DNA of 64,000 bases from Pavona decussata (lineage: Eukaryota), in assembly GCA_977016875.1 (NCBI GenBank), contig CDRNST010000310.1, forward strand, positions 1,240,001-1,304,000, written 5' to 3'. Positions within the stretch are counted from its first letter, which is position 1, and every line of letters begins with the position of its first letter. This document shows positions 1-64,000 of this stretch, one piece after another. The position numbers and the translations under genes are program-made. The notes beneath the pieces are model-generated. The model searched no databases. It was given only the letters and a program-made list of their open reading frames with translations, and was not told where the DNA came from.

Positions 1-404
1 AGATAGTCGAAAATTTTGATTTCTCCTTGGAAATCTTCGGCAGTCTTCGGGAATCGTCGGTAGTCTTCGGAAATCTTCCGAAATTATCGGGAATTGTCGG
101 AAAATGGCTGAAAACTTCTTGGTATACCAAACAAAATAATATTGGCCTTTTTGGAAGCCGTTTTTGTTTCCTTCTGACTAAAATTTATTGTCACAATGAA
201 TTTTTTTCCCGCTAGTGTTAAAATGCCTAAAATTTAACTGTTTCATGTTACAGAGCCCAAAAATGAAGTGTTTAGTGCTTACATCGAGGTGCCCCCATTC
301 AGAACCTCAGTGGAGCATAACAAAAACAAAAAAAAGTACAACTCGCTGGTTCATTGGTTCATTAACGCGTGCAACAAAAGAGGAAAGATTTTGAGACTGA
401 TGTT

Positions 405-625
405 TTATTCATGATCAGTGAATGACACAGGCATACTCGGAGAAAGGAAAACTGAGAGCTCCTATCAGGAGTCAAACCTAAGACCTTCCGATTACTAGTT
501 CGGATGCTCTACCACTGAGCTACAGGAGACTCGTGGGATAAGGCTGTTAAACAAGGTTTATGGGACAAACAGTCCTGCATACCGTCTAGGATTGAAATGT
601 CATTGTGTGGCATATGCGCAGTGGA
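405..625 (-). mobile_element. tRNA-derived SINE
   Basis: Minus strand reads ...ctcctgtagctcagtggtagagcatccgaactagtaatcggaaggtcttaggtttgactcct..., with A/B boxes and a non-canonical anticodon arm. Confidence 0.7.
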
Positions 626-751
626 AAAAAAAACAGTAGGAAAAGTCAGAAAAGTGTTCTATTGGGACACCTCCACCAAATCAACAAAATCTGCTTTAGG
701 TTGAAACGGTTGGCCCCAATAGAACACGTCCTTTCTTTCATTACCGACATT

Positions 752-1792
752 CGGGGTATCCAATCGATGGCAATCCGTGATTGGAAAAGCAACCGATCAA
801 CCAATATCAATCGATAAGTAAATTGATATCGATTGTTATCGTTCAATCGATGACTAATCGATAGCCACTGACACTGAACTGTTCATCGATTAGTATCGAT
901 CGGAAAAGCAAGTAAGTAGATCAGAACTTAGTTTTCTCATCGCAAAGAATATATATACTTTGTTACTCGAGCGCGATTTACCACTCGCCCGGAAGAAAAT
1001 TAACGTCTTAGTCAAGCGCACAAGAAGTTCAACAGTCTCTGTACAGTGATGCGTAGTCAAAGGATATCAACACCATAATTTTTCAATAAACGACGGAGTA
1101 TTTTTGCTGCTTTAAAAAAGAGGGGAGAACGCAGAAGCACTTTCAAAGTTTAGCGATCGTAGGAAGCTCGACCGCCTTCAATCCAAGGTTAATCAGTTTG
1201 TTTCTTTTAGATACAGTTGACGTCTTTCAATATAGATCGTCTAGTCTATATGTATTTGTTTTGCAGATTAGTTTAGGCGTTGGTGTTTCGATCATTGTTT
1301 TGCAACAACTTATTCTGCTATTGTTGGCAAGTTAATTAAAGCTTGCGCACCAGTTTCTCTGTGAAGGCATCGTGCAACTAGTTTCCCTTTTTCAATTCAG
1401 TACAATAATTTCATAACAAGAGATAAGAGGAGGAAATCAGTCTTATATTCCTGTTAACGTTCCAGAACTGAAATAAAATGTGTTCAACACAAAAGTAAAA
1501 ATCAATCACCCGCAATGTACGTGGAAAGATGAGATATTAGTAAGCAATTACATTTTCCGTTAGCTTGAAAACTCTGAAGCAAGAAAAAATGTGCAAGCAA
1601 TCGATACCAATTAAGCTATCGATTAATATTGGAAATCGATGGCAATCGATAACAGGTCACACAAATCTTCTTCATCGATTGGTAATCGATTATCAATATC
1701 ACTCGATTAATTGATATCGATTGTTATGGATTTCCATCGCCTTTGATCATTTCCATCGATCATCGATTCCATCGATTGGATACTATACCCCG
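752..1792. mobile_element. Non-autonomous DNA transposon with ATCGAT-rich subterminal arrays
   Basis: cggggtatccaatcgatgg at the left end is inverted to ccatcgattggatactataccccg at the right end; many ATCGAT palindromes at 760-905 and 1600-1780. Confidence 0.7.
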
Positions 1793-1804
1793 TGCGACTT
1801 TGAG

Positions 1805-2170
1805 GAAACCAAACACGACGAAGAGTATTTCATCCGATTTCCAAACACCGACAGGTGCGTTGAAAAAACCAGGCGCAGCCGAATTTTTTTTTTCTTAAAC
1901 CAACTTCAAAGTGTTTGTAAATAGAATGAAATACTCTTTCCACTGTTTGATGTAGCTTCTCAAACCATTAATAATTATCGAAGACATTCAAGGCAAAATG
2001 TTCACCACGTCAGTTTATGATAATTAAGATCATATTTTCAAACCTCCTTCCCCTCACAGTAGTGTTTTCCTTTGTTTTCTTATACCATTAACATTACTTT
2101 TCTAAACCTCCTTCACGGTAGTGATTTCCTCTGGTTTCTCTTCATGAATTGGTAATGTTTTGAGAATTAA
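1805..2170. repeat. Interspersed repeat; a shorter related fragment lies at ~6270-6350
   Basis: gagtatttcatccgatttccaaacaccgacagg..gttgaaaaaa matches gagtgtttcatcagttatccaaacactgagaag..gttgaaaaaa. Confidence 0.5.
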
Positions 2171-2538
2171 TTAATTGAAATGAACCAACTTTCTTTCTTT
2201 ATCACCATACAGATCACTTTTGAGGTATTGCTCAGATTCTAACCGTTAAGCAAGGCTCGTGTCAGACGGCTGGTAAATGGCCTGGCGCGCCATGTAGTGT
2301 CCTAATATCTCAGAGATTAGAGCACTCGGCCGGTGTAGGAAGGTCATGGGATTAGAGATTCGGATTTTTCTTTGCAGTATCTGATGCTCATCAATTTGCA
2401 TCAATTTGAATCAGTTTTGGGTATGCTGGGTTAAAGATGGTCATTGCTGCACAGCGTTAAAGTGTACTGGAGTTATTATTGAAATATAGGGTATAAAGAA
2501 GTTGTATCTGTAAAACAGTAATAAACAACCCCAGCTAA

Positions 2539-2739
2539 CAGTGCGACGCACCTTACCGTGGCCACCCAACAAACTTTTTTTTACACTGAGTTAGCCATAA
2601 AATGCAATAATTCGTTGTTGCGTCACTTAGCTGTTGGACTTTGCAAGGAGGCGTGACCGTTAATCAAATTCAGCGTATCCTGATTGGCTAACTTGTACAA
2701 AAAGTTTGTTGGGTGGCCACGGTAAGGCACGTCGCACTG
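2539..2739. mobile_element. Tc1/mariner-pogo-type MITE
   Basis: ~42-bp TIRs cagtgcgacgcaccttaccgtggccacccaacaaacttttt and its complement; CAGTG...CACTG ends; TA on the right flank. Confidence 0.8.
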
Positions 2740-4309
2740 TAATCCTTGCTTCATTCGTTCTTAGTTATTGCAAAAAGAATCTTTCCATCAACCGTTTTCA
2801 GTGATGTTACGTTCTCTACAATAACAGTAATAATGAAAAAACAAAATCGTTTTAGCGGTCTCGTATCGGACCTGGGAGACCAAACCGTACCGCCGGATTT
2901 AATAAACCAGTATTTACCCCAGTAATATTTTTTCTCCGTTGCTGATGTATAAAGAGAGACAATGTGAAGAAAAGTTCTTTGCCTCAGGAAACAATACAAC
3001 ACTGAGTGTATGTAACAACCTAGCCCTTGACCACCGACCCTCCGATCTTCCGGACCAAAACTGCGACGCTCCAATTAATGAAATGCTTGTCCAGTGAAAT
3101 GCTTGTCCAATTAATGAAACTCCTTTAATGAAATGCTTGTCAGAGCAAAAATATAAAGACAACATTTCAAAAATGTTTGTTGTTAGAAGTCATGCAGGCT
3201 TGTCACTCCTTGCTATTTCCAGCCTTACTCAACGTTTGTATTTAACTTGTACTTAACCCTTGTACAATAGGCATTACACAATATCCGCGTGATGTTGTCT
3301 GCTTTTGAAAGGTTTATTTTGCGCAGTTTCACGCAATCAGTATAAATAAATTGCTACTACAGAACATTTGGGCTGACGTTTGAAAGGGTCGACTTTGCTC
3401 CTTTAATATGATGCATAATTTATTGCACGTGTTAAGCACGAAGAAAAACAATAAAAAATTCGCGTGATATCGAATCATGTCACGCAATTCGAGAATTTCG
3501 CAATTTTTCTCGACTTTAAAACATGAAAATAAAATTATATAGCGATTGATGCATTCCAAGTTCGACTATAATGGGTGTAAGTTTCGCAATATTGCAGTTT
3601 TATACGGCGCTTAATTATATGGCATCGTGTAATTTCAAAACCCGTAACTAATCCTTCCGCAGACTGGAGGGTTTCAGTTTTGGCATGGGTCGTCTAAATG
3701 TCAATATGTGCGCTCTACCGATGATGAATAACAACAGGCGATTTCAAGACTGCGAAACGGCGACGCAAACATTCGAGACTTTCACCGCCTAGCGAAAGAA
3801 GTCGCGTCTCTGAGTGGGTTTCGCGAAAACACCGAGAAAGAGAAAACCGTAGCATTTGACTTAAATTTCGCAATGCACGTATTTTTGAACGATCATTCGC
3901 CAAGTTTAATTGCAGTAAGATACAAATTAGATATTTCTAAAGAAAACACAGTGGGATTCCATGGAATTATTTAATTGTGCACTGAGTCTCCCAACCTCAG
4001 TTTGTACATATCCATGCGCGACAATAATTGTCTCATTAAATACATCATGAACTCTCAATTCAGTTTAGACTCTTTTCTTCGGTCCACGAGATGAACGACC
4101 AAATGCTTCATAGTTTGAATTCTACCACAACCACTTGACAAAAATACCCACGAACCGACCAAACGGCAGTAGTGTCAAAGTTAGTCGACAGCGGCATCAG
4201 TCACGGTTTGACCTTTGGGCGATGAATTGAAGTAGACACGACTTGTACAAATTTATGTATACTGTAAGTGTTTTATATATACTCTAACCGCAGAGCACCA
4301 CAAGAAATA

Positions 4310-4975
4310 CTAGATATCAGTCGATATACACGACTCATCACTTGCACAACATACCGAATAGTTTCTGAAGAAGTTATTGTCCCAGTAATCGCTTCCTTCA
4401 ACGCTGTAACGAATAGCAAACTCCATTTTGCTTCCCTCTTGCCAAATCGATGGCACGGCTATGCGGAAAAAAAACGTATCTGTCGCTCCATCCCTTGAAG
4501 TCGAAAGGTAGTTGGCTTGTTCGTCGCAAACGGTTTTCCAATCGTCTGTACTATAACGAATCGTAACGTCTTTCCTGTAGCTCACGTTTAATACTCGTAC
4601 AAACCCACGAACGATGGTCTTGTCGCAAACAACGCTCTCCAGACAAACGTACTGTCGCTGAACTCTATCGAGGAAATCGTCTTTATTTTCGGGTTGATCA
4701 AATAGGCATTTAAGGCATCGTCGCGCAGAATTCACTCGGTGCTTTTGTTGGGGGCGTTTAATCGACTCTTTGGGTTTGTTCCTTGGAGCAATTTCTATCA
4801 CAGTAACCAGTGAAAATCCCAGTAAATCAGCGAAGGTAACTCGTTTTTTGTTAGCTGTTATTTCCCATAAAGACGTCCTGGGAGCGATTTGTGCCACAGA
4901 AAACAGCGAAAATCTCGGTAAACCAGGAAACGTACTATAACCTCTTTTCTCGGTATTTTCCATAAAGACGTCCAT
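4310..4975 (-). CDS. PPP1R3: PP1 glycogen-targeting regulatory subunit (PPP1R3 family), divergent copy G1, ~221 aa
   Basis: KRVTFAD (RVxF) motif followed by CBM21 signatures CLE, GFVRVLNVSYRKDVTIRYSTDDW, MEFAIRY and YWDNN. The ORF-track start at 5026 is TTG; the first in-frame ATG is at 4975. Family-level call only. Confidence 0.9.
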   Translation of the reverse strand: MDVFMENTEKRGYSTFPGLPRFSLFSVAQIAPRTSLWEITANKKRVTFADLLGFSLVTVIEIAPRNKPKESIKRPQQKHRVNSARRCLKCLFDQPENKDDFLDRVQRQYVCLESVVCDKTIVRGFVRVLNVSYRKDVTIRYSTDDWKTVCDEQANYLSTSRDGATDTFFFRIAVPSIWQEGSKMEFAIRYSVEGSDYWDNNFFRNYSVCCASDESCISTDI

Positions 4976-5020
4976 AACAAGAGATGTCTTATGAAGAGAA
5001 TTAATTAAACTTGAGTATAA

Positions 5021-5094
5021 TTTCAAGCTGTTGTCTACGGGACGTGCAACAATTCACGACTGTTCACGTGATCCCACTGCACGTGTGCACGTGC
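5021..5094. promoter_or_regulatory. HRE/E-box cluster upstream of G1
   Basis: gACGTG-caacaatt-CACGA followed by CACGTG at 5065, 5080 and 5088; the block is conserved with 7988-8039. Confidence 0.65.
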
Positions 5095-5416
5095 GAAAAC
5101 ATTTCAGTATTTGCATAAAAGTATTAAAAGGAGAAGATCAAATCAGCGCAAAAATGCTGGTAGTCAGAAATAAATATCGAAGTGATTTTTCATCGTATTT
5201 TCCTTTATCTATTTATTTATTATTTATTTTTATCTTTTAATAGAGTTGATTTAACACCGAGCATGGACCAATAAGTGGCGTGACTGTTAACCTTACAGCT
5301 GTTTCGATATATCAGGAGATATATATCGGGGGAGGGAGGGAAATATAGTACTTATCTCATTAGAGAGGGGGGGGGGGGCTGGTCAGAATTTTGTCATTTT
5401 CTCTTCAGTTTGGATA

Positions 5417-5569
5417 CTGTGGAACTTCGTAAAGGGACTAGGGAAATTGGTTCATTACATCGAGGGTTCGTTATATCGAGGTTGGGATCCCTACATGTTA
5501 AGAGGCCGGGCTGGAGAATATCGATCGGGACTTCGTTAGTTTGAGGTTCGTTAAATCGACGTTCCATTG
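5417..5569. mobile_element. Degenerate Tigger/pogo-like MITE
   Basis: TA|ctgtggaacttcg ... cgacgttccattg|TA with an internal ttcgttatatcgagg motif. Confidence 0.55.
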
Positions 5570-6853
5570 TAGCATAGCTTTTTTCATTGGAGTGGTTTCT
5601 ACGTGAGAAAAGGGAAGAGAACGTGTTGCAGTTGTTGCTCTTTGTCGTTCCTTTGTGGTCAGTGATTTCTCAGTGATCATGGCTTCAGCTGGGTAGGCTG
5701 TCCCTGTCGAGTGAGCTTTTCCACCTAGTGTGATGAAATGGGAACTCCTTGGGTTGGCGAGTGCAACTAGTTCGTTTTGATCAGGTAGTAGTATAGCCTG
5801 ATTCTCAGACGGTCCAGGTCGTTCGTGGTGATTGTCACGCACTCTCTCAATCGCCGCGAACGACTTGGACCGTCTGAGAATCAGGCTAGCAGTAGTACAA
5901 CTGATGAAAGAAGCATCAATACTTCCTGATTCCCATATCAAGTTGAGTGAAGGCCTCTTTCCTTATCAGATTCGCTGGTTACTAATTCGCTCCTGTAGAT
6001 GTTTAAAAGGGACTTAGAATGCCGCGAGAAAACAGCTCAAATTGCTCCCATAAAACAACCCACCATCGCTACGCCTTCTGCACCCCCCTCCCCCTCCCCC
6101 AAAAACCCACCCACTCTCAACCCAGTTATTTGTAGACATGAACTTTGCACCGGTTGTTTACAACTTTATCTTCAAGAAAGAAGTCGGTAAAGAACACTCA
6201 GACGTGACACATTTTCTGGGTGTCACGACGGTCAGACTGTCTGCAAAGTAAACTTTTTTCACGGTTAGCGATGTATAAATCAATCACGAGAAAGAGTGTT
6301 TCATCAGTTATCCAAACACTGAGAAGTAGGTTGAAAAAAAAGAGGTGCAGTTAAGAAGAAATTCAAACTTTTTCTACTTAATAGCCAAACATAAATGATA
6401 TAAAAAAAATTAACGTATACTATATACTTATATATTTGCTGTAAACACTTTTTTCCTTACTGTTTTATTTTCCTCTCCTAAGCCTAATTTAACTAGCAGA
6501 GCTCTTCAACCAGTATTATAAATTCTACTTCCTCCTATTTTTTTTAACTGCACAGTGGTAGTGGCCAACACGAAAGCCTTGCTCCTTTGGCCACTACGCA
6601 CTTCTTCCGTAGAAGGTAAAATCACTAAATAAATTACTTTGCACGTTTAATTTTTTTCTTACTATAAAATATATTGTATTTCGTGAATTATGCGAATGTA
6701 AACTTCGTTAGTAATTCTATGTATTTTTTCTCGTTGGTGCTCAGTTTTACGTTCTCTCCCACCTTCCTAGTAAATTAAGAGTATCTGTCATTCTTAAGAT
6801 ATTTTCCAAACAAGGCTTTCTGAGACAATTGTAGAAGTCTGCGTTTGACATTT

Positions 6854-7805
6854 GAACGCCGTTTGCCATCCTCATGCCTCTTAAAATAAATCAAGAGTAT
6901 TTCATACACTTGATAATGACTTTTCAAGTCAAAACATTTTACCTTTAGTCGTAAGTTTCCATACGAGGCTTTATAGACGAATACACAAGTCTAGTTCAGA
7001 GTCTTTGGTACATTGAAACTATTACTATCAGCGCCATCGAAAATAAGGTACCCATGGCCGGCTGATGGGCCGGAATGTGCAATTGACCTGTTAAATTTTA
7101 CTTTGGAGACAATGTTTCTCTCACAGTTTGGTCTAAAACAGTCATGACTGGATCTCCAAACACTGTACATGGTAATTTTTTCCGTCGTTGTTATCCCAGA
7201 ACTCCTGGTTCAACACTCGATAGCAAATCGCAAACTGCATGTGCCGATTTACTTCAAAGTCGAGCGGAACTGTGATGCGGAAGGTGAACTTGTCGGTCTT
7301 CCCGTCCGAGCAAGACGACATGTAATCAGTCCAAATGTCCCGATAAGTCTCCCAGCCATCGAGTGTAAATCGTACAGTCACTTCTTTTCTGTAGGATAAA
7401 TTCGTCACTCGAATAAGTCCACTTACAACGAACTTTTCACATGCAATATTCTCAAGGCAGACATTTTGGCTGTACAAGCGCCGCATGAAACCGTCAATTC
7501 TCGAAGGCGCAACGAAGCAAGGTAGCAAACATTTCTTTGGTTCAACCCGCGGGATGTTTCCGTTGACATCGAAGCGGTTTTTCCGCGCACCAATGGCGCC
7601 ATATAATTCGCACAAGTTGTCTTCACTGTTGCATGGTGTTATAATTTTAACGAACTCGAGCTTGAGACCAACAAGGTCTGCAAAACAGACTTTTTTCGAG
7701 CGTAACGTGGGGCTGGTTGGCACAGTGCTCTTTTGTTGCGTGTCAGTCTTCATGGCCGCGGGTTTCTAGAATGAAGGTCAACAGTTCAAGCGCGCATCCG
7801 TGTTT
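6854..7805. repeat. Left copy of a ~950 bp direct repeat (G2 plus 3' flank); partner at 59711-60657
   Basis: Shared sequence begins gaacgccgtttgc(c/t)atcctcatg and continues through the CDS. Confidence 0.9.
7142..7753 (-). CDS. PPP1R3: PPP1R3-family glycogen-targeting subunit G2, 203 aa
   Basis: ATG in GCGGCCATG context; KKVCFAD, GLIRVTNLSYRKEVTVRFTLDGW, FAICY and FWDNN motifs. Confidence 0.92.
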   Translation of the reverse strand: MKTDTQQKSTVPTSPTLRSKKVCFADLVGLKLEFVKIITPCNSEDNLCELYGAIGARKNRFDVNGNIPRVEPKKCLLPCFVAPSRIDGFMRRLYSQNVCLENIACEKFVVSGLIRVTNLSYRKEVTVRFTLDGWETYRDIWTDYMSSCSDGKTDKFTFRITVPLDFEVNRHMQFAICYRVLNQEFWDNNDGKNYHVQCLEIQS

Positions 7806-7987
7806 GTTACTAGCATGCGCAGCGACGTCGATAACAGAAACCAATGAAACAACAATATCTTAGTTGGCACAAAAAATTCAATAACAGAGAAGCGTTGTTG
7901 ATGTCTTCTCAAGAGAATGGTGCGAAAAGCACGGAATACTAAAAAAAAAAAGCTTAACCTTTGGCTGTTCGCCGGTGTTTTCAAAAT

Positions 7988-8039
7988 TTGCAAGCTGCTT
8001 CCTGCGGGGCGTGCGACAGTTCACGGCTGTACACGTGAT
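7988..8039. promoter_or_regulatory. HRE/E-box block upstream of G2
   Basis: gGCGTG-cgacagtt-CACGG...CACGTG; 42/52 ungapped identity to 5021-5072 (hand count). Confidence 0.65.
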
Positions 8040-9559
8040 TGAACTTGCGTAAACATTTTAGCGATTTGTATAAACACGAGAGGTAAGAGGATGCAAATGT
8101 GCGGCTTTTGATAACAAAAATAGATAAAAGGACTTTTGATTCAAGATATTTAAAATTTCGTGGATAAACACTGAAGAGATTGTTATGGGGACTGAAACTT
8201 GTCTCACTCTTTTCCAGGTTCCCTCTCAGTCCCGGTGCACCCTTTCAATAAAAACAAGGTAGACGTGGACTTTGTACTAGCTGTTTTTAAAAGGCAAACT
8301 TCTTATTATTATTAAAATATTTTGAGTCAATCTTCTTGTTGGAGGTTATGAGGGAAAATTCAGACATCAGAGCCAAAAACCTCAGACCCTTTGTGAGGTG
8401 TCTCGAAAACTCTGACCCGAAAGACTCAGACCCCGGCTGACAAACAAATCCGCGTAACTTCAGCGTACACAAAAGGTCGCCACACTTAGAAAAAAATTCG
8501 TGACACAAGTCATGACCATCTTAAGATATATTAACATGTAGTTGTGTCAAATAATACAATTAGTGTTGCGCCGTAGTGGGCCCCTGAAGCCATTTTGGGT
8601 TTTAATACTTTTTGCGTCTTCCTTTTCACATCTACTCGTCCCCAGGGAAATTAAACGTAACTTCTTGGGAAGACGGTAGTTAGGCAGTTAGTTGGTTTCC
8701 ATTCGAGGCGATGTTGTAAAATACGCGCAATGAACTTTCCGTCACGAGACAGACACGTGCCTTTCATTTGCGCAGGCCGGAGGAAACAACGAACAGGAGA
8801 GGTTTGTGTGCACTTGAGCGGGCAATAACTTCCGAATTGTAGCCCGCACGGGCCACATTTGAATTAAGCCCTTGGGAAGCAACTAACGAGAGTGCACCTT
8901 ATGGTGAAAAGAAACTGCAGCAATGAAACTTTTACTTTTTATTTGCTGTTTTTGCCTCTTGATGAACATTATCACTATTAATTCCACCAAGAAATAACCC
9001 TGGGCGAGCGGTCCATTTTTGAAGTTCCATAAATTCTATAAAGTTTATTAAAACGTTTATCGGACCTACTGACGATTCATGTTTGTAATCGCTGTTGCTC
9101 CTCGAATTCCAAATTCAAATGTTTTCTTAATGGGTAGACAAAAGCTCGCTTTCGAAGTATTGATTGACTGCTTTTCTTCTCCGATGTTCGTTGTTTTTTT
9201 CGTCCGGTTGTTGACATTTTTCAGGGTCACCCCACGGGAAAATTAAAGCAAACACTTCAGACACTGTCCCCTGTGTTCCAAGATAAGTTGATGTCCTTTG
9301 AAAGGCACCTTTCTGCAAACTAATACAGATTGTCCTGTTTGGATGTTTTTGTGGTGAAGAAAGTTTCAGGAAACAGAATCTTATCTCCCGAATTTACAAG
9401 CTGTTGTTTCGTTTGGTTTGTTTTGACAAGAAGTCAAAACTTCGAAGCTAAATATAAATCCTTTATTTTTTCATTCAGTGCGTGGAAGTCTTGATGACTT
9501 TTTAGTTCACACAAGAGTTTTATTTATTGAATCACCACTGAGGTTAATATAAAATATGC

Positions 9560-9900
9560 GGGATAAAACTAACAACATCAACAGATAAAAAACAAGAACA
9601 AATTAAAGAAGATGGAGGGTGTAGCAGGGAGTAGTAATAGGACGGATTCCCAAATGACAACTGCTCCCTCTAACTAAGAAAGAGAAGAAAACAACTTTAG
9701 TCTAAAAGAAATAAGATAACGAGAACCAAAAAAGCGTAAAAATAAAAAAATTAAGGGATAAAGAAGTTATTCAAGTCTGTTTGTAAGAAGGGAGTTTACT
9801 AATGTAAAAACTAATGAGCTTGGATTTCAAACAATCCTCAGTCGAATCGCAGCTTCAGTCCTAGGGCTGATTATTCCAAAGCTAAGCTTAAAAGCTCTCG
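9560..9900 (-). mobile_element. Old LINE 3' fragment, repeated at ~19790, 25750, 34105, 40600, 47835 and 50555
   Basis: Consensus of the copies translates LWNNLPQDCKSCNSTEDSLKSKLISFY, followed by a T-rich 3' UTR. Confidence 0.55.
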
Positions 9901-11545
9901 GGAAATAAGAGAAGCTAAAGTAGTTTTGCCGGTGCGTGAAAGATGTGAGAAAATTCGTATGAGTAATGTAAACCATGCAACCCTCTAATGTTTTCTTTTT
10001 TTTTTTTACGTGGATATAGATCTTCAGTTGTATCTTTCCATTAGATCTCCTCGAAATTATTTCTTGTGACTGGCCAACCCTTACTTTACGTTAATTGGTT
10101 GATGTCTAATTGCAAATTACTCGTCATGGTGATTACTAGTTTCCAAAAAGCCTTCAACAACCGTGTTAGTCCGTGGTCATTTACCAGGATTGCTGCAATG
10201 TTTGATACTTGAATTTGTCCAAGATTTGTAAGAGATATCAATTGTTCAATGGCTGTAGTTGAAACACTGATAAACAGCTAAGGCAGTTGCAGCAGTAAGA
10301 CAGTAATATTGGATAAATGCAGAGGGTCTATAGTTATCTGTGGTGGTTATGGTGGTGGAGGGTCCTGGTAAATACACCTGCAATTACAAGTCAACTAACT
10401 ACAAAGATCCACAAGCACTGATCTCCATGATTTGGTCAACATGAGTCTAGAGTTTTACTGAACATTTGCCAATACTTAGAGACACAATTAGTAGAAACCA
10501 CATGCATCCACATAATGCGAAGGGAACGGACTAAGAAGATGTAGAGGCACTTTTTGTTGGAGTGGCTCTGGTTCTTATTCTCTCGGTAGTGCTCAGGTGC
10601 TGCAAGTTCAGTGTTGTCATGGTAGCTGAGAAGTAAAAAAAACTTGGGGTATAGGTGGACCAGCGTGGTTGTTTGTTTGGAATATTATGACTGTCTCTTG
10701 AGACAGTTCTTCCAATACTTTGTTAGATGAAACTGTTTAATTGTTTAGCCAGATAAATCTATCAATCTTACACTGAGTTGGTGGTATATACGCGAATGAT
10801 TCTCCACGTTATTTTCAATCTCTATTTGCCACTCTGTCATAACGAGTACCTAAACCATATCTATTATATGATTTAGGTACTTCAGTTAAATCTGAGCTAC
10901 AGGCGAATCTCAGTAGGGGTAACGTAAGAGGATCCAGTTCTCTCTTTTCAAATCTGAAATTAACTACTTTGTCACTAAATAATCAAACGTGTTCATTGTA
11001 AAGAGAGAAAACGAGCCAAGTAGGAAATTAAATCCAGGTATTAAAATTTTTTGAGGCTAAGCGACAATTCCTTACTTCTGAAACTCAAGTTAGATGAATG
11101 CGTGGATAGATCAAGGCAGGACAGGACTTGCCTTCTATATAAATTTTTATTTTATTGTTTACATTCATGTTGACTAACGTTGTAAAGTTTTTATTGGAAG
11201 ACACAGGAAAAAATGTTGCAAAGATTCCTTGGAAGTGAGTTTCAACCTTCCATGTATTGCAAGATAAACGTAGTGGTGTACAGAAATTAATTGTGTTTGA
11301 AGTTCCATGCAATGGACACATTTCCCTTGGCATTTTACCCCTGCAATCAAAACTTTGTGGATCCACCACTGATCTCAGGAATTTTTGTTATTTTCGTTTT
11401 GATTGTCACTAGTGGTGGACTGGTGGTGATAACTCTGGTGATGGTGGTACCTGGGTGGTATTCGGTACTAAAGCTGGTCCTGCTTGTGTCAGTGGTGGTA
11501 TTCTTTGTTCATTGTCAATATGAAAGTGGATTTCATTGTTGTGTT

Positions 11546-11831
11546 TGCTCTGTTGTGGTCGAGGTGGCTGCCCTATGAGTATGCTTAATTTCTTTCTATT
11601 TTGATTTGACTCTATTGTGGTCGAGGTGGCTGCAAAGCAGTCTTTTGCTCCCTCAATATGAGTTTTTGTTTCCAACTTACAACCTCTCCCCGCATACAAA
11701 ATTTCCCTACCTTATACCCACTGATTGGTGATTGGGAACCCTTTAACTAGGTGATCCCATAACTCAACACCTACAATGCCAGAAAGGTTGCTAGCGAATC
11801 TACTGTTATCTGTTTTTTTTTCTTTTTACAA
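11546..11831. mobile_element. Unclassified insertion flanked by 30-bp direct repeats
   Basis: caatatgaaagtggatttcattgttgtgtt at 11516-11545 and 11832-11861; single-copy at the empty site in most units. Confidence 0.7.
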
Positions 11832-12882
11832 CAATATGAAAGTGGATTTCATTGTTGTGTTCGCAGTGATATTGCATGTCCTATAACGGTTGTGTTAGTA
11901 TTGTACTTTACACATATCATGCTGAGCCTTCGAGTTTCTGTCGTGGCTATGGCAGTACTGATTGAAGTCCCAGTTAGATGCTTTTATAGTGTTAGATATG
12001 ATTTGCTTTGTAAAAATCGTACCTTGTAATAGCTGAACGGTGCTTATTATTTTGCCTGTTCATTGTCAGTAATTGCATAGGTATGCTTGTTAAATAAAAG
12101 TTGTTGAAGTTGTGTATGGTCATTGTATTTGTCTGAGTAGTAGAGGTACTTGTTCAAATTGCAGTGTTTGTGGTGTTTTTTGTGGGTAATTGTCAGGACT
12201 CAGAAGTGGTCGGGAGCTGTTGATGTGTTTCTGATTTTCATTGGTTGTTGTTGTGATAGTTGCCACCATTACATAGAGTGCCAGTGATAAGATGTCAACT
12301 GGTAGCCATGATCATGAATGTGTTCATCATATTTTTGTCCTGGCAGTGATTAAGGACGTTCGCGCTAATTGTTTATGCGCATCTTTAGTGCGCAGGTAAC
12401 GCACACGCCACTTGAGCAATGTCACGCGCAATTCATGGTTGACGATAAACGGAGGAAGACGGAGGTAAACACACATGTCGGCCGTCGTGACAGCATTAAA
12501 AACAGGGAAAAGGGGGAAATTCATCTCCGTTGCACAGTTTTGAAACGAAAAATCGACGTGAAACGATTAGACGGGTTAAGTTTACAACAAAAAGTCCAAG
12601 AAAAGGCATCGATACCTGCGGGTATTTCGCGCCAAGAGATTTAAAATATATTTACTTGACTCTCGATATAATAAAATAATTGAAATGCACACTTTATTTA
12701 GTCTATTCGTCAAATGAAGTCACCTTTAAGCTTTTTTAAGTTTTGACAGTAAACGAGAAAGTCTTACCATTATACAAGAAAGCAATTTTATTGATCACCA
12801 ATCCAGTGTACAATCAATCTCCACATACCTATTCTAGGGAAATAAATAAGCTTACTTCTCACATTTTCGCCTCGCTCACGGC

Positions 12883-13189
12883 TATTTAACAATTAGACGG
12901 CGAGCTCGAGGCTTCTATCGGTTGATAGTTGGCGAGGGGCGAAGCCCCGAGCCAACTATCAAAGGCGATAGAAACCGAGAGCGAGCCGTCTAATTGTTTT
13001 AGCATACCTCAGTGATCGATCTATCAAGCAAAAAAATCTTTTTATTTCATTAATTTTGATATATTTTTGCAATGATGCAGGCTAAATCGCGCGCGCTCTG
13101 ACAAACTGCCGTCTATCGATCGATAGACGGCACCTGTGTAGCCAATCAGATTGCGCGTTACGCGATAGTCGGTCACTGAGGTATGCTAA
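12883..13189. mobile_element. ~307 bp internally deleted derivative of the adjacent Crypton-like element
   Basis: Left part matches 13310-13535 and right part matches 14588-14670; the coding region is absent. Confidence 0.82.
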
Positions 13190-13309
13190 AGATGCATTTT
13201 CCTGGCATTGGCTAAACAGCTGTATAAGTTTTGAAGGTAGAATAACAATAAACAACTTTCAAACGATCAGAGGTTTGACAGCACACTCGAACGAAAACAA
13301 TTGACGCGA

Positions 13310-14670
13310 TATTTAACAATTAGACGGCGAGCTCGAGGTTTCTATCGGCTGATAGTTGGCGAGGGGCGAAGTCCCGAGCCAACTATCAAAGGCGATAGAA
13401 ACCGAGAGCGAGCCGTCTAATTGTTTTAGCATACCTCAGTGATTGATCTATCAAGCAAAAAAATATTTTTATTTCATAAATTTTGATACTTTTGTGCAAT
13501 GATGCATGCTAAATCGCGCGCGCTCTGACAAACTGGCACATTTGCAAAGTTCATTCATCAAAGTTCATTCATCAATTAAAACAAAGCTACACAGTGATCT
13601 CGCCATATATTGCGCAGTCTCAGAACCTTGCAAACCGTAGAAGAAGAAATGATGTTCAGCTCAAACTAAGTTTAATTTCAAAGTCCTTGTCATTTTCAAA
13701 TTCTGGAAAAGAGTTGACAAACTTCGTCGTTGTTGTCGCCGCCTTGGTGGCCGGTTTTTTGTCGACAAAACCGCCCCCGGAAAGTCTCTTCGCAGCTCAA
13801 AATATCGTCTACCCTGGGGTGTTTGGCGCAGGATAAACATCTTTTGAGTGAGACTGCGTTGGTTTTCTCTTCCTCTCCTCCCGAAATACAGGTATGTGCA
13901 TGTAAAACCACGCGGTTTGCTGTAATTGTTTAGGATCGTTTGTATCTGCATTCCCTAGTTGACCACTTTCAAAAAGCTTTTGCAATTGGTCGCTTGTGAT
14001 GGGAGTTTTATGAACAACTGGACGAACTTTTCCCTCTTTCATCAGATTTTTACAGACTGCATTTAGCGTATCATTTGCCTTCTTAAATTCATTATCACCG
14101 ACGATAGACCCCGGCTTGTTAATAGGTGCTTGCTTGAAATATCTATATCAATGGCCGCTCGGATGGCTTTAAGTGAAGAAACTTTAAACGGTTCGCCATT
14201 TGTTTGTCTCACTGACACATAAAACCTCTGCAAACACGTGTTTAATTCGACTTTGGTTTGTTATTCAATGGGTGTTGTAATTTCTTTTTGGGTTGAAAAC
14301 CAATTTAAAACAAAACAAGAACCGCAATTGTTACTTTTCTTTGACAACTTTGTTTTGTTTACTTACGAACTTAGGTAAGCTTACGCGCAATTTGTTGTTG
14401 GTTCTATAAAAAGCATTTTATTTCGGAAATTGTTCTGCACTTACCTTTAAAAATCTTTATTCCATACTTGGTAGCTTTCTTTGTTTTTTTTCTGGCATGG
14501 CACTTGGCTTTGCAAAACTTTTTGTACGTCTTCTTCACAAACTTTACGAAAACATGAAGGGGAAGCCATTTTTCAACAGCTCCAGGGGCCGTCTATCGAT
14601 CGATAGACGGCACCTGTGTAGCCAATCAGATTGCGCGTTTAAGTGATAGTAGGTCACTGAGGTATGCTAA
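13310..14670 (-). mobile_element. Degenerate Crypton-type tyrosine-recombinase transposon nested in the Kolobok-like element
   Basis: Contains the recombinase remnant below; both ends are shared with the mini-element at 12883-13189. Confidence 0.8.
13661..14569 (-). pseudogene. Frameshifted, truncated Crypton/DUF3504-like tyrosine recombinase
   Basis: Exon 1 reads MASPSCFRKV...TKKATKYGIKIFK and ends at a GTAAGT donor (~14444). Then ELNTCLQRFYVSVRQTNGEPFKVSSLKAIRAAID, HKTPITSDQLQKL, DPKQLQQTAWFY, LYFGRRGRENQR and TKN/HQGG occur in shifting frames. Confidence 0.8.
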
Positions 14671-15781
14671 TATGGGATAGATAACCCTGTTTAGGTTCCA
14701 GTGCTTCTCCGACCTGTCACGCAAAAACGTGACTTCCGGAAGTTTCTCACGTCTTCGACAACTTCAACTGGATTTTGCGGTTTTAAAAGGTCGGTGACCC
14801 CCAATTTTTTTTAGACGGTTAACCTTCTTTGACTGATATCTGCTTACTGTCATCAAACGAAAGAAAAATCAATGTGGGAAGTTATTTTTTTTTTAAATTT
14901 ATCTACCTCCGCACATTTTGTGCCACTTCTAAGGTGGAAATACAATTATTAAAGATTAGTTGTAGCTTTAGGGATAATAAAAGTGGAATTTATTTGTTAA
15001 ATAGATCCTCTTAAATAAACTTCGGCAATGGAAGTTTGTCTCCAGCGATTCGTTTATAAAAATTTTGCATCAACAACCGGTGAGGTCATATCGAGTGACG
15101 AGGACCGATTTCTCAAAATAAGCGCAAACTTGCAGATGTCATATCTCCGAAACGAAGTCGGTGACCCCCATTTTTTTTTGCATTTCAGATTTAAGCAATT
15201 CATAGACTAACTGCAGCAAAAGTTTGAAAAAAAAATCAATGTTAAAACATTTTCGCGCGAACGTCCTTAAGGTTTCATTAGAGGATGTTTTAATGGTGAA
15301 TTGATTGAAGCAAGACTCTAACAATTGTGTCAAAACGTTCTTGCCATGACATGGGTTTTATCACTGTGATAATGGCTGAAGATGACACAGTGGTGGTATT
15401 AGAGATTAAGGTGATTTTAGCGGTTGTAGTAGTATTTGCTGCTGTTCTGACACTAGTGATTCCAGTACAGTGGTAGAACTAATTGTTATATGTCACTATT
15501 GCTTGTAATGTGATTATGATAAAATATTATTGTACATGTGGCAGTGGTAGTGGTGCATGTTGGTCGTGGTACTAGGCTAGAGGTACTGGCGTTAAGTTTA
15601 ATGTGACAGTAGTCGTAATGATGGTGTTATGATGGGTGCGGTTGTAGCTGTCATAGTAGGTGGTTGTGGTATATGTACTTGCTGTAGCAATTGCGGTGGC
15701 TTTGATGGTGGTAGAAGTTCTGTGTTCCAGACTATTGACCGTTTATCAAGCACGAAATAAGGCCGGCATAGATCATGATAA

Positions 15782-15908
15782 TGGTTCATTTATTTCACAC
15801 TATTTACTCAAACATTAACGTAGAATTGAAAGAAAAGTATTACAACAGATGATTACAAGATAAAAATGAATACAGTACAAATTATAAAATGTGTGTGGTG
15901 GTCATAGG
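15782..15908 (-). mobile_element. ~127 bp insertion unique to the first unit, probably a retroelement 3' tail
   Basis: Flanked by TGATAA duplicates (15776-15781 and 15909-15914); absent in sister units. Confidence 0.5.
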
Positions 15909-16940
15909 TGATAAAACAAGCAATTTCGGTATACTTATTGTATCAGTGGCACTGGATGTAGTAGTGCGTAAAATCAGTTAACATGTGTTGTCGTTACACG
16001 ACCCCACAAGCTATTACATTTACAAGCCAGTGAGTGGAGTTGCATGAGTCACTATAAGACAGGAGTGTTATATACAAAGTTATGTGAAGCTGAAATATCC
16101 AAAGGCGAAGGTAGCACAGTAGAAAATGTCAAGCAGCATTGAATAGCAAATTGCGTCAAGTTAAAATTTAGGTTCAGTGAGCCCTTGTCAGTGCTTGAAG
16201 GTTAGTCTAGTTGACTGACAAGAAGGGAGCTGTTCTATAACTGAAAACAGCGAGTCCATGAAAGAGGTGCTTTTGGGGTATTAGGAGGGAGTCTAGGTTA
16301 CAGAGATACCGGACTTGTGTCAGTTTAGAATAGTCAAAGGATGTGTCAGCCAACCGGCGGAAACCTAATCTTTGTATCGAAAACATTCATGTTTGAGTGT
16401 GGGCCTTGGTGATGTGAGAGTTATCTGTTGAGTGGAGGTCTGCGTGCTGACAATGTTGGAAGGAGTTAACGATATTAATGACTCGGTGAGTTGCTGGAGT
16501 CAGTCGACGGCCGGAGTGCGGAACCTTCGTCAGTGTACGCTTCAACATGGCAACAATAAACGTGAGCCGACTTAACCGATATAAATTAATTCTAAACATT
16601 TTAATAGTTTGTTTTGTTTAGACTACAGATGAAGTGAGTTGTGGTGGTAGATTGAATTGAAGAAAGGTTTCTTGCCTAAAGGAAACCAGCTATTGAGCCA
16701 CCAAATTTCAAACAGTTGGAGCGCTCCCTAGTTGACCACATGCACTTGTCAATTCATAAATTGCAGTTGGACAACTTACAGACAAGCATTTAACTTTATG
16801 TAAATAAAAACAAAAAGAAAAGAGGATGCATGTCGATCACCTTCGAAAACTAAATTGTTTTATTTACTAGTTTTATTACAGAATGAGTTATCGTTTAAAG
16901 TTGATGGTGCATGTTAAGTTTTTCTTAAGAAGACAACTGT

Positions 16941-17531
16941 TCACGGAGCAATTTCAAGGCACTGAACATGATAGTTTCTTCCAAAGTTATTGTCCCAAAA
17001 CTCGTATCCACTGACACGGTAGCGAATTGCAAATTCAATTTGCAGATCAACTTCAAAATCTACCGGAGCTGTAATTCGAAAGCTAAATTGTTCCGTTTTT
17101 CCATCCGGATTTGAGGACAAATAATCCGCCCAAACATCTCGGAAGTTGATCCAGCCGTCAAGTGTGTATCTCAATGTAATCTCTTTAGCATAACCTATGT
17201 TTGTCACTCGTATAACCCCCGTAACAACCATATCGTCGCAAGAGATACTTTCGAGACAAAAGTACTGTTTAGAGACGCGCTCCATGAAAGAATCTGTTTT
17301 ACATAGCTCAGCGAAACTTGGCGACAGGTATTTCATTCTCTGTCGTGAAGTGTGCATGTGTAAGCCGCAGCTGTTGTTGTCCGTGGTTGTATGGCAGACA
17401 GTCACGTCATCTTCTTTGCTGTATGGAGGTATGGTTTTCACGTTCTCAAGGGCGAAACCAAAGCTGTCTGCAAAAGAAACCTTCTTCTTTATAGACCTCG
17501 TTGGAGTAGAGTTTCCGCTTGACCCATTCAT
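16941..17531 (-). CDS. PPP1R3: PPP1R3-family subunit, array copy A1, intact, 196 aa
   Basis: KKKVSFAD, GVIRVTNIGYAKEITLRYTLDGW, IEFAIRY and FWDNN; CRE+TATA upstream; minus-strand AATAAA at ~16859-16877. Confidence 0.92.
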   Translation of the reverse strand: MNGSSGNSTPTRSIKKKVSFADSFGFALENVKTIPPYSKEDDVTVCHTTTDNNSCGLHMHTSRQRMKYLSPSFAELCKTDSFMERVSKQYFCLESISCDDMVVTGVIRVTNIGYAKEITLRYTLDGWINFRDVWADYLSSNPDGKTEQFSFRITAPVDFEVDLQIEFAIRYRVSGYEFWDNNFGRNYHVQCLEIAP

Positions 17532-17624
17532 AAGCTTTCTGACTTGAGGTAATCACTTTAGTCACGAATTCGGGTGGCCGGCCGCAAAGTACAAACCCGA
17601 CATACTGATGAATGTAATTTGCGC

Positions 17625-17659
17625 TTTTATAATTGCCACTTCGGATTCTTGTGACGTCA
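17625..17659 (-). promoter_or_regulatory. CRE (TGACGTCA 17652-17659) plus TATA box (TATAAAA 17625-17631) of A1
   Basis: Perfect CRE palindrome 20 bp upstream of TATAAAA, ~95 bp from the ATG; retained in all six units. Confidence 0.72.
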
Positions 17660-17882
17660 TCTCTTGAAAGTTCGTCTTAAATTAAAGTGCCACAGATCGA
17701 TACAGATGAACCGATTTGAATTTCCGGTAAGGATAACGGAATGAAAGGTAAGGAACCGATTTCAACAAACGTTTAAAAACTCACAACTGATGGAACGGTT
17801 AGTGGTCTTAAAGTTTAGCAATTTTAAATCAGGTAAGCTTGCACATTCCGTGAACGAGGAAGTTGATGGACTTTTTAAGTTA

Positions 17883-17983
17883 TCAGTTGGTAGAGCACTG
17901 CACTGCGTTTGAATCCCGTTCAGGCCTAATTTTTTTTTCAGGCTTTCTTTTCGCAAGTACTTCAGTTGCGTACAGAACTGCGG
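17883..17983 (+). mobile_element. tRNA-derived SINE fragment, unit A1 (internally deleted)
   Basis: agttggtagagcactgcac...gaatcccgttcaggcct. Confidence 0.65.
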
Positions 17984-18544
17984 TAGTCACTATTCACTAT
18001 TCATTTATGTTCAATTTTGTTTAGTAATTCTTGTTTAGAACTCAGAACATTGTACACATTACCCAGATGCCATGGAAAAAGACAAACGATACTTTCATGC
18101 GGGTTGACACGGTTTTCTTTTCCATTGCTTTTATATCATGCAGGATTTCATTCAACTAGTTTTCCTGATTTCCATGTGGCAAAGGTTTAACTCTTTTAAA
18201 AACAGTGTTTTAGTTTAAGACTTTTATTGAACGTTGATGCAGCAGTGTACGTAACTTGTCATGTGATTTCAATTTAAGAAACTTTATAATTGCACTAAAA
18301 GTACCGAGCTCAGTGCAAGATGCAAAAAAATATTTTTGTTCAGTTTCAACCCAGTTCTTAACAATATTCAACCAGTCATTGACCAAAAGCTTAGTCAATA
18401 ATTGAGTGTTCAATGTGATTTCTACTAAGTTGTTCTTCACCCAGCAGGAATTTGTATATCTCTGCATACCGTCTTTATGATCGTGTCTTGCGACGACGAA
18501 ACGGTCAACTGTGCTTCCGGCTCAGAAAACATGCCTTACTGATA

Positions 18545-18563
18545 CACGTGCGGGCATACACGA
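18545..18563. promoter_or_regulatory. Candidate distal bipartite HRE (CACGTG-cgggcata-CACGA) ~1 kb upstream of A1
   Basis: Same motif at 25526-25544, 46603-46621 and 56215-56233, with a variant at 39365-39383. Confidence 0.5.
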
Positions 18564-21279
18564 CTCAATACTGAGTTTGCTGCCAACCGTCTCTAAGCCC
18601 ATTTATTATTTTGCTGATAATTATTATAATTTTTTTGCTACTGTAAACGTCGTCCTTGCTCTTAGCATCTTAGGTTAGTTTTCACATTGTATCAGTAGTT
18701 TTAAGCATAGCCTCGAGGTATAACTAAAGCAAGATGCAGTGCCTTTTCTTTAGGAAACTGGTGAGGTAAACGATTGGGAAGATTAACATCTGGGGTTCTT
18801 GATTTGTGTTGCTACAAAACAACAAATCTATATAAAAAAAATATGCTCCAAGAACATTACTGTGTGGCATTGTCATGTTGTAAGGCGAAGAGATTCAGTA
18901 AATTTTTGTGACATTGTTTTAGAGAGCAGCACTGAAACATTAAACTACTATTGTTTTGGTCAATGTTTTTACTAAAACTATAATTCAAGATGATGTTGCT
19001 TTCCCTACAGTAGTGGCTTGTGCTTGTCCACTTTGGGCGAGTTGAAGAACAATTAGTTCCAAACAGCCTTCAACAACCGTGTTAGTCAGCAGTCATTTAC
19101 CAGGATTGCTGCAATGTTTGATACTTGAATTTGTCCAAGATTTGTTAGAGGTATCAATTGTTCAATGGCTGTAGTTAAAACACTGATAAATGGCTAAGGT
19201 AGTTGCAGTAGTAAGACAGTAATATTGGATAAATGCTGAAGGTCTTTAGTTGTCTGTGGTGGTTATGGTGGTGGAGGGTCTGGTAGATACGCCTGCAATT
19301 ACAAGTCAACTAACTACAAAGATCCACCAGCACTGATCTCCATGATTTGATTAACATGAATCTAGAGTTTTCCTGAACATTTGCCAATACTTAGATTTAC
19401 AATTAGTTGAAAACCACATGCATCCCCATCATGCGAAGGTAACGGTCTAAGAAGATGTACAGGCACTTTTTGTTAGAGTGGCTGTGGTTCGTGTTCTTTA
19501 GGTAGTGCTCAGGGGCTGAAAGTTCAGTGCTGTCATGGCAGCAGTGGTTAAAAAACTTGGAGTGTAGGTGGACCAGCGTTGTTGCTTGTTTGGAATAATG
19601 TCTCTTGAGCCAGTTCATCCAACACACATTTCGTTTGGTTTGTTTTGACAAGAAGTCAAAACTTCAACGCTGAATAGAAATTCGTTTTTGTTTTTCGTTT
19701 TTTCATTCAGTGCATGGTAGTCTTGGTGACTTTTTAGTTCACACAAGAGATTTTTTTATTGAATTGCCATTTAAGTTAATAAAATATGCGGGATAAAACA
19801 AACAACATCAACAGATTAAAAACAAGAACAAATTAAAGAAGATGGAGGGTGTGGCAGGGAGTAGTACTGTAGGACGGATTCCAAGATGACAACTTCTCCC
19901 TTTAACTAATTATAAGAAAGAAAAGAAAAAGAACTTTAGTCTAAAAGGAATAAGTTAATGAGATACAAAAAAGTGTAATAATAAAAAAATTAGTGGATAA
20001 AGAAGTTATTCAGGTCTGTATCTAAGAAGCGAGTTTACTAATGTAAAAACTGATGAGCTTGGATTTCAAAGAATCCTCAGTCGAATTACAGCGTTTACAG
20101 TCCTGGGGCAGATCGTTCCAAAGCTAGGCTTAAAAGCTCTCAAAAGTAGTTTTGCTGGTGCGTGAAAGATGAGAGGAGATTCGTATGAGTAATGCAAACA
20201 ATGCAATCCCCTAATGTTTTGGTTTTTTTACAGGAATATATTTCTTCAGTTGTATCCTCCCATTGAATCTCCACGAAATGATTTCTTGTAAGCCAACCTT
20301 TACCTTGAGTTAATTGGTTTATGTCTGTTTACAAATTACTCGTCTTGGTGATTGATAGCTTCCAATAAGCCGTCAACAACTATGTTAGTCAGTGGTCATC
20401 TACCGGGATTGCTGCAATGTTTGATACTTTAATTTGTCCAAGGTTTGTCCAATTGTTCAATGGCTGTAGTTGAAACACTGATAAATAGCTAATGCAGTTG
20501 CAGTAGTAAGACAGTGATATTGGATGAATGCAGAGGGTCTATACTAGTTATTTGTGGTGGTTGTGGTGGTAAAGGTTCTGGTACATACACCTGCAATTAC
20601 AAGTCAACTAACTACAAAGATCCACAAGCACTGATCTCCATGATTTGGTTAACATGAATCTAGAGGTTTCCTGAACATTTGCCAATACTTAAAGATACAA
20701 TTAGTTGAAACCACTTGCATCCACATCATGCGAAGGGAACGGACTAAGAAGATGTACAGGCACTTTTTGTTAGAGTGGCTGTGGTTTGTGTTCTCTCGGT
20801 AGTGCTCAGGTGCTGAAAGTTCAGTGTTGTCATGGTAGCAGAGGTAAGAAAACACTTGGGGTGTAGGTGGACCAGCGTTGTTGTTTGTTTGGAATAATGA
20901 CTGTCTCTTGAGACAGTTCATCCAACACATTGTTAGCTAAAAATTGTTTAAGTTTTTACCAGCCAGATTAATCTTTCAATCTTTCAGTTGGCAATATATA
21001 CACGAATAATTCTCCACCTCATTTTCAGTCTCAATGTGTTACTGTCACCATGGCTGTGATTAAGGTACTTCTGTTAAATCTGAGCTACCAGTGAACCTCG
21101 GGGTAAGGTAAGGGTAGAAAAAAAGAAAAAAGAAAAAAATGTTTCAAACATTTCTTGGAAATGAGTTTCAACCTTCCATGCATTGCAAGATAAACGTAAT
21201 GGTGTACAGAAATTAATTGTGTATAAAGTTCTATGCAATAACGAGACACATTTTCATTGCTTTTCTATTTTAAAGGTGA

Positions 21280-23030
21280 TATTTGGACCCCTCCAATCAA
21301 GACTCGGTGGATCCTACCCTGATCTCAGGTGTGTTTGTTATTTTTGTTGTGATTGTCACTAGTGGTGGACTGGTGGTGATAACTGGGGATTTGGTGGTAT
21401 CGGTGGCATTCAGTACTAAACCTGGTCCTGCTTGTGTCAGTGGTGGTAGTGCATTGTCAGTATGAAAGTGGATTTCATTGATGTGTTTGCACCGAAATTG
21501 CATGTGCTATAACGGTTGTGTTTGTATTGTACTTTACACATTTCACAGCATTCAAGCTCCTGTCCTGGCTATGGCAGCACTGATTGAAGTCCCAGTTAGA
21601 TGCTTTTATAGTGTTAGATATGATTTGCTTTGTAAAAATCGTACCTAGTAATAGTTGAACGGTGCTTATTATTTTCCCTGTTCATTGTTTATTCGTTAAA
21701 TAAAAGTTGTCTAAGTTGAATATGGTCATTGTAATTGTCTGAGTAGTAGAGGTATTTGTTTAAGGTTCGCTGTTTGTGGTGTTTTTTGTAGGTAATTATC
21801 AGTACTCAGTAGTGGTCGGGAGCTGTTGATGTGTTTATGATGGTTGTTCTGCTTTTTGCTTGTAGTGGAAAAATGTGTAGTCATACTTGTGATGGTAGTT
21901 CACCATTACATAGAGTGCCAATCATAAGATGCCAGTAGTCATGATCATGATTGTGTTGAGCATATTTTTTCCAGTGGCAGTGATTGAAGTTTTATTAAAG
22001 GATGTGTTAATGGTAAATTGATTGAAGCAAGATTCTAACAATTGTGTCAAAAAGGTCTTGCCATGACATGGGTTTTATCATTGCCATAATGGCTGAAGAT
22101 GACACAGTGGTGGTATTGGAGATTAAGGTGATTTTAGCGGTTGTAGTAGTGTTTGCTGCTGTTCTGACACTAGTGATTCCAGTACAGTGGTAGAACTAAT
22201 TGTTATATGTAACTAATGCTTGTAATGTGATTATGATAGATTATGTGAGAGTGGTAGTAGTGCATGCTGGACATGGCACTGGGCTAGAGTTACCGGTGTC
22301 AAGATTGAGTAGTCGCAGTTGTATTAAGTCGGTAATGATGGTGTTATGATGGGTGCGGTTGTAGCTGTCATAGTAGGTGGTTGTGGTATGTGTACTTGCT
22401 GTAGCAATTGCGGTGGCTTTGATGGTGGTAGAAGTTCTGTGTTCCAGACTATCGACCGTTTATCAAGCACGAAATAAGGCCGGTACAGATCATGATAAAA
22501 CAAACAATTTCTGTATACTTACTGCATCAGTGGCACTGGATGTAATTGTGCGTGAAATAAGAAAACATGTGTTGTCGTAACACGACCCCACAAGCAATTG
22601 TTTTAAAACCCATCGTGTAACTTACAAGCCAGTGAGTGGAGTTTCATGAGTCGCTATAAGACAGGAGTATTACACTAAGTTATGCGAAGCTGAAATATAC
22701 AAGGACAAAGGGCATTTAATACCAAATTGCATGAAGTTAAAATTTTGGTTCAGTGAGCCCTTGTATTGCTTGAAAGTTAGTTTAGTTGACTGATGAGCTG
22801 TTCTATAATTGAAAACAGCGAGTGCATGTTACGTGAGAGATGCTTTTTAGGTTATTAGGAGTTGATGTGTCAGCCAACCGGCGAAAACCTGATCTTTGTA
22901 TCAAAAGCATTTATGTTTGAGTGTGGGCCTTGGTGATGTGAGAGTTATCTGTTGAGTGGAGGTCTGTTTGCTGACCAGGTTGGAAGGAGTTAACGATATT
23001 AATGACCCGGCGAGTTGCTGGAGTCAGTCG
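21280..23030 (-). pseudogene. Decayed Ser/Thr/Pro-rich (mucin-like) coding relic; copies at 11330-16510 (TE-split), 27960-30110, 35530-37340, 42760-44590 and 52280-54150
   Basis: Strong ACN/TCN codon pattern on the minus strand, e.g. RTSTTIKATAIATASTHTTTT, TGITSVRTAANTTTTAKITLISNTTTVSSS and NATDTTKSPVITTSPPLVTITTKITNTPEI, with many stops and frameshifts. Confidence 0.55.
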
Positions 23031-23405
23031 AGTGCCGGAGTGCGGAAAGGTATAAATTAAGTCTAAACATTTTAATAGTTTGTTTTGTTTAGACTACAGA
23101 TATAGCGAGTTATGAATTGAGGAAAGCTTTCTTGCCTAAAGGAAGCCAGCTATTGAGCTACCAAATTTTAAACAGTTTAGGCGCTCGGTAGTCGACCAAT
23201 GCAACTGCACTTGACAATTCATAAATTGCAGTTAGACAACTTACAGACAAGCATTTAACTTTATGTAAATAAAAACAAAACGAAAAAAGGATATATGTCG
23301 CTCACCTTCGAAAACTAAATTGTTTTATTTACTAGTTTTGTTACAGGATGAGCTATCGTTTAAAGTTGATGGTGCATGTTAAGTTTTTCTTTAGAAGACA
23401 ACTGT

Positions 23406-23999
23406 TCACTGAGAAATTTCAAGGCACTGAACATGATAGTTTCTTTCAAAGTTATTGTCCCAAAACTCGTATCCAGCGACACGATAGCGAATTGCAAATT
23501 CAATTTGCAGATCAACTTCAAAATCCACTGGAACTGTAATTCGAAAGCTAAATTGCTCCGTTTTTCCATCCAGATTTGAGGACAAATAATCCGCCCAAAC
23601 ATCTCGGAAGTTGATCCAGCCGTCAAGCGTATATCTCACTGTCACCTCTTTAGCATAACCGATGTTTGTCACTCGTATAACCCCCGTAACAACCATATCG
23701 TCGCAAGAGATACTTTCGAGACAAACGTACTGTTTAGAGACGCGCTCCATGAAAGAATCTGTTTTACATGGCTCAGCGAAACTTGGCGACAGGTATTTCA
23801 TTCTCGGTCGTGAAGCATGCATGTGTAAGCCGCAGCTGTTGTTGTCCGTGGTTGTATCACAGACAGTCACGTCATCTTCTTTGCTGTATGGAGGTATGGT
23901 TTTCACGTTCTCAAGGGCGAAACCAAAGCTGTCTGCAAAAGTCTAAACCTTCTTCTTTATCGACCTCGTTGGAGTAGAGTTTCCGCTTGACCCATTCAT
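23406..23999 (-). pseudogene. PPP1R3: PPP1R3 array copy A2 with a premature stop inside the RVxF motif
   Basis: ATG at 23999. A 3-nt insertion converts GTT TCT TTT (VSF) to GTT TAG ACT TTT (V*TF), with the stop at 23943-23945. The rest of the frame, including CBM21, is open. Confidence 0.88.
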
Positions 24000-24092
24000 A
24001 AGCTTTCTGACTTGAGGTAATCACTTTAGTCACGAATTCGGGTGGCCGGCCGTAAAGTACAAACCCGACATACTGATGAATGTAATTTGCGC

Positions 24093-24127
24093 TTTTATAA
24101 TTGCCACTTCTGAATCTTGTGACGTCA
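24093..24127 (-). promoter_or_regulatory. CRE+TATA of A2
   Basis: TGACGTCA 24120-24127; TATAAAA 24093-24099. Confidence 0.68.
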
Positions 24128-24338
24128 TATCTTGAAAGTTCGTCTTAAATTAAAGTGCTACAGATCGATACAGATGAACCGATTTGAATTTCCGGTAAGG
24201 ATAACGGAATGAAAGGTAAGGAACCGATTTCAACAAACGTTTAAAAACTCACAACTGATGGAACGGCTGGTAGTCTTAAAGTTTAGCAATTTTAAATCAG
24301 GTAAGTTTGCCCATGAAGTTGATGGACTTTTTAAGTTA

Positions 24339-24455
24339 TCAGTTGGTAGAGCACTGCACCGGTATTGCAGAGGTTATGGGTTCGAATCCCGTTCAGGCCT
24401 AATTTTTTTTTCAGGCTTTCTTTTCGCAAGTACTTAAGTTGCGTACAGAACTGCG
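24339..24455 (+). mobile_element. tRNA-derived SINE fragment, unit A2
   Basis: A box agttggtagagc, B box ggttcgaatccc, then a T-rich body. Confidence 0.75.
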
Positions 24456-26519
24456 GTAGTCACTATTCACTATTCATTTATGTTCAATTTTGTTTAGTAA
24501 TTCTTGTTTAGAACCCAGATCATTGTACACATTACCCAGATGCCATGGAAAAAGACAAACGATACTTTCATGCGGGTTGACACGGTTTTCTTTTCCATTG
24601 CTTTTATATCATGCAGGATTTCATTCAACTAGTTTTCCTGATTTCCATGTGGCAAAGGTTTAACTCTTTTAAAAACAGTGTTTTAGTTTAAGACTTTTAT
24701 TGAACGTTGATGCAGCAGTGTACGTAACTTGTCATGTAGTTTCAATTTAAGAAACTTTATAATTGCACTAAAAGTACCGAGCTCAGTGCAAGATGCAAAA
24801 AAATATTTTTGTTCAGTTTCAACCCAGTTCTTAACAATATTCAACCAGTCATTGACCAAAAGCTTAGTCAATAATTTAGTGCTCAATGTGATTTCTACTA
24901 AGTTGTTCTTCACCCAGCAGGAATTTGTATATCTCTGCATGCCGTCTTTACGATCGTGTCTTGCGACGACGAAACGGTCAACTGTGCTTCCGGCTCAGTA
25001 AACATGCTTTACTGATACTCGTGCGGGCATACACGACTCAATACTGAGTTTGCTGCCAACCGTCTCTAAGCCCATTTATTATTTTGCTGATAATTATTGT
25101 AATTATTTTGCTACTGTAAACGTCGTCCTTGCTCTTAGCATCTTAGGTTAGTTTGCACATTGTATCAGTAGTTTTAAGCATAGCCTTGAGGTATAACTAA
25201 AGCAAGATGCAGTGCCTTTTCTTTAGGAAACTGGTGAGGTAAACGATTGGGAAGATTAACATCTGGGGTTCTTGATTTGTGTTGCTACAAAACAACAAAT
25301 CTATAGTAAAAAAAATACAAAGTGTTCCAAGAACATTTCTGTGTGGCATTGTCATGTTGTAAGGCGAAGAGATTCAGTTAATTTTTGTGACATTGCTTTA
25401 GAGAGCAGCACTGAAACATTAAACTACTGTTGTTTTGGTCAATGTTTTTACTAAAAGTATAATTCAAGGTAATGTTGCTTTCCCTACTGGCAAGCTTTCC
25501 CTACAAGCTCAGAGCTTGCCCGACACACGTGCCGGCATACACGACTCACTAGTTAGTTTGTTGGGAACCCTCTCTTAACCCCGTATATTTTCAGTTGATG
25601 ATAATTATTATAATTATTTCACTACCATAAAGGTCTTCCTTGCACTTGGCATCTTACGTTAGTCTGCACATTATATCACTAATTTTAAGCATAGCTTTGA
25701 GGTGTGACTTCAAGATATAATGCCTTTTCTTTAAGTTAATATAAAATATGCAGGATAAAACAAACAACATCAACAGATAAAAAACAAAAACAAATTAAAG
25801 AAGACGGAGGGTGTGGCACGGAGTAGTAATAGGACGGATTCCCAGATGATAACTGCTCCCTATAACTAAGAGAGAGAAGGAAAAGAACTTTAGTCTAAAA
25901 TAGTCAGATAATGAGAACCAAGGAAGCGTAATAATAAAAAAATTAAAGGATAAAGAAGTTATTCAGGTCTGTTTGTAAAAAGAGAGTTTACTAATGTAAA
26001 ACTGATGAGCTTGGATTTTAAAGAATCCTCAGTCCAATCACAGCTTTTACAGTCCTGGGGCAGATTGTTCCAAAGCTAAGCTTAAAAGCTCTCGGGAAAT
26101 CAGAAAAGCTAAAGTAGTTTTGCCGGTGCGTGAAAGATGTGAGAAGATTTGTATGAGTAATGCAAACAATGCAATCTCCTAATGTTTTTTTTTTCTTTTA
26201 CATTGGATATATATCTTCAGTTGTATCTTCCCATTAGATCTCCACGAAATGATTTCTTGTGAACCAAGCCTTACCTTACCTTAATTGGTTTATGTCTGAT
26301 TGCAAATTACTCGTCTTGGTGATTACTAGTTTCCAATAAGCCTTCAACAACCGTGTTAGTCAGTGGCCATTTACCAGGATTGCTGCAATTATTGATGCTT
26401 TAATTTCTCCAAGGTTTGTTAGGGAAATCGATTGTTTAGTGGCTTAGTTGAAGCACCGATAAATAGCTAAGGCAGTTGCAGTAGTAAGACAGTAATATTG
26501 GATGAATGCTGAAGGATGG

Positions 26520-26925
26520 ATGCTGAATTTTAACGAGTAGCCAAGTGCATGATTATGGCACCAGAACAGCCACCCACTATCGATCGCATTCTTGTCGCAC
26601 AAATATTAAGCAATTTACAGTCCTTTACCAAGGTCCCAAAATCTGGAACTCTCTCCCAATATCAATTACTTCTTCATCCAGTTTTCTCACCTTTAAGGAA
26701 AGAATGTTGCAGTTTTTATCTATAAAATCATGAATTGACCAAGCCGCACTTACGCAGCACCATATTTTCTATTTATTAATGACAGCCGAGGTGGCCTCTC
26801 TTATAAGCCTGGTGGTTTCTTGAGGTCTTATTGTAAATTGAATGACTTCTTTTGTTTTTATTATGGAAATTCTTTTGTTTTTAGTATGGAAATAAATGAT
26901 GAGGATGAGGATGAGGATGAGGATG

Positions 26926-26985
<60 letters not shown>
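26520..26985 (+). mobile_element. 5'-truncated LINE (CR1/L2-like) 3' end with (GAT)n tail
   Basis: Encodes HDYGTR...RTNIKQFTVLYQGPKIWNSLP...FK, typical of a LINE ORF2 C-terminus; (GAT/GAG)n at 26896-26985; empty sites at ~10320, 19240, 20530 and 51290. Confidence 0.8.
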
Positions 26986-28175
26986 GTTATGGTGGTGGAG
27001 GGTCTGGTAGATACGCCTGCAATTACAAGTCAACTAACTGCAAAGATCCACAAACACTAATCCCCATGATTTGATCAACATGAATCTAGAGGTTTCCTGA
27101 ACATTTGCCAATACTTAGAGATACAATTAGTTGAAACCACTTGCATCCCCATCATGCGAAGGTAACGGACTGAGAAGATGTAGAGGCACTTTTTGTTAGA
27201 GTAGCTGTGGTTCTTGTTCTCTCAGTAGTGCTCAGGAGCTGAAAGTTCAGTATTGCCATGGCCCAGTGTTGTTGTTTGTTTGGAATAATGAATGTGTCTT
27301 GAGCCAGTTCATCCAACACTTTGTTAGATGAAAATGTTTAATTGTTTAGCCAGATAAATCTTTCAATCTTACACTGAGTTGGTGATATATACGCGAATGA
27401 TTCTCCACTTTATTTTCAATCTCTATTTGCTACTCTGTCATAACGAGTACCTTAACCATAGCTATTATATGATTTAGGTACTTTAGTTAAATCTGAGCTA
27501 CAGGCGAATCTCAGTAGGGGTAAGGTAAGAGAATCCGGATCCCCCCTTTTCAAATCTGGAATTAACTACTTTGTCATCAAATAATCAAACGTCCTCATAG
27601 TAAAGAGAGAAAACGAGCTAAGCAGGAAATTATATTGAATCCAGGTATTAAAATTTGCTGAGGCTAAGCGACAATCCCTTACTTCTGAAACTTAAGTCAG
27701 ATGAATGCGTGGATAGATCAAGATGGGATAAGACTTGCCTTTCATAAAAAATTTTATTTTATTGTTGACATTGATGTTGACTAACATTGTACAGTTTTTA
27801 TTAGAAGACGCAAGAAAAAATGTTTCAAATATTTCTTGGAAATGAGTTTCAACCTTCCATGCATTGCTAGATAAACGTAATAGTGTACAGAAATTAATTG
27901 TGTATGAAGTTCCATGCAATAACGAGATACATTCACCTTGGCATCTACTGTTTTAAAGGTGATATTTGGACCCCTGCAATCAAAACTTTGTGGATCCACC
28001 CCTGATTTCAGGTGTGTTTGTTATTTTTTTGTGATTGTCACTAATGGTGGACTGGTGGTGATAACTGGTGATTTGGTGGTACCCGGGTTGTATTCGATAC
28101 TAAACCTGGTTATTTGTGTCAGTGGTGGTAGTCTTTGTTCATTGTCAGTATGAAAGTGGATTTCATTGTTGTGTT

Positions 28176-28481
28176 TGCTCTGTTGTGGTCGAGGTGGCTG
28201 CCCTGCAGTCTTTTGCTCCCTCAATATGAGTATGTTTAATTTCTTTCTATTTTGATTTGACTCTATTGTGGTCGAGGTGGCTGCAAAGCAGTCTTTTGCT
28301 CCCTCAATATAAGTTTTTTGTTTCCAACTTACAACCTCTCCCCGCATACAAAATTTCCCTACCTTATACCCACTGATTGGTGATTGGGAACCCTTTAACT
28401 AGGTGATCCCATAACTCAACACTTACAATGCCAGAAAGGTTGCTAGCGAATCTACTGTTATCTGTTTTTTTTTTTTTACAA
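28176..28481. mobile_element. Same unclassified insertion with 30-bp direct repeats
   Basis: cagtatgaaagtggatttcattgttgtgtt at 28146-28175 and 28482-28511. Confidence 0.7.
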
Positions 28482-30494
28482 CAGTATGAAAGTGGATTTC
28501 ATTGTTGTGTTCGCAGTGATATTGCATGTCCCATAACGGCTGTCTTAGTATTGTACTTTACACATATCATAGCCTTCGAGCTTCTGTCCTGGCTATGGCA
28601 GTATTGATTGAAGTCCCAGTTAGATGCTTTTATAGTGTTAGATATGATTTACTTTGTAAAAATCGTACCAAGTAATAGTTGAACGGTGCTTATTATTTTG
28701 CCTGTTCATTGCCAGTAATTGCATGGGTACTTGTTAAAAAAAGTTGTTGAAGTTGTGTATGGTCATTGTAATTGTCTGAGTAGTAGAGGTACTTGTTCAA
28801 GTTGCAGTGTTTGTGGTGTTTTTTGTAGGTAATTGTCAGTACTCAGTAGTGGTCGGGAGCTGTTGATGTGTTTCTGATTTTCATTGGTGGTTGTTGTGAT
28901 AGTTGCCTGTAGTGGAAAATGTGTATGATGCATTAGTTGCAGTAAGGTAGTCATACTTGTGATGGTAGCCTACCATTACATAGAGTGCCAGTCATAAGAT
29001 GTCAGAAGCCATGATCATGATTGTGTTCAGCATATTTTTTCCAGTGGCAGTGATTGAGGTTTCATTAAAGGATGTGTTGATGTAAATTGATTGAAGTAAG
29101 ACTCTAACAATTGTGTCAAAAAGTTCTTGCCATGACATGGGTTTTATCATTGTCATAATGGCTGAAGATGGCACAGTGGTGGTATTAGAGATCAAGGTGA
29201 TTTTAGCGGTTATAGTAGTGTTTGCTGCTGTTCTGACACTAGTGATTCCAGTACAGTGGTAGAACCAATTGTTATATGTAACTAATTGTTGTAATGTGAT
29301 TATGATAGATTATGTGAGAGTGGTAGTAGTGCATGCTAGACATGGTACTGGGTTAGACTAGTTACCGGTGTCAAGATTGAGTAGTCGCAGTTGTATTAAG
29401 TCGGTAATGATGGTGTTATGATGGGTGCGGTTGTAGCTGTCATAGTAGGTGGTTGTGGTATATTTACTTGCTTTAGCAATCGGGGTGGCTTTGATGGTGG
29501 TAGAAGTTCTGTGTTCCAGATTATTGACCGTTTATCAAGCACGAAAGAAGGCCGGTACCGATCATGATAAAACAAACAATTTCTGTATACTTATTGCATC
29601 AGTGGTACTGGATGTAATTGTGCGTGAAATAAGAAAACATGTGTTGTCGTAACACGACCCTACAAGCTATTGTTTTAAAACCCATCGTGTAACTTACAAG
29701 CCAGTGAGTGGAGTTGCATGAGTCGCTATAAGACAGGAGTATTACAATAAGTTATGTGAAGGGCGAAGGTAGCACATTAGAAAATGTCAATACAGCATTT
29801 AATACCAAATTGCGTGAAGTTAAAATTTTTGTTCAGTGGGCCCTTGTATTGCTTGAAGGTTAGTTTAGTTGACTGATGAGCTGTTCTATAACTGAAAACA
29901 TCGAGTGCATGTTACGTAAGAGGTGCTTTTAGGTTATTAGTTGTTGATGTGCCAGCTAACCGGCGAAAATCTGATCTTTGTATCAAAACCATTTATGTTT
30001 GAATGCGGACCTGGGTGATGTGAGAGTTATCTGTTGACTTGAGGTCTGTTTGCTAACCAGGTTGGAAGGAGTTAACGATATTAATGACCCGGCGAGTTGC
30101 TGGAGTCAGTCGAGTGCCGGAGTGCGGAAAGGTATAAATTAAGTCTAAACATTTTAATAGTTTGTTTTGTTTAGACTACAGATATAGCGACTTGGGGTGG
30201 TAGAATGGATTGAAGAAAGCTTTCTTGCCTAAAGGAAGCCAGCTATTGAGCTACCAAATTTCAAACAGTTGGAGGCGCTCGCTAGTCGACCACCTGCACT
30301 TGACAATTCATAAATTGCAGTTGGACAACTTACAGACAAGCATTCAACTTTATGTAAATAAAAACAAAACGAAAAAAGGATATATGTCGCTCACCTTCGA
30401 AAACTAAATTGTTTTATTTACTAGTTTTATTACAGGATGAGCTATCGTTTAAAGTTGATGGTGCATGTTAAGTTTTTCTTTAGAAGACAACTGT

Positions 30495-31085
30495 TTACTG
30501 AGAAGTTTCAAGGCACTGAACATGATAGTTTCTTTCAAAGTTATTGTCCCAAAACTCGTATCCAGCGACACGATAGCGAATTGCAAATTCAATTTGCATA
30601 TCAACTTCAAAATCCACCGGAGCTGTAATTCGAAAGCTAAATTGTTCCGTTTTTCCATCCAGATTTGAGGACAAATAATCCGCCCAAACATCTCGGAAGT
30701 TGATCCAGCCGTCAAGTGTGTATCTCACTGTAATCTCTTTAGCATAACCTATGTTTGTCACTCGTACAACCCCCGTAACAACCATATCGTCGCAAGAGAT
30801 ACTTTCGAGACAAACGTTCTATTTAAAGACGCGCTCCATGAAAGAATCTGTTTTACATGGCTCAGCGAAACTTGGCGACAGGTATTTTATTCTCTGTCGT
30901 GAAGTGTGCATGTGTAAGCCGCAGCTGTTGTTGTCCGTGGCTGTATGGCAGACAGTCACGTCATCTTCTTTGCTGTATGGAGGTATGGTTTTCACGTTCT
31001 CGAGCGTAAAACCAGCGCTGTCTGCAAAAGAAACCTTCTTCTTTACCGGCCTCGTTGGAGTAGAGTTTCCGCCCGGCCCATTCAT
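30495..31085 (-). pseudogene. PPP1R3: PPP1R3 array copy A3 with a nonsense codon at the start of CBM21
   Basis: CAG (Q in sister copies) is TAG at 30819-30821; ORFs 30819..31085 and 30495..30785 are in the same frame. Confidence 0.88.
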
Positions 31086-31178
31086 AAGCTTTCCGACTTG
31101 AGGTAATCAGTTTAGTCACGAATTCGGGTGGCCAGCTACAATCTTCAAACCAGACATACTGATGAATGTAATTTGCGC

Positions 31179-31213
31179 TTTTATAATTGCCACTTCTGAA
31201 TCTTGTGACGTCA
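31179..31213 (-). promoter_or_regulatory. CRE+TATA of A3
   Basis: TGACGTCA 31206-31213; TATAAAA 31179-31185. Confidence 0.68.
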
Positions 31214-31428
31214 TCTCTTGAAAGTTCGTCTTGAATTAAAGTGCTCGTTATGAACCGATTTGAATTTCTGGTAAGGATAACGAATGAAACGTAAGTAACC
31301 GATTTCAACAAAGGTTTAAAACCTCACAACTGATGGAACGGCTGTTAGTCTTAAAGTTTAGCACAATTTTAAATCCGGTAAGCTTGTACATTCCGTGGAC
31401 GAGAAAGTTGATGAACTTTTTTAGTGAT

Positions 31429-31545
31429 CAATTGGTAGAGCACTGCACCGGTATTGCAGAGGTTATGGGTTCGAATCCCGTTCAGGCCTGATTTTTTTCC
31501 AGGCTTTCTTTTCGCAAGTACTTAAGTTGCGTACAGAACTGCGAT
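31429..31545 (+). mobile_element. tRNA-derived SINE fragment, unit A3
   Basis: Same sequence as 24339-24455. Confidence 0.72.
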
Positions 31546-32189
31546 AGTCGTTTACTTATTTATGTTCAATTTTGCTTAGTAATTCTTGTTTAGAACCCAG
31601 AACATTATAAACATTTCCCGGATGCCATCGAAAAAGACAAAAGATACTTTCGTGCGGGTTGACATGGTTTTCTTTTCCATTGCTTTTATATCATGCAGGA
31701 TTTCATTCAACTAGTTTTCCTGATTTCCATGTGGCAAAGGTTTAACTTTTTTAAAAACAATGTTTTAGTCTAAGACCTGTATTGAACGTGGATGCAGCAG
31801 TGTACGTAACTTGTCATGTGGTTTCATGATTTAAGAAACTTTATAATTGCACTAAACTGAGTACCGAGCTCAGTACAAGATGCAAAAAAATATTTTTGTT
31901 TCAACCCAGTTCTTAACAATATTCAGCCAATCATTGACCAAAAGCTTAGTCAATAATTTAGTGCTCAATGTGATTTCTACTAAGTTGTTCTTCACCCAGC
32001 AGGAATTTGTATATCTCTGCATGCCGTCTTTATGATCGTGTCTTGCGACGACGAAACGGTGAACTGTGCTTCCGGCTCCAAGGTTTGTTAGGGAAATCGA
32101 TTGTTCAGTGGCTGTAGTTGAAGCACCGATAAATAGCTCAAAGTCAGTTGCAGTGGTAAGACAGTAATACTGGATGAATGCTGAAGGAT

Positions 32190-32580
32190 GAATGCTGAAT
32201 TTTAACAAGTAGCCAAGTGCATAATTATGGCACCAGAACAGCCAACCACTATCGATCGCATTCTTGTCGCACAAATCTTAAGCAATTTACAGTGCTTTAC
32301 CAAGATCCCAAAATCTGGAACTCTCTCCCAATATCAATCACTTCTTCATCTAGTTTTCTCACCTTTAAGGAAAGACTGTTGCAGTTTTTATCTATAAATC
32401 ATGAATTGACCAAGCCGCACTTACGCAGCACCATATTTTCTATTAATTAATGACAGCCGAGGTGGCCTCTCTTATAAGCCTAGTGGTTTCTTGAGGTCTC
32501 GCCATTATTGTAAATTGAATGACTTCTTTTGTTTTTAGTATGGAAATGAATGATGATGATGATGATGATGATGATGATGG
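32190..32580 (+). mobile_element. Same LINE 3' fragment with (GAT)n tail
   Basis: ORF 32217..32450 followed by (GAT)n. Confidence 0.8.
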
Positions 32581-35500
32581 TGGTCTATAGTTATCTGTGG
32601 TTGTTATGGAGGTGGAGGTTCTTGTAGATACGCCTGCAATTACAAGTCAACTAACTACAAAGATCCCCAAACACTAATCCCCATGATTTGGTCAACATGG
32701 ATCTAGAATTTTCCTGAACATTTGCCAATGCTTAGATTTACAATTAGTTGAAAACCACATGCATCCCCATCATGCGAAGGTAACGGACTAAGAAGATTTA
32801 GAGGCACTTTTTGTTAGAGTAGCTGTGGTTCTTGTTCTCTCAGTAGTGCTCAGGAGCTGAAAGTTCAGTATTGCCATGGCCCAGCGTTGTTGTTTGTTTG
32901 GAATAATGACTGTCTCTTGAGCCAGTTCATCCAACACTTTGTTAGCTGAAAATGTTTAATTGTTTAGCCAGATAAATCTTTCAATCTTACACTGAGTTGG
33001 TGATATATGCGTGAATGATTCTCCACTTTATTTTCAATCTCTATTTGCTACTCTGTCATAACGAGTATCTTCACCATATTTATTATATGATTTAAGTACT
33101 TTAGTTAAATCTGAGCTACAGGCGAATCTCAGTAGGGGTAAGGTAAGGGGATCCAGTTCTCCCTTTTCAAATCTGAAATTAATTGCTTTGTCATCAAATA
33201 ATCAAACGTGTTCATAGCAATTAGAGAAAACGAGCTACGCAGGAAATTGAATCAGGTATTAAAATTTGCTGAGGCAAAGCGACAATTTCTTTCTTCTCAA
33301 ACTCAAGTTAGATGAATGCGTGGATAGATCAAGGAAGGATTAAGACTTGCCTTTCATATAAATTTTATTGTGTTATTGACATTGATGTTGACTAACATTT
33401 TACAGTTTTTATTAGAAGACGCAAGAAAAAATGTTTCAAAGATTTCTTGAAATGAGTTTCAACCTTGCATGCATTGCAAGATAAACGTAATGGTGTACAG
33501 AAATTAATTGTGTATGAAGTTCCACGCAGTAACGAGATACATTTTCCTTGGCATCTACTGTTTTAAAGGTGATATTTGGACCTCTGCAATCAAAACTTTG
33601 TGGATCCACCCCTGATTTCAGGTGTTTTTGTTATTTTTTGTGATTGTCACTAGTGGTGGACTGGTGGTGATAACTCACTGGTGATGGTGGTACCCGGGTG
33701 GTATTCGATACTAGACCTGGCCTTGCTTGTCTCAGTGGTGGTAGTCTCTGTTCATTGTCAGTATGAAAGTGGATCTCATTCTGTTGTGTTCGCATTGATT
33801 GCATGTGCTATAACGGTTGTGTTAGTATTGTACTTTACACATATCATGACCTTCGAACTTCTGTCGTGGCTATGGTAGTACTGATTGGAAGTTTTAGGAA
33901 ACGGAATCTTATCTGCCGAATTTACAAGCTGTTGTTGCGTTTTGACAAGAAGTCAAAACTTCAACGCTAAATAGAAATCCGTTTTTGTTTTGTTTTTGTT
34001 TTGTATTTTTCTTTTCATTCAGTGTACGCAAGTCGTGATGACTTTTCAGTTCACATAAGAGGTTTTTTTTAATTGAATCGCTACAGAAGTTAATATAAAA
34101 TAGGCAGGATAAAACAAGCAACATCAACGATAAAAAAAACAAGAACAAATTAAAGAAGATGGAGGGTGTGGCAGGGAGTAGTAATAGGACGGATTCCCAG
34201 ATGACAACTGCTCCCTATAACTAAGAAAGAGAAGAAAAAGAACTTAAGTCTAAAAGAATAATAATAAGATAATGAGAACCAAGAAAGTGTAATAATGAAA
34301 AAATTAAAGGATAAAGAAGTTATTCAGGTCTGTTTGTAAGAAGGGAGTTTACTAATGTAAACAGTGATGAGCTTGGATTTCAAAGAATCCTCAGTCCAAT
34401 TACAGCTTTTATAGTCCTGGGGCAGATTGTTCCAAAGCTTAGCTTAAAAGCTCTCATAAAAAATAAGAGAAGCTAAAGTAGTTTTGCCGGTGCGTGAAAG
34501 ATGTGAGAAGATTCGTATGAGTAATGCAAACAATGCAATCCCCAAATATTTTTTTTTCTTTTACATGGATATATATCTTCAGTTCTGGTAGATACACCTG
34601 CAATTACAAGTCAACTAACTGCAAAGATCCACAAGCACTGATCCCCATGATTTGGTCAACATGAATCTAGAGTTTTCCTGAACATTTGCCAATATACTTA
34701 GAGATACAATTAGTAGAAACCACATGCATCCACATCATGCGAAGGTAAGGGACTGAGAAGATGTAGGGGCACTTTTTGTTAGAGTGGCTGTGGTTTTTGT
34801 TCTTTAAGTAGTGCTCAGGGGGTGCGGAAAGTTCAGTGTTTTTATGGCAGCAGTGGTTAAAAACTTGTGGTGTTAATGGACCAGCGTTGTTGTTCGTTTG
34901 GAATAATGACTGTCTTTTGAGCCAGTTCATCCAACACTTTGTTAGATGAAAATTGTTTAAGTTTTCACCAGCCAGATTAATCTCTCAATCTTTCAGTTGG
35001 TGATATTTACACGAATAATTCTCCACTTCATTTTCAATTTTAATGTGTTACTGTCACCATAGCTATGATTAAGGTACTTCAGTTAAATCTGAGCTACCGG
35101 CGAATCTCTGGGTAAGGTGAGGAGATCCAGATCCCCCTTTTCAAATCTGAAATTATCTACTTTGTCATCAACTTTGTAATCAAGTGTGTTCATACTAAAG
35201 AGACAAAACGAGTGAATCCAGGTTTTAAAATTTGCTAAGACTAAGCAACAATTCCTTATTTCTGAGACTCAAGTCAGATGAATGCATGGGTAGACAAAGG
35301 CAGGATAGGACTTGCCTTCTATATAAAATTTTATTATATTGTTGACATTGATGTTGACCAACATTGTACAATTTATATCAGAAGACACAAGAAAAAATGT
35401 TTCAAACATTTCTTGGAAGTGAGTTTCAACCTTCCATACATTGCTAGATAAAGGTAATGGTGTACAGAAATTAATTGTGTATGACGTTCCATGCAATAGA

Positions 35501-37773
35501 CACATTTCCCTTGGCATCTACTGTTTTAAAGGTGATTTTTTACCCCTGCAATCAAAACTTTTGTGGATCCACTCTTAATCTCAGGTATTTTTGTTATTTT
35601 TGTTTTGATTGTCACTAGTGGTGGACGTGGTGGTGAAAACTGGTGATGGTGGTACCCAGGTGGTATTTAGTAGTCTTTGTTCATTGTCAGTATGAAAGTG
35701 GATTTTATTGTTGTGTTGGCATTGATATTGCATGTGCTATAACGGTTGTACATATCATAGACTTCGAGCTTCTGTCGTGGCTATGGCAGTATTGATTGAA
35801 GTTCCAGTTAGATGCTTTGTAAAAATCGTACCTAGTAATAGTTGAACGGTGCTTATTATTTTGCCTGTTCATTGGCAGTAATTGGGTACTTGGTAAGTAA
35901 ACGAGTTGTCTAAGTTGTGTAATGGTCATTGTAATTGTCTGAGTAGTAGAGGTACTTGTTCAAGTTGCAGTTTGTAGGGTTTTTTGTAGGTAATTGTCAG
36001 TTGTGGTTGAGAGCTGTTGATGTGATTCTGATTTTCATTGGTGGTTGCTGTGATAGTTGCTTGTAGTGGAAAATATGTATGATGTGTTAGTTACAGTAAG
36101 GTAGTCATACTTGTGATGGCAGCCCACCATTACATAGAGTGTCAGTCATGATGTCAGTAGCCATGATCATGAATGTGTTAATCATAATTTTGTCCTGGCA
36201 GTGATTGAGGTTTCATAAGAGGATGTGTTAATGGTAAGTGGATTGAAGCAAGACTCTAACAATTGTGTCAAAAGGTTCTTGCCATGACATGGGTTTTATC
36301 ACTGTCATAATGTCTGAACATGACACAGTGGTGGTATTGGAGATTAAGGTGATTTTAGCGGTTGTAGTAGTGTTTGCTGCTGTTCTGACACTAGTGATTC
36401 CAGTACAGTGGTAGAACTAATTGTTACTGATATCAGTCAGTAATAATTGTAATGTGATTATGATAAAAAGTAATTGTACATGTGGCAGTGGTAGTGGTGC
36501 ATGTTGGTCATGGTACTAGGCTAGAGTTACCGGCGTCAAGTTTAATATGACAGTAGTCGCAGTTGTGTTAAGTCGGTAATGATGGTGTTATGATGGGTGT
36601 GGTTGTAGCTGTCTTAGTAGGTGGTTGTGGTATATGTACTTGCTGTAGTAATTGGGATGGCTTTGATGGTGGTAGAAGTTCTGTGTTCCAGACAATCGAC
36701 CGTTTATCAAGCACGAAATAAGGCCGGCACAGATCATGACAAAACAAACAATTTCAGTATACATATATTGCATCAATGGCACTGGCCGGATGTAGTTGTG
36801 CGTAAAATAAGGAAAAATGTGTTGTCGTAACCCCACAAGCTATTGCATTTACAAGCCAGTGAGTGGAGTTGCATGAGTCACTATAAGACAGGAGTGTTAT
36901 ACAAAGTTATGTGAAGCTGAAATATCCAAGGGCGAAGGTAGCACAGTAGAAAATGTACTGTCAATGCGGCATTTAATACCAAATTGCGTGAAGTTAACAT
37001 TTTGGTTTAGTGAGATCTTGCATTGCTTGAAGGTTAGTTTAGTTGACCGACAAGAAGGGAGCTGTTCGATAACTGAAAGCAGTGAGTCCATGAAAGAGGT
37101 GCTTTTGGGGTATTAGGAGGGAGTCTAGGTTGCAGAGGTACTGGACTTGTGTCAGTTTAGAATAGTCAAAGGATGTATCAGCCAACCGGCGAAAACCTGA
37201 TCTTTGTATCGAAAACATTCATGTTTGAGTGTGGGCCTGGGTGATGTGAGAGTTATCTGTTGAGTGGAGGTCTGCGTCCCGACAATGTAGAAAGGAGTTA
37301 ACGATATTAATGACTCGGTGAGTTGCTGGAGTCAGTCGACGGCCGGAGTGCGGAACCTTCGTCAGTGTACGCTTCAACATGGCAACAATAAACGTGAGCC
37401 GACTTAACCGATATAAATTAATTCTAAACATTTTAATAGTTTGTTTTGTTTAGACTACAGATGAAGTGAGTTGTGGTGGTAGATTGAATTGAAGAAAGGT
37501 TTCTTGCCTAAAGGAAACCAGCTATTGAGCTACCAAATTTCAAACAGTTGGAGGCGCTCCGTAGTTGACCACATGCACTTTTCAATTCATAAATTGCAGT
37601 TGGACAACTTACAGACAAGCATTTAACTTTATGTAAATAAAAACAAAAAGAAAAGAGGATGCATGTCGCTCACCTTCGAAAACTAAATTGTTTTATTCAC
37701 TAGTTTTATTACAGAATGAGCTATCGTTTAAAGTTGATGGTGCATGTTAAGTTTTTCTTTAGAAGACAACTGT

Positions 37774-38358
37774 TCACTGAGCAATTTCAAGGCACTGAAC
37801 ATGATAGTTCCTTCCAAAGTTATTGTCCCAAAACTCGTATCCACCGACACGGTAGCGAATTGCAAATTCAACTTCCAGATCAACTTTTAAATCTACCGGA
37901 GCTGTAATTCGAAAGCTAAATTGTTCCGTTTTTCCATCCAGATTTGAGGACAAATAATCCGCCCAAACATCTCGGAAGTTGATCCAGCCGTCAAGCGTAT
38001 ATCTCACTGTCACCTCTTTAGCATAACCTATGTTTGTCACTCGTATAACCCCCGTAACAACCATATCGTCGCAAGTGATACTTTCGAGACAAACGTACTG
38101 TTTAAAGACGCGCTCTATGAAAGAATCTGTTTTACATGGCTCAGCGAAACTTGGCGACAGGTATTTCACTCTCTGTCGTGAAGCGTGCATGTGTAAGCCG
38201 TTGTTGTCCGTGGCTGTATGGCAGACAGTCACCTCATTTTCTTTGCTGTATGGAGGTATAGTTTTCACGTTCTCAAGGGCGAAACCAAAGCTGTCTGCAA
38301 AAGAAACCTTCTTCTTTATCGACCTCGTTGGAGTAGAGTTTTCGCTTGACCCATTCAT
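37774..38358 (-). CDS. PPP1R3: PPP1R3-family subunit, array copy A4, intact, 194 aa
   Basis: KKKVSFAD plus complete CBM21 (GVIRVTN..K, DGW, EFAIRY, WDNN). Confidence 0.92.
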   Translation of the reverse strand: MNGSSENSTPTRSIKKKVSFADSFGFALENVKTIPPYSKENEVTVCHTATDNNGLHMHASRQRVKYLSPSFAEPCKTDSFIERVFKQYVCLESITCDDMVVTGVIRVTNIGYAKEVTVRYTLDGWINFRDVWADYLSSNLDGKTEQFSFRITAPVDLKVDLEVEFAIRYRVGGYEFWDNNFGRNYHVQCLEIAQ

Positions 38359-38451
38359 AAGCTTTCTGACTTGAAGTAATCGTTTTAGTCACGAATTCGG
38401 GTGGCCGGCCGCAAAGTACAAACCCAACATACTGATGAATATAATTTGCGC

Positions 38452-38486
38452 TTTTATAATTGCCACTTCGGAATCTTGTGACGTCA
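38452..38486 (-). promoter_or_regulatory. CRE+TATA of A4
   Basis: TGACGTCA 38479-38486; TATAAAA 38452-38458. Confidence 0.7.
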
Positions 38487-38707
38487 TCTCTTGAAAGTTC
38501 GTCTTAAATTAAAGTGCCACAGATCGATACAGATGAACCGATTTGAATTTCCAGTAAGGATAACGGAATGAAACATAAATAACCGATTTCAACAAACGTC
38601 TAAAACCTCACAACTGATGGAACGGCTGTTAGTCTTAAAGTTTAGCACAAATTTTAAATCCGCTAAGCTTGCACATTCCGTGGATAAGGAAGTTGATGGA
38701 CATTTTT

Positions 38708-38822
38708 AGTTGGTAGAGCACTACACCGGTATTACAGAGGTTATGGGTTTGCATCCCGTTCAATCCTGAATTTTTTCAGGCTTTCTTTTCGCAACTACTT
38801 ACGTTGCGTACAAAACTGCGAT
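38708..38822 (+). mobile_element. tRNA-derived SINE fragment, unit A4
   Basis: Degenerate copy at the homologous position. Confidence 0.65.
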
Positions 38823-41369
38823 AGTCATTCACTTATTTATGTTTAGTTTTGTTTAGTAATTCTTGCTTTAAGAACCCAGAACATTGTACAAATAACCCAG
38901 ATGCCATCGAAAAAGACAAAAGATACTACTTTCGTGCGGGTTGACACGGTTTTCTTTTCCATTGCTTTTATATCATGCAGGATTTCATTCAACTAATATT
39001 CCTGATTTCCATGTGGTAAAGGTTTTAACTTTCTTAAAACCAATATTTAAGTTTAAGACCTGTATTTGGTGATGCAACAGTGTAAATAGTCAGTGTGATT
39101 TCATGATTCAAGACACTTTTATAATTGCATTAAAAAGTACCGAGCTCAGTACAAGATGCAAAAAATATTTTTGTTTCAACCCAGTCCTTAACGATATTCA
39201 GCAAGTCATTGATCAAAAGCTTAGTCAATAATTTAGTGCTCAATGTGATTTCTACTGAGTTGTTCTTTACCCAGCAGGGAATTTCCTTTGTATATCTCTG
39301 CATGCCGTCTTTATGATCGTGTCTTGCGACGACGGAACGGTCAACTGAGCTTCCGGCCCAAATACACGTGCGGGAATACGCGACTAAGTACCGAGTTTGC
39401 TGCCAACCGTCTCTAAGCCCATTTATTTTGCTGATAATTATTGTAATTATTATACTGCTGTAAGCGTCTTCCTTGCCCTTAGCATCTCAGGTTAGTTTTC
39501 ACATTGTATCAGTAGTTTTAAGCATAGCTTTGAGGTATAACTAAAGCAAGATGCTGTGCCTTTTCTTTAGGGAATATTAACATCTAAAGTTCTTGATTTG
39601 TGTTGCAACAAAACTGCAAATCTATAGTAAAAAGATATATTCCAAGAACGTTTCTTTGTGGCATTGTCGTATTGTAGGGCAAACGGAGCCGGCTTAGTAA
39701 AGTTTTGTGACATTGTTTTAGAGAGAAGCACTGAAACAACCTACTGTTGTTTTGGTCAATGTGTTTACTAAAAGTGTAATTCAAGGTGATGTAGCTTTCC
39801 CTGCAGTAGTGGCTTGTGCTTGTCCTTTCGTTTTAGGACTGAAGAACATTTTGTTTTAAGTTTTAATAAGTTTATTGCTTCAATCACATCATTCAATTTA
39901 CAGTTAATATTCTAGTACCACACGTGATGAGGGTGGCTACAGAATAGCCCTACAAGAGTAGCAGAGAATTCTTGAAATTATAGATATCTTCAGAAATTGG
40001 AAATTGGGTTAACTGCAACACATATACAACTAATAGTTGTATATGTAATAACTTTTTTGGATTGTTGTTCCTGCACCTTTTCCGTAGAAATATATTAACA
40101 CCGGCTGAACCCAAACTGAGGCTAGAACTTCATAGTTAAGTATAATATATTTTCATTTGAGGGTTGTGCTTAGTGCTCAATGTGATTTCTTCGGAGTTGT
40201 TCTTTATCAACTGAAGCAGAGAATTTTCTTTGTGCATCTCTGCATGCTGCCTTAATGACCGTGTCTTGCGACGATCAAGCCTTGCTTCCGGCTCAACAAA
40301 CATGCGGTTATACTGATAGTTCAAAGTTTGGCCGGCACACATGCCGGCATACACGACTTACTAGTTAGTTTGTTGCCAACCGTCTCTAAGCCCACGTATT
40401 TCCAGTTGCTGATAATTATTATAATTAGGAAACGGAACCTTATCTCCCAAATTTACAAGCTGAAGTCAAAACTTCAACGCTGAATAGAAATCCGTTTTAG
40501 TTTTTTTGTTTTTTCATTCAGTGCACGGAAGTCTTGATAACTTTTTAGTTCACACAAGAGATTTTTTTATTGAATCACCACTGAAGTCAATATCAAATAT
40601 GCAGGATAAAACAAACACCATCAAGAGATAAAAAACAAAAACAAATTAAAGAAGGTGGAGGGTGTGGCAGGGAGTAGTAATAGGACGGATTCCAAGATGA
40701 CAGCTGCTCCCTATAACTAAGAAAGAGAAGAAAAAAACTTTAGTCTAAAATAATAAGATAATGAGATTCAAGGAAGCGTAATAAAAAAAAAAATATAAAG
40801 GATAAAGAAGTTATTCAGGCCTGTTTGTAAGAAGAGAGTTTACTAATGTAAAACTGATCAGCTTGGATTTTAAAGAATTCTCAGTCGAATTACAGCTTTT
40901 ACAGTCCTGGGGCAGATTGTTCCAAAGCTAAGCTTAAAAGCTCTCGGGAAATAAGAAAAGCTAAAGTAGTTTTGCCGCTGCGTGAAAGATGTGAGAAGAT
41001 TCGTATGAGTAATGCAAACAATGCAATCTCCTAATGTTTTTTTTTTTCTTTTACATGGATATATATCTTCAGTTGTATCTTCCCATTAGATCTCCACGAA
41101 ATGATTTCTTGTGAGTCAACCCTTACCTTACGTTATTTGGTTTATGTCTGATTGCAAATTACTCGTCTTGGTGATTACTAGTTTCCAATAAGCCTTCAAC
41201 AACCGTGTTAGTCAGTGGCCATTTACCGGGATTGCTGCAATGATTGACACTTTAATTTGTCCAAGGTTTGTTAGGGAAGTCGATTGTTCAATGGCTGTAG
41301 TTGAAACACTAATAAGTCGCTGTGGCAGTTGCAGTAGTAAGACAGTAATTTTGGATGAATGCTGAAGGA

Positions 41370-41730
41370 TGAATGCTGAATTTTAACAAGTAGCCAAGTG
41401 CATAATTATGGCACCAGAACAGCCAACCACTATCGATCGCATTCTTGTCGCACAAATCTTAAGCAATTTACAGTCCTTTACCAAGGTCCCAAAATCTGGA
41501 ACTCTCTCCCAATATCAATCACTTCTTCATCCAGTTTTCTCACCTTTAAGGAAAGAATGTTGCAGTTTTTATCTATAAATCATAAATTGACCAAGCCGCA
41601 CTTACGCAGCACCATATTTTCTATTTATTAATGACAGCCGAGGTGGCCTCTCTTATAAGCCTAGTGGTTTCTTGAGGTCTCGCCATTATTGTAAATTGAA
41701 TGACTTCTTTTGTTTTTAGTATGGAAATGA

Positions 41731-41781
<51 letters not shown>
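41370..41781 (+). mobile_element. Same LINE 3' fragment with (GAT)n tail
   Basis: ORF 41398..41631 followed by (GAT)n. Confidence 0.8.
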
Positions 41782-44700
41782 GTCTATAGTTATCTGTGGT
41801 GGTTATGGTGGTGGAAGGTCCTGGTAGATACACCTGCAATTACAAGTCAACTAACTACAAAGATCCACAAACACTAATCCCCATGATTTGGTCAACATGA
41901 ATCTAGAATTTTCCTGAACATTTGCCAATGCTTAGATTTACAATTAGTTGAAAACCACATGCATCCCCATCATGCGAAGGTAACGGACTAAGAAGATGTA
42001 GGGCACTTTTTGTTGGAGTGGATCTGGTTCTTATTCTCTCGGTAGTGCTCAGGGGCCGAACGTTCAGTGTTGTCATGGCAGCAGTGGTTAAAAAACTTGG
42101 GGTGTGGGTGGACCAGCGTTGCTGTCTGTTTGGAATAATGACTGTCTCTTGAGACAGTTCATCCAATACTTTGTTAGATGAAAATTGTTTAAGTTTTCAC
42201 CAGCCAGATTAATCTGTCAATCTTTCAGTTGGTGATATATACACGAATAATTCTCCACTTCATTTTCAATCTCAATGTGTTACTGTCACCATAGCTATGA
42301 TTAAGGTACTTCAGGTAAATCTGAGCTACCGGCGAATCTCTGGGTAAGGTAAGGAGATCCAGATCCCCCTTTTCAAATCTGAACTTATCTACTTTGTCAT
42401 CAACTTTGTAATGAAGTGTGTTCATACTAAAGAGGGAAAACGAGTGAATCCAGGTTTTAAAATTTGCTAAGACTAAGCAACAATTCCTTATTTCTGAGAC
42501 TCAAGTTAGATGAATACATGGATAGATAAACGCAGGATAGGACTTGCCTTCTATATAAAATTTTATTATATTGTTGACATTGATGTTGACCAACATTGTA
42601 CAATTTATATCAGAAGACACAAGAAAAAAATGTTCCAAACATTTCTTGGAAGTGAGTTTCAACCTTCCATACATTGCTAGATAAAGGTTATGGTGTACAG
42701 AAATTGTGTATGACGTTCCATGCAATAGACACATTTCCCTTGGCATCTACTGTTTTAAAGGTGATTTTTTACCCCTGCAATCAAAACTTTTGTGGATCCA
42801 CTCTTAATCTCAGGTATTTTTGTTATTTTTGTTTTGATTGTCACTAGTGGTGGACCTGTTGGTGAAAACTGGTGATGGTGGTACCCAGGTGGTATTCGGT
42901 AGTCTTTTTTCATTGTCAGTATGAAAGTGGATTTTATTGTTGTGTTCGCATTGATATTGTATGTGCTATAACGGTTGTACATATCATAGACTTCGAGCTT
43001 CTGTCGTGGCTATGGCAGTATTGATTGAAGTCCCAGTTAGATGCTTTTGTAGTGTTAGATATGATTTACTTTGTAAAAATCGTACCTAGTAATAGTTGAA
43101 CGGTGCTTACTATTTTGCCTGTTCATTGGCAGTAATTGGGTACTTGGTAAGTAAAAGTTGTCTAAGTTGTGTAATGGTCATTGTAATTGTCTGAGTAGTA
43201 GAGGTACTTGTCCAAGTTGCAGTTTGTAGGGTTTTTTGCAGGTAATTGTCAGTTCTGGTTGAGAGCTGTTGATGTGTTTCTGATTTTCATTGGTGGTTGC
43301 TGTGATAGTTGCTTGTAGTGGAAAATATGTATGATGAAAAAGTTGTAGTAAGGTAGTCATACTTGTGATGGCAGCCCACCATTACATAGAGTGCCAGTCA
43401 TATGATGTCAGTAGCCATGATCCATGATGATTGTGTTAATCATACTTTTTCCTGGCAGTGATTGAGGTTTCATTAGAGGATGTGTTAATGGTAAATTGAT
43501 TGAAGCAAGACTCTAACAATTGTGTCAAAAGGTTCTTGCCATGACATGGGTTTTATTATTGTCATAATGGCTGAAGATGACACAGTGGTGGTATTAGAGA
43601 CTAAGGTGATATTAGCGGTTGTAGTAGTGTTTGCTGCTGTTCTGACACTAGTGATTCCAGTACAGTGGTAGACATAATTGTTATATCAGTCACTAATGCT
43701 TGTGATGTGATTATAATAAATGGTAATTGTACACGTGGTAGTGGTAGTGATGCATGTTGGTCGTGGTACTTGACTAGAGTTACTGGCGTCAAGTTTAATA
43801 TGACAGTAGTCGCAGTTGTATTAAGTCGGTAATGATGGAGTTGTGATGGGTGCGGTTGTAGCTGTCATAGTAGTAGTTGTAGTTGTGGTATATGTACTTG
43901 CTGTAGCAATCGGGGTGGCTTTGATGGTGGTAGAAGGTCTGTGTTCCAGATTATCGACCGTTTATCAAGCACGAAAAAAGGCCGGCACAGATCAAGCAAT
44001 TTCGGTATACTTATTGCATCAATGGCACTGGATGTAGTTGTGCGTAAAATAAGGTAACATGTGTTGTCGTTACACGACACCACAAGCTCTTGCATTTACA
44101 AGCCAGTGAGTGGAGTTGCATGAGTCACTATAAGACAGGAGTGTTATATACAAAGTTATAACAAGGTGAAATATTGAAGGGCGAAGGTAGCCGGCACAGT
44201 AGAAAATGTCAAGCAGCATTTAATAGCAAATTGCGTCAAGTTAAAACTTAGGTTCATTGAGCCCTTGCAGTCAGTGCTTGAAGGTTAGTCTAGTCTCTGA
44301 CAAGAAGGGAGCTGTTCGATAACTGAACGCAGTGAGTCTATGAAAGAGGTGCTTTTGGGGTATTAGGAGGGAGTCTAGGTTGCAGAGGTACTTGACTTGT
44401 GTCAGTTTAGAATAGTCGAAGGATGTGTTACCCAACCGGCGAAAACCTGATCTTTGTATCGAAAACATTAATGTTTGAGTGTGGGCCTGGGTGATGTGAG
44501 AGTTATCTGTTGAGTGGAGGTCTGCGTGCTGACAATGTAGGAAGGAGTTAACGATATTAATGACTCGGTGAGTTGCTGGAGTCAGTCGACGGCCGGAGTG
44601 CGGAACCTTCGTCAGTGTACGCTTCAACATGGCAACAATAAACGTGAGCCCACTTAACCGATATAAATTAATTCTAAACATTTTAATAGTTTGTTTTGTT

Positions 44701-45014
44701 TAGACTACAGATGAAGTGAGTTGTGGTGGTAGAATGAATTGAAGAAAGCTTTCTTGCCTAAAGGAAACCAGCTATTGAGCTACCAAATTTCAAACAGTTG
44801 GGGGCGCTCGCTAGTTGACCACCTGCACTTCGGTCAATTTATAAATTGCAGTCAGACAGGCATTCAACTTTATGTAAATAAAAACAAAAAGAAAAGAGGA
44901 TGTATGTCGCTCACCTTCGAAAACTAAATTGTTTTATTTACTAGTTTTATTACAGAATGAGCTATCGTTTAAAGTTGATGGTGCATGTTAAGTTTTTCTT
45001 TAGAAGACAACTGT

Positions 45015-45599
45015 TCACTGAGAAATTTCAAGGCACTGAACATGATAGTTCCTTCCAAAGTTATTGTCCCAAAACTCGTATCCACCGACACGGTAGCGAA
45101 TTGCAAATTCAATTTGCAGATCAACTTCAAAATCCACCGGAGCTTTAATTCGAAAGCTAAATTGTTCCGTTTTTCCATCCAGATTTGAGGACAAATAATC
45201 CGCCCAAACATCTCGGAAGTTGATCCAGCCGTCAAGCGTATATCTCACTGTCACCTCTTTAGCATAACCTATGTTTGTCACTCGTATAACCCCCGTAACA
45301 ACCATATCGTCGCAAGAGATACTTTCGAGACAAACGAACTGGTTAAAGACGCGCTCCATGAAAGAATCTGTTTTACATGGCTCAGCGAAACTTGGCGACA
45401 GGTATTTCATTCTCTGTCGTGAAGCGTGCATGTGTAAGCCGTTGTTGTCCGTGGCTGTATAACAGACAGTCACCTCATTTTCTTTGCTGTATGGAGGTAT
45501 AGTTTTCACGTTCTCAAGGGCGAAACCAAAGCTGTCTGCAAAAGAAACCTTCTTCTTTATCGACCTCGATGGAGTAGAGTTTTCGCTTGACCCATTCAT
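45015..45599 (-). CDS. PPP1R3: PPP1R3-family subunit, array copy A5, intact, 194 aa
   Basis: KKKVSFAD plus complete CBM21; shares the 2-aa linker deletion (DNNGLH) with A4. Confidence 0.92.
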   Translation of the reverse strand: MNGSSENSTPSRSIKKKVSFADSFGFALENVKTIPPYSKENEVTVCYTATDNNGLHMHASRQRMKYLSPSFAEPCKTDSFMERVFNQFVCLESISCDDMVVTGVIRVTNIGYAKEVTVRYTLDGWINFRDVWADYLSSNLDGKTEQFSFRIKAPVDFEVDLQIEFAIRYRVGGYEFWDNNFGRNYHVQCLEISQ

Positions 45600-45692
45600 A
45601 AGCTTTCTTACTTGAGGTAATCGCTTTAGTCACGAATTCGGGTGGCCGGCCGCAAAGTACAAACCCGACATACGGATGAATGTAATTTGCGC

Positions 45693-45727
45693 TTTTATAA
45701 TTGCCACTTCGGAATCTTGTGACGTCA
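45693..45727 (-). promoter_or_regulatory. CRE+TATA of A5
   Basis: TGACGTCA 45720-45727; TATAAAA 45693-45699. Confidence 0.7.
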
Positions 45728-45948
45728 TCTCTTGAAAGTTCGTCTTAAATTAAAGTGCTACAGATCGATACAGATGAACCGATTTGAATTTCCGGTAGGG
45801 ATAACGGAGTGAAACGTAAGTAACCGATTTCAAGAAACGTCTAAAACCTCACAACTGATGGAATGGCTGTCAGTCTTAAAGTTTGGCACAGATTTTAAAT
45901 CCGCTAAGCTTGCACATTCCGTGGATAAGGAACTTGATGAACTTTTTT

Positions 45949-46062
45949 AGTTGGTAGAGCACTACACCGGTATTGTAGAGGTTATGGGTTTGAATCCTGT
46001 TCAAGCCCGAGTATTTTCAGCCGTTCTTATCGCAACTACTTAAGTTGCGTACAGAACTGCGA
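45949..46062 (+). mobile_element. tRNA-derived SINE fragment, unit A5
   Basis: Degenerate copy at the homologous position. Confidence 0.65.
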
Positions 46063-48614
46063 TAGTCATTCACTTATTTATGTTCAATGTTGTTTAGTAA
46101 TTTTTGTTTTAACCCAGAACATTGTACAAATAACCCAGATGCCATCGAAAAAGACAAAAGATACTTTCGTGCGGGTTGACACGGTTTTCTTTTCCATTGC
46201 TTTTATATCATGTAGGATTTCATTCAACTAGTTTTCCTGATTTCTATGTGGTAAAGGTTTTAACCTTCTTAAAACCAATATTTTAGTTTAAGACCTGTAT
46301 TGGTGATGCAACAGTGTAAATAGTCAGTGTGATTTCATGACTCAAGACACTTTTATAATTGCACTAAAAAGTACCGAGCTCAGTACAAGATGCAAAAAAC
46401 ATTTTTGTTTCAACCCACTCCTTAACAATATTCAGCCAGTCATTGATCAAAAGCTTAGTCAGTAATTTAGTGCTCAATGTGATTTCTACTGAGTTGTTCT
46501 TTACCCAGCAGGGAATTTCCTTTGTATATCTCTGCATGCCGTCTTTATGATCGTGTCTTGCGTCTACTGTGTTTCAAGCCCAGCCAGCATGTCTTACTGA
46601 TACACGTGCGGGCATACACGACTAAGTACTGAGTTTGCTGCCAACCAGCTCTAAGCCCATTTATTTTGCTTATAATTATTGTAATTATTATACTGCTGTA
46701 AGCGTCTTCCTTGCTCTAAGCATCTTAGGTTAGTTTTCACATTGTATCAGTAGTTTTAAGCATAGCCTTGAGGTATAACTAAAGCAAGATGCTGTGCCTT
46801 TTCTTTAGGGAATATTAACATCTAGGGTTCTTGATTTGTGTTGCAACAAAACAGCAAATCTATAGTAAAAAGATATATTCCAAGAACGTTTCTTTGTGGC
46901 ATTGTCGTATTGTAGGGCAAACGGAGACTTAGTAAAGTTTTGTGACATTGTTTTAGAGAGAAGCACTGAAACAACCTACTGTTGTTTTGGTCAATGTTTT
47001 TACTAAAACTGTAATTCAAGGTGATGTAGCTTTCCCTGCAGTAGTGGCTTGTGCTTGTCCTTTCGTTTTAGGACTGAAGAACATTTTGTTTTAAGGATTT
47101 AATAAGTTTATTGCTTCAATCACATCATTCAATTTACAGTTAATATTCTAGTACCACACGTGATGAGGGTGGCTACAGAATAACCCTACAAGAGTAGCAG
47201 AGAATTCTTGAAATTATAGATCTCTTCAGAAATTGGAAATTGGGTCAACTGCAACACATATACAACTAATAGTTGTATATGTAATAACTTTTTTGGATTG
47301 TTGTTCCTGCACCTTTTCCGTAGAAATATATTAACACCGGCTGAACCCAAACTGAGGCTAGAACTTCATAGTTAAGTTTAATATATTTTCATTTGAGGGT
47401 TGTGCTTAGTGCTCAATGTGATTTCTTCGGAGTTGTTCTCTACCAACTGAAGCAGAGAATTTTCTTTGTGCATCTCTGCATGCTGCCTTAATGACCGTGT
47501 CTTGCGACGATCAAGCCTTGCTTCCGGCTCAACAAACATGCGGTTATACTGATAGTTCAAAGTTTGGCCGGCACACATGCCGGCATACACGACTTACTAG
47601 TTAGTTTGTTGCCAACCGTCTCTAAGCCCACGTATTTTCAGTTGCTGATAATTATTATAATTAGGAAACGGAACCTTATCTCCCAAATTTACAAGCTGAA
47701 GTCAAAACTTCAACGCTGAATAGAAATCCGTTTTAGTTTTTTGTTTTTTCATTCAGTGCACGGAAGTCTTGATAACTTTTTAGTTCACATAAGAGATTTT
47801 TTTATTGAATCACCACAGAAGTCAATATCAAATATGCAGGATAAAACAAACACCATCAAGAGATAAAAAACAAAAACAAATTAAAGAAGGTGGAGGGTGT
47901 GGTAGGGAGTAGTAATAGGACGGATTCCAAGATGACAGCTGCTCCCTATAACTAAGAAAGAGAAGAAAAAGAACTTTAGTCTAAAATAATAAGATAATGA
48001 GATTCAAGGAAGCGTAATAATAAAAAAAATATAAAGGATAAAGAAGTTATTCAGGCCTGTTTGTAAGAAGAGAGTTTACTAATGTAAAACTGATCAGCTT
48101 GGATTTTAAAGAATTCTCAGTCGAATTACAGCTTTTACAGTCCTGGGGCAGATTGTTCCAAAGCTAAGCTTAAAAGCTCTCGAGAGAATAAGAAACGCTA
48201 AAGTAGTTTTGCCGGTGCGTGAAAGATGTGAGAAGATTCGTATGAGTAATGTAAACAATGCAATCTCCTAATGTTTTTTTTTTTCTTTTACATGGATATA
48301 TATCTTTAGTTGTATCTTCCCATTAGATCTCCACGAAATGATTTCTTGTGAGTCAACCCTTACTTTGAGTTAATTGCTTTATGTCTGATTGCAAATTACT
48401 CGTCATGGTGATTACTAGTTTCCAATAAGCCTTCAACAACCGTGTTAGTCAGTGGTCATTTACCGGGATTGCTGCATGCAATGATTGATACTTTAATTTC
48501 TCCAAGGTTTGTTAGGGAAATCGATTGTTCAGTGGCTGTAGTTGAAGCACCGATAAATAGCTAAGGCAGTTGCAGTAGTAAGACAGTCATAATATTGGAT
48601 GAATGCTGAAGGAT

Positions 48615-48990
48615 GGATGCTGAATTTTAACAAGTAGCCAAGTGCATAATTATGGCACCAGAACAGCCAACCACTATCGATCGCATTCTTGTCGCACAAA
48701 TATTAAGCAATTTACAGTCCTTTACCAAGGTCCCAAAATCTGGAACTCTCTCCCAATATCAATCACTTCTTCATCCAGTTTTCTCACCTTTAAGGAAAGA
48801 ATGTTGCAGTTTTTATCTATAAAATCATGAATTGACCAAGCCGCACTTACTCAGCACCATATTTTCTATTTATTATTGACAGCCGAGGTGGCCTCTCTTA
48901 TAAGCCTGGTGGTTTCTTGAGGTCTTGCCATTATTGTAAATTGAATGACTTCCATTGTTTTTAGTATGGAAATAGATGGTAATTATGATC

Positions 48991-49022
<32 letters not shown>
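48615..49022 (+). mobile_element. Same LINE 3' fragment with (GAT)n tail
   Basis: ORF 48642..48830 followed by (GAT)n. Confidence 0.8.
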
Positions 49023-52000
49023 AGTCTATAGTTATCTGTGGTGGTTGTGGTGGTGGAGGGTTCTGGTAGATAGGCCTGCAATTACAAGTCAACTAACTAC
49101 AAAGATCCACAAACACTAATCCCCATGATTTGGTCAACATGAAGCTAGAATTTTCCTAAACATTTGCCAATATTTAGAGATACAAGTAATTGAAACCACT
49201 TGCATCCACTTTATGCGAAGGGGACGGGACTGAGAAGATGTTGAGGCCCCTTTTTGTTAGAGTGGCTGTCTTATTCTCTCAGTAGTGCTCAGTAGCTGAA
49301 AGTTCAGTATTGTCATGGCAGCATCGGTTAAAAAACTTGGGGTGTAGGTGGACCAGCATTGTTGTTTGTTTGGAATAATGACTGTCTCTTGAGCCAATTC
49401 ATCCAACACTTTGTTAGATGAAAATGTTTAATTGTTTAGCCAGATAAATCTATCAATCTTACACTGAGTTGGTGATATATGCGCGAATGATTCTCCACTT
49501 TATTTTCAATCTCTATTTGCTACTCTGTCGTAACGAGTACCTTAACCATAGCTATTATATGATTTAGGTACTTCAATTAAATCTGAGCTACAGGCGAATC
49601 TCAGTGGGGGTAAGGTAAGGGGATCCAGTTCTCCCTTTTCAAATCTGAAATTAATTGCTTTGTCATCAAATAATCAAACGTGTTCATAGCAATTAGAGAA
49701 AACGAGCTAAGCAGGAAATTGAATCAGGTATTAAAATTTGCTGAGGCAAAGCGATAATTTCTTTCTTCTCAAACTCAAGTTAGATGAATGCGTGGATAGA
49801 TCAAGGAAGGATAAGACTTGCCTTTCATATAAATTTTATTGTATTATTGACATTGATGTTGACTAACATTGTATAGTTTTTATTAGAAGACGCAAGAAAA
49901 AATGTTTCAAAGATTTTTTGAAATGAGTTTCAACCTTGCATGCATTGCAAGATAAACGTAATGACGTACAGAAATTACTGAATTGTGTATGAAGTTCGAT
50001 GCAATAACGAGATACATTTTCCTTGGCATCTACTGTTTTAAAAGGTGATATTTGGACCCCTGCAATCAAAACTTTGTGGATCCACCCCTGATCTCAGGTT
50101 TGTTATTTTTTGTGATTGTCACTGGTGGTGGACTGGTGGCGATAACTGGTGGTTTGGTGGTACTCGGGTGGTATTCGGTACTAAACCTGGTCTTGCTTGT
50201 GTCAGTGGTGGTAGTCTCTTTTCATTGTCAGTATGAAAGTGGATTTCATTGTTGTGTTCGCATTGATTGCATGTCCTATAACGGTTGTGTTAGTATTGTA
50301 CTTTACACGTATCATAGCCTTCGAACTTCTGTCGTGGCTATGGTAGTACTGATTGGAAGTTTTAGGAAACGGAATCTTATCTGCCGAATTTACAAGCTGT
50401 TGTTGCGTTTTGACAAGAAGTCAAAACTTCAACGCTAAATATAAATCCGTTTTTGTTTTTTGTTTTTTCATTCAGTGCATGGTAGTCTTGATGACTTTCT
50501 AGTTCTCACAAGAGAATTTTTTATTGAATCGCCATAGAAGTTAATAAAATATGCGGGATAAAACAAAAACCATCAACAGATAAAAAACAAAAACAAATTA
50601 AAGAAGACGGAGGGTGTGGCAGGGAGTAGTAATAGGACGGATTCCCAGATGACAACTGCTCCTTATAACTAAGAAAGAGAAGAAAAAGAACTTTAGTCTA
50701 AAAGAAAAAGGATAATGAAAACCAAGGAAGCGTAATCATAAAAAAATTAAAGGATAAAGAAGTTATTCAGGTCTTTTTGTAAGAAGGGAGTTTACTAATG
50801 TAAAAACTGATGAGCTTGGATTTCAAAGAATCCTCAGTCGAATTACAGCTTTTACAGTCCTGGGGCAGATTGTACCAAAGCTAGGCTTAAAAGCTCTCAA
50901 AAGTAGTTTTGCCGGTGTGTGAAAGATGAGAGGAGATTCGTATGAGTAATGCAAACAATGCAATCCCCTAATGTTTTGGTTTTTTTTTACATGGATATAT
51001 TTCTTTAGTTGTATCCTCCCATTAAATCTCCACGAAATGATTTCTTGTAAGCCAACCTTTACTTTGAGTTAATTGGTTTATGTCTGTTTACAAATTACTC
51101 GTCTTGATGATTACTGAGTTTCCAATAAGCCGTCAACAACCGTGTTAGTCAGTGGTCATCTACCGGGATTGCTGCAATGTTTGATACTTTAATCTGCCCA
51201 AGGTTTGTCCAATTGTTCAATGGCTGTAGTTGAAACACTGATAAACAGCTAAGGCAGTTGCAGTAGTGAGACAGTAATATTGGATGAATGCGGAGGGTGT
51301 ATAGTTATTTGTGGTGGTTGTGGTGGTGGAGGTTCTGGTAGATACGCCTGCAATTACAAGTCAACTAACTACAAAGATCCACAAGCACTGATCCCCATGA
51401 TTTGGTCAACATGAATCTAGAGTTTTACTGAACATTTGCCAATATACTTAGAGATACAATTAGTAGAAACCACATGCATCCACATCATGCGAAGGTAAGG
51501 GACTGAGAAGATGTAGAGGCACTTTTTGTTAGAGTGGCTGTGGTTCTTGTTCTTTAAGTAGTGCTCAGGGGGTGCGGAAAGTTCAGTGTTTTTATGGCAG
51601 CAGTGGTTAAAAACTTGTGGTGTCAATGGACCAGCGTTGTTGTTTGTTTGGAATAATGACTGTCTTTTGAGCCAGTTCATCCAACACTTTGTTAGTTAAA
51701 AATTGTTTAAGTTCTTACCAGCCAGATTAATCTCTCAATCTTTCAGTTGGTGATGTATACACGAATAATTCTCCATTTCATTTTCAATTTCAATGTGTTA
51801 CTGTCACCATAGCTATGATTAAGGTACGTCAATTAAATCTGAGCTACCGGCGAATCTCTGGGTAAGGTAAGGAGATCCAGATCCCCCTTTTCAAATCTGA
51901 AATCATCTACTTTGTCGTCAACTTTGTAATCAAGTGTGTTCATACTAAAGAGGGAAAACGAGTGAATCCAGGTTTTAAAATTTACTAAGACTAAGCAACA

Positions 52001-54530
52001 ATTCCTTATTTCTGAGACTCAAGTCAGATGAATGCATCGATAGATAAAGGCAGGATAGGACTTGCCTTCTATAGAAAATTTTATTATATTGTTGACATTG
52101 ATGTTGACCAACATTGTACAATTTATATCAGAAGACACAAGAAAAAAATGTTTCAAACATTTCTTGGAAGTGAGTTTCAACCTTCCATACATTGCTAGAT
52201 AAAGGTAATGGTGTACAGAAATTAATTGTGTATGACGTTCCATGCAATAGACACATTTCCCTTGGCATCTACTGTTTTAAAGGTGATTTTTTACCCCTGC
52301 AATCAAAACTTTTGTGGATCCACCCCTGATCTCAGGTATTTCTGTTATTTTTTGTGATTGTCACTAGTGGTGGACTGGTGGTGATAACTGGTGATGGTGG
52401 TACCCGGGTGGTATTCGGTACTAAACTTGGTCTTACTTGTGTCAGTGGTAGTAGTTTTCAGTGTTCATTGCCAGTATGAAAGTGGATTTAATTCTGTTGT
52501 GCTCGCATTGATATTGCATGTGCTATAACGGTTGTACATATCATAGACTTCGAGCTTCTGTCGTGGCTATGGCAGTATTGATTGAAGTCCCAGTTAGATG
52601 CTTTTGTAGTGTTAGATATGATTTACTTTGTAAAAATCGTACCTAGTAATAGTTGAACGGTGCTTATTATTTTGCCTGTTCATTGGCAGTAATTGAGTAC
52701 TTGGTAAGTAAAAGTTGTCTAAGTTGTGTAATGGTCATTGTAATTGTCTGAGTAGTAGAGGTACTTGTTCAAGTTGCAGTTTGTAGTGTTTTTTGTAGGT
52801 AATTGTCAGTTGTGGTTGAGAGCTGTTGATGTGTTTCTGATTTTCATTGGTGGTTGCTGTGATAGTTGCTTGTAGTGGAAAATATGTATGATGTATTAGT
52901 TACAGTAAGGTAGTCATACTTGTGATGGCAGCCCACCATTACATAGAGTGTCAGTCATGATGTCAGTAGCCATGATCATGAATGCGTTAATCATATTTTT
53001 GTCCTGGCAGTGATTGAGGTTTCATAAGAGGATGTGTTAATGGTAAGTGGATTGAAGCAAGACTCTGACAATTGTGTCAAAAGGTTCTTGCCATGACATG
53101 GGTTTTATCACTGTCATAATGGCTGAAGATGACACGGTGGTGGTATTAGAGATTAAGGTGATTTTAGCGGTTGTAGTAGTGTTTGCTGCTGTTCTGACAC
53201 TAGTGATTCCAGTACAGTGGTAGAACTAATTGTTACTGATATCAGTCAGTAATAATTGTAATGTGATTAAGATAAAAAGTAATTGTACATGTGGCAGTGG
53301 TAGTGGTGCATGTTGGTTATGGTACTAGGCTAGAGTTACCGGCGTCAAGTTTAATATGACAGTAGTTGCAGTTGTGTTAAGTCGGTAATGATGGTGTTAT
53401 GATGGGTGTGGTTGTAGCTGTCTTAGTAGGTAGTTGTGGTATATGTACTTGCTGTAGTAATTGGGATGGCTTTGATGGTGGTAGAAGTTCTGTGTTCCAG
53501 ACAATCGACCGTTTATCAAGCACGAAATAAGGCCGGCACAGATCATGACAAAAGAAACAATTTCGGTATACTTATATTGCATCAATGGCACTGGCCCGAT
53601 GAAGTTGTGCGTAAAATAAGGAAAAATGTGTTGTCGTAACCCTACAAGCTATTGCATTTACAAGCCAGTGAGTGGAGTTGCATGAGTCACTATAAGACAG
53701 GAGTGTTATACAAAGTTATGTGAAGCTGAAATATCCAAGGGCGAAGGTAGCACAGTAGAAAATGTACTGTCAATGCAGCATTTAATACCAAATTGCGTGA
53801 AGTTAAAATTTTGGTTTAGTGAGATCTTGCATTGCTTGAAGGTTAGTTTAGTTGACCGACAAGAAGGGAGCTGTTCTATAACTGAAAACAGTGAGTCCAT
53901 GAAAGAGGTGCTTTTGGGGTATTAGGAGGGAGTCTAGGTTGCAGATGTACTGTACTTGTGTCAGTTTAGAATATAGTCAAAGGATGTGTCAGCCAACCGG
54001 CGAAAACCTGATCTTTGTATCGAAAACATTCATGTTTGAGTGTGGGCCTGGGTGATGTGAGAGTTATCTGTTGAGTGGAGGTCTGCGTGCTGACAATGTA
54101 GGAAGGAGTTAACGATATTAATGACTCGGTGAGTTGCTGGAGTCAGTCGACGGCCGGAGTGCGGAACCTTCGTCAGTGTACGCTTCAACATGGCAGCAAT
54201 AAACGTGAGCCGACTTAACCGATATAAATTAATTCTAAACATTTAAATAGTTTGTTTTCTTTAGACTACAGATGAAGTGAGTTGTGGTGGTAGAATGAAT
54301 TGAAGAAAGGTTTCTTGCCTAAAGGAAACCAGCTATTGAGCTACCAAATTTCAAACAATTTAGGCGCTCGCTAGTCGACCACCTGCACTTGTCAATTGAT
54401 AAATTGCAGTTGGACAACTTACAGACAAGCATTTAATTTTATGTAAATAAAAACAAAACGAAAAAAGGATATATGTCGCTCACCTTTGAAAACTAAATTG
54501 TTTTATTTACTAGTTTTATTACAGGATGAG

Positions 54531-55181
54531 CTATCGTTTAAAGTTGATGGTGCATGTTAAGTTTTTCTTAAGAAGACAACTGTTCACTTGAGAAATTTCA
54601 AGGCACTGAACATGATAGTTCCTTTCAAAGTTATTGTCCCAAAACTCGTATCCACCGACACGGTAGCGAATTGCAAATTCAATTTGCAGATCAACTTCAA
54701 AATCTACCGGAGCTGTAATTCGAAAGCTAAATTGTTCCGTTTTTCCATCCAGATTTGAGGACAAATAATCCGCCCAAACATCTCGGAAGTTAATCCAGCC
54801 GTCAAGCGTATATCTCGCTGTCACCTCTTTACCAAAACCTATGTTTGTCACTCGTATAACCCCCGTAACAACCATATCATCGCAAGAGATACTTTCGAGA
54901 CAAACGTTCTGTTTAAAGACGCGCTCCATGAAAGAATCTGTTTGACATGGCTCAGCGAAACTTGGCGACAGGTATTTCATTCTCTGTCGTGAAGTGTGCA
55001 TGTGTAAGCCGCAGCTAGCGCTGTTGTTGTCTGTGGTTGTATGGCAGACAGTCACGTCATCTTCTCTGCTGTATGGAGGTATGGTTTTCACGTTCTCAAG
55101 GGCGAAACCAAAGCTGTCTGCAAAAGAAACCTTCTTCTTTATCGACCTCGTTGGAGTAGAGTTTCTGCTGGGCTCATTCAT
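54531..55181 (-). CDS. PPP1R3: PPP1R3-family subunit, array copy A6, 216 aa with C-terminal read-through
   Basis: All motifs intact. A 1-nt insertion just before the normal stop (tgttcacttgag vs tgttcactgag) adds 18 aa; there is also a 2-aa linker insertion (NNSASCG). Confidence 0.88.
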   Translation of the reverse strand: MNEPSRNSTPTRSIKKKVSFADSFGFALENVKTIPPYSREDDVTVCHTTTDNNSASCGLHMHTSRQRMKYLSPSFAEPCQTDSFMERVFKQNVCLESISCDDMVVTGVIRVTNIGFGKEVTARYTLDGWINFRDVWADYLSSNLDGKTEQFSFRITAPVDFEVDLQIEFAIRYRVGGYEFWDNNFERNYHVQCLEISQVNSCLLKKNLTCTINFKR

Positions 55182-55274
55182 AAGCTTTCCGACTTGAGGT
55201 AATCACTTTAGTCACGAATTTGGGTGGCCAGCTACAATATACAAACCCGGCATAATGATGAATGTAATTTGCGC

Positions 55275-55308
55275 TTTATAATTGCCACTTCGGAATCTTG
55301 TGACGTCA
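55275..55308 (-). promoter_or_regulatory. CRE+TATA of A6
   Basis: TGACGTCA 55301-55308; TATAAA 55275-55280. Confidence 0.7.
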
Positions 55309-55528
55309 TCTCTTGAAAGTTCGTCTTATATTAAAATGCTACAGATCGATACAGATGAACCGATTTGAATTTCCGGTAAGGATAACGGAATGAAACGTAA
55401 GTAACCGATTTCAACAAACGTCTAAAACCTCACAACTGATGGAACGGCTGTTAGTCTCAAAGTTAAGCACAAATTTTAAATCCGCTAAGCTTGCACATTC
55501 CGTGGATAAGGAAGTTGATGAACTTTTT

Positions 55529-55642
55529 AGTTGGTAGAGCACTACACCGGTATTGCAGAGGTTATGGGTTTGCATCCCGTTCAATCCCGAATTTTTTCAG
55601 GCGTTCTTTTCGCAACTACTAACGTTGCGTACAGAACTTCGA
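55529..55642 (+). mobile_element. tRNA-derived SINE fragment, unit A6
   Basis: Degenerate copy at the homologous position. Confidence 0.65.
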
Positions 55643-56069
55643 TAGTCATTCACTTATTTATGTTCAGTTTTGTTTAGTAATTCTTGTTTTAAGAACCCAG
55701 AACATAGTACACATAACCCCGATTCCATCGAAAAAGACAAAAGATACTTTCGTGCGGGTTGACACGGTTTTCCGTTTACCATTGCTTTTATATCATGCAG
55801 GATTTCATTCAACTAGTTTTCCTGATTTCTATGTGGTAAAGGTTTTAACTTTCTTAAAACCAATATTTAAGTTTAAGACCTGTATTGGTGATGCAACAGT
55901 GTAAATAGTCAGTGTGATTTCATGATTCAAGAAACTTTTATAATTGCGTCAAAAGTAGCGAGCTCAGTGCAAGATGCAAAAACATTTTTGGTTCAACCAG
56001 TCTCTTGTTTCAACCCAGTCCTTAACAATATTCAGCCTGTCATTGACCAAAAGCTTAGTCAATAATTTA

Positions 56070-57835
56070 GTGTTCAATGTGATTTCTACTGAGTTGTTCT
56101 TTACCCAGCAGGGAATTTCCTTTGTATATCTCTGCATGCTGTCTTTATGATCGTGTCTCGCAACGACGAAACGGTCAACTGTGCTTCCGGCTCAGCAAAC
56201 ATGCCTTACTGATACACGTGCGGGCATACACGACTAAGTACTGAGTTTGCTGCTAACCGGCTCTAAGCCCATTTATTTTGCTGATAATTATTGTAATTAT
56301 TATACTGCTGTAAGCGTCTTCCTTGCTCTAAGCATCTTAGGTTAGTTTTCACATTGTATCAGTAGTTTTAAGCATAGCCTTGAGGTATAACTAAAGCAAG
56401 ATGCTATGCCTTTTCTTTAGGGAAGATTAACATCTAGTGTTCTTGATTTGTGTTGCAACAAAACAGCAAATCTACAGTAAAAAAGATAAATTTTAAAGAA
56501 CATTTCTTTGTGGCATTGTCATATTGTAGGGCAAAGAGACTTGGTAAAGTTTTGTGACATTGTTTTAGAGAGAAGCACTGAAACAACCTACTGTTGTTTT
56601 GGTCAATGTGTTTACTAAAACTGTAATTCAAGGTGATGTAGCTTTCCCTGCAGTAGTGGCTTGTGCTTGTCCACTCTTTTTAGGGCTTAAGAACATTTTG
56701 TTTTAAGTTTTAATAAGTTTATTGCTTCAATCACATCATTCAATTTACAGTTAATATTCTAGTACTACACGTGAAGAGGGAAGCTACAGAATAGCTCTAG
56801 AAGAGTAGCAGAGAATTCTTGAAATTATAAATCTCTTCAGAAATTGGAAATTGGGTCAACTGCAACACATATACAACTAATAGTTGTATATGTAATAACG
56901 TTTTTGGATTGTTGTTCCTGCACCTTTTCCGTAGAAATATATTAACACCGGCTTAACCCAAACTGATGCTAGAACTTCAGAGTTATGCTTAATATATTTT
57001 CATTTGAGGGTTATGCTTAGTGCTCAATGTGATTTCTTCGGAGTTGTTCTTTACCAACTGAAGCAGAGAATTTTCTTTGTACATCTCTGCATGCTGCCTT
57101 AATGACCGTGTCTTGCGACGATAAAGCCTTGCTTCCGGCTCAACAAACATGCGGTTATACTGATAGTTCAAAGTTTGGCCGGCACACATGCCGGCATACA
57201 CGACTTACTAGTTAGTTTGTTGCCAACCGTCTCTAAGCCCACGTATTTTCAGTTGCTGATAATTATTATAATTATTACACTACTTTAAAAGTCTTCTTGT
57301 ACTTGGCATCTTAGGTTAGTCCGCACATTGTATCAGTAACTTTAAGCATAGCTTTGAGATGTGACTTTTAGCAAGACTTTGATATAATGCCTTTTCTTTA
57401 GGAAACTGGTGAAACGAAGATTAGCGTCTAGGGTTCTTCATTTTTGTGGCTACAAAACAACAAATTTATAGTAAAAACTATGTTCCAATAACATTTCTTT
57501 GTGGCTTTGTCATATTTTAAAGCGGAGAGATTTAAATTTTTGTGACATTTTTTAACGAGCAGCACTGAAACAAACTACTGGTGTTTTGGTCAATGTTTTT
57601 ACCAAAACTGTAATTCAAGGTGATGCCATTTTCCCTAGAGTAGTGGCTTGTGCTTGTCCACTTTGGGAGAGTTGAAGAACATCATAAAGTTTTAAGTTTT
57701 AATAACTTTATTGCTTCCATCACATCATACTATTTACAGTTAATATTCTAGTACGGTATGTGTTGAAGGAGTCTATAGAAATGTAGAGAATGCTTGAAAT
57801 TGTACTGAGATCTCTTCAGAAATTGGAAATTGGGC
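56070..57835. repeat. Older diverged tandem duplication (56070-56856 vs 57020-57835); partial copies in upstream units
   Basis: Colinear anchors caatgtgatttct, tgtatcagta, agtagtggcttgtgcttgtcca, tttacagttaatattctagtac and atctcttcagaaattggaaattggg. Confidence 0.8.
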
Positions 57836-59710
57836 TCATTGCAAAACTGAGAGCCATATTTAACTGTTGTTAGTTATGGCCTTAATAAATGCATTCAACA
57901 TTATTAACAATAATTACAATAGAACTCTCTGAAAAAAATTGTCACATAGGCAACAAAGTAAAAGAAAAAAATATAAAGCAACAGTTTATTCATTAGAATA
58001 AAGAGACATCATTTGCTACTGCTGTTTCTCTTCAGTGTTGATTCTATTCCTTTTAACGAGTAACATGATTTTACAAAGAAAGTATTTCTGGGATCAGTCT
58101 AGAAACCTTTTTGTCAGCCGGGTTTGACCGCTTCAGTTCACGCTATTGATTTGTACATCAGTTTTCCTAACCATTCACGTATGGTGCCATAATTCATGAG
58201 AGTGACATCCATACTCGATCTCTATATTAGGGTTTATACAGGATTTCGAGAAGGTATGGTGTATAATTGCCTCAACTGTACAATTTTAATAAAGCGGTCT
58301 CTTGTACTACTCCTCACCTCCTATTGTAGTTAGAAAGACATTCAAATCCCTGAGCTCATTTACACTGCTCCATTCAGTATAGACTGATGCTAACTGAAGC
58401 TACACGAAGAATGCATGACAAGCAACAATTGAAGTGAATTGGTACTATGATGTTTTCAATACATAAAGCAGCCGGACTTTCACAACATTTTTGAGGTGGC
58501 GTTAAAAAGCACCTCAACCCACTGGAAAGCTTTTACACACTTAAAGACTTTCGAGAAAAGATAGATGGAGCATTTTGATTTGATGCAGTATCCTGAACAT
58601 AAATCGTGAGACTCAAGGAACGTGAATGACAAACTTTGCCGGAATTTGGTTTCTTTTATTGTACTTTTTTAGTTAGTAACTGAAAAATCAATCAGTTACA
58701 CTCCAGTGAAGGTATTCTTGGACCTGTTAATCGCTACAAATGCTGCAAAAGCAGGTATATTTAACTGCCAATAGGTAATTATCATTGGCCAAAGCCGTCC
58801 GGTAGAGATAATAACAAAGATTATAGGCAAGGCAGTTGTTTACATATACTTGTACTAAAATCTGATCGCATATGCTTCATTATTTTTGTTGTATAGCAAT
58901 TTGACGATTGAGAGATATTTCAGTTTCATTAAAACGGAGAAAAGACGAGTCAGGAGTGCATCAGTGTCTTGAAGCCTTCAACAACAACAACATATGCCCA
59001 GAAGGTGCATTGGTTACGGTCATCGTGCTGATAGCATGACGAAGAAAGCACTCTGCGAGCCTTGAACGCACGCAAGAAAGCTAACACTCTTCGCAACAGT
59101 GCGCCGAGTATTCTCGGAAGAAATAAACTTCTCCAAACACAATATACGTGCGATATTCTTTTAAATGCTATCAGTTGTTTTTCAGAAAATAACCTCTTTT
59201 CACTTAGGGTTCATTGAAAACAATATGACATGGCAGGTTGAACATCGCGATATTTTGTTTACTCACGAAGTGTTTATCCAAGTGTGGCCGTAAAATTCAC
59301 TGTTTCAGTGAGTCAGGGATTAACTATGGATCTGTTCTGACCAAACCGTGACTAAATCTGCCAAATGACATAATTCTTTTATCATAAAATTTGCATTTTA
59401 TTTCGAGATGTCGGTCTTCTATTCATTCACGATTTACTCCTTGAAGCACAAAGGTCAGTTTTGGCCGCCATTGACGTGTTTTTCTTACTACGATTGCTTG
59501 GCGGTAAAAAGTAGAACCAGGTTTTAAACGTGCTTTTCACAACTGAACTCTCATCAGTCTGAGTTAATGTTTCGGAAACAATATATATTAACACAGTTTA
59601 GAGCAATTTCTAATTTTTACAATGTAATCTTCGGTCTAATTATTCGCACAAACAAATGTTTATATTGCAAACCTGTCGTTTGCTGTTGATAATTTACGTT
59701 TTTTTCTCGA

Positions 59711-60657
59711 GAACGCCGTTTGCTATCCTCATGTCTCTTAATATAAATCAAGAGTATTTCATACGCTTGATTATGACTTTTCAAGTCAAAACATTTTACT
59801 TTTAGTCGTAAGTTTCCATACGAGGCTTTATAGACGAATACACAAGTTTAGTTCAGAGTCTTTGGTACATTGAAACTATTACTATCAGCCTCATCGAAAA
59901 TGAGGTACCCCTGGCCGGCGGATGGGCCGAAATGCACAATTGACTTGTTAAATTTTACTTTGGAGACAATGTTTCTCTCACAGTTTGGTCTAAAACCGGT
60001 CATGACTGGATCTCCAAACACTGTACATGGTAATTTTTTCCGTCGTTGTTATCCCAGAACTCTTGGTTCAACACTCGATAGCAAATCGCAAACTGCATGT
60101 GCCGATTTACTTCAAAGTCAAACGGAACTGTGATGCGGAAGGTGAACTTGTCGGTCTTCCCGTCCGAGCAAGAAGACATGTAATCAGTCCAAATATCCCG
60201 ATAATTCTTCCAGCCATCGAGTGTGAATCGCACAGTCACTTCTTTTCTGTAGGATAAATTCGTCACTCGAATAAGTCCACTTACAACGAACTTTTCACAT
60301 GCAATGTTCTCAAGGCAGACATTTTGGCTGTACAAGCGCCGCATGAAACCGTCAATTCTCGAAGGCGCAACGAAGCAAGGTAGCAAACATTTCTTTGGTT
60401 CAACCCGCGGGATGTTTCCGTTGATATCGCAATGGTCTTTCCGAGCATCAGCGACGTTACGTAAGTCGCACAGGTTGTCTTCACTGCTGCACGGTGTTAT
60501 AGTTTTAACGAACTCGAGCTTGAGACCAACAAGGTCTGCAAAACAGACTTTTTTCGGGCTGGTTGGCGCAGTACTCTTTTGTTGCGTGTCAGTCTTCATG
60601 GCCGCACTGAGGTTTCAGTCTTAAATAATGTCTAACCGTTCAAGCGTGGATCCGTGT
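59711..60657. repeat. Right copy of the ~950 bp direct repeat (G9 plus 3' flank)
   Basis: Colinear with 6854-7805. Confidence 0.9.
60000..60599 (-). CDS. PPP1R3: PPP1R3-family subunit G9, 199 aa, close paralog of 7142..7753
   Basis: KKVCFAD plus CBM21; the C-terminal ~140 aa differ from G2 at only a few positions. Confidence 0.92.
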   Translation of the reverse strand: MKTDTQQKSTAPTSPKKVCFADLVGLKLEFVKTITPCSSEDNLCDLRNVADARKDHCDINGNIPRVEPKKCLLPCFVAPSRIDGFMRRLYSQNVCLENIACEKFVVSGLIRVTNLSYRKEVTVRFTLDGWKNYRDIWTDYMSSCSDGKTDKFTFRITVPFDFEVNRHMQFAICYRVLNQEFWDNNDGKNYHVQCLEIQS

Positions 60658-63085
60658 TCCACTTTTTGGCCAGTGATATTTATTGCTGCAGCTGAAATCC
60701 GGTCTGATCGTGTGGTCGGCTGTCAGAAATCGTGGCCTATTTCGGAGTCGTTCGGGTGGATTCGAGCTGCAACGAAAACATTTCAACTGTCATCGGGATG
60801 ACTGGCACATGCAGTGTCAGTTTTTAGCGCGCGATAACGGCTAACAAATTTTTCAATCGAGATTTGAAAAAAAAACGTTAGTTCTCTATAAGGCATATAG
60901 CAGTTGTACTTACAAATATCACAGGGTCTTTTCCTCCGTGGTCCTTAGTGCGAGCAATGTACACAGCCTCAGTTTCAGTCCCCAGTTAGTCGCAAATACG
61001 TACGTATTTTGCTACAGCGCGCTCAGTTCTTTGCGCGTGCTGAGATATATCTGGGTTACAAAGAGTCTGTGACGAACCCAGTTATATAGTCGTTTTGACA
61101 AGAGGTCAAGCGAAATGTCACGAACGATCGTGGCTCAACACATGAATGTGTAAACAACCTATCGCTACCAAAATAAAGCTTGAAATAGTCAGGGCAACCT
61201 GCTTAAAATCAAGGTCTGCTTTATAAAAGTAGGAACTTGGTATTTTTTCTTTAGAGAAATGTCTCAAAGATCCAGCGTAAGTGTGTGTAATGATCGTGGA
61301 TTAATGACGAACAAAGACAAAAATAATCTCTCGTATGCAAATCGTATCCAAACGGACACATCCTCGCCAAATAATGCATGCAATGTCCAATTTATGACGT
61401 CACACGTCTAAAAGTTAAAAAATCGTGCGAGAAAGCATATCCCATCATCGTGCATCTAAAAATGTCTGATTGTTGTTCAATTCTTTCTCGCTTTAATCTT
61501 TTAACCAGCGAGAGAAAAACATAAACAAAGAAAGAAAACCGCGCTTACTCCTTTTTTTTTAACAGTTCGCCCTCATTTACAATATGCATTCTCTGAGCTC
61601 GCAAAATTGCCCTCGCTGACGTAATGTAAACAGTTCATTGGATCTATTTAAAAGGTTGGGGTGAGTTTGATGACATCCTGATTAAAACTTATTCGCCTGC
61701 GGATGCTCGTTTTGTCGCAACATTTCTTTCATTGCCGTTGTTTTGTTCAAAATATTGATAAACGAATTTGGTTTTTAAGGCCACTTCTTAAATTTAATAA
61801 TTTTGATAAATTAAAAAGTTTCTGTTTCATGAAAATGCATGCTCATCCGCACGTTCTAATTTTATCAAGAGGCTTCTGTTGACCCTATTTGAGCTCAACA
61901 ATATCCAGCATGAATGCTGTTGTTCCGCCGTGCGGCCCAAAAGGTCAGTTCAACGCTGCACCACTCCCGTTAAAAGGAATTCACAGTATCTTATAAACTT
62001 TAAAATTTTAGCTTTGCTGAACAAGTTTACTAGAATTCCCTTTCGAATTATTTTTAAATGTATCCCGTTTCGGTTTTGCTTTCTTTTCTTATAAACACAC
62101 GCGTGGTATTACAAACTATAAAAGGGGGACCGATGGACACCACTTTTCGGTTTTTTTTTTTTTTTTTGTCAGTATAGGTTGAACACTTTGAAGATCAATG
62201 ATTTTGTTTGGCGGAACTGAACAACAAAACGCCTTGAGCACTAGGGTTTCTTTGTTTACAGAAAAACACGTTTATTTTCGTTAAACCGATAGGAATCGAA
62301 AACATTTTAATGGAGAAAAGAGATGCAATTGAAAGCGTGAATTTATAAATTTCATTTCTGGGGAGTTGTCTTGACTGTTCTTACCAAACTGATGATATTT
62401 TTGAACGGTTTTCGAGCAAGAACCTTCAGTGCTAATCATTTACAGGAACAGTACATGAGGCTATATATAGACAGCACCGGCATTCTACTGTCTGTAACTC
62501 TCATTGTCTGATATGACAGCATGAAATATTTTCCCGCGACTGCACGTCAGTGTTGATATAACAACAGAAATGTTGAATAATGCCGAATTATTGAACTTTC
62601 ATTTATTGTTAGCCCTAGGCTGGCTTGGTATATTGTTTAGGTTACAATCTGTCATTGCAGTTCAGGCTGAGCGGCATCGGTCGGTGTTTTCAAAAGGCGT
62701 CAACGTAAAGTAATTTAAAAATTACTCATGAGCAATAAAATACTCAAATGTGTCAAATGTAAACTCATCAGTAGATTATAATGTTTAATTGAAAAAAAGT
62801 ACAGCATAGGCAGATTCTGTTTGCATTATTGTATATCTGCTAGTCGACTTTTGTTTGGAAGAAGAAAATGAACAAACGCGTCAACTTCCTCGACCAAGTG
62901 CCGAGCGACGCATTAAATCAGTTCGAAGCGAGAAAGATATTTTTGTTTTGGAGGTATTGTTCTGTTTCTGCCACGGTAATGAAAGTTTTACGGTGCTTCT
63001 CGTGACCAGGTTATTTCAATTTTCCGCAAATATCTGAGCTCGTCAATTAAGGGTGAAGGGTAAGGGTATTAAATAAGGGATCTCT

Positions 63086-63262
63086 CATCTTCGGAGATCC
63101 AGACAGGAGTAGATGATTGGGTCAGGACGGAAGTCAAGACTGGTAAGTTGACAAGAAAGAACGAACGAGCGCGCGGTCTTTTGTTCGTTCTTGTAAACTT
63201 ACCCGTTTTGACTTCCTTCTGAGCCAACTCATGATCTGCTCCTGCCTGGGTCTCCGAGGATA
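63086..63262. mobile_element. Hairpin-type MITE (~175 bp imperfect inverted repeat)
   Basis: catcttcggagatccagacaggagtagat...gaagtcaagactggtaagttgacaagaa is inverted to ttcttgtaaacttacccgttttgacttc...atctgctcctgcctgggtctccgaggat. Confidence 0.7.
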
Positions 63263-64000
63263 GGCCGGATCGCTCTGTTCAAAGAGTAAATAGTTTTGGT
63301 GATAATCCGGCAGACTTGCTTATTTGAAGTTTGTCAGATTAGGGAGGCTTCTTCGCGGGGGCAGCTCTGCTTAAAAACTAGAACACCGACAAGCATGGAG
63401 ATAGAGATTGTCGGAGGTATATAGAATGGAGAGGAAGAGGAGCTGGCGGCCAACTTCTCCCCAGGACTAGTCAGTTTAGCCTCTACGAAGATAAGCTGGG
63501 GCTACCGGCTGTTTGACTGCCGACAAGACAGCTGCTTTAAAGGAAGCAAGTCCGGAGTTTAATATAAATTTGACTGTAAAGGCTACAGGGAAAATTTTGC
63601 GGAGAAATGCATGGAATAATGGAAACGCATCACAATTCATAGCTTTAACAGATCATATTATGGAAATTTTAGGACATACTGTATTTGCCCCATTTTCAAA
63701 ATGGTGGATCATTGCCTAACTCGTGCCTCATCCAAACTGAAACAGGGCATCAACGGACCCGTCATGTGCATCTGCGACCATTCGGCGCTGTCGATTTTAC
63801 TTTCAACAACGGGGTACCCTTAAAATCTTGATCCAATGGTCACCATGGGTTTGCGTGACGCTTAGTTGCGTTACTTTGTTTCCTATTTTTTACGGTTGTT
63901 TTTCTTCCACACGCAGATGCGCTGTGCTATCCAAAAACTACGGAGATCCTAAGCGCAAATTTTAAAGTAAGAAGATATTTCTTAACGACAAGCCTTTTTC

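Follow-up and report, generated by a model that had tools for sequence, protein, structure and literature searches.

A shared, co-oriented cluster of PPP1R3-like genes in corals and the young, probably decaying tandem array within it

Glycogen is among the main stores of short-term energy in the coral host, and it is the PPP1R3 subunits that decide when PP1 activates glycogen synthase. In mammals the seven genes of this family, PPP1R3A-G, are dispersed, and a C-terminal W-D-N-N-x-G-x-N-Y stretch is the substrate-binding region of the family. The site-II residues of PPP1R3C (PTG), the structure of which in complex with PP1 is available (PDB 7QM2), have been named, and in PPP1R3A (GM) and PPP1R3B (GL) phosphorylation of the Ser at the x position of RVxF releases PP1 (PMC9582199). 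A literature search returned no paper on a coral PPP1R3 or CBM21 cluster. We propose that the locus described here is probably an old, conserved and co-oriented PPP1R3 cluster into which a young birth-and-death array of A-type genes, decaying and variable in copy number, has been set.

Within the window, by which we mean the whole 64-kb stretch of DNA that was analysed, there are nine single-exon CBM_21 open reading frames with an upstream RVxF-type motif, and the expectation that all nine would lie on the minus strand was borne out at every locus. Matches to Pfam CBM_21 (PF03370; cut-off 28.9 bits) score 99-110 bits (E 1e-28 to 1e-32) in the nine window copies, in two same-strand CBM_21 genes just beyond the window end, G10 (L001:330-989) and G11 (L001:8749-9561), and in a gene elsewhere in the genome. 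With G10 and G11 counted, a profile search of the whole genome thus places 11 of its 12 CBM_21 genes within 70 kb of one contig on the same strand, and the 12th is unlinked to the cluster. The original prediction was therefore mistaken in ending the cluster at 60599. It had also counted nine genes combining RVxF with CBM21; nine loci are present at the predicted sites and all nine have CBM21, but seven are intact, A2 and A3 being broken by in-frame stops, of which the one in A2 splits the docking motif.

The proposed division into three subtypes (G1; G2 and G9; A1-A6) is real as judged by protein identity, which is 90% for G2 vs G9, 87-93% among A1-A6 and ~43% for G1 against the rest. The G1 gene (4310-4975, minus strand; KRVTF and CBM_21, Pfam E 2.6e-29) probably starts with the ATG at 4975; the open reading frame called mechanically reaches 5026. 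G2 (7142-7753, minus strand; KKVCF and CBM_21, Pfam E 8.2e-32) is 98% identical to protein P0044 of a near relative, with a dN/dS of 0.22 against its orthologue, and its paralogue G9 (60000-60599, minus strand; Pfam E 3e-31) differs from it by a dS of 0.11. Six spacer reading frames of 107-147 aa had no Pfam match, Tandem Repeats Finder reported no satellite in the window, merely two short ATG-type runs, and no N stretches were met.

The assignment to the PPP1R3 family is upheld by the CBM_21 domain found in all copies and by the end-to-end alignment of A5, of which residues 3-188 (the whole reading frame) align to human PPP1R3C crystallised with PP1 (7QM2_B, E 1e-27) across both the RVxF segment (KKKVSFAD vs KKRVVFAD) and the CBM21 domain. 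The coral proteins share with PTG the order of RVxF segment, linker and CBM21 domain (PMC9582199), and they have CBM21 and RVxF in common with GM and GL (2M83, E 2.1e-21; 2EEF, E 1.5e-17). The RVxF-type motif, N-terminal to CBM21, is KRVTF in G1, KKVCF in G2 and G9, and KKVSF in A1 and A3-A6, while outside the window it is RRVHF in G10 and the unlinked gene and KSVQF in G11; it aligns with 84-RVVF-87 of PTG. The Asn, aromatic and Lys residues of the sugar site V-x-N-x-x-[FY]-x-K, compared with Asn177, Phe180, Glu181 and Lys182 of PTG site II, are kept in every copy, and Glu181 is replaced by A, G, R, H or Q in different coral subtypes. The FWDNN-G-NY stretch of PTG (FWDNNDGQNY) is likewise kept, aligning with FWDNNFGRNY or FWDNNFERNY in the A copies, FWDNNDGKNY in G2 and G9, and WDNNFFRNY in G1. 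By homology with PPP1R3C, the coral proteins would be short scaffolds of ~200 residues that bind both PP1 and glycogen, RVxF docking the PP1 catalytic subunit and CBM21 binding glycogen, such that PP1 would be brought to glycogen synthase and phosphorylase.

Much of this arrangement is common to other corals. The same order and strand, G11-G10-G-A-A-A-G1, extends over 37.6 kb of a 1.33-Mb contig from another coral genus, a third coral has G11-G10-G-G, and in the azooxanthellate Desmophyllum pertusum an A/G-like gene adjoins a G1-type gene. Each of the subtypes G1, G, A, G10 and G11 has orthologues in other coral genera, and those of G1, 60-90% identical, come from many corals, Desmophyllum and Oculina among them, and make up a starred clade. 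In the same tree G10, G1, G and A make up one coral-only clade (92/98) with G11 apart, and the unlinked gene falls with those of Nematostella and Patella (97/90). In a further tree A1-A6 together with genes of two close relatives form a single clade inside the A subfamily. Coral proteins of Oculina patagonica, Montipora foliosa and Desmophyllum pertusum named by NCBI as PPP1R3C-like, glycogen-binding subunit 76A-like, PPP1R3G and PPP1R3E are orthologues of genes described here, with 66-77% identity to the G type and 60-64% to the G1 type; among the matches returned, no named NCBI record corresponded to the A-type gene. A TRPM2-like gene that neighbours the Oculina G1-type gene is absent from the flanks examined here. 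Hence, of the lineage-specific expansion that had been proposed, the A array and the G2/G9 pair are indeed young, but the subtypes and the gene order are shared with other coral genera.

The array itself (9361-57844) consists of six tandem units, each with one A-type gene and its spacer. Self-comparison by blastn resolves units of ~7.2 kb, the last being ~9.5 kb, that are 88-94% identical to one another, and the array is therefore not a chance pattern. Three of the six genes, all on the minus strand like the others, are intact without qualification: A1 (16941-17531; KKKVSF and CBM_21, Pfam E 1.7e-28), A4 (37774-38358; Pfam E 8e-30) and A5 (45015-45599; Pfam E 5.1e-31), the last two of which pair in trees. 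A2 (23406-23999, minus strand) is a pseudogene with a stop at ~23943-23945 within its docking motif (KKKV*TFAD), leaving no intact RVxF-type motif, and its CBM_21 part still scores E 3.8e-29. A3 (30495-31085, minus strand) is a second pseudogene, with an in-frame TAG at 30819-30821 (VFK*NV) inside a CBM_21 match of 101 bits. Its placement outside the starred clade of the other five units in the DNA tree indicates that A3 is the oldest unit of the array. A6 (54531-55181, minus strand) has lost its original stop through a 1-nt insertion near 54588 that adds ~18 residues, and is otherwise 99.5% identical to the single A gene of a close relative. Read from the assembly alone, all three lesions (the two premature stops and the A6 insertion) could be assembly errors. 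At 54588, close to that insertion, a contig of run X1 is one base short.

A close comparison is with contig L008, from a genome ~1% diverged from this one, which has one A unit vs six here, a copy-number difference that rests on this one assembled contig. L008 is colinear with the window at ~96% and lacks window positions 9089-47740, and its A unit differs from A6 by ~1.2%. It matches the distal side at 97-99% up to an 860-bp spacer segment and then the proximal side, the switch falling inside this repeat, of which the proximal copy (9462-10320) and the distal copy (47740-48606) lie on the two sides of the switch point between six units and one. In the assembly, full-length copies of the 860-bp spacer are confined to the array. 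The single unit of L008 could reflect a collapse during assembly and not a true haplotype.

Among the changes confined to one A copy, 27 are nonsynonymous and 6 synonymous, a ratio in accord with the neutral share of 0.79 (p 0.83) and different from the 43:36 between species (Fisher p 0.0095). Since these counts are small (33 changes) and include two pseudogenes, the ratio could also arise from purifying selection combined with positive selection. Values of dN/dS range from 0.3 to 1.8 among A copies vs 0.13-0.30 for orthologues. With two of six copies broken, a neutral ratio of private changes and a single unit in a genome ~1% away, the A array looks, from these sequence comparisons, unconstrained rather than kept for dosage. 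Four A copies (A6 included) are intact with every key motif kept, an outcome also to be expected under some selection for dosage.

A regulatory reading of the locus starts from the promoters. G1 is preceded by a block (5043-5093, minus strand) with three CACGTG within 29 bp and a GCACGT, which aligns upstream of G1-type genes in three other coral genera. A partial copy (8010-8038, minus strand) lies 257-285 bp upstream of the G2 ATG, and L008 has it too, ahead of its G2 orthologue. The stretches 8010-8038 and 5043-5071 are the sole matches to a 29-nt degenerate pattern, which had no match in any of 100 shuffles. G1, G2 and the unlinked gene thus have such an E-box-rich block in common, and the A copies lack it. 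Window-wide, CACGTG is marginal (16 vs 10.3 expected, the copies in the units being non-independent), and the D-box TTAYGTAA is not enriched (10 vs 7.8 expected), six of its ten sites being one and the same site, inherited by all six A units. We regard as unlikely the reading in which stony corals would hold almost all of their PP1 glycogen-targeting subunits in a single co-oriented cluster, its subfamilies with unlike promoters wiring glycogen storage to clock, oxygen or glucose signals and the A copy number being a segregating structural variant that alters energy storage from colony to colony.

It is decidedly unlikely that the extra A copies are an adaptive dosage or regulatory expansion tied to photosymbiosis and kept for daytime glucose influx and night-time hypoxia. 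The intact RVxF and CBM21 motifs of four copies would fit such a role, as would independent tandem duplications of G-type or A-type genes in several corals, the placing of a host CBM21 gene, known at the CBM21 level and not by subfamily, among the most abundant clock-controlled rhythmic transcripts of Acropora tenuis (PMC11271600), and the rise of a PP1R3B gene under hypoxia in Nematostella (PMC12010470). However, parts of the cluster and its subtypes are present in a coral without photosymbionts, D. pertusum, with its adjacent A/G-like and G1-type genes, which leaves the tie made in the original prediction unsupported, and the neutral copy-specific changes, the two dead copies, the single unit in L008 and the missing E-box-rich block all argue against retention for this purpose. 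As to expression, contigs of a metatranscriptomic library fall on 60009-60499 (G9), and one 122-nt piece from this RNA library matches A6 at 95%, which is not enough to regard the array as expressed. In a sister species, contigs of the A-type gene share ends across runs, and these could be either transcripts or graph break points.

Neofunctionalisation, in which positive selection behind the raised dN/dS would make the A copies distinct PP1 regulators, we consider improbable. Some pairs exceed 1 (A4-A5 1.77, with 13 nonsynonymous to 2 synonymous changes; the A unit of L008 with A4 1.51), and the A type has a Ser at x of RVxF behind basic residues (KKVSF), which is the position occupied by the phosphorylated Ser of GM and GL and may be phosphorylated in the same way. 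The counts are nevertheless too small for significance, and once pooled they give the ratio expected under neutrality. The changes are spread out and do not gather on a surface, and pseudogenes lie within the same array. That the array is an assembly artefact, with stacked haplotypes or an over-expanded repeat at a true locus of one or two A units, is highly improbable in spite of the single unit of L008 and of a window coverage drawn from assembled contigs and not raw reads: stacked haplotypes were rejected because units differ by 6-12%, far above the ~1% between orthologous units, no second or haplotig copy of the array is present elsewhere in the 602-Mb assembly and word depth in the independent run X1 is 225-280 over the A gene vs 47-67 on unique spacer (4-5x, although such contig-based depth is not copy number), and each unit moreover has private substitutions and lesions and a scaffold of a separate metagenome sample (L016) holds an A1-like copy 96.4% identical to A1.

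We therefore return to the reading of an old cluster with a young birth-and-death array, the features of which are present as head-to-tail units with spacers, monophyletic paralogues, pseudogenes and a copy-number difference (on one contig). Serial tandem duplication in the coral lineage would have produced the G10, G1, G and A subfamilies beside an older G11, with one canonical PPP1R3B-like gene elsewhere in the genome. Recent unequal crossing-over has probably then expanded an A gene and its spacer into six ~7.2-kb units, and G would have duplicated into the G2 and G9 that now flank the array. The A copies appear to drift at about the neutral rate, with two pseudogenes and a third copy without its stop, and recombination between spacer repeats would change their number, from six here to one in the genome ~1% diverged. 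As it stands, the finding is of a gene-family cluster of an ordinary kind that holds a young, decaying array, and tandem duplication was already known to pervade such genomes. A nearly whole family in one conserved cluster with unlike promoters could nonetheless offer a compact locus for the daily and stress control of coral energy storage, and the copy-number difference, if real, would be a convenient natural experiment.

The main text of the survey of coral gene families by Noel et al. (2023; PMC10236652), which stresses immune, signalling and receptor families, has no mention of 'glycogen', 'phosphatase 1' or 'CBM', and the pattern it describes, of recent genus- or species-specific tandem duplication atop older shared duplications, is the one found here. 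Compared with PTG, the coral proteins (~195-270 residues) are essentially the minimal core, lacking the long N- and C-terminal tails, and in contrast to GM they have neither a membrane anchor nor a long tail. Finally, PTG is a dispersed single gene in mammals, whereas in the coral 11 paralogues are brought together in one cluster.

The locus is a conserved coral PPP1R3 cluster that encloses an ordinary, young tandem array of variable copy number. Nine minus-strand ORFs in the window, each a single coding exon, encode proteins of ~195-240 residues whose closest named relatives, by protein comparison, come from stony corals, and the annotated Oculina orthologue is likewise uninterrupted, as one 205-codon ORF. 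Eight of the nine match Pfam CBM_21 (E 2.6e-29 to 8.2e-32), while the ninth, A3, has a match of 101 bits with one TAG inside it, and each copy carries an RVxF-type motif 15-60 residues from the protein start (KRVTF in G1, KKVCF in G2 and G9, and KKVSF in the A copies). The original prediction placed the end of the cluster at 60599, but it continues on the same strand beyond the window with two further CBM_21 genes, G10 (L001:330-989, motif RRVHF) and G11 (L001:8749-9561, motif KSVQF). A six-frame search of the 602-Mb assembly gave 12 CBM_21 matches, 11 of them inside 70 kb here and one on another contig.

The prediction of nine genes holds for the number of CBM_21 loci in the window but not for their integrity, since A2 and A3 contain stops. 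In A2 the stop lies inside the docking motif (KKKV*TFAD), and in A3 an in-frame TAG at 30819-30821 reads VFK*NV. The A6 gene has one extra base just ahead of its stop (54585-54590), which removes that stop and adds ~18 residues; a near relative's gene, 99.5% identical to A6, is without this base and one contig from an independent sequencing run is also one base short at 54588. Either a mutation private to this copy or an error in the assembly would account for the insertion. Hence seven of the nine copies are intact, one of them (A6) with an altered tail.

Other corals have orthologues of all the subtypes. In a careful tree, a single coral-only clade (support 92/98) unites the types G10, G1, G, and A, with G and A as sister groups (94/90); G11 lies apart with weak support, and the unlinked twelfth gene clusters with an Acropora 'PPP1R3B-like' protein, Nematostella, and a mollusc (97/90). 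The order here (G11, G10, G9, A6 to A1, G2, G1) is that found on a 1.33-Mb contig of another coral genus, where G11, G10, G, A, A, a divergent A, and G1 occupy one strand over 37.6 kb. A third coral has G11, G10, G, and G, and Oculina patagonica has six or more members of the family, spread over two chromosomes. The proposed link to photosymbiosis is unsupported: in the azooxanthellate Desmophyllum pertusum, an A/G-like piece is followed 6 kb on by a G1-type gene on the same strand. Given these cases, a co-oriented cluster of several family genes is common to stony corals and not tied to symbiosis. As for the suggested lineage-specific expansion, it describes the A array and the G2/G9 pair, which are young, but not the cluster and its subtypes, which are old and common to other corals. 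In one coral, two contigs of a single ENA assembly (L012 and L013) carry the same G-type gene pair with unlike flanks, probably as two haplotypes or a segmental duplication.

By self-comparison, the tandem units of the A array are ~7.2 kb long (the last ~9.5 kb) and 88-94% identical, and the similarity between G2 and G9 is limited to ~950 bp at 92%. The A1-A6 genes and those of two near relatives form one clade nested in a wider A subfamily. In a DNA tree built on the 1.9-kb unit core, A3 falls outside a starred clade that contains the five remaining units, A4 is paired with A5 (90/91), A1, A2, and a metagenome scaffold (L016) are adjacent to one another without clear branching, and A6 pairs with the lone unit of a near relative at a distance of ~1.2%. 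The contig bearing that lone unit (L008) is colinear with the window at 63774-47740 and 9089-6688 (~96% identity) and is without the intervening sequence, A1 to A5 included. The switch from distal to proximal flank falls within an 860-bp segment found on both sides (47740-48606 and 9462-10320), full-length copies of which occur only in this array. The one-unit form could possibly be a collapsed assembly. The preferred reading, however, is that unequal recombination deleted units from an ancestor with several of them, because A1-A5 are 6-10% distant from A6 and the relative's unit only ~1%. That the array might consist of stacked haplotypes is countered by the lack of a second locus copy in the 602-Mb assembly and by a unit-to-unit divergence far above the allelic one. 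Contig word depth in the independent run, a pointer rather than a copy number, is 225-280 for the A gene, 47-67 for unique spacer, and 146 for G9. Outside this assembly there is more than one type of unit, as shown by an A1-like copy (96.4% identity) on L016, which comes from another, metagenomic sample.

The L016 protein looks mosaic, with A1-like ends and an A6-like middle (IGFGKEVTA), which hints at gene conversion or recombination among array copies. Within the array spacer, 9523-9754 (bases 62-293 of the segment at 9462-10320) is a short dispersed repeat, found at 72-75% identity on more than 30 other contigs of the genome and probably a SINE- or MITE-like element. A low-complexity stretch of ~1.2 kb at 52300-53500, G/T-rich on the plus strand, has counterparts in each A unit (about 28000-30000, 36000-38000, and 42000-44000); these produce a periodic GC skew of 0.24-0.31, and their ORFs have no Pfam match.

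Pairwise dN/dS is 0.3-1.8 between A copies compared with 0.13-0.30 for orthologue pairs. Changes private to single copies, although few, number 27 non-synonymous and 6 synonymous, close to the neutral non-synonymous-site share of 0.79 (binomial p 0.83) and different from the between-species ratio of 43:36 (Fisher p 0.0095). Together with two inactivated copies and the loss of one stop, this near-neutral ratio gives a picture of relaxed constraint on the A copies, with the caution that counts are small.

Upstream of G1, a block at 5043-5093 contains three CACGTG in 29 bp plus GCACGT, and its 29-nt form recurs, partially conserved, only upstream of G2 (8010-8038). G1-type genes of three other genera, the non-symbiotic Desmophyllum among them, have an upstream stretch that aligns with this block (L018, L014, and L015 at about 9820-9900). 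Across the four coral genera, it contains two or three CACGTG plus GCACGT. The A copies have no CACGTG within 600 bp of the start, nor does the block occur within 600 bp of G9, while three CACGTG precede the unlinked PPP1R3B-like gene, at -254 to -351. The presence of the block at G1 and G2 and the lack of CACGTG near the A copies suggest that the paralogues may differ in control. Assembled contigs from a metatranscriptomic library fall on G9, with one short piece on A6. A-type contigs of a sister species from several runs (L017, L020-L024) are colinear with the genome and have their ends in common, 374 nt ahead of the ATG on the 5' side and ~665 nt past the stop on the 3' side, which fits either an intronless ~1.6 kb mRNA or assembly-graph break points. 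At the level of family identity, Acropora tenuis has a host CBM21 gene that ranks with the most abundant of its transcripts under clock control (PMC11271600), and a PP1R3B gene of Nematostella is up under hypoxia (PMC12010470).

Pervasive tandem duplication is already known for coral genomes (PMC10236652); our literature search found no paper on this coral PPP1R3 cluster. Residues 3-188 of A5 align to the human PPP1R3C (PTG) construct crystallized with PP1 (7QM2_B, E 1e-27), and A5 also aligns to the CBM21 domains of PPP1R3A and PPP1R3B. Given this homology with PPP1R3C, the coral proteins would dock PP1c through RVxF and bind glycogen through CBM21. The KKRVVFAD of PTG corresponds to KKKVSFAD in A5, and its FWDNN-G-NY stretch is kept in the coral copies. 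Among the main sugar contacts named for PTG (Asn177, Phe180, Glu181, and Lys182; PMC9582199), the Asn, the aromatic residue, and the Lys are kept in all coral copies (V-x-N-x-x-[FY]-x-K) but the Glu is replaced. In GM and GL, phosphorylation at the x position of RVxF leads to PP1 release (PMC9582199). The coral A type has a Ser at this position behind basic residues, G1 has a Thr, and Cys, His, or Gln occurs in the remaining subtypes; with such unlike residues at a site of control in GM and GL, the coral paralogues may be regulated differently from one another.

Follow-up and report, generated by a model that had tools for sequence, protein, structure and literature searches.

A putative promoter module conserved upstream of a coral glycogen-targeting subunit gene and carried by a chimeric paralogue

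Introduction

Why should two genes whose proteins have drifted far apart carry nearly the same short block of DNA ahead of their coding sequences? The question is raised by a 64,000-nt stretch of the Pavona decussata genome (hereafter, the window), which holds a scleractinian coral cluster of nine genes for CBM21 (PPP1R3-like) proteins, all on one strand. Reef corals experience a daily swing between hyperoxia and night-time hypoxia and are supplied with sugar by their symbionts, and the gene-level switching of coral glycogen storage is a gap that this locus addresses. A literature search for coral PPP1R3 genes, their promoters, or their regulation found nothing direct.

Three minus-strand members of the cluster are central to the problem. 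G1 (4310-4975) is a single ORF with a KRVTF PP1-docking motif and a CBM21 domain (Pfam CBM_21, E=2e-29). It alone represents its clade, as defined by the tree, with one G1-type match genome-wide. G2 (7142-7753), likewise a single-ORF CBM21 gene, has a KKVCF docking motif, and its protein is only ~39% identical to that of G1. Its coding body is instead of the type found in W9 (59711-60658), its sister in the tree; the G2 and W9 proteins are 90% identical and their bases differ by ~8%. The region upstream of W9 lacks the shared block, as do the corresponding regions of its orthologues in other samples.

The shared block and its anatomy

The initial annotation reported an ungapped match of 42/52 positions between 5021-5072, upstream of G1, and 7988-8039, upstream of G2, and this figure was reproduced. 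When gaps are allowed, local alignment of the 600 nt upstream of each gene enlarges the match to approximately 5019-5144 and 7984-8074, with a single 13-nt gap and a score of 62, relative to 21.4 +/- 2.3 (maximum 31) for 300 shuffles. Identity between the two copies is ~78-82%, and the 52-nt block is free of indels whereas its flanks are full of them. The three CGTG/CACG cores that were said to be retained are indeed present in both copies. On the plus strand, G1 reads GACGTG (5041-5046), N8, CACG (5055-5058), N6, CACGTG (5065-5070), and G2 reads GGCGTG (8008-8013), N8, CACG (8022-8025), N6, CACGTG (8032-8037). None of the 10 mismatches between the copies falls in the 14 core positions (P = 0.03). 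Two further CACGTG sites noted in G1, at 5080 and 5088, were also found, giving palindromic E-boxes at 5065, 5080, and 5088 in G1 and at 8032 in G2, which are conserved in orthologues.

Alignment and motif scanning place the G1 module at 5019-5144 on the minus strand. Read in gene orientation, it contains TTTATGCAAAT (5120-5109), followed by AAATGTTT, CACGTG (5093-5088), and CACGTG (5085-5080), and continues with TCACGTGA (5071-5064), CGTG-N8-CACG (5058-5043), and ACAGCTTGAAATT. The G2 copy (7984-8074, minus strand), defined by alignment with the G1 module and by the orthologue alignment A3, runs from TTTATACAAAT (8074-8064) through AAATGTTT, a degenerate E-box, CAAGTT (8047-8042), and N4 to CACGTG (8037-8032), CGTG-N8-CACG (8025-8010), and finally GCAGCTTGCAAATT. 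Relative to G1, the first E-box has thus degenerated in G2 and the third is absent. The bipartite site of the module is an inverted pair, YGTG-N7-GCACG, which on the opposite strand reads RCGTGC-N7-CAC(G/A). The pair is equally readable as a 14-bp palindrome, GTGCA-N4-TGCAC, a possible dimer site.

Conservation among coral orthologues

The G1 orthologue set comprised 18 loci (L004, L011, L012, L014, L015, and L017-L028, plus the window), with protein identities as low as 57%. The alignment of related coral promoters that had been proposed as a check found the cores conserved across the G1 clade. Within the 1 kb upstream of G1, only the module core (5040-5071, minus strand; TCACGTGAACAGT-YGTG-N7-GCACGT) aligns with orthologues from other genera, whose proteins are 57-68% identical; in word-7 blastn searches against L021, L022, L024, L025, and L017, matches were confined to this stretch. 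In A3, the TCAC, GTG, and GCACG columns are invariant and the first E-box is nearly so. The invariant parts are the TCACGTG E-box, YGTG-N7-GCACG, the upstream GCACGTGC E-box, and TTTATGCAAAT. Thirteen further G1-clade upstream regions were examined, and the inverted pair itself was present in 10. Module position is also constrained, lying 79-144 nt 5' of the ATG (or of the protein-match start where the ATG is not fixed) in all G1 orthologues except Oculina, where the module is tandemly duplicated. In one subgroup (L018-L020) the bipartite part has been lost, and L018 lacks the E-box as well.

Comparisons at shorter range give the same picture. The window and L012 are identical at 61/63 module positions vs. 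87% in the surroundings, and the changes between the G1 modules of the window and the sister genome, L004, are confined to the N8 spacer. Upstream of G2, the window and L004 show zero differences from -413 to -198 (215 nt), whereas most 100-nt bins of the flanks differ at 1-7 positions. Judged by these alignments, the block is a genuine phylogenetic footprint and is under constraint.

The initial annotation allowed that the block might be a common repeat, and this can be dismissed. Searches of the 602-Mb genome with a degenerate version of the 32-nt core, allowing up to three mismatches, matched two places only, the G1 and G2 blocks, and the composite CACGTG-N6-YGTG-N7-GCACG occurs at the same two sites. 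The region around the G2 block (7805-9360) has no other genomic matches. With two copies in this genome, a dispersed repeat or transposon origin is ruled out.

Several additional candidates were set aside. CGTG-N8-CACG occurs 11 times in the window against 0.26 expected, but these sites were rejected as independent evidence, being mostly copies within the duplicated W3-W8 units and conserved among close relatives only. Genome-wide, there is no excess of CGTG-Nx-CACG at N8 (2939, 4141, and 5032 sites at N7, N8, and N9, respectively; the reversed control in this test was not CpG-matched). A TGCAAT-TATAAA ... ATCACATGAC skeleton ~760 nt 5' of W3-W8 scored within noise, and distant orthologues do not conserve it.

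G2 as a chimera

The initial annotation saw in the block an ancient footprint kept by both paralogues since their split, and this part of its proposal does not hold. Blastn identified a W9-derived segment, 6854-7804 (minus strand), that spans the G2 CDS together with 51 nt of leader and ~290 nt of 3' flanking DNA; it is 92% identical over 961 bp to 59711-60658, with sharp ends. In the CDS tree, G2 is placed next to W9. Upstream of this segment, and now within the G2 5' leader, lie a decayed G1-type leader, its start codon (ATG mutated to ATT), and its first ~18 codons (7837-7918, minus strand). Aligned locally with the G1 start region, this relic scores 41, a value reached by none of 1000 shuffles (20.8 +/- 3.5), and its ex-coding part is ~81% identical at aligned positions by hand count. 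A W9-type body preceded by a decayed G1 start therefore makes G2 a chimera of a captured G1-type promoter and leader with a W9-type body, as shown by comparison of these sequences. Moreover, neither CACGTG nor the bipartite site was found at the corresponding place 5' of W9-type genes, in a comparison of seven other loci from six samples (L005-L010 and L013) plus W9 itself. The body of G2 is thus a young W9-type copy from a clade that elsewhere lacks the element, and the similarity of the G1 and G2 blocks reflects duplication of a G1-type 5' end, now at ~20% divergence, rather than retention since the old split of the clades. The disparity between ~20% and 8% divergence leads us to infer that the 5' end was duplicated first and that conversion of the body came later.

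Chimeric genes formed by capture of a promoter or 5' end, following tandem duplication or gene conversion, are known, and G2 likewise joins one paralogue's promoter, leader, and dead start codon to another's body, with a sharp junction at 7804. It differs from the known cases in that its two parents are members of a single tandem family.

A 13-nt match, TGAAATGTTTTCG, is shared by the module and the W9-type upstream regions. In the latter it sits at an apparent 5'-UTR intron acceptor, ~140 nt past a conserved GTAAGT. Homology of these copies is possible on the basis of the match.

Does the captured module still operate in G2? The block there might be a neutral relic of the duplicated 5' end, with other sequences driving the gene. 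Identity in the block is similar to the ~81% of the decayed ex-coding leader, the G1-G2 identity is about that expected from common descent at the inferred age, and one E-box has been lost and another is lacking. Such a relic would hardly be expected to keep the 52-nt block without indels amid indel-rich flanks, to retain all three cores, or to stay unchanged over the 215 nt compared with L004, and a transcript-like contig extends from G2 toward the module (see below). A wholly neutral block is thus rather unlikely, although the G2 copy could be a relic in part.

Transcription and the RNA-level alternative

Transcript-like contigs from three runs (X1-X3), which are only guessed to be RNA, cover the genes and not the intergenic DNA; those of X1 and X2 include both G1 and G2, and those of X3 include G1 and the 3' flank of G2. 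One X1 contig (4289-5029) ends inside the G1 module, and if G1 transcription starts at that end, the block would occupy -43 to +9. A second X1 contig (7679-7920) is collinear through the G1-derived leader of G2 and past the W9-like boundary, carrying the transcript-like reach of G2 to at least -167. The TATA-like box and two short JGI contigs (L017 and L023) that begin at E-boxes suggest a different arrangement, in which transcription starts at the E-box cluster and the bipartite site lies in the leader.

Two other leads were discarded. A loose end of the X3 contig at 4972, considered as an upstream exon or allele, proved to be the 5' leader of a beta-tubulin gene located on another contig, and the X3 contig is chimeric. 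The Logan contig L012, considered as a module-containing transcript, is collinear with the genome over 5228-3190, beyond where the RNA-like contigs end; it probably represents genomic DNA and is therefore silent on the start site.

If the stretch is transcribed, as the JGI contigs allow, its palindromic GTGCA-N4-TGCAC might act as a hairpin or translational element of the 5' leader; alternatively, the block might be a mere basal core-promoter element, either initiator or downstream. The block folds no better than shuffles, however (z -0.16 and -0.30), has no match in Rfam, and shows only one-sided arm changes among the orthologues in A3, none of them compensatory. A structured RNA element or known RNA family was rejected on these grounds, and this group of explanations as a whole appears highly improbable.

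Candidate factors

Taken as a whole, these results favor, as the more probable account, a G1-type promoter module that is read by bHLH-type factors and was captured by the chimeric G2. The block would be a transcription-start-proximal module of a PP1 glycogen-targeting subunit gene, ordered in gene orientation as the TATA/octamer-like TTTATGCAAAT, two to three palindromic CACGTG E-boxes, and the inverted pair YGTG-N7-GCACG. Dimeric bHLH-type factors would occupy these sites and adjust G1 transcription in response to a physiological signal, with oxygen, the day/night cycle, and sugar as candidates. E-box bHLH-ZIP or bHLH-PAS proteins may bind CACGTG, and HIF/ARNT may possibly bind ACGTGC. A duplicated G1-type 5' end, comprising promoter, leader, and start codon, would later have fused with a W9-type body or been converted by one, placing a W9-type protein under G1-type control. 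The module in G2 is thus a consequence of the gene's chimeric origin.

Which of these factors might read the module? E-box factors of the bHLH-ZIP and clock classes (CLOCK/CYCLE, USF, MITF/TFE, SREBP, Myc/Max, and Mondo/Mlx) could act alone, imposing diel or nutrient control without HIF. G1 has two to three perfect CACGTG sites within 30 nt, column conservation is highest at GCACGTGC and TCACGTG(A), and factors of the USF, TFE, SREBP, and CLOCK classes prefer the T-flanked version, TCACGTGA. Promoters with tandem CLOCK/BMAL1 E-boxes or carbohydrate response elements (ChoREs) for ChREBP/Mondo-Mlx offer a parallel, with clustered perfect CACGTG beside a metabolic gene, as in coral G1. A ChoRE, however, consists of two E-boxes exactly 5 nt apart, and tandem clock E-boxes are 6-7 nt apart. 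The coral spacings, which are 2 and 9 nt in the window G1, 4 nt in L011, L012, L014, and G2 (with its degenerate first box), 11 nt in L012, and 16-17 nt in L015 and L021-L025, follow neither rule. Nor would E-boxes alone explain an invariant GCACG half-site at a fixed distance from YGTG. Exclusive control by E-box factors is accordingly possible, if somewhat unlikely.

The bipartite pair is where a hypoxia-response element (HRE) might lie. As originally proposed, this would be an RCGTG core with an inverted ancillary half-site (HAS) at a distance of 8 nt, retained since the two paralogues split in the distant past. The published pattern is RCGTG followed 7-15 nt downstream by CA(G|C)(A|G)(T|G|C) (PMC6660265), and the RCGTG-N8-CAC(G/A) layout fits it in most orthologues. 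The plus-strand sequences are GACGTG-N8-CACGA in G1 and GGCGTG-N8-CACGG in G2. RCGTG is found in 10 of 11 module copies, the exception being TCGTG in L011, and the 8-nt spacing is found in all copies aligned (11-12). Variation of the second half-site between CACG and CACA stays within the HAS consensus, which is matched in full by G2 (CACGG), L014 (CACAT), L015 (CACGT), and L017 (CACGG), but its fifth position is missed in G1 (CACGA), L011 (CACGA), and L025 (CACAA). The coral element resembles HREs of the EPO/VEGF type in core, inverted half-site, and invariant spacing, and differs from them in the off-consensus G1 and L011 copies and in its location at a promoter or start site rather than an enhancer.

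The biology of the gene family lends the idea some weight. The claim that mammalian PPP1R3C is HIF-1 inducible is borne out for the human gene, at least as Shen 2010 is cited in PMC7491117, and a PPP1R3B homologue (PP1R3B) rose under hypoxia in Nematostella (PMC12010470). Human PPP1R3C (PTG) belongs to the same family of CBM21 PP1 glycogen-targeting subunits as coral G1, both have an RCGTG-type site near the gene start, and a logic of storing glycogen at low oxygen is plausible in both. HIF binding and hypoxia induction of PPP1R3C were shown in human cells and are hypothetical for coral G1; the coral element, unlike PPP1R3C, is dominated by CACGTG E-boxes, and homology of regulatory DNA between mammals and corals is not demonstrable. 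Those E-boxes are also the best-conserved sites, and HIF does not bind CACGTG according to the HRE survey (PMC6660265). The composite is found nowhere beyond G1 and G2, so no genome-wide regulon is visible. Since the recent origin of the G2 body contradicts an ancient paralogue footprint, the HIF reading in its original form is doubtful. We give equally little credence to its revised form, in which ACGTGC-N7-CAC(G/A) would be a genuine HIF/ARNT element of the G1-type promoter since before the scleractinian radiation, with G2 rewired by capture.

Conclusions

The locus offers a short, sharply bounded, and deeply conserved cis-element 5' of a glycogen-targeting gene, and through this module glycogen storage is probably coupled to a bHLH factor that responds to oxygen, the clock, or nutrients. 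If the HIF reading were true, the link from HIF to glycogen targeting seen for human PPP1R3C would also exist in corals, by common descent or convergence, and the differently built G2 would have come under control of that same oxygen signal, making G2 and W9 a natural swap experiment. A control is built into the cluster, where G2 and W9 encode near-identical proteins and G2 alone has the element; paralogue-specific RNA-seq can therefore test the element's response. Finally, the locus illustrates cleanly how promoter capture within a tandem gene family can rewire regulation.

The CBM21 gene cluster

The window comes from a scleractinian coral whose nearest named homologues are found in Montipora, Oculina, Orbicella, and Desmophyllum. 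It carries nine single-ORF CBM21 (PPP1R3-like, PP1 glycogen-targeting) genes, all on the minus strand: G1 (4310-4975), G2 (7142-7753), W3-W8 (between 16950 and 55187), and W9 (60000-60599). G1 and G2 both match Pfam CBM_21 and possess an RVxF-type PP1-docking motif, KRVTF and KKVCF, respectively. Eleven of the genome's 12 CBM21 genes lie in this single cluster, and the 12 include a single G1-type gene. In Oculina, the G1 orthologue sits at the downstream end of a cluster that also holds G2-like genes, and the synteny is therefore old.

Several copies depart from the typical form. G1 has a tandem duplication of ~95-96 nt at its 5' end (4859-4878 and 4954-4973) that lengthens the N-terminus, giving 221 aa relative to about 177-181 aa in most of its orthologues; the long form also occurs in the orthologues L004 and L011, and that of L012 measures 211 aa. 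A whole-genome protein search found one in-frame TAG in each of W4 (23421-23960) and W5 (30507-31046), and their longest ATG-started ORFs reach just 138 and 96 aa; both are probably pseudogenes.

A promoter block common to G1 and G2

The ungapped similarity between 5021-5072, upstream of G1, and 7988-8039, upstream of G2, has been borne out at 42 of 52 positions, with all CGTG/CACG cores where the initial annotation placed them and two extra CACGTG boxes at 5080 and 5088 in G1. None of the 10 mismatches falls in the 14 core positions (P = 0.03 by chance). Allowing one 13-nt gap, the similarity continues to about 5144 and 8074, with an alignment score of 62 (shuffles, 21.4 +/- 2.3; maximum, 31). 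A repeat origin was ruled out, since both the degenerate 32-nt core (<=3 mismatches) and the composite CACGTG-N6-YGTG-N7-GCACG occur at only two places in 602 Mb, namely these two blocks.

Conservation across corals

G1 orthologues were taken from assemblies at protein identities of 97% (L004), 90% (L012), 87% (L011), 68% (L014), and 64% (L015, from Oculina patagonica), together with twelve further contigs from JGI coral metagenomes (L017-L028; 57-66%). When the distant orthologues were compared with the 1 kb upstream of G1 by word-7 blastn, the module was the only match, ranging from -168 to -43 and most consistent at -96 to -65 (window 5040-5071). Invariant in the module alignment are the TCAC of the E-box, the GTG of the first half-site, and the GCACG of the second; the upstream GCACGTGC is nearly so, and TTTATG(C/T)AAAT is conserved farther upstream. 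The first half-site reads CGTG in the window group, L015, and L017 and TGTG in L014 and L021-L025, and the bipartite part has been lost in one G1 subgroup (L018-L020). Among close relatives, the module is identical to that of L012 at 61 of 63 positions versus 87% in its surroundings, and the three bases that differ from L004 all lie in the N8 spacer; upstream of G2, from -413 to -198, there are no differences from L004. A lack of cross-species conservation, which the initial annotation had set as a refuting condition, thus does not apply, and the module is a true phylogenetic footprint. Oculina patagonica (L015:7580-7930) has two tandem copies of the module at a spacing of about 213 nt, of which the distal one retains the bipartite site and the proximal one two CACGTG boxes.

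Mosaic ancestry of G2

The presence of the module in G2 has another history. A protein tree separates the coral sequences into three clades (G1, W3-W8, and G2/W9) and places G2 as sister of W9, within the window's own species group. The two genes have in common a 961-bp segment of 92% DNA identity (6854-7804 and 59711-60658) comprising the CDS with 51 nt of upstream and about 290 nt of downstream flank, with sharp ends and no further similarity. W9's upstream region, which is common to L005, L006, L013, L008, and L007 of other samples, is the ancestral type for this clade, and no CACGTG or bipartite site occurs at the corresponding place upstream of W9, these five genes, L009, or L010. Past 7804, the G2 upstream sequence resembles G1 beyond the module and is collinear over the leader, start codon, and first ~18 codons; the G1-like start region occupies 7837-7918, where the former ATG is now ATT (score 41; 1000 shuffles, 20.8 +/- 3.5, none reaching 41). 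The sharp-ended W9-like segment and the dead G1-type start codon thus show G2 to be a chimera of a G1-type 5' end and a W9-type body. Divergence of about 20% between the G1-like part and G1, versus about 8% between the W9-like part and W9, suggests two steps, likely with a G1-type duplicate first and replacement of its body later. The initial annotation had viewed the block as an ancient footprint between diverged paralogues, but the different proteins and similar promoters reflect mosaic ancestry, and not selection across an ancient paralogue split.

Position relative to the transcription start

Contigs of three sequencing runs (X1-X3; putatively RNA) cover genes and not intergenic DNA, and those specific to G2 show few mismatches. 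At G2, an X1 contig (7679-7920) passes collinearly through the G1-derived leader. At G1, another X1 contig (4289-5029) ends inside the block; a start near 5029 thus remains one reading and would place the 52-nt block at roughly -43 to +9. The E-box cluster, some 20-45 nt downstream of a TATA-like TTTATGCAAAT, is also suggested as the start: two short JGI contigs, possibly RNA (L017 and L023), begin exactly at the E-boxes, although one from a sister dataset (L020, possibly RNA) reaches farther upstream. Under either reading the module is start-proximal, and it lies 79-144 nt upstream of the ATG (or, where the ATG is not fixed, upstream of the point at which the protein match begins) in all G1 orthologues except that of Oculina. 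An X3 contig at 4826-4972 fuses the G1 5' end to the 5' leader of a beta-tubulin gene (L016) that belongs to a different genome contig, C65; a splice was rejected in favor of an assembly chimera in this Logan contig.

Candidate regulators

The module contains predicted bHLH-type binding sites: palindromic CACGTG boxes, one of them T-flanked (TCACGTGA), and an inverted pair at fixed distance. T-flanked CACGTG is the form favored by USF, TFE/MITF, SREBP, and CLOCK-type factors. Carbohydrate response elements follow a 5-nt E-box spacing and tandem clock elements one of 6-7 nt; the E-box spacings of the module copies (2, 4, 9, 11, and 16-17 nt) fit neither. On balance, the module is probably a regulated, bHLH-read, start-proximal promoter element.

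HIF, one of the factors proposed initially, is an unlikely candidate within that reading. The inverted pair, RCGTGC-N7-CAC(G/A) on the plus strand, agrees with the HIF layout in part: the hypoxia-response core RCGTG fits 10 of 11 copies, L011 having TCGTG, which counts against HIF alone. The ancillary consensus is fitted by G2, L014, L015, and L017 and missed by one base in G1, L011, and L025, and the C/T variation at the first half-site falls within it. A circumstantial oxygen link comes from human PPP1R3C, whose expression is described as HIF-1-dependent (PMC7491117), and from a PPP1R3B homologue up-regulated in hypoxic Nematostella females (PMC12010470). However, conservation is highest at the E-boxes, which are not HIF-bound according to a survey of hypoxia-response elements (PMC6660265), and the pair also forms a 14-bp palindrome, GTGCA-N4-TGCAC, possibly for another dimer. 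An RNA-level role of the block is unsupported, with no Rfam match, folds no better than those of shuffles, and one-sided changes in the half-site arms among orthologues.

Other conserved upstream elements

Each of W3-W8 has a perfect cAMP-response element, TGACGTCA, 113-122 nt before its ATG (8 nt each, at 17652, 24120, 31206, 38479, 45720, and 55301), and related genes from other coral genera (L005, L007, L009, L010, and L013) have one in a similar position (-90 to -198). With seven copies in the window versus 0.85 expected, it is apparently a second promoter element conserved in the family, independent of the first. Two more CGTG-N8-CACG families lie upstream of W3-W8, CGTGTATGCCCGCACG at about 1010 nt (18547, 25020, 25528, 46605, and 56217) and CGTGTCAACCCGCACG at about 575 nt (38933, 46168, and 55751), the latter following a TATAAA box by about 20 nt; their conservation is limited to close relatives. 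Upstream of W9 (about 60760-60910) and the L005, L006, L007, L008, and L013 genes, a conserved GTAAGT and an acceptor-like TTTTCGTTGCAG, located about 311 and about 170 nt before the ATG, respectively, suggest a short 5'-UTR intron in W9-type genes. Finally, 5794-5888 holds a 41-nt inverted repeat (93% complementary, 13-nt loop) around which many high-depth contigs map. Its match to Rfam mir-5892 is weak and below threshold on each strand, and it most likely represents a dispersed repeat of the MITE type.

Significance

Both the conserved E-box/HRE-like promoter module and the chimeric gene belong to kinds that are already known. The practical value lies in a sharply delimited 32-nt element with a natural control, G2 versus W9; as these genes encode near-identical proteins under different promoters, oxygen, clock, or sugar control of glycogen targeting in corals becomes directly testable.
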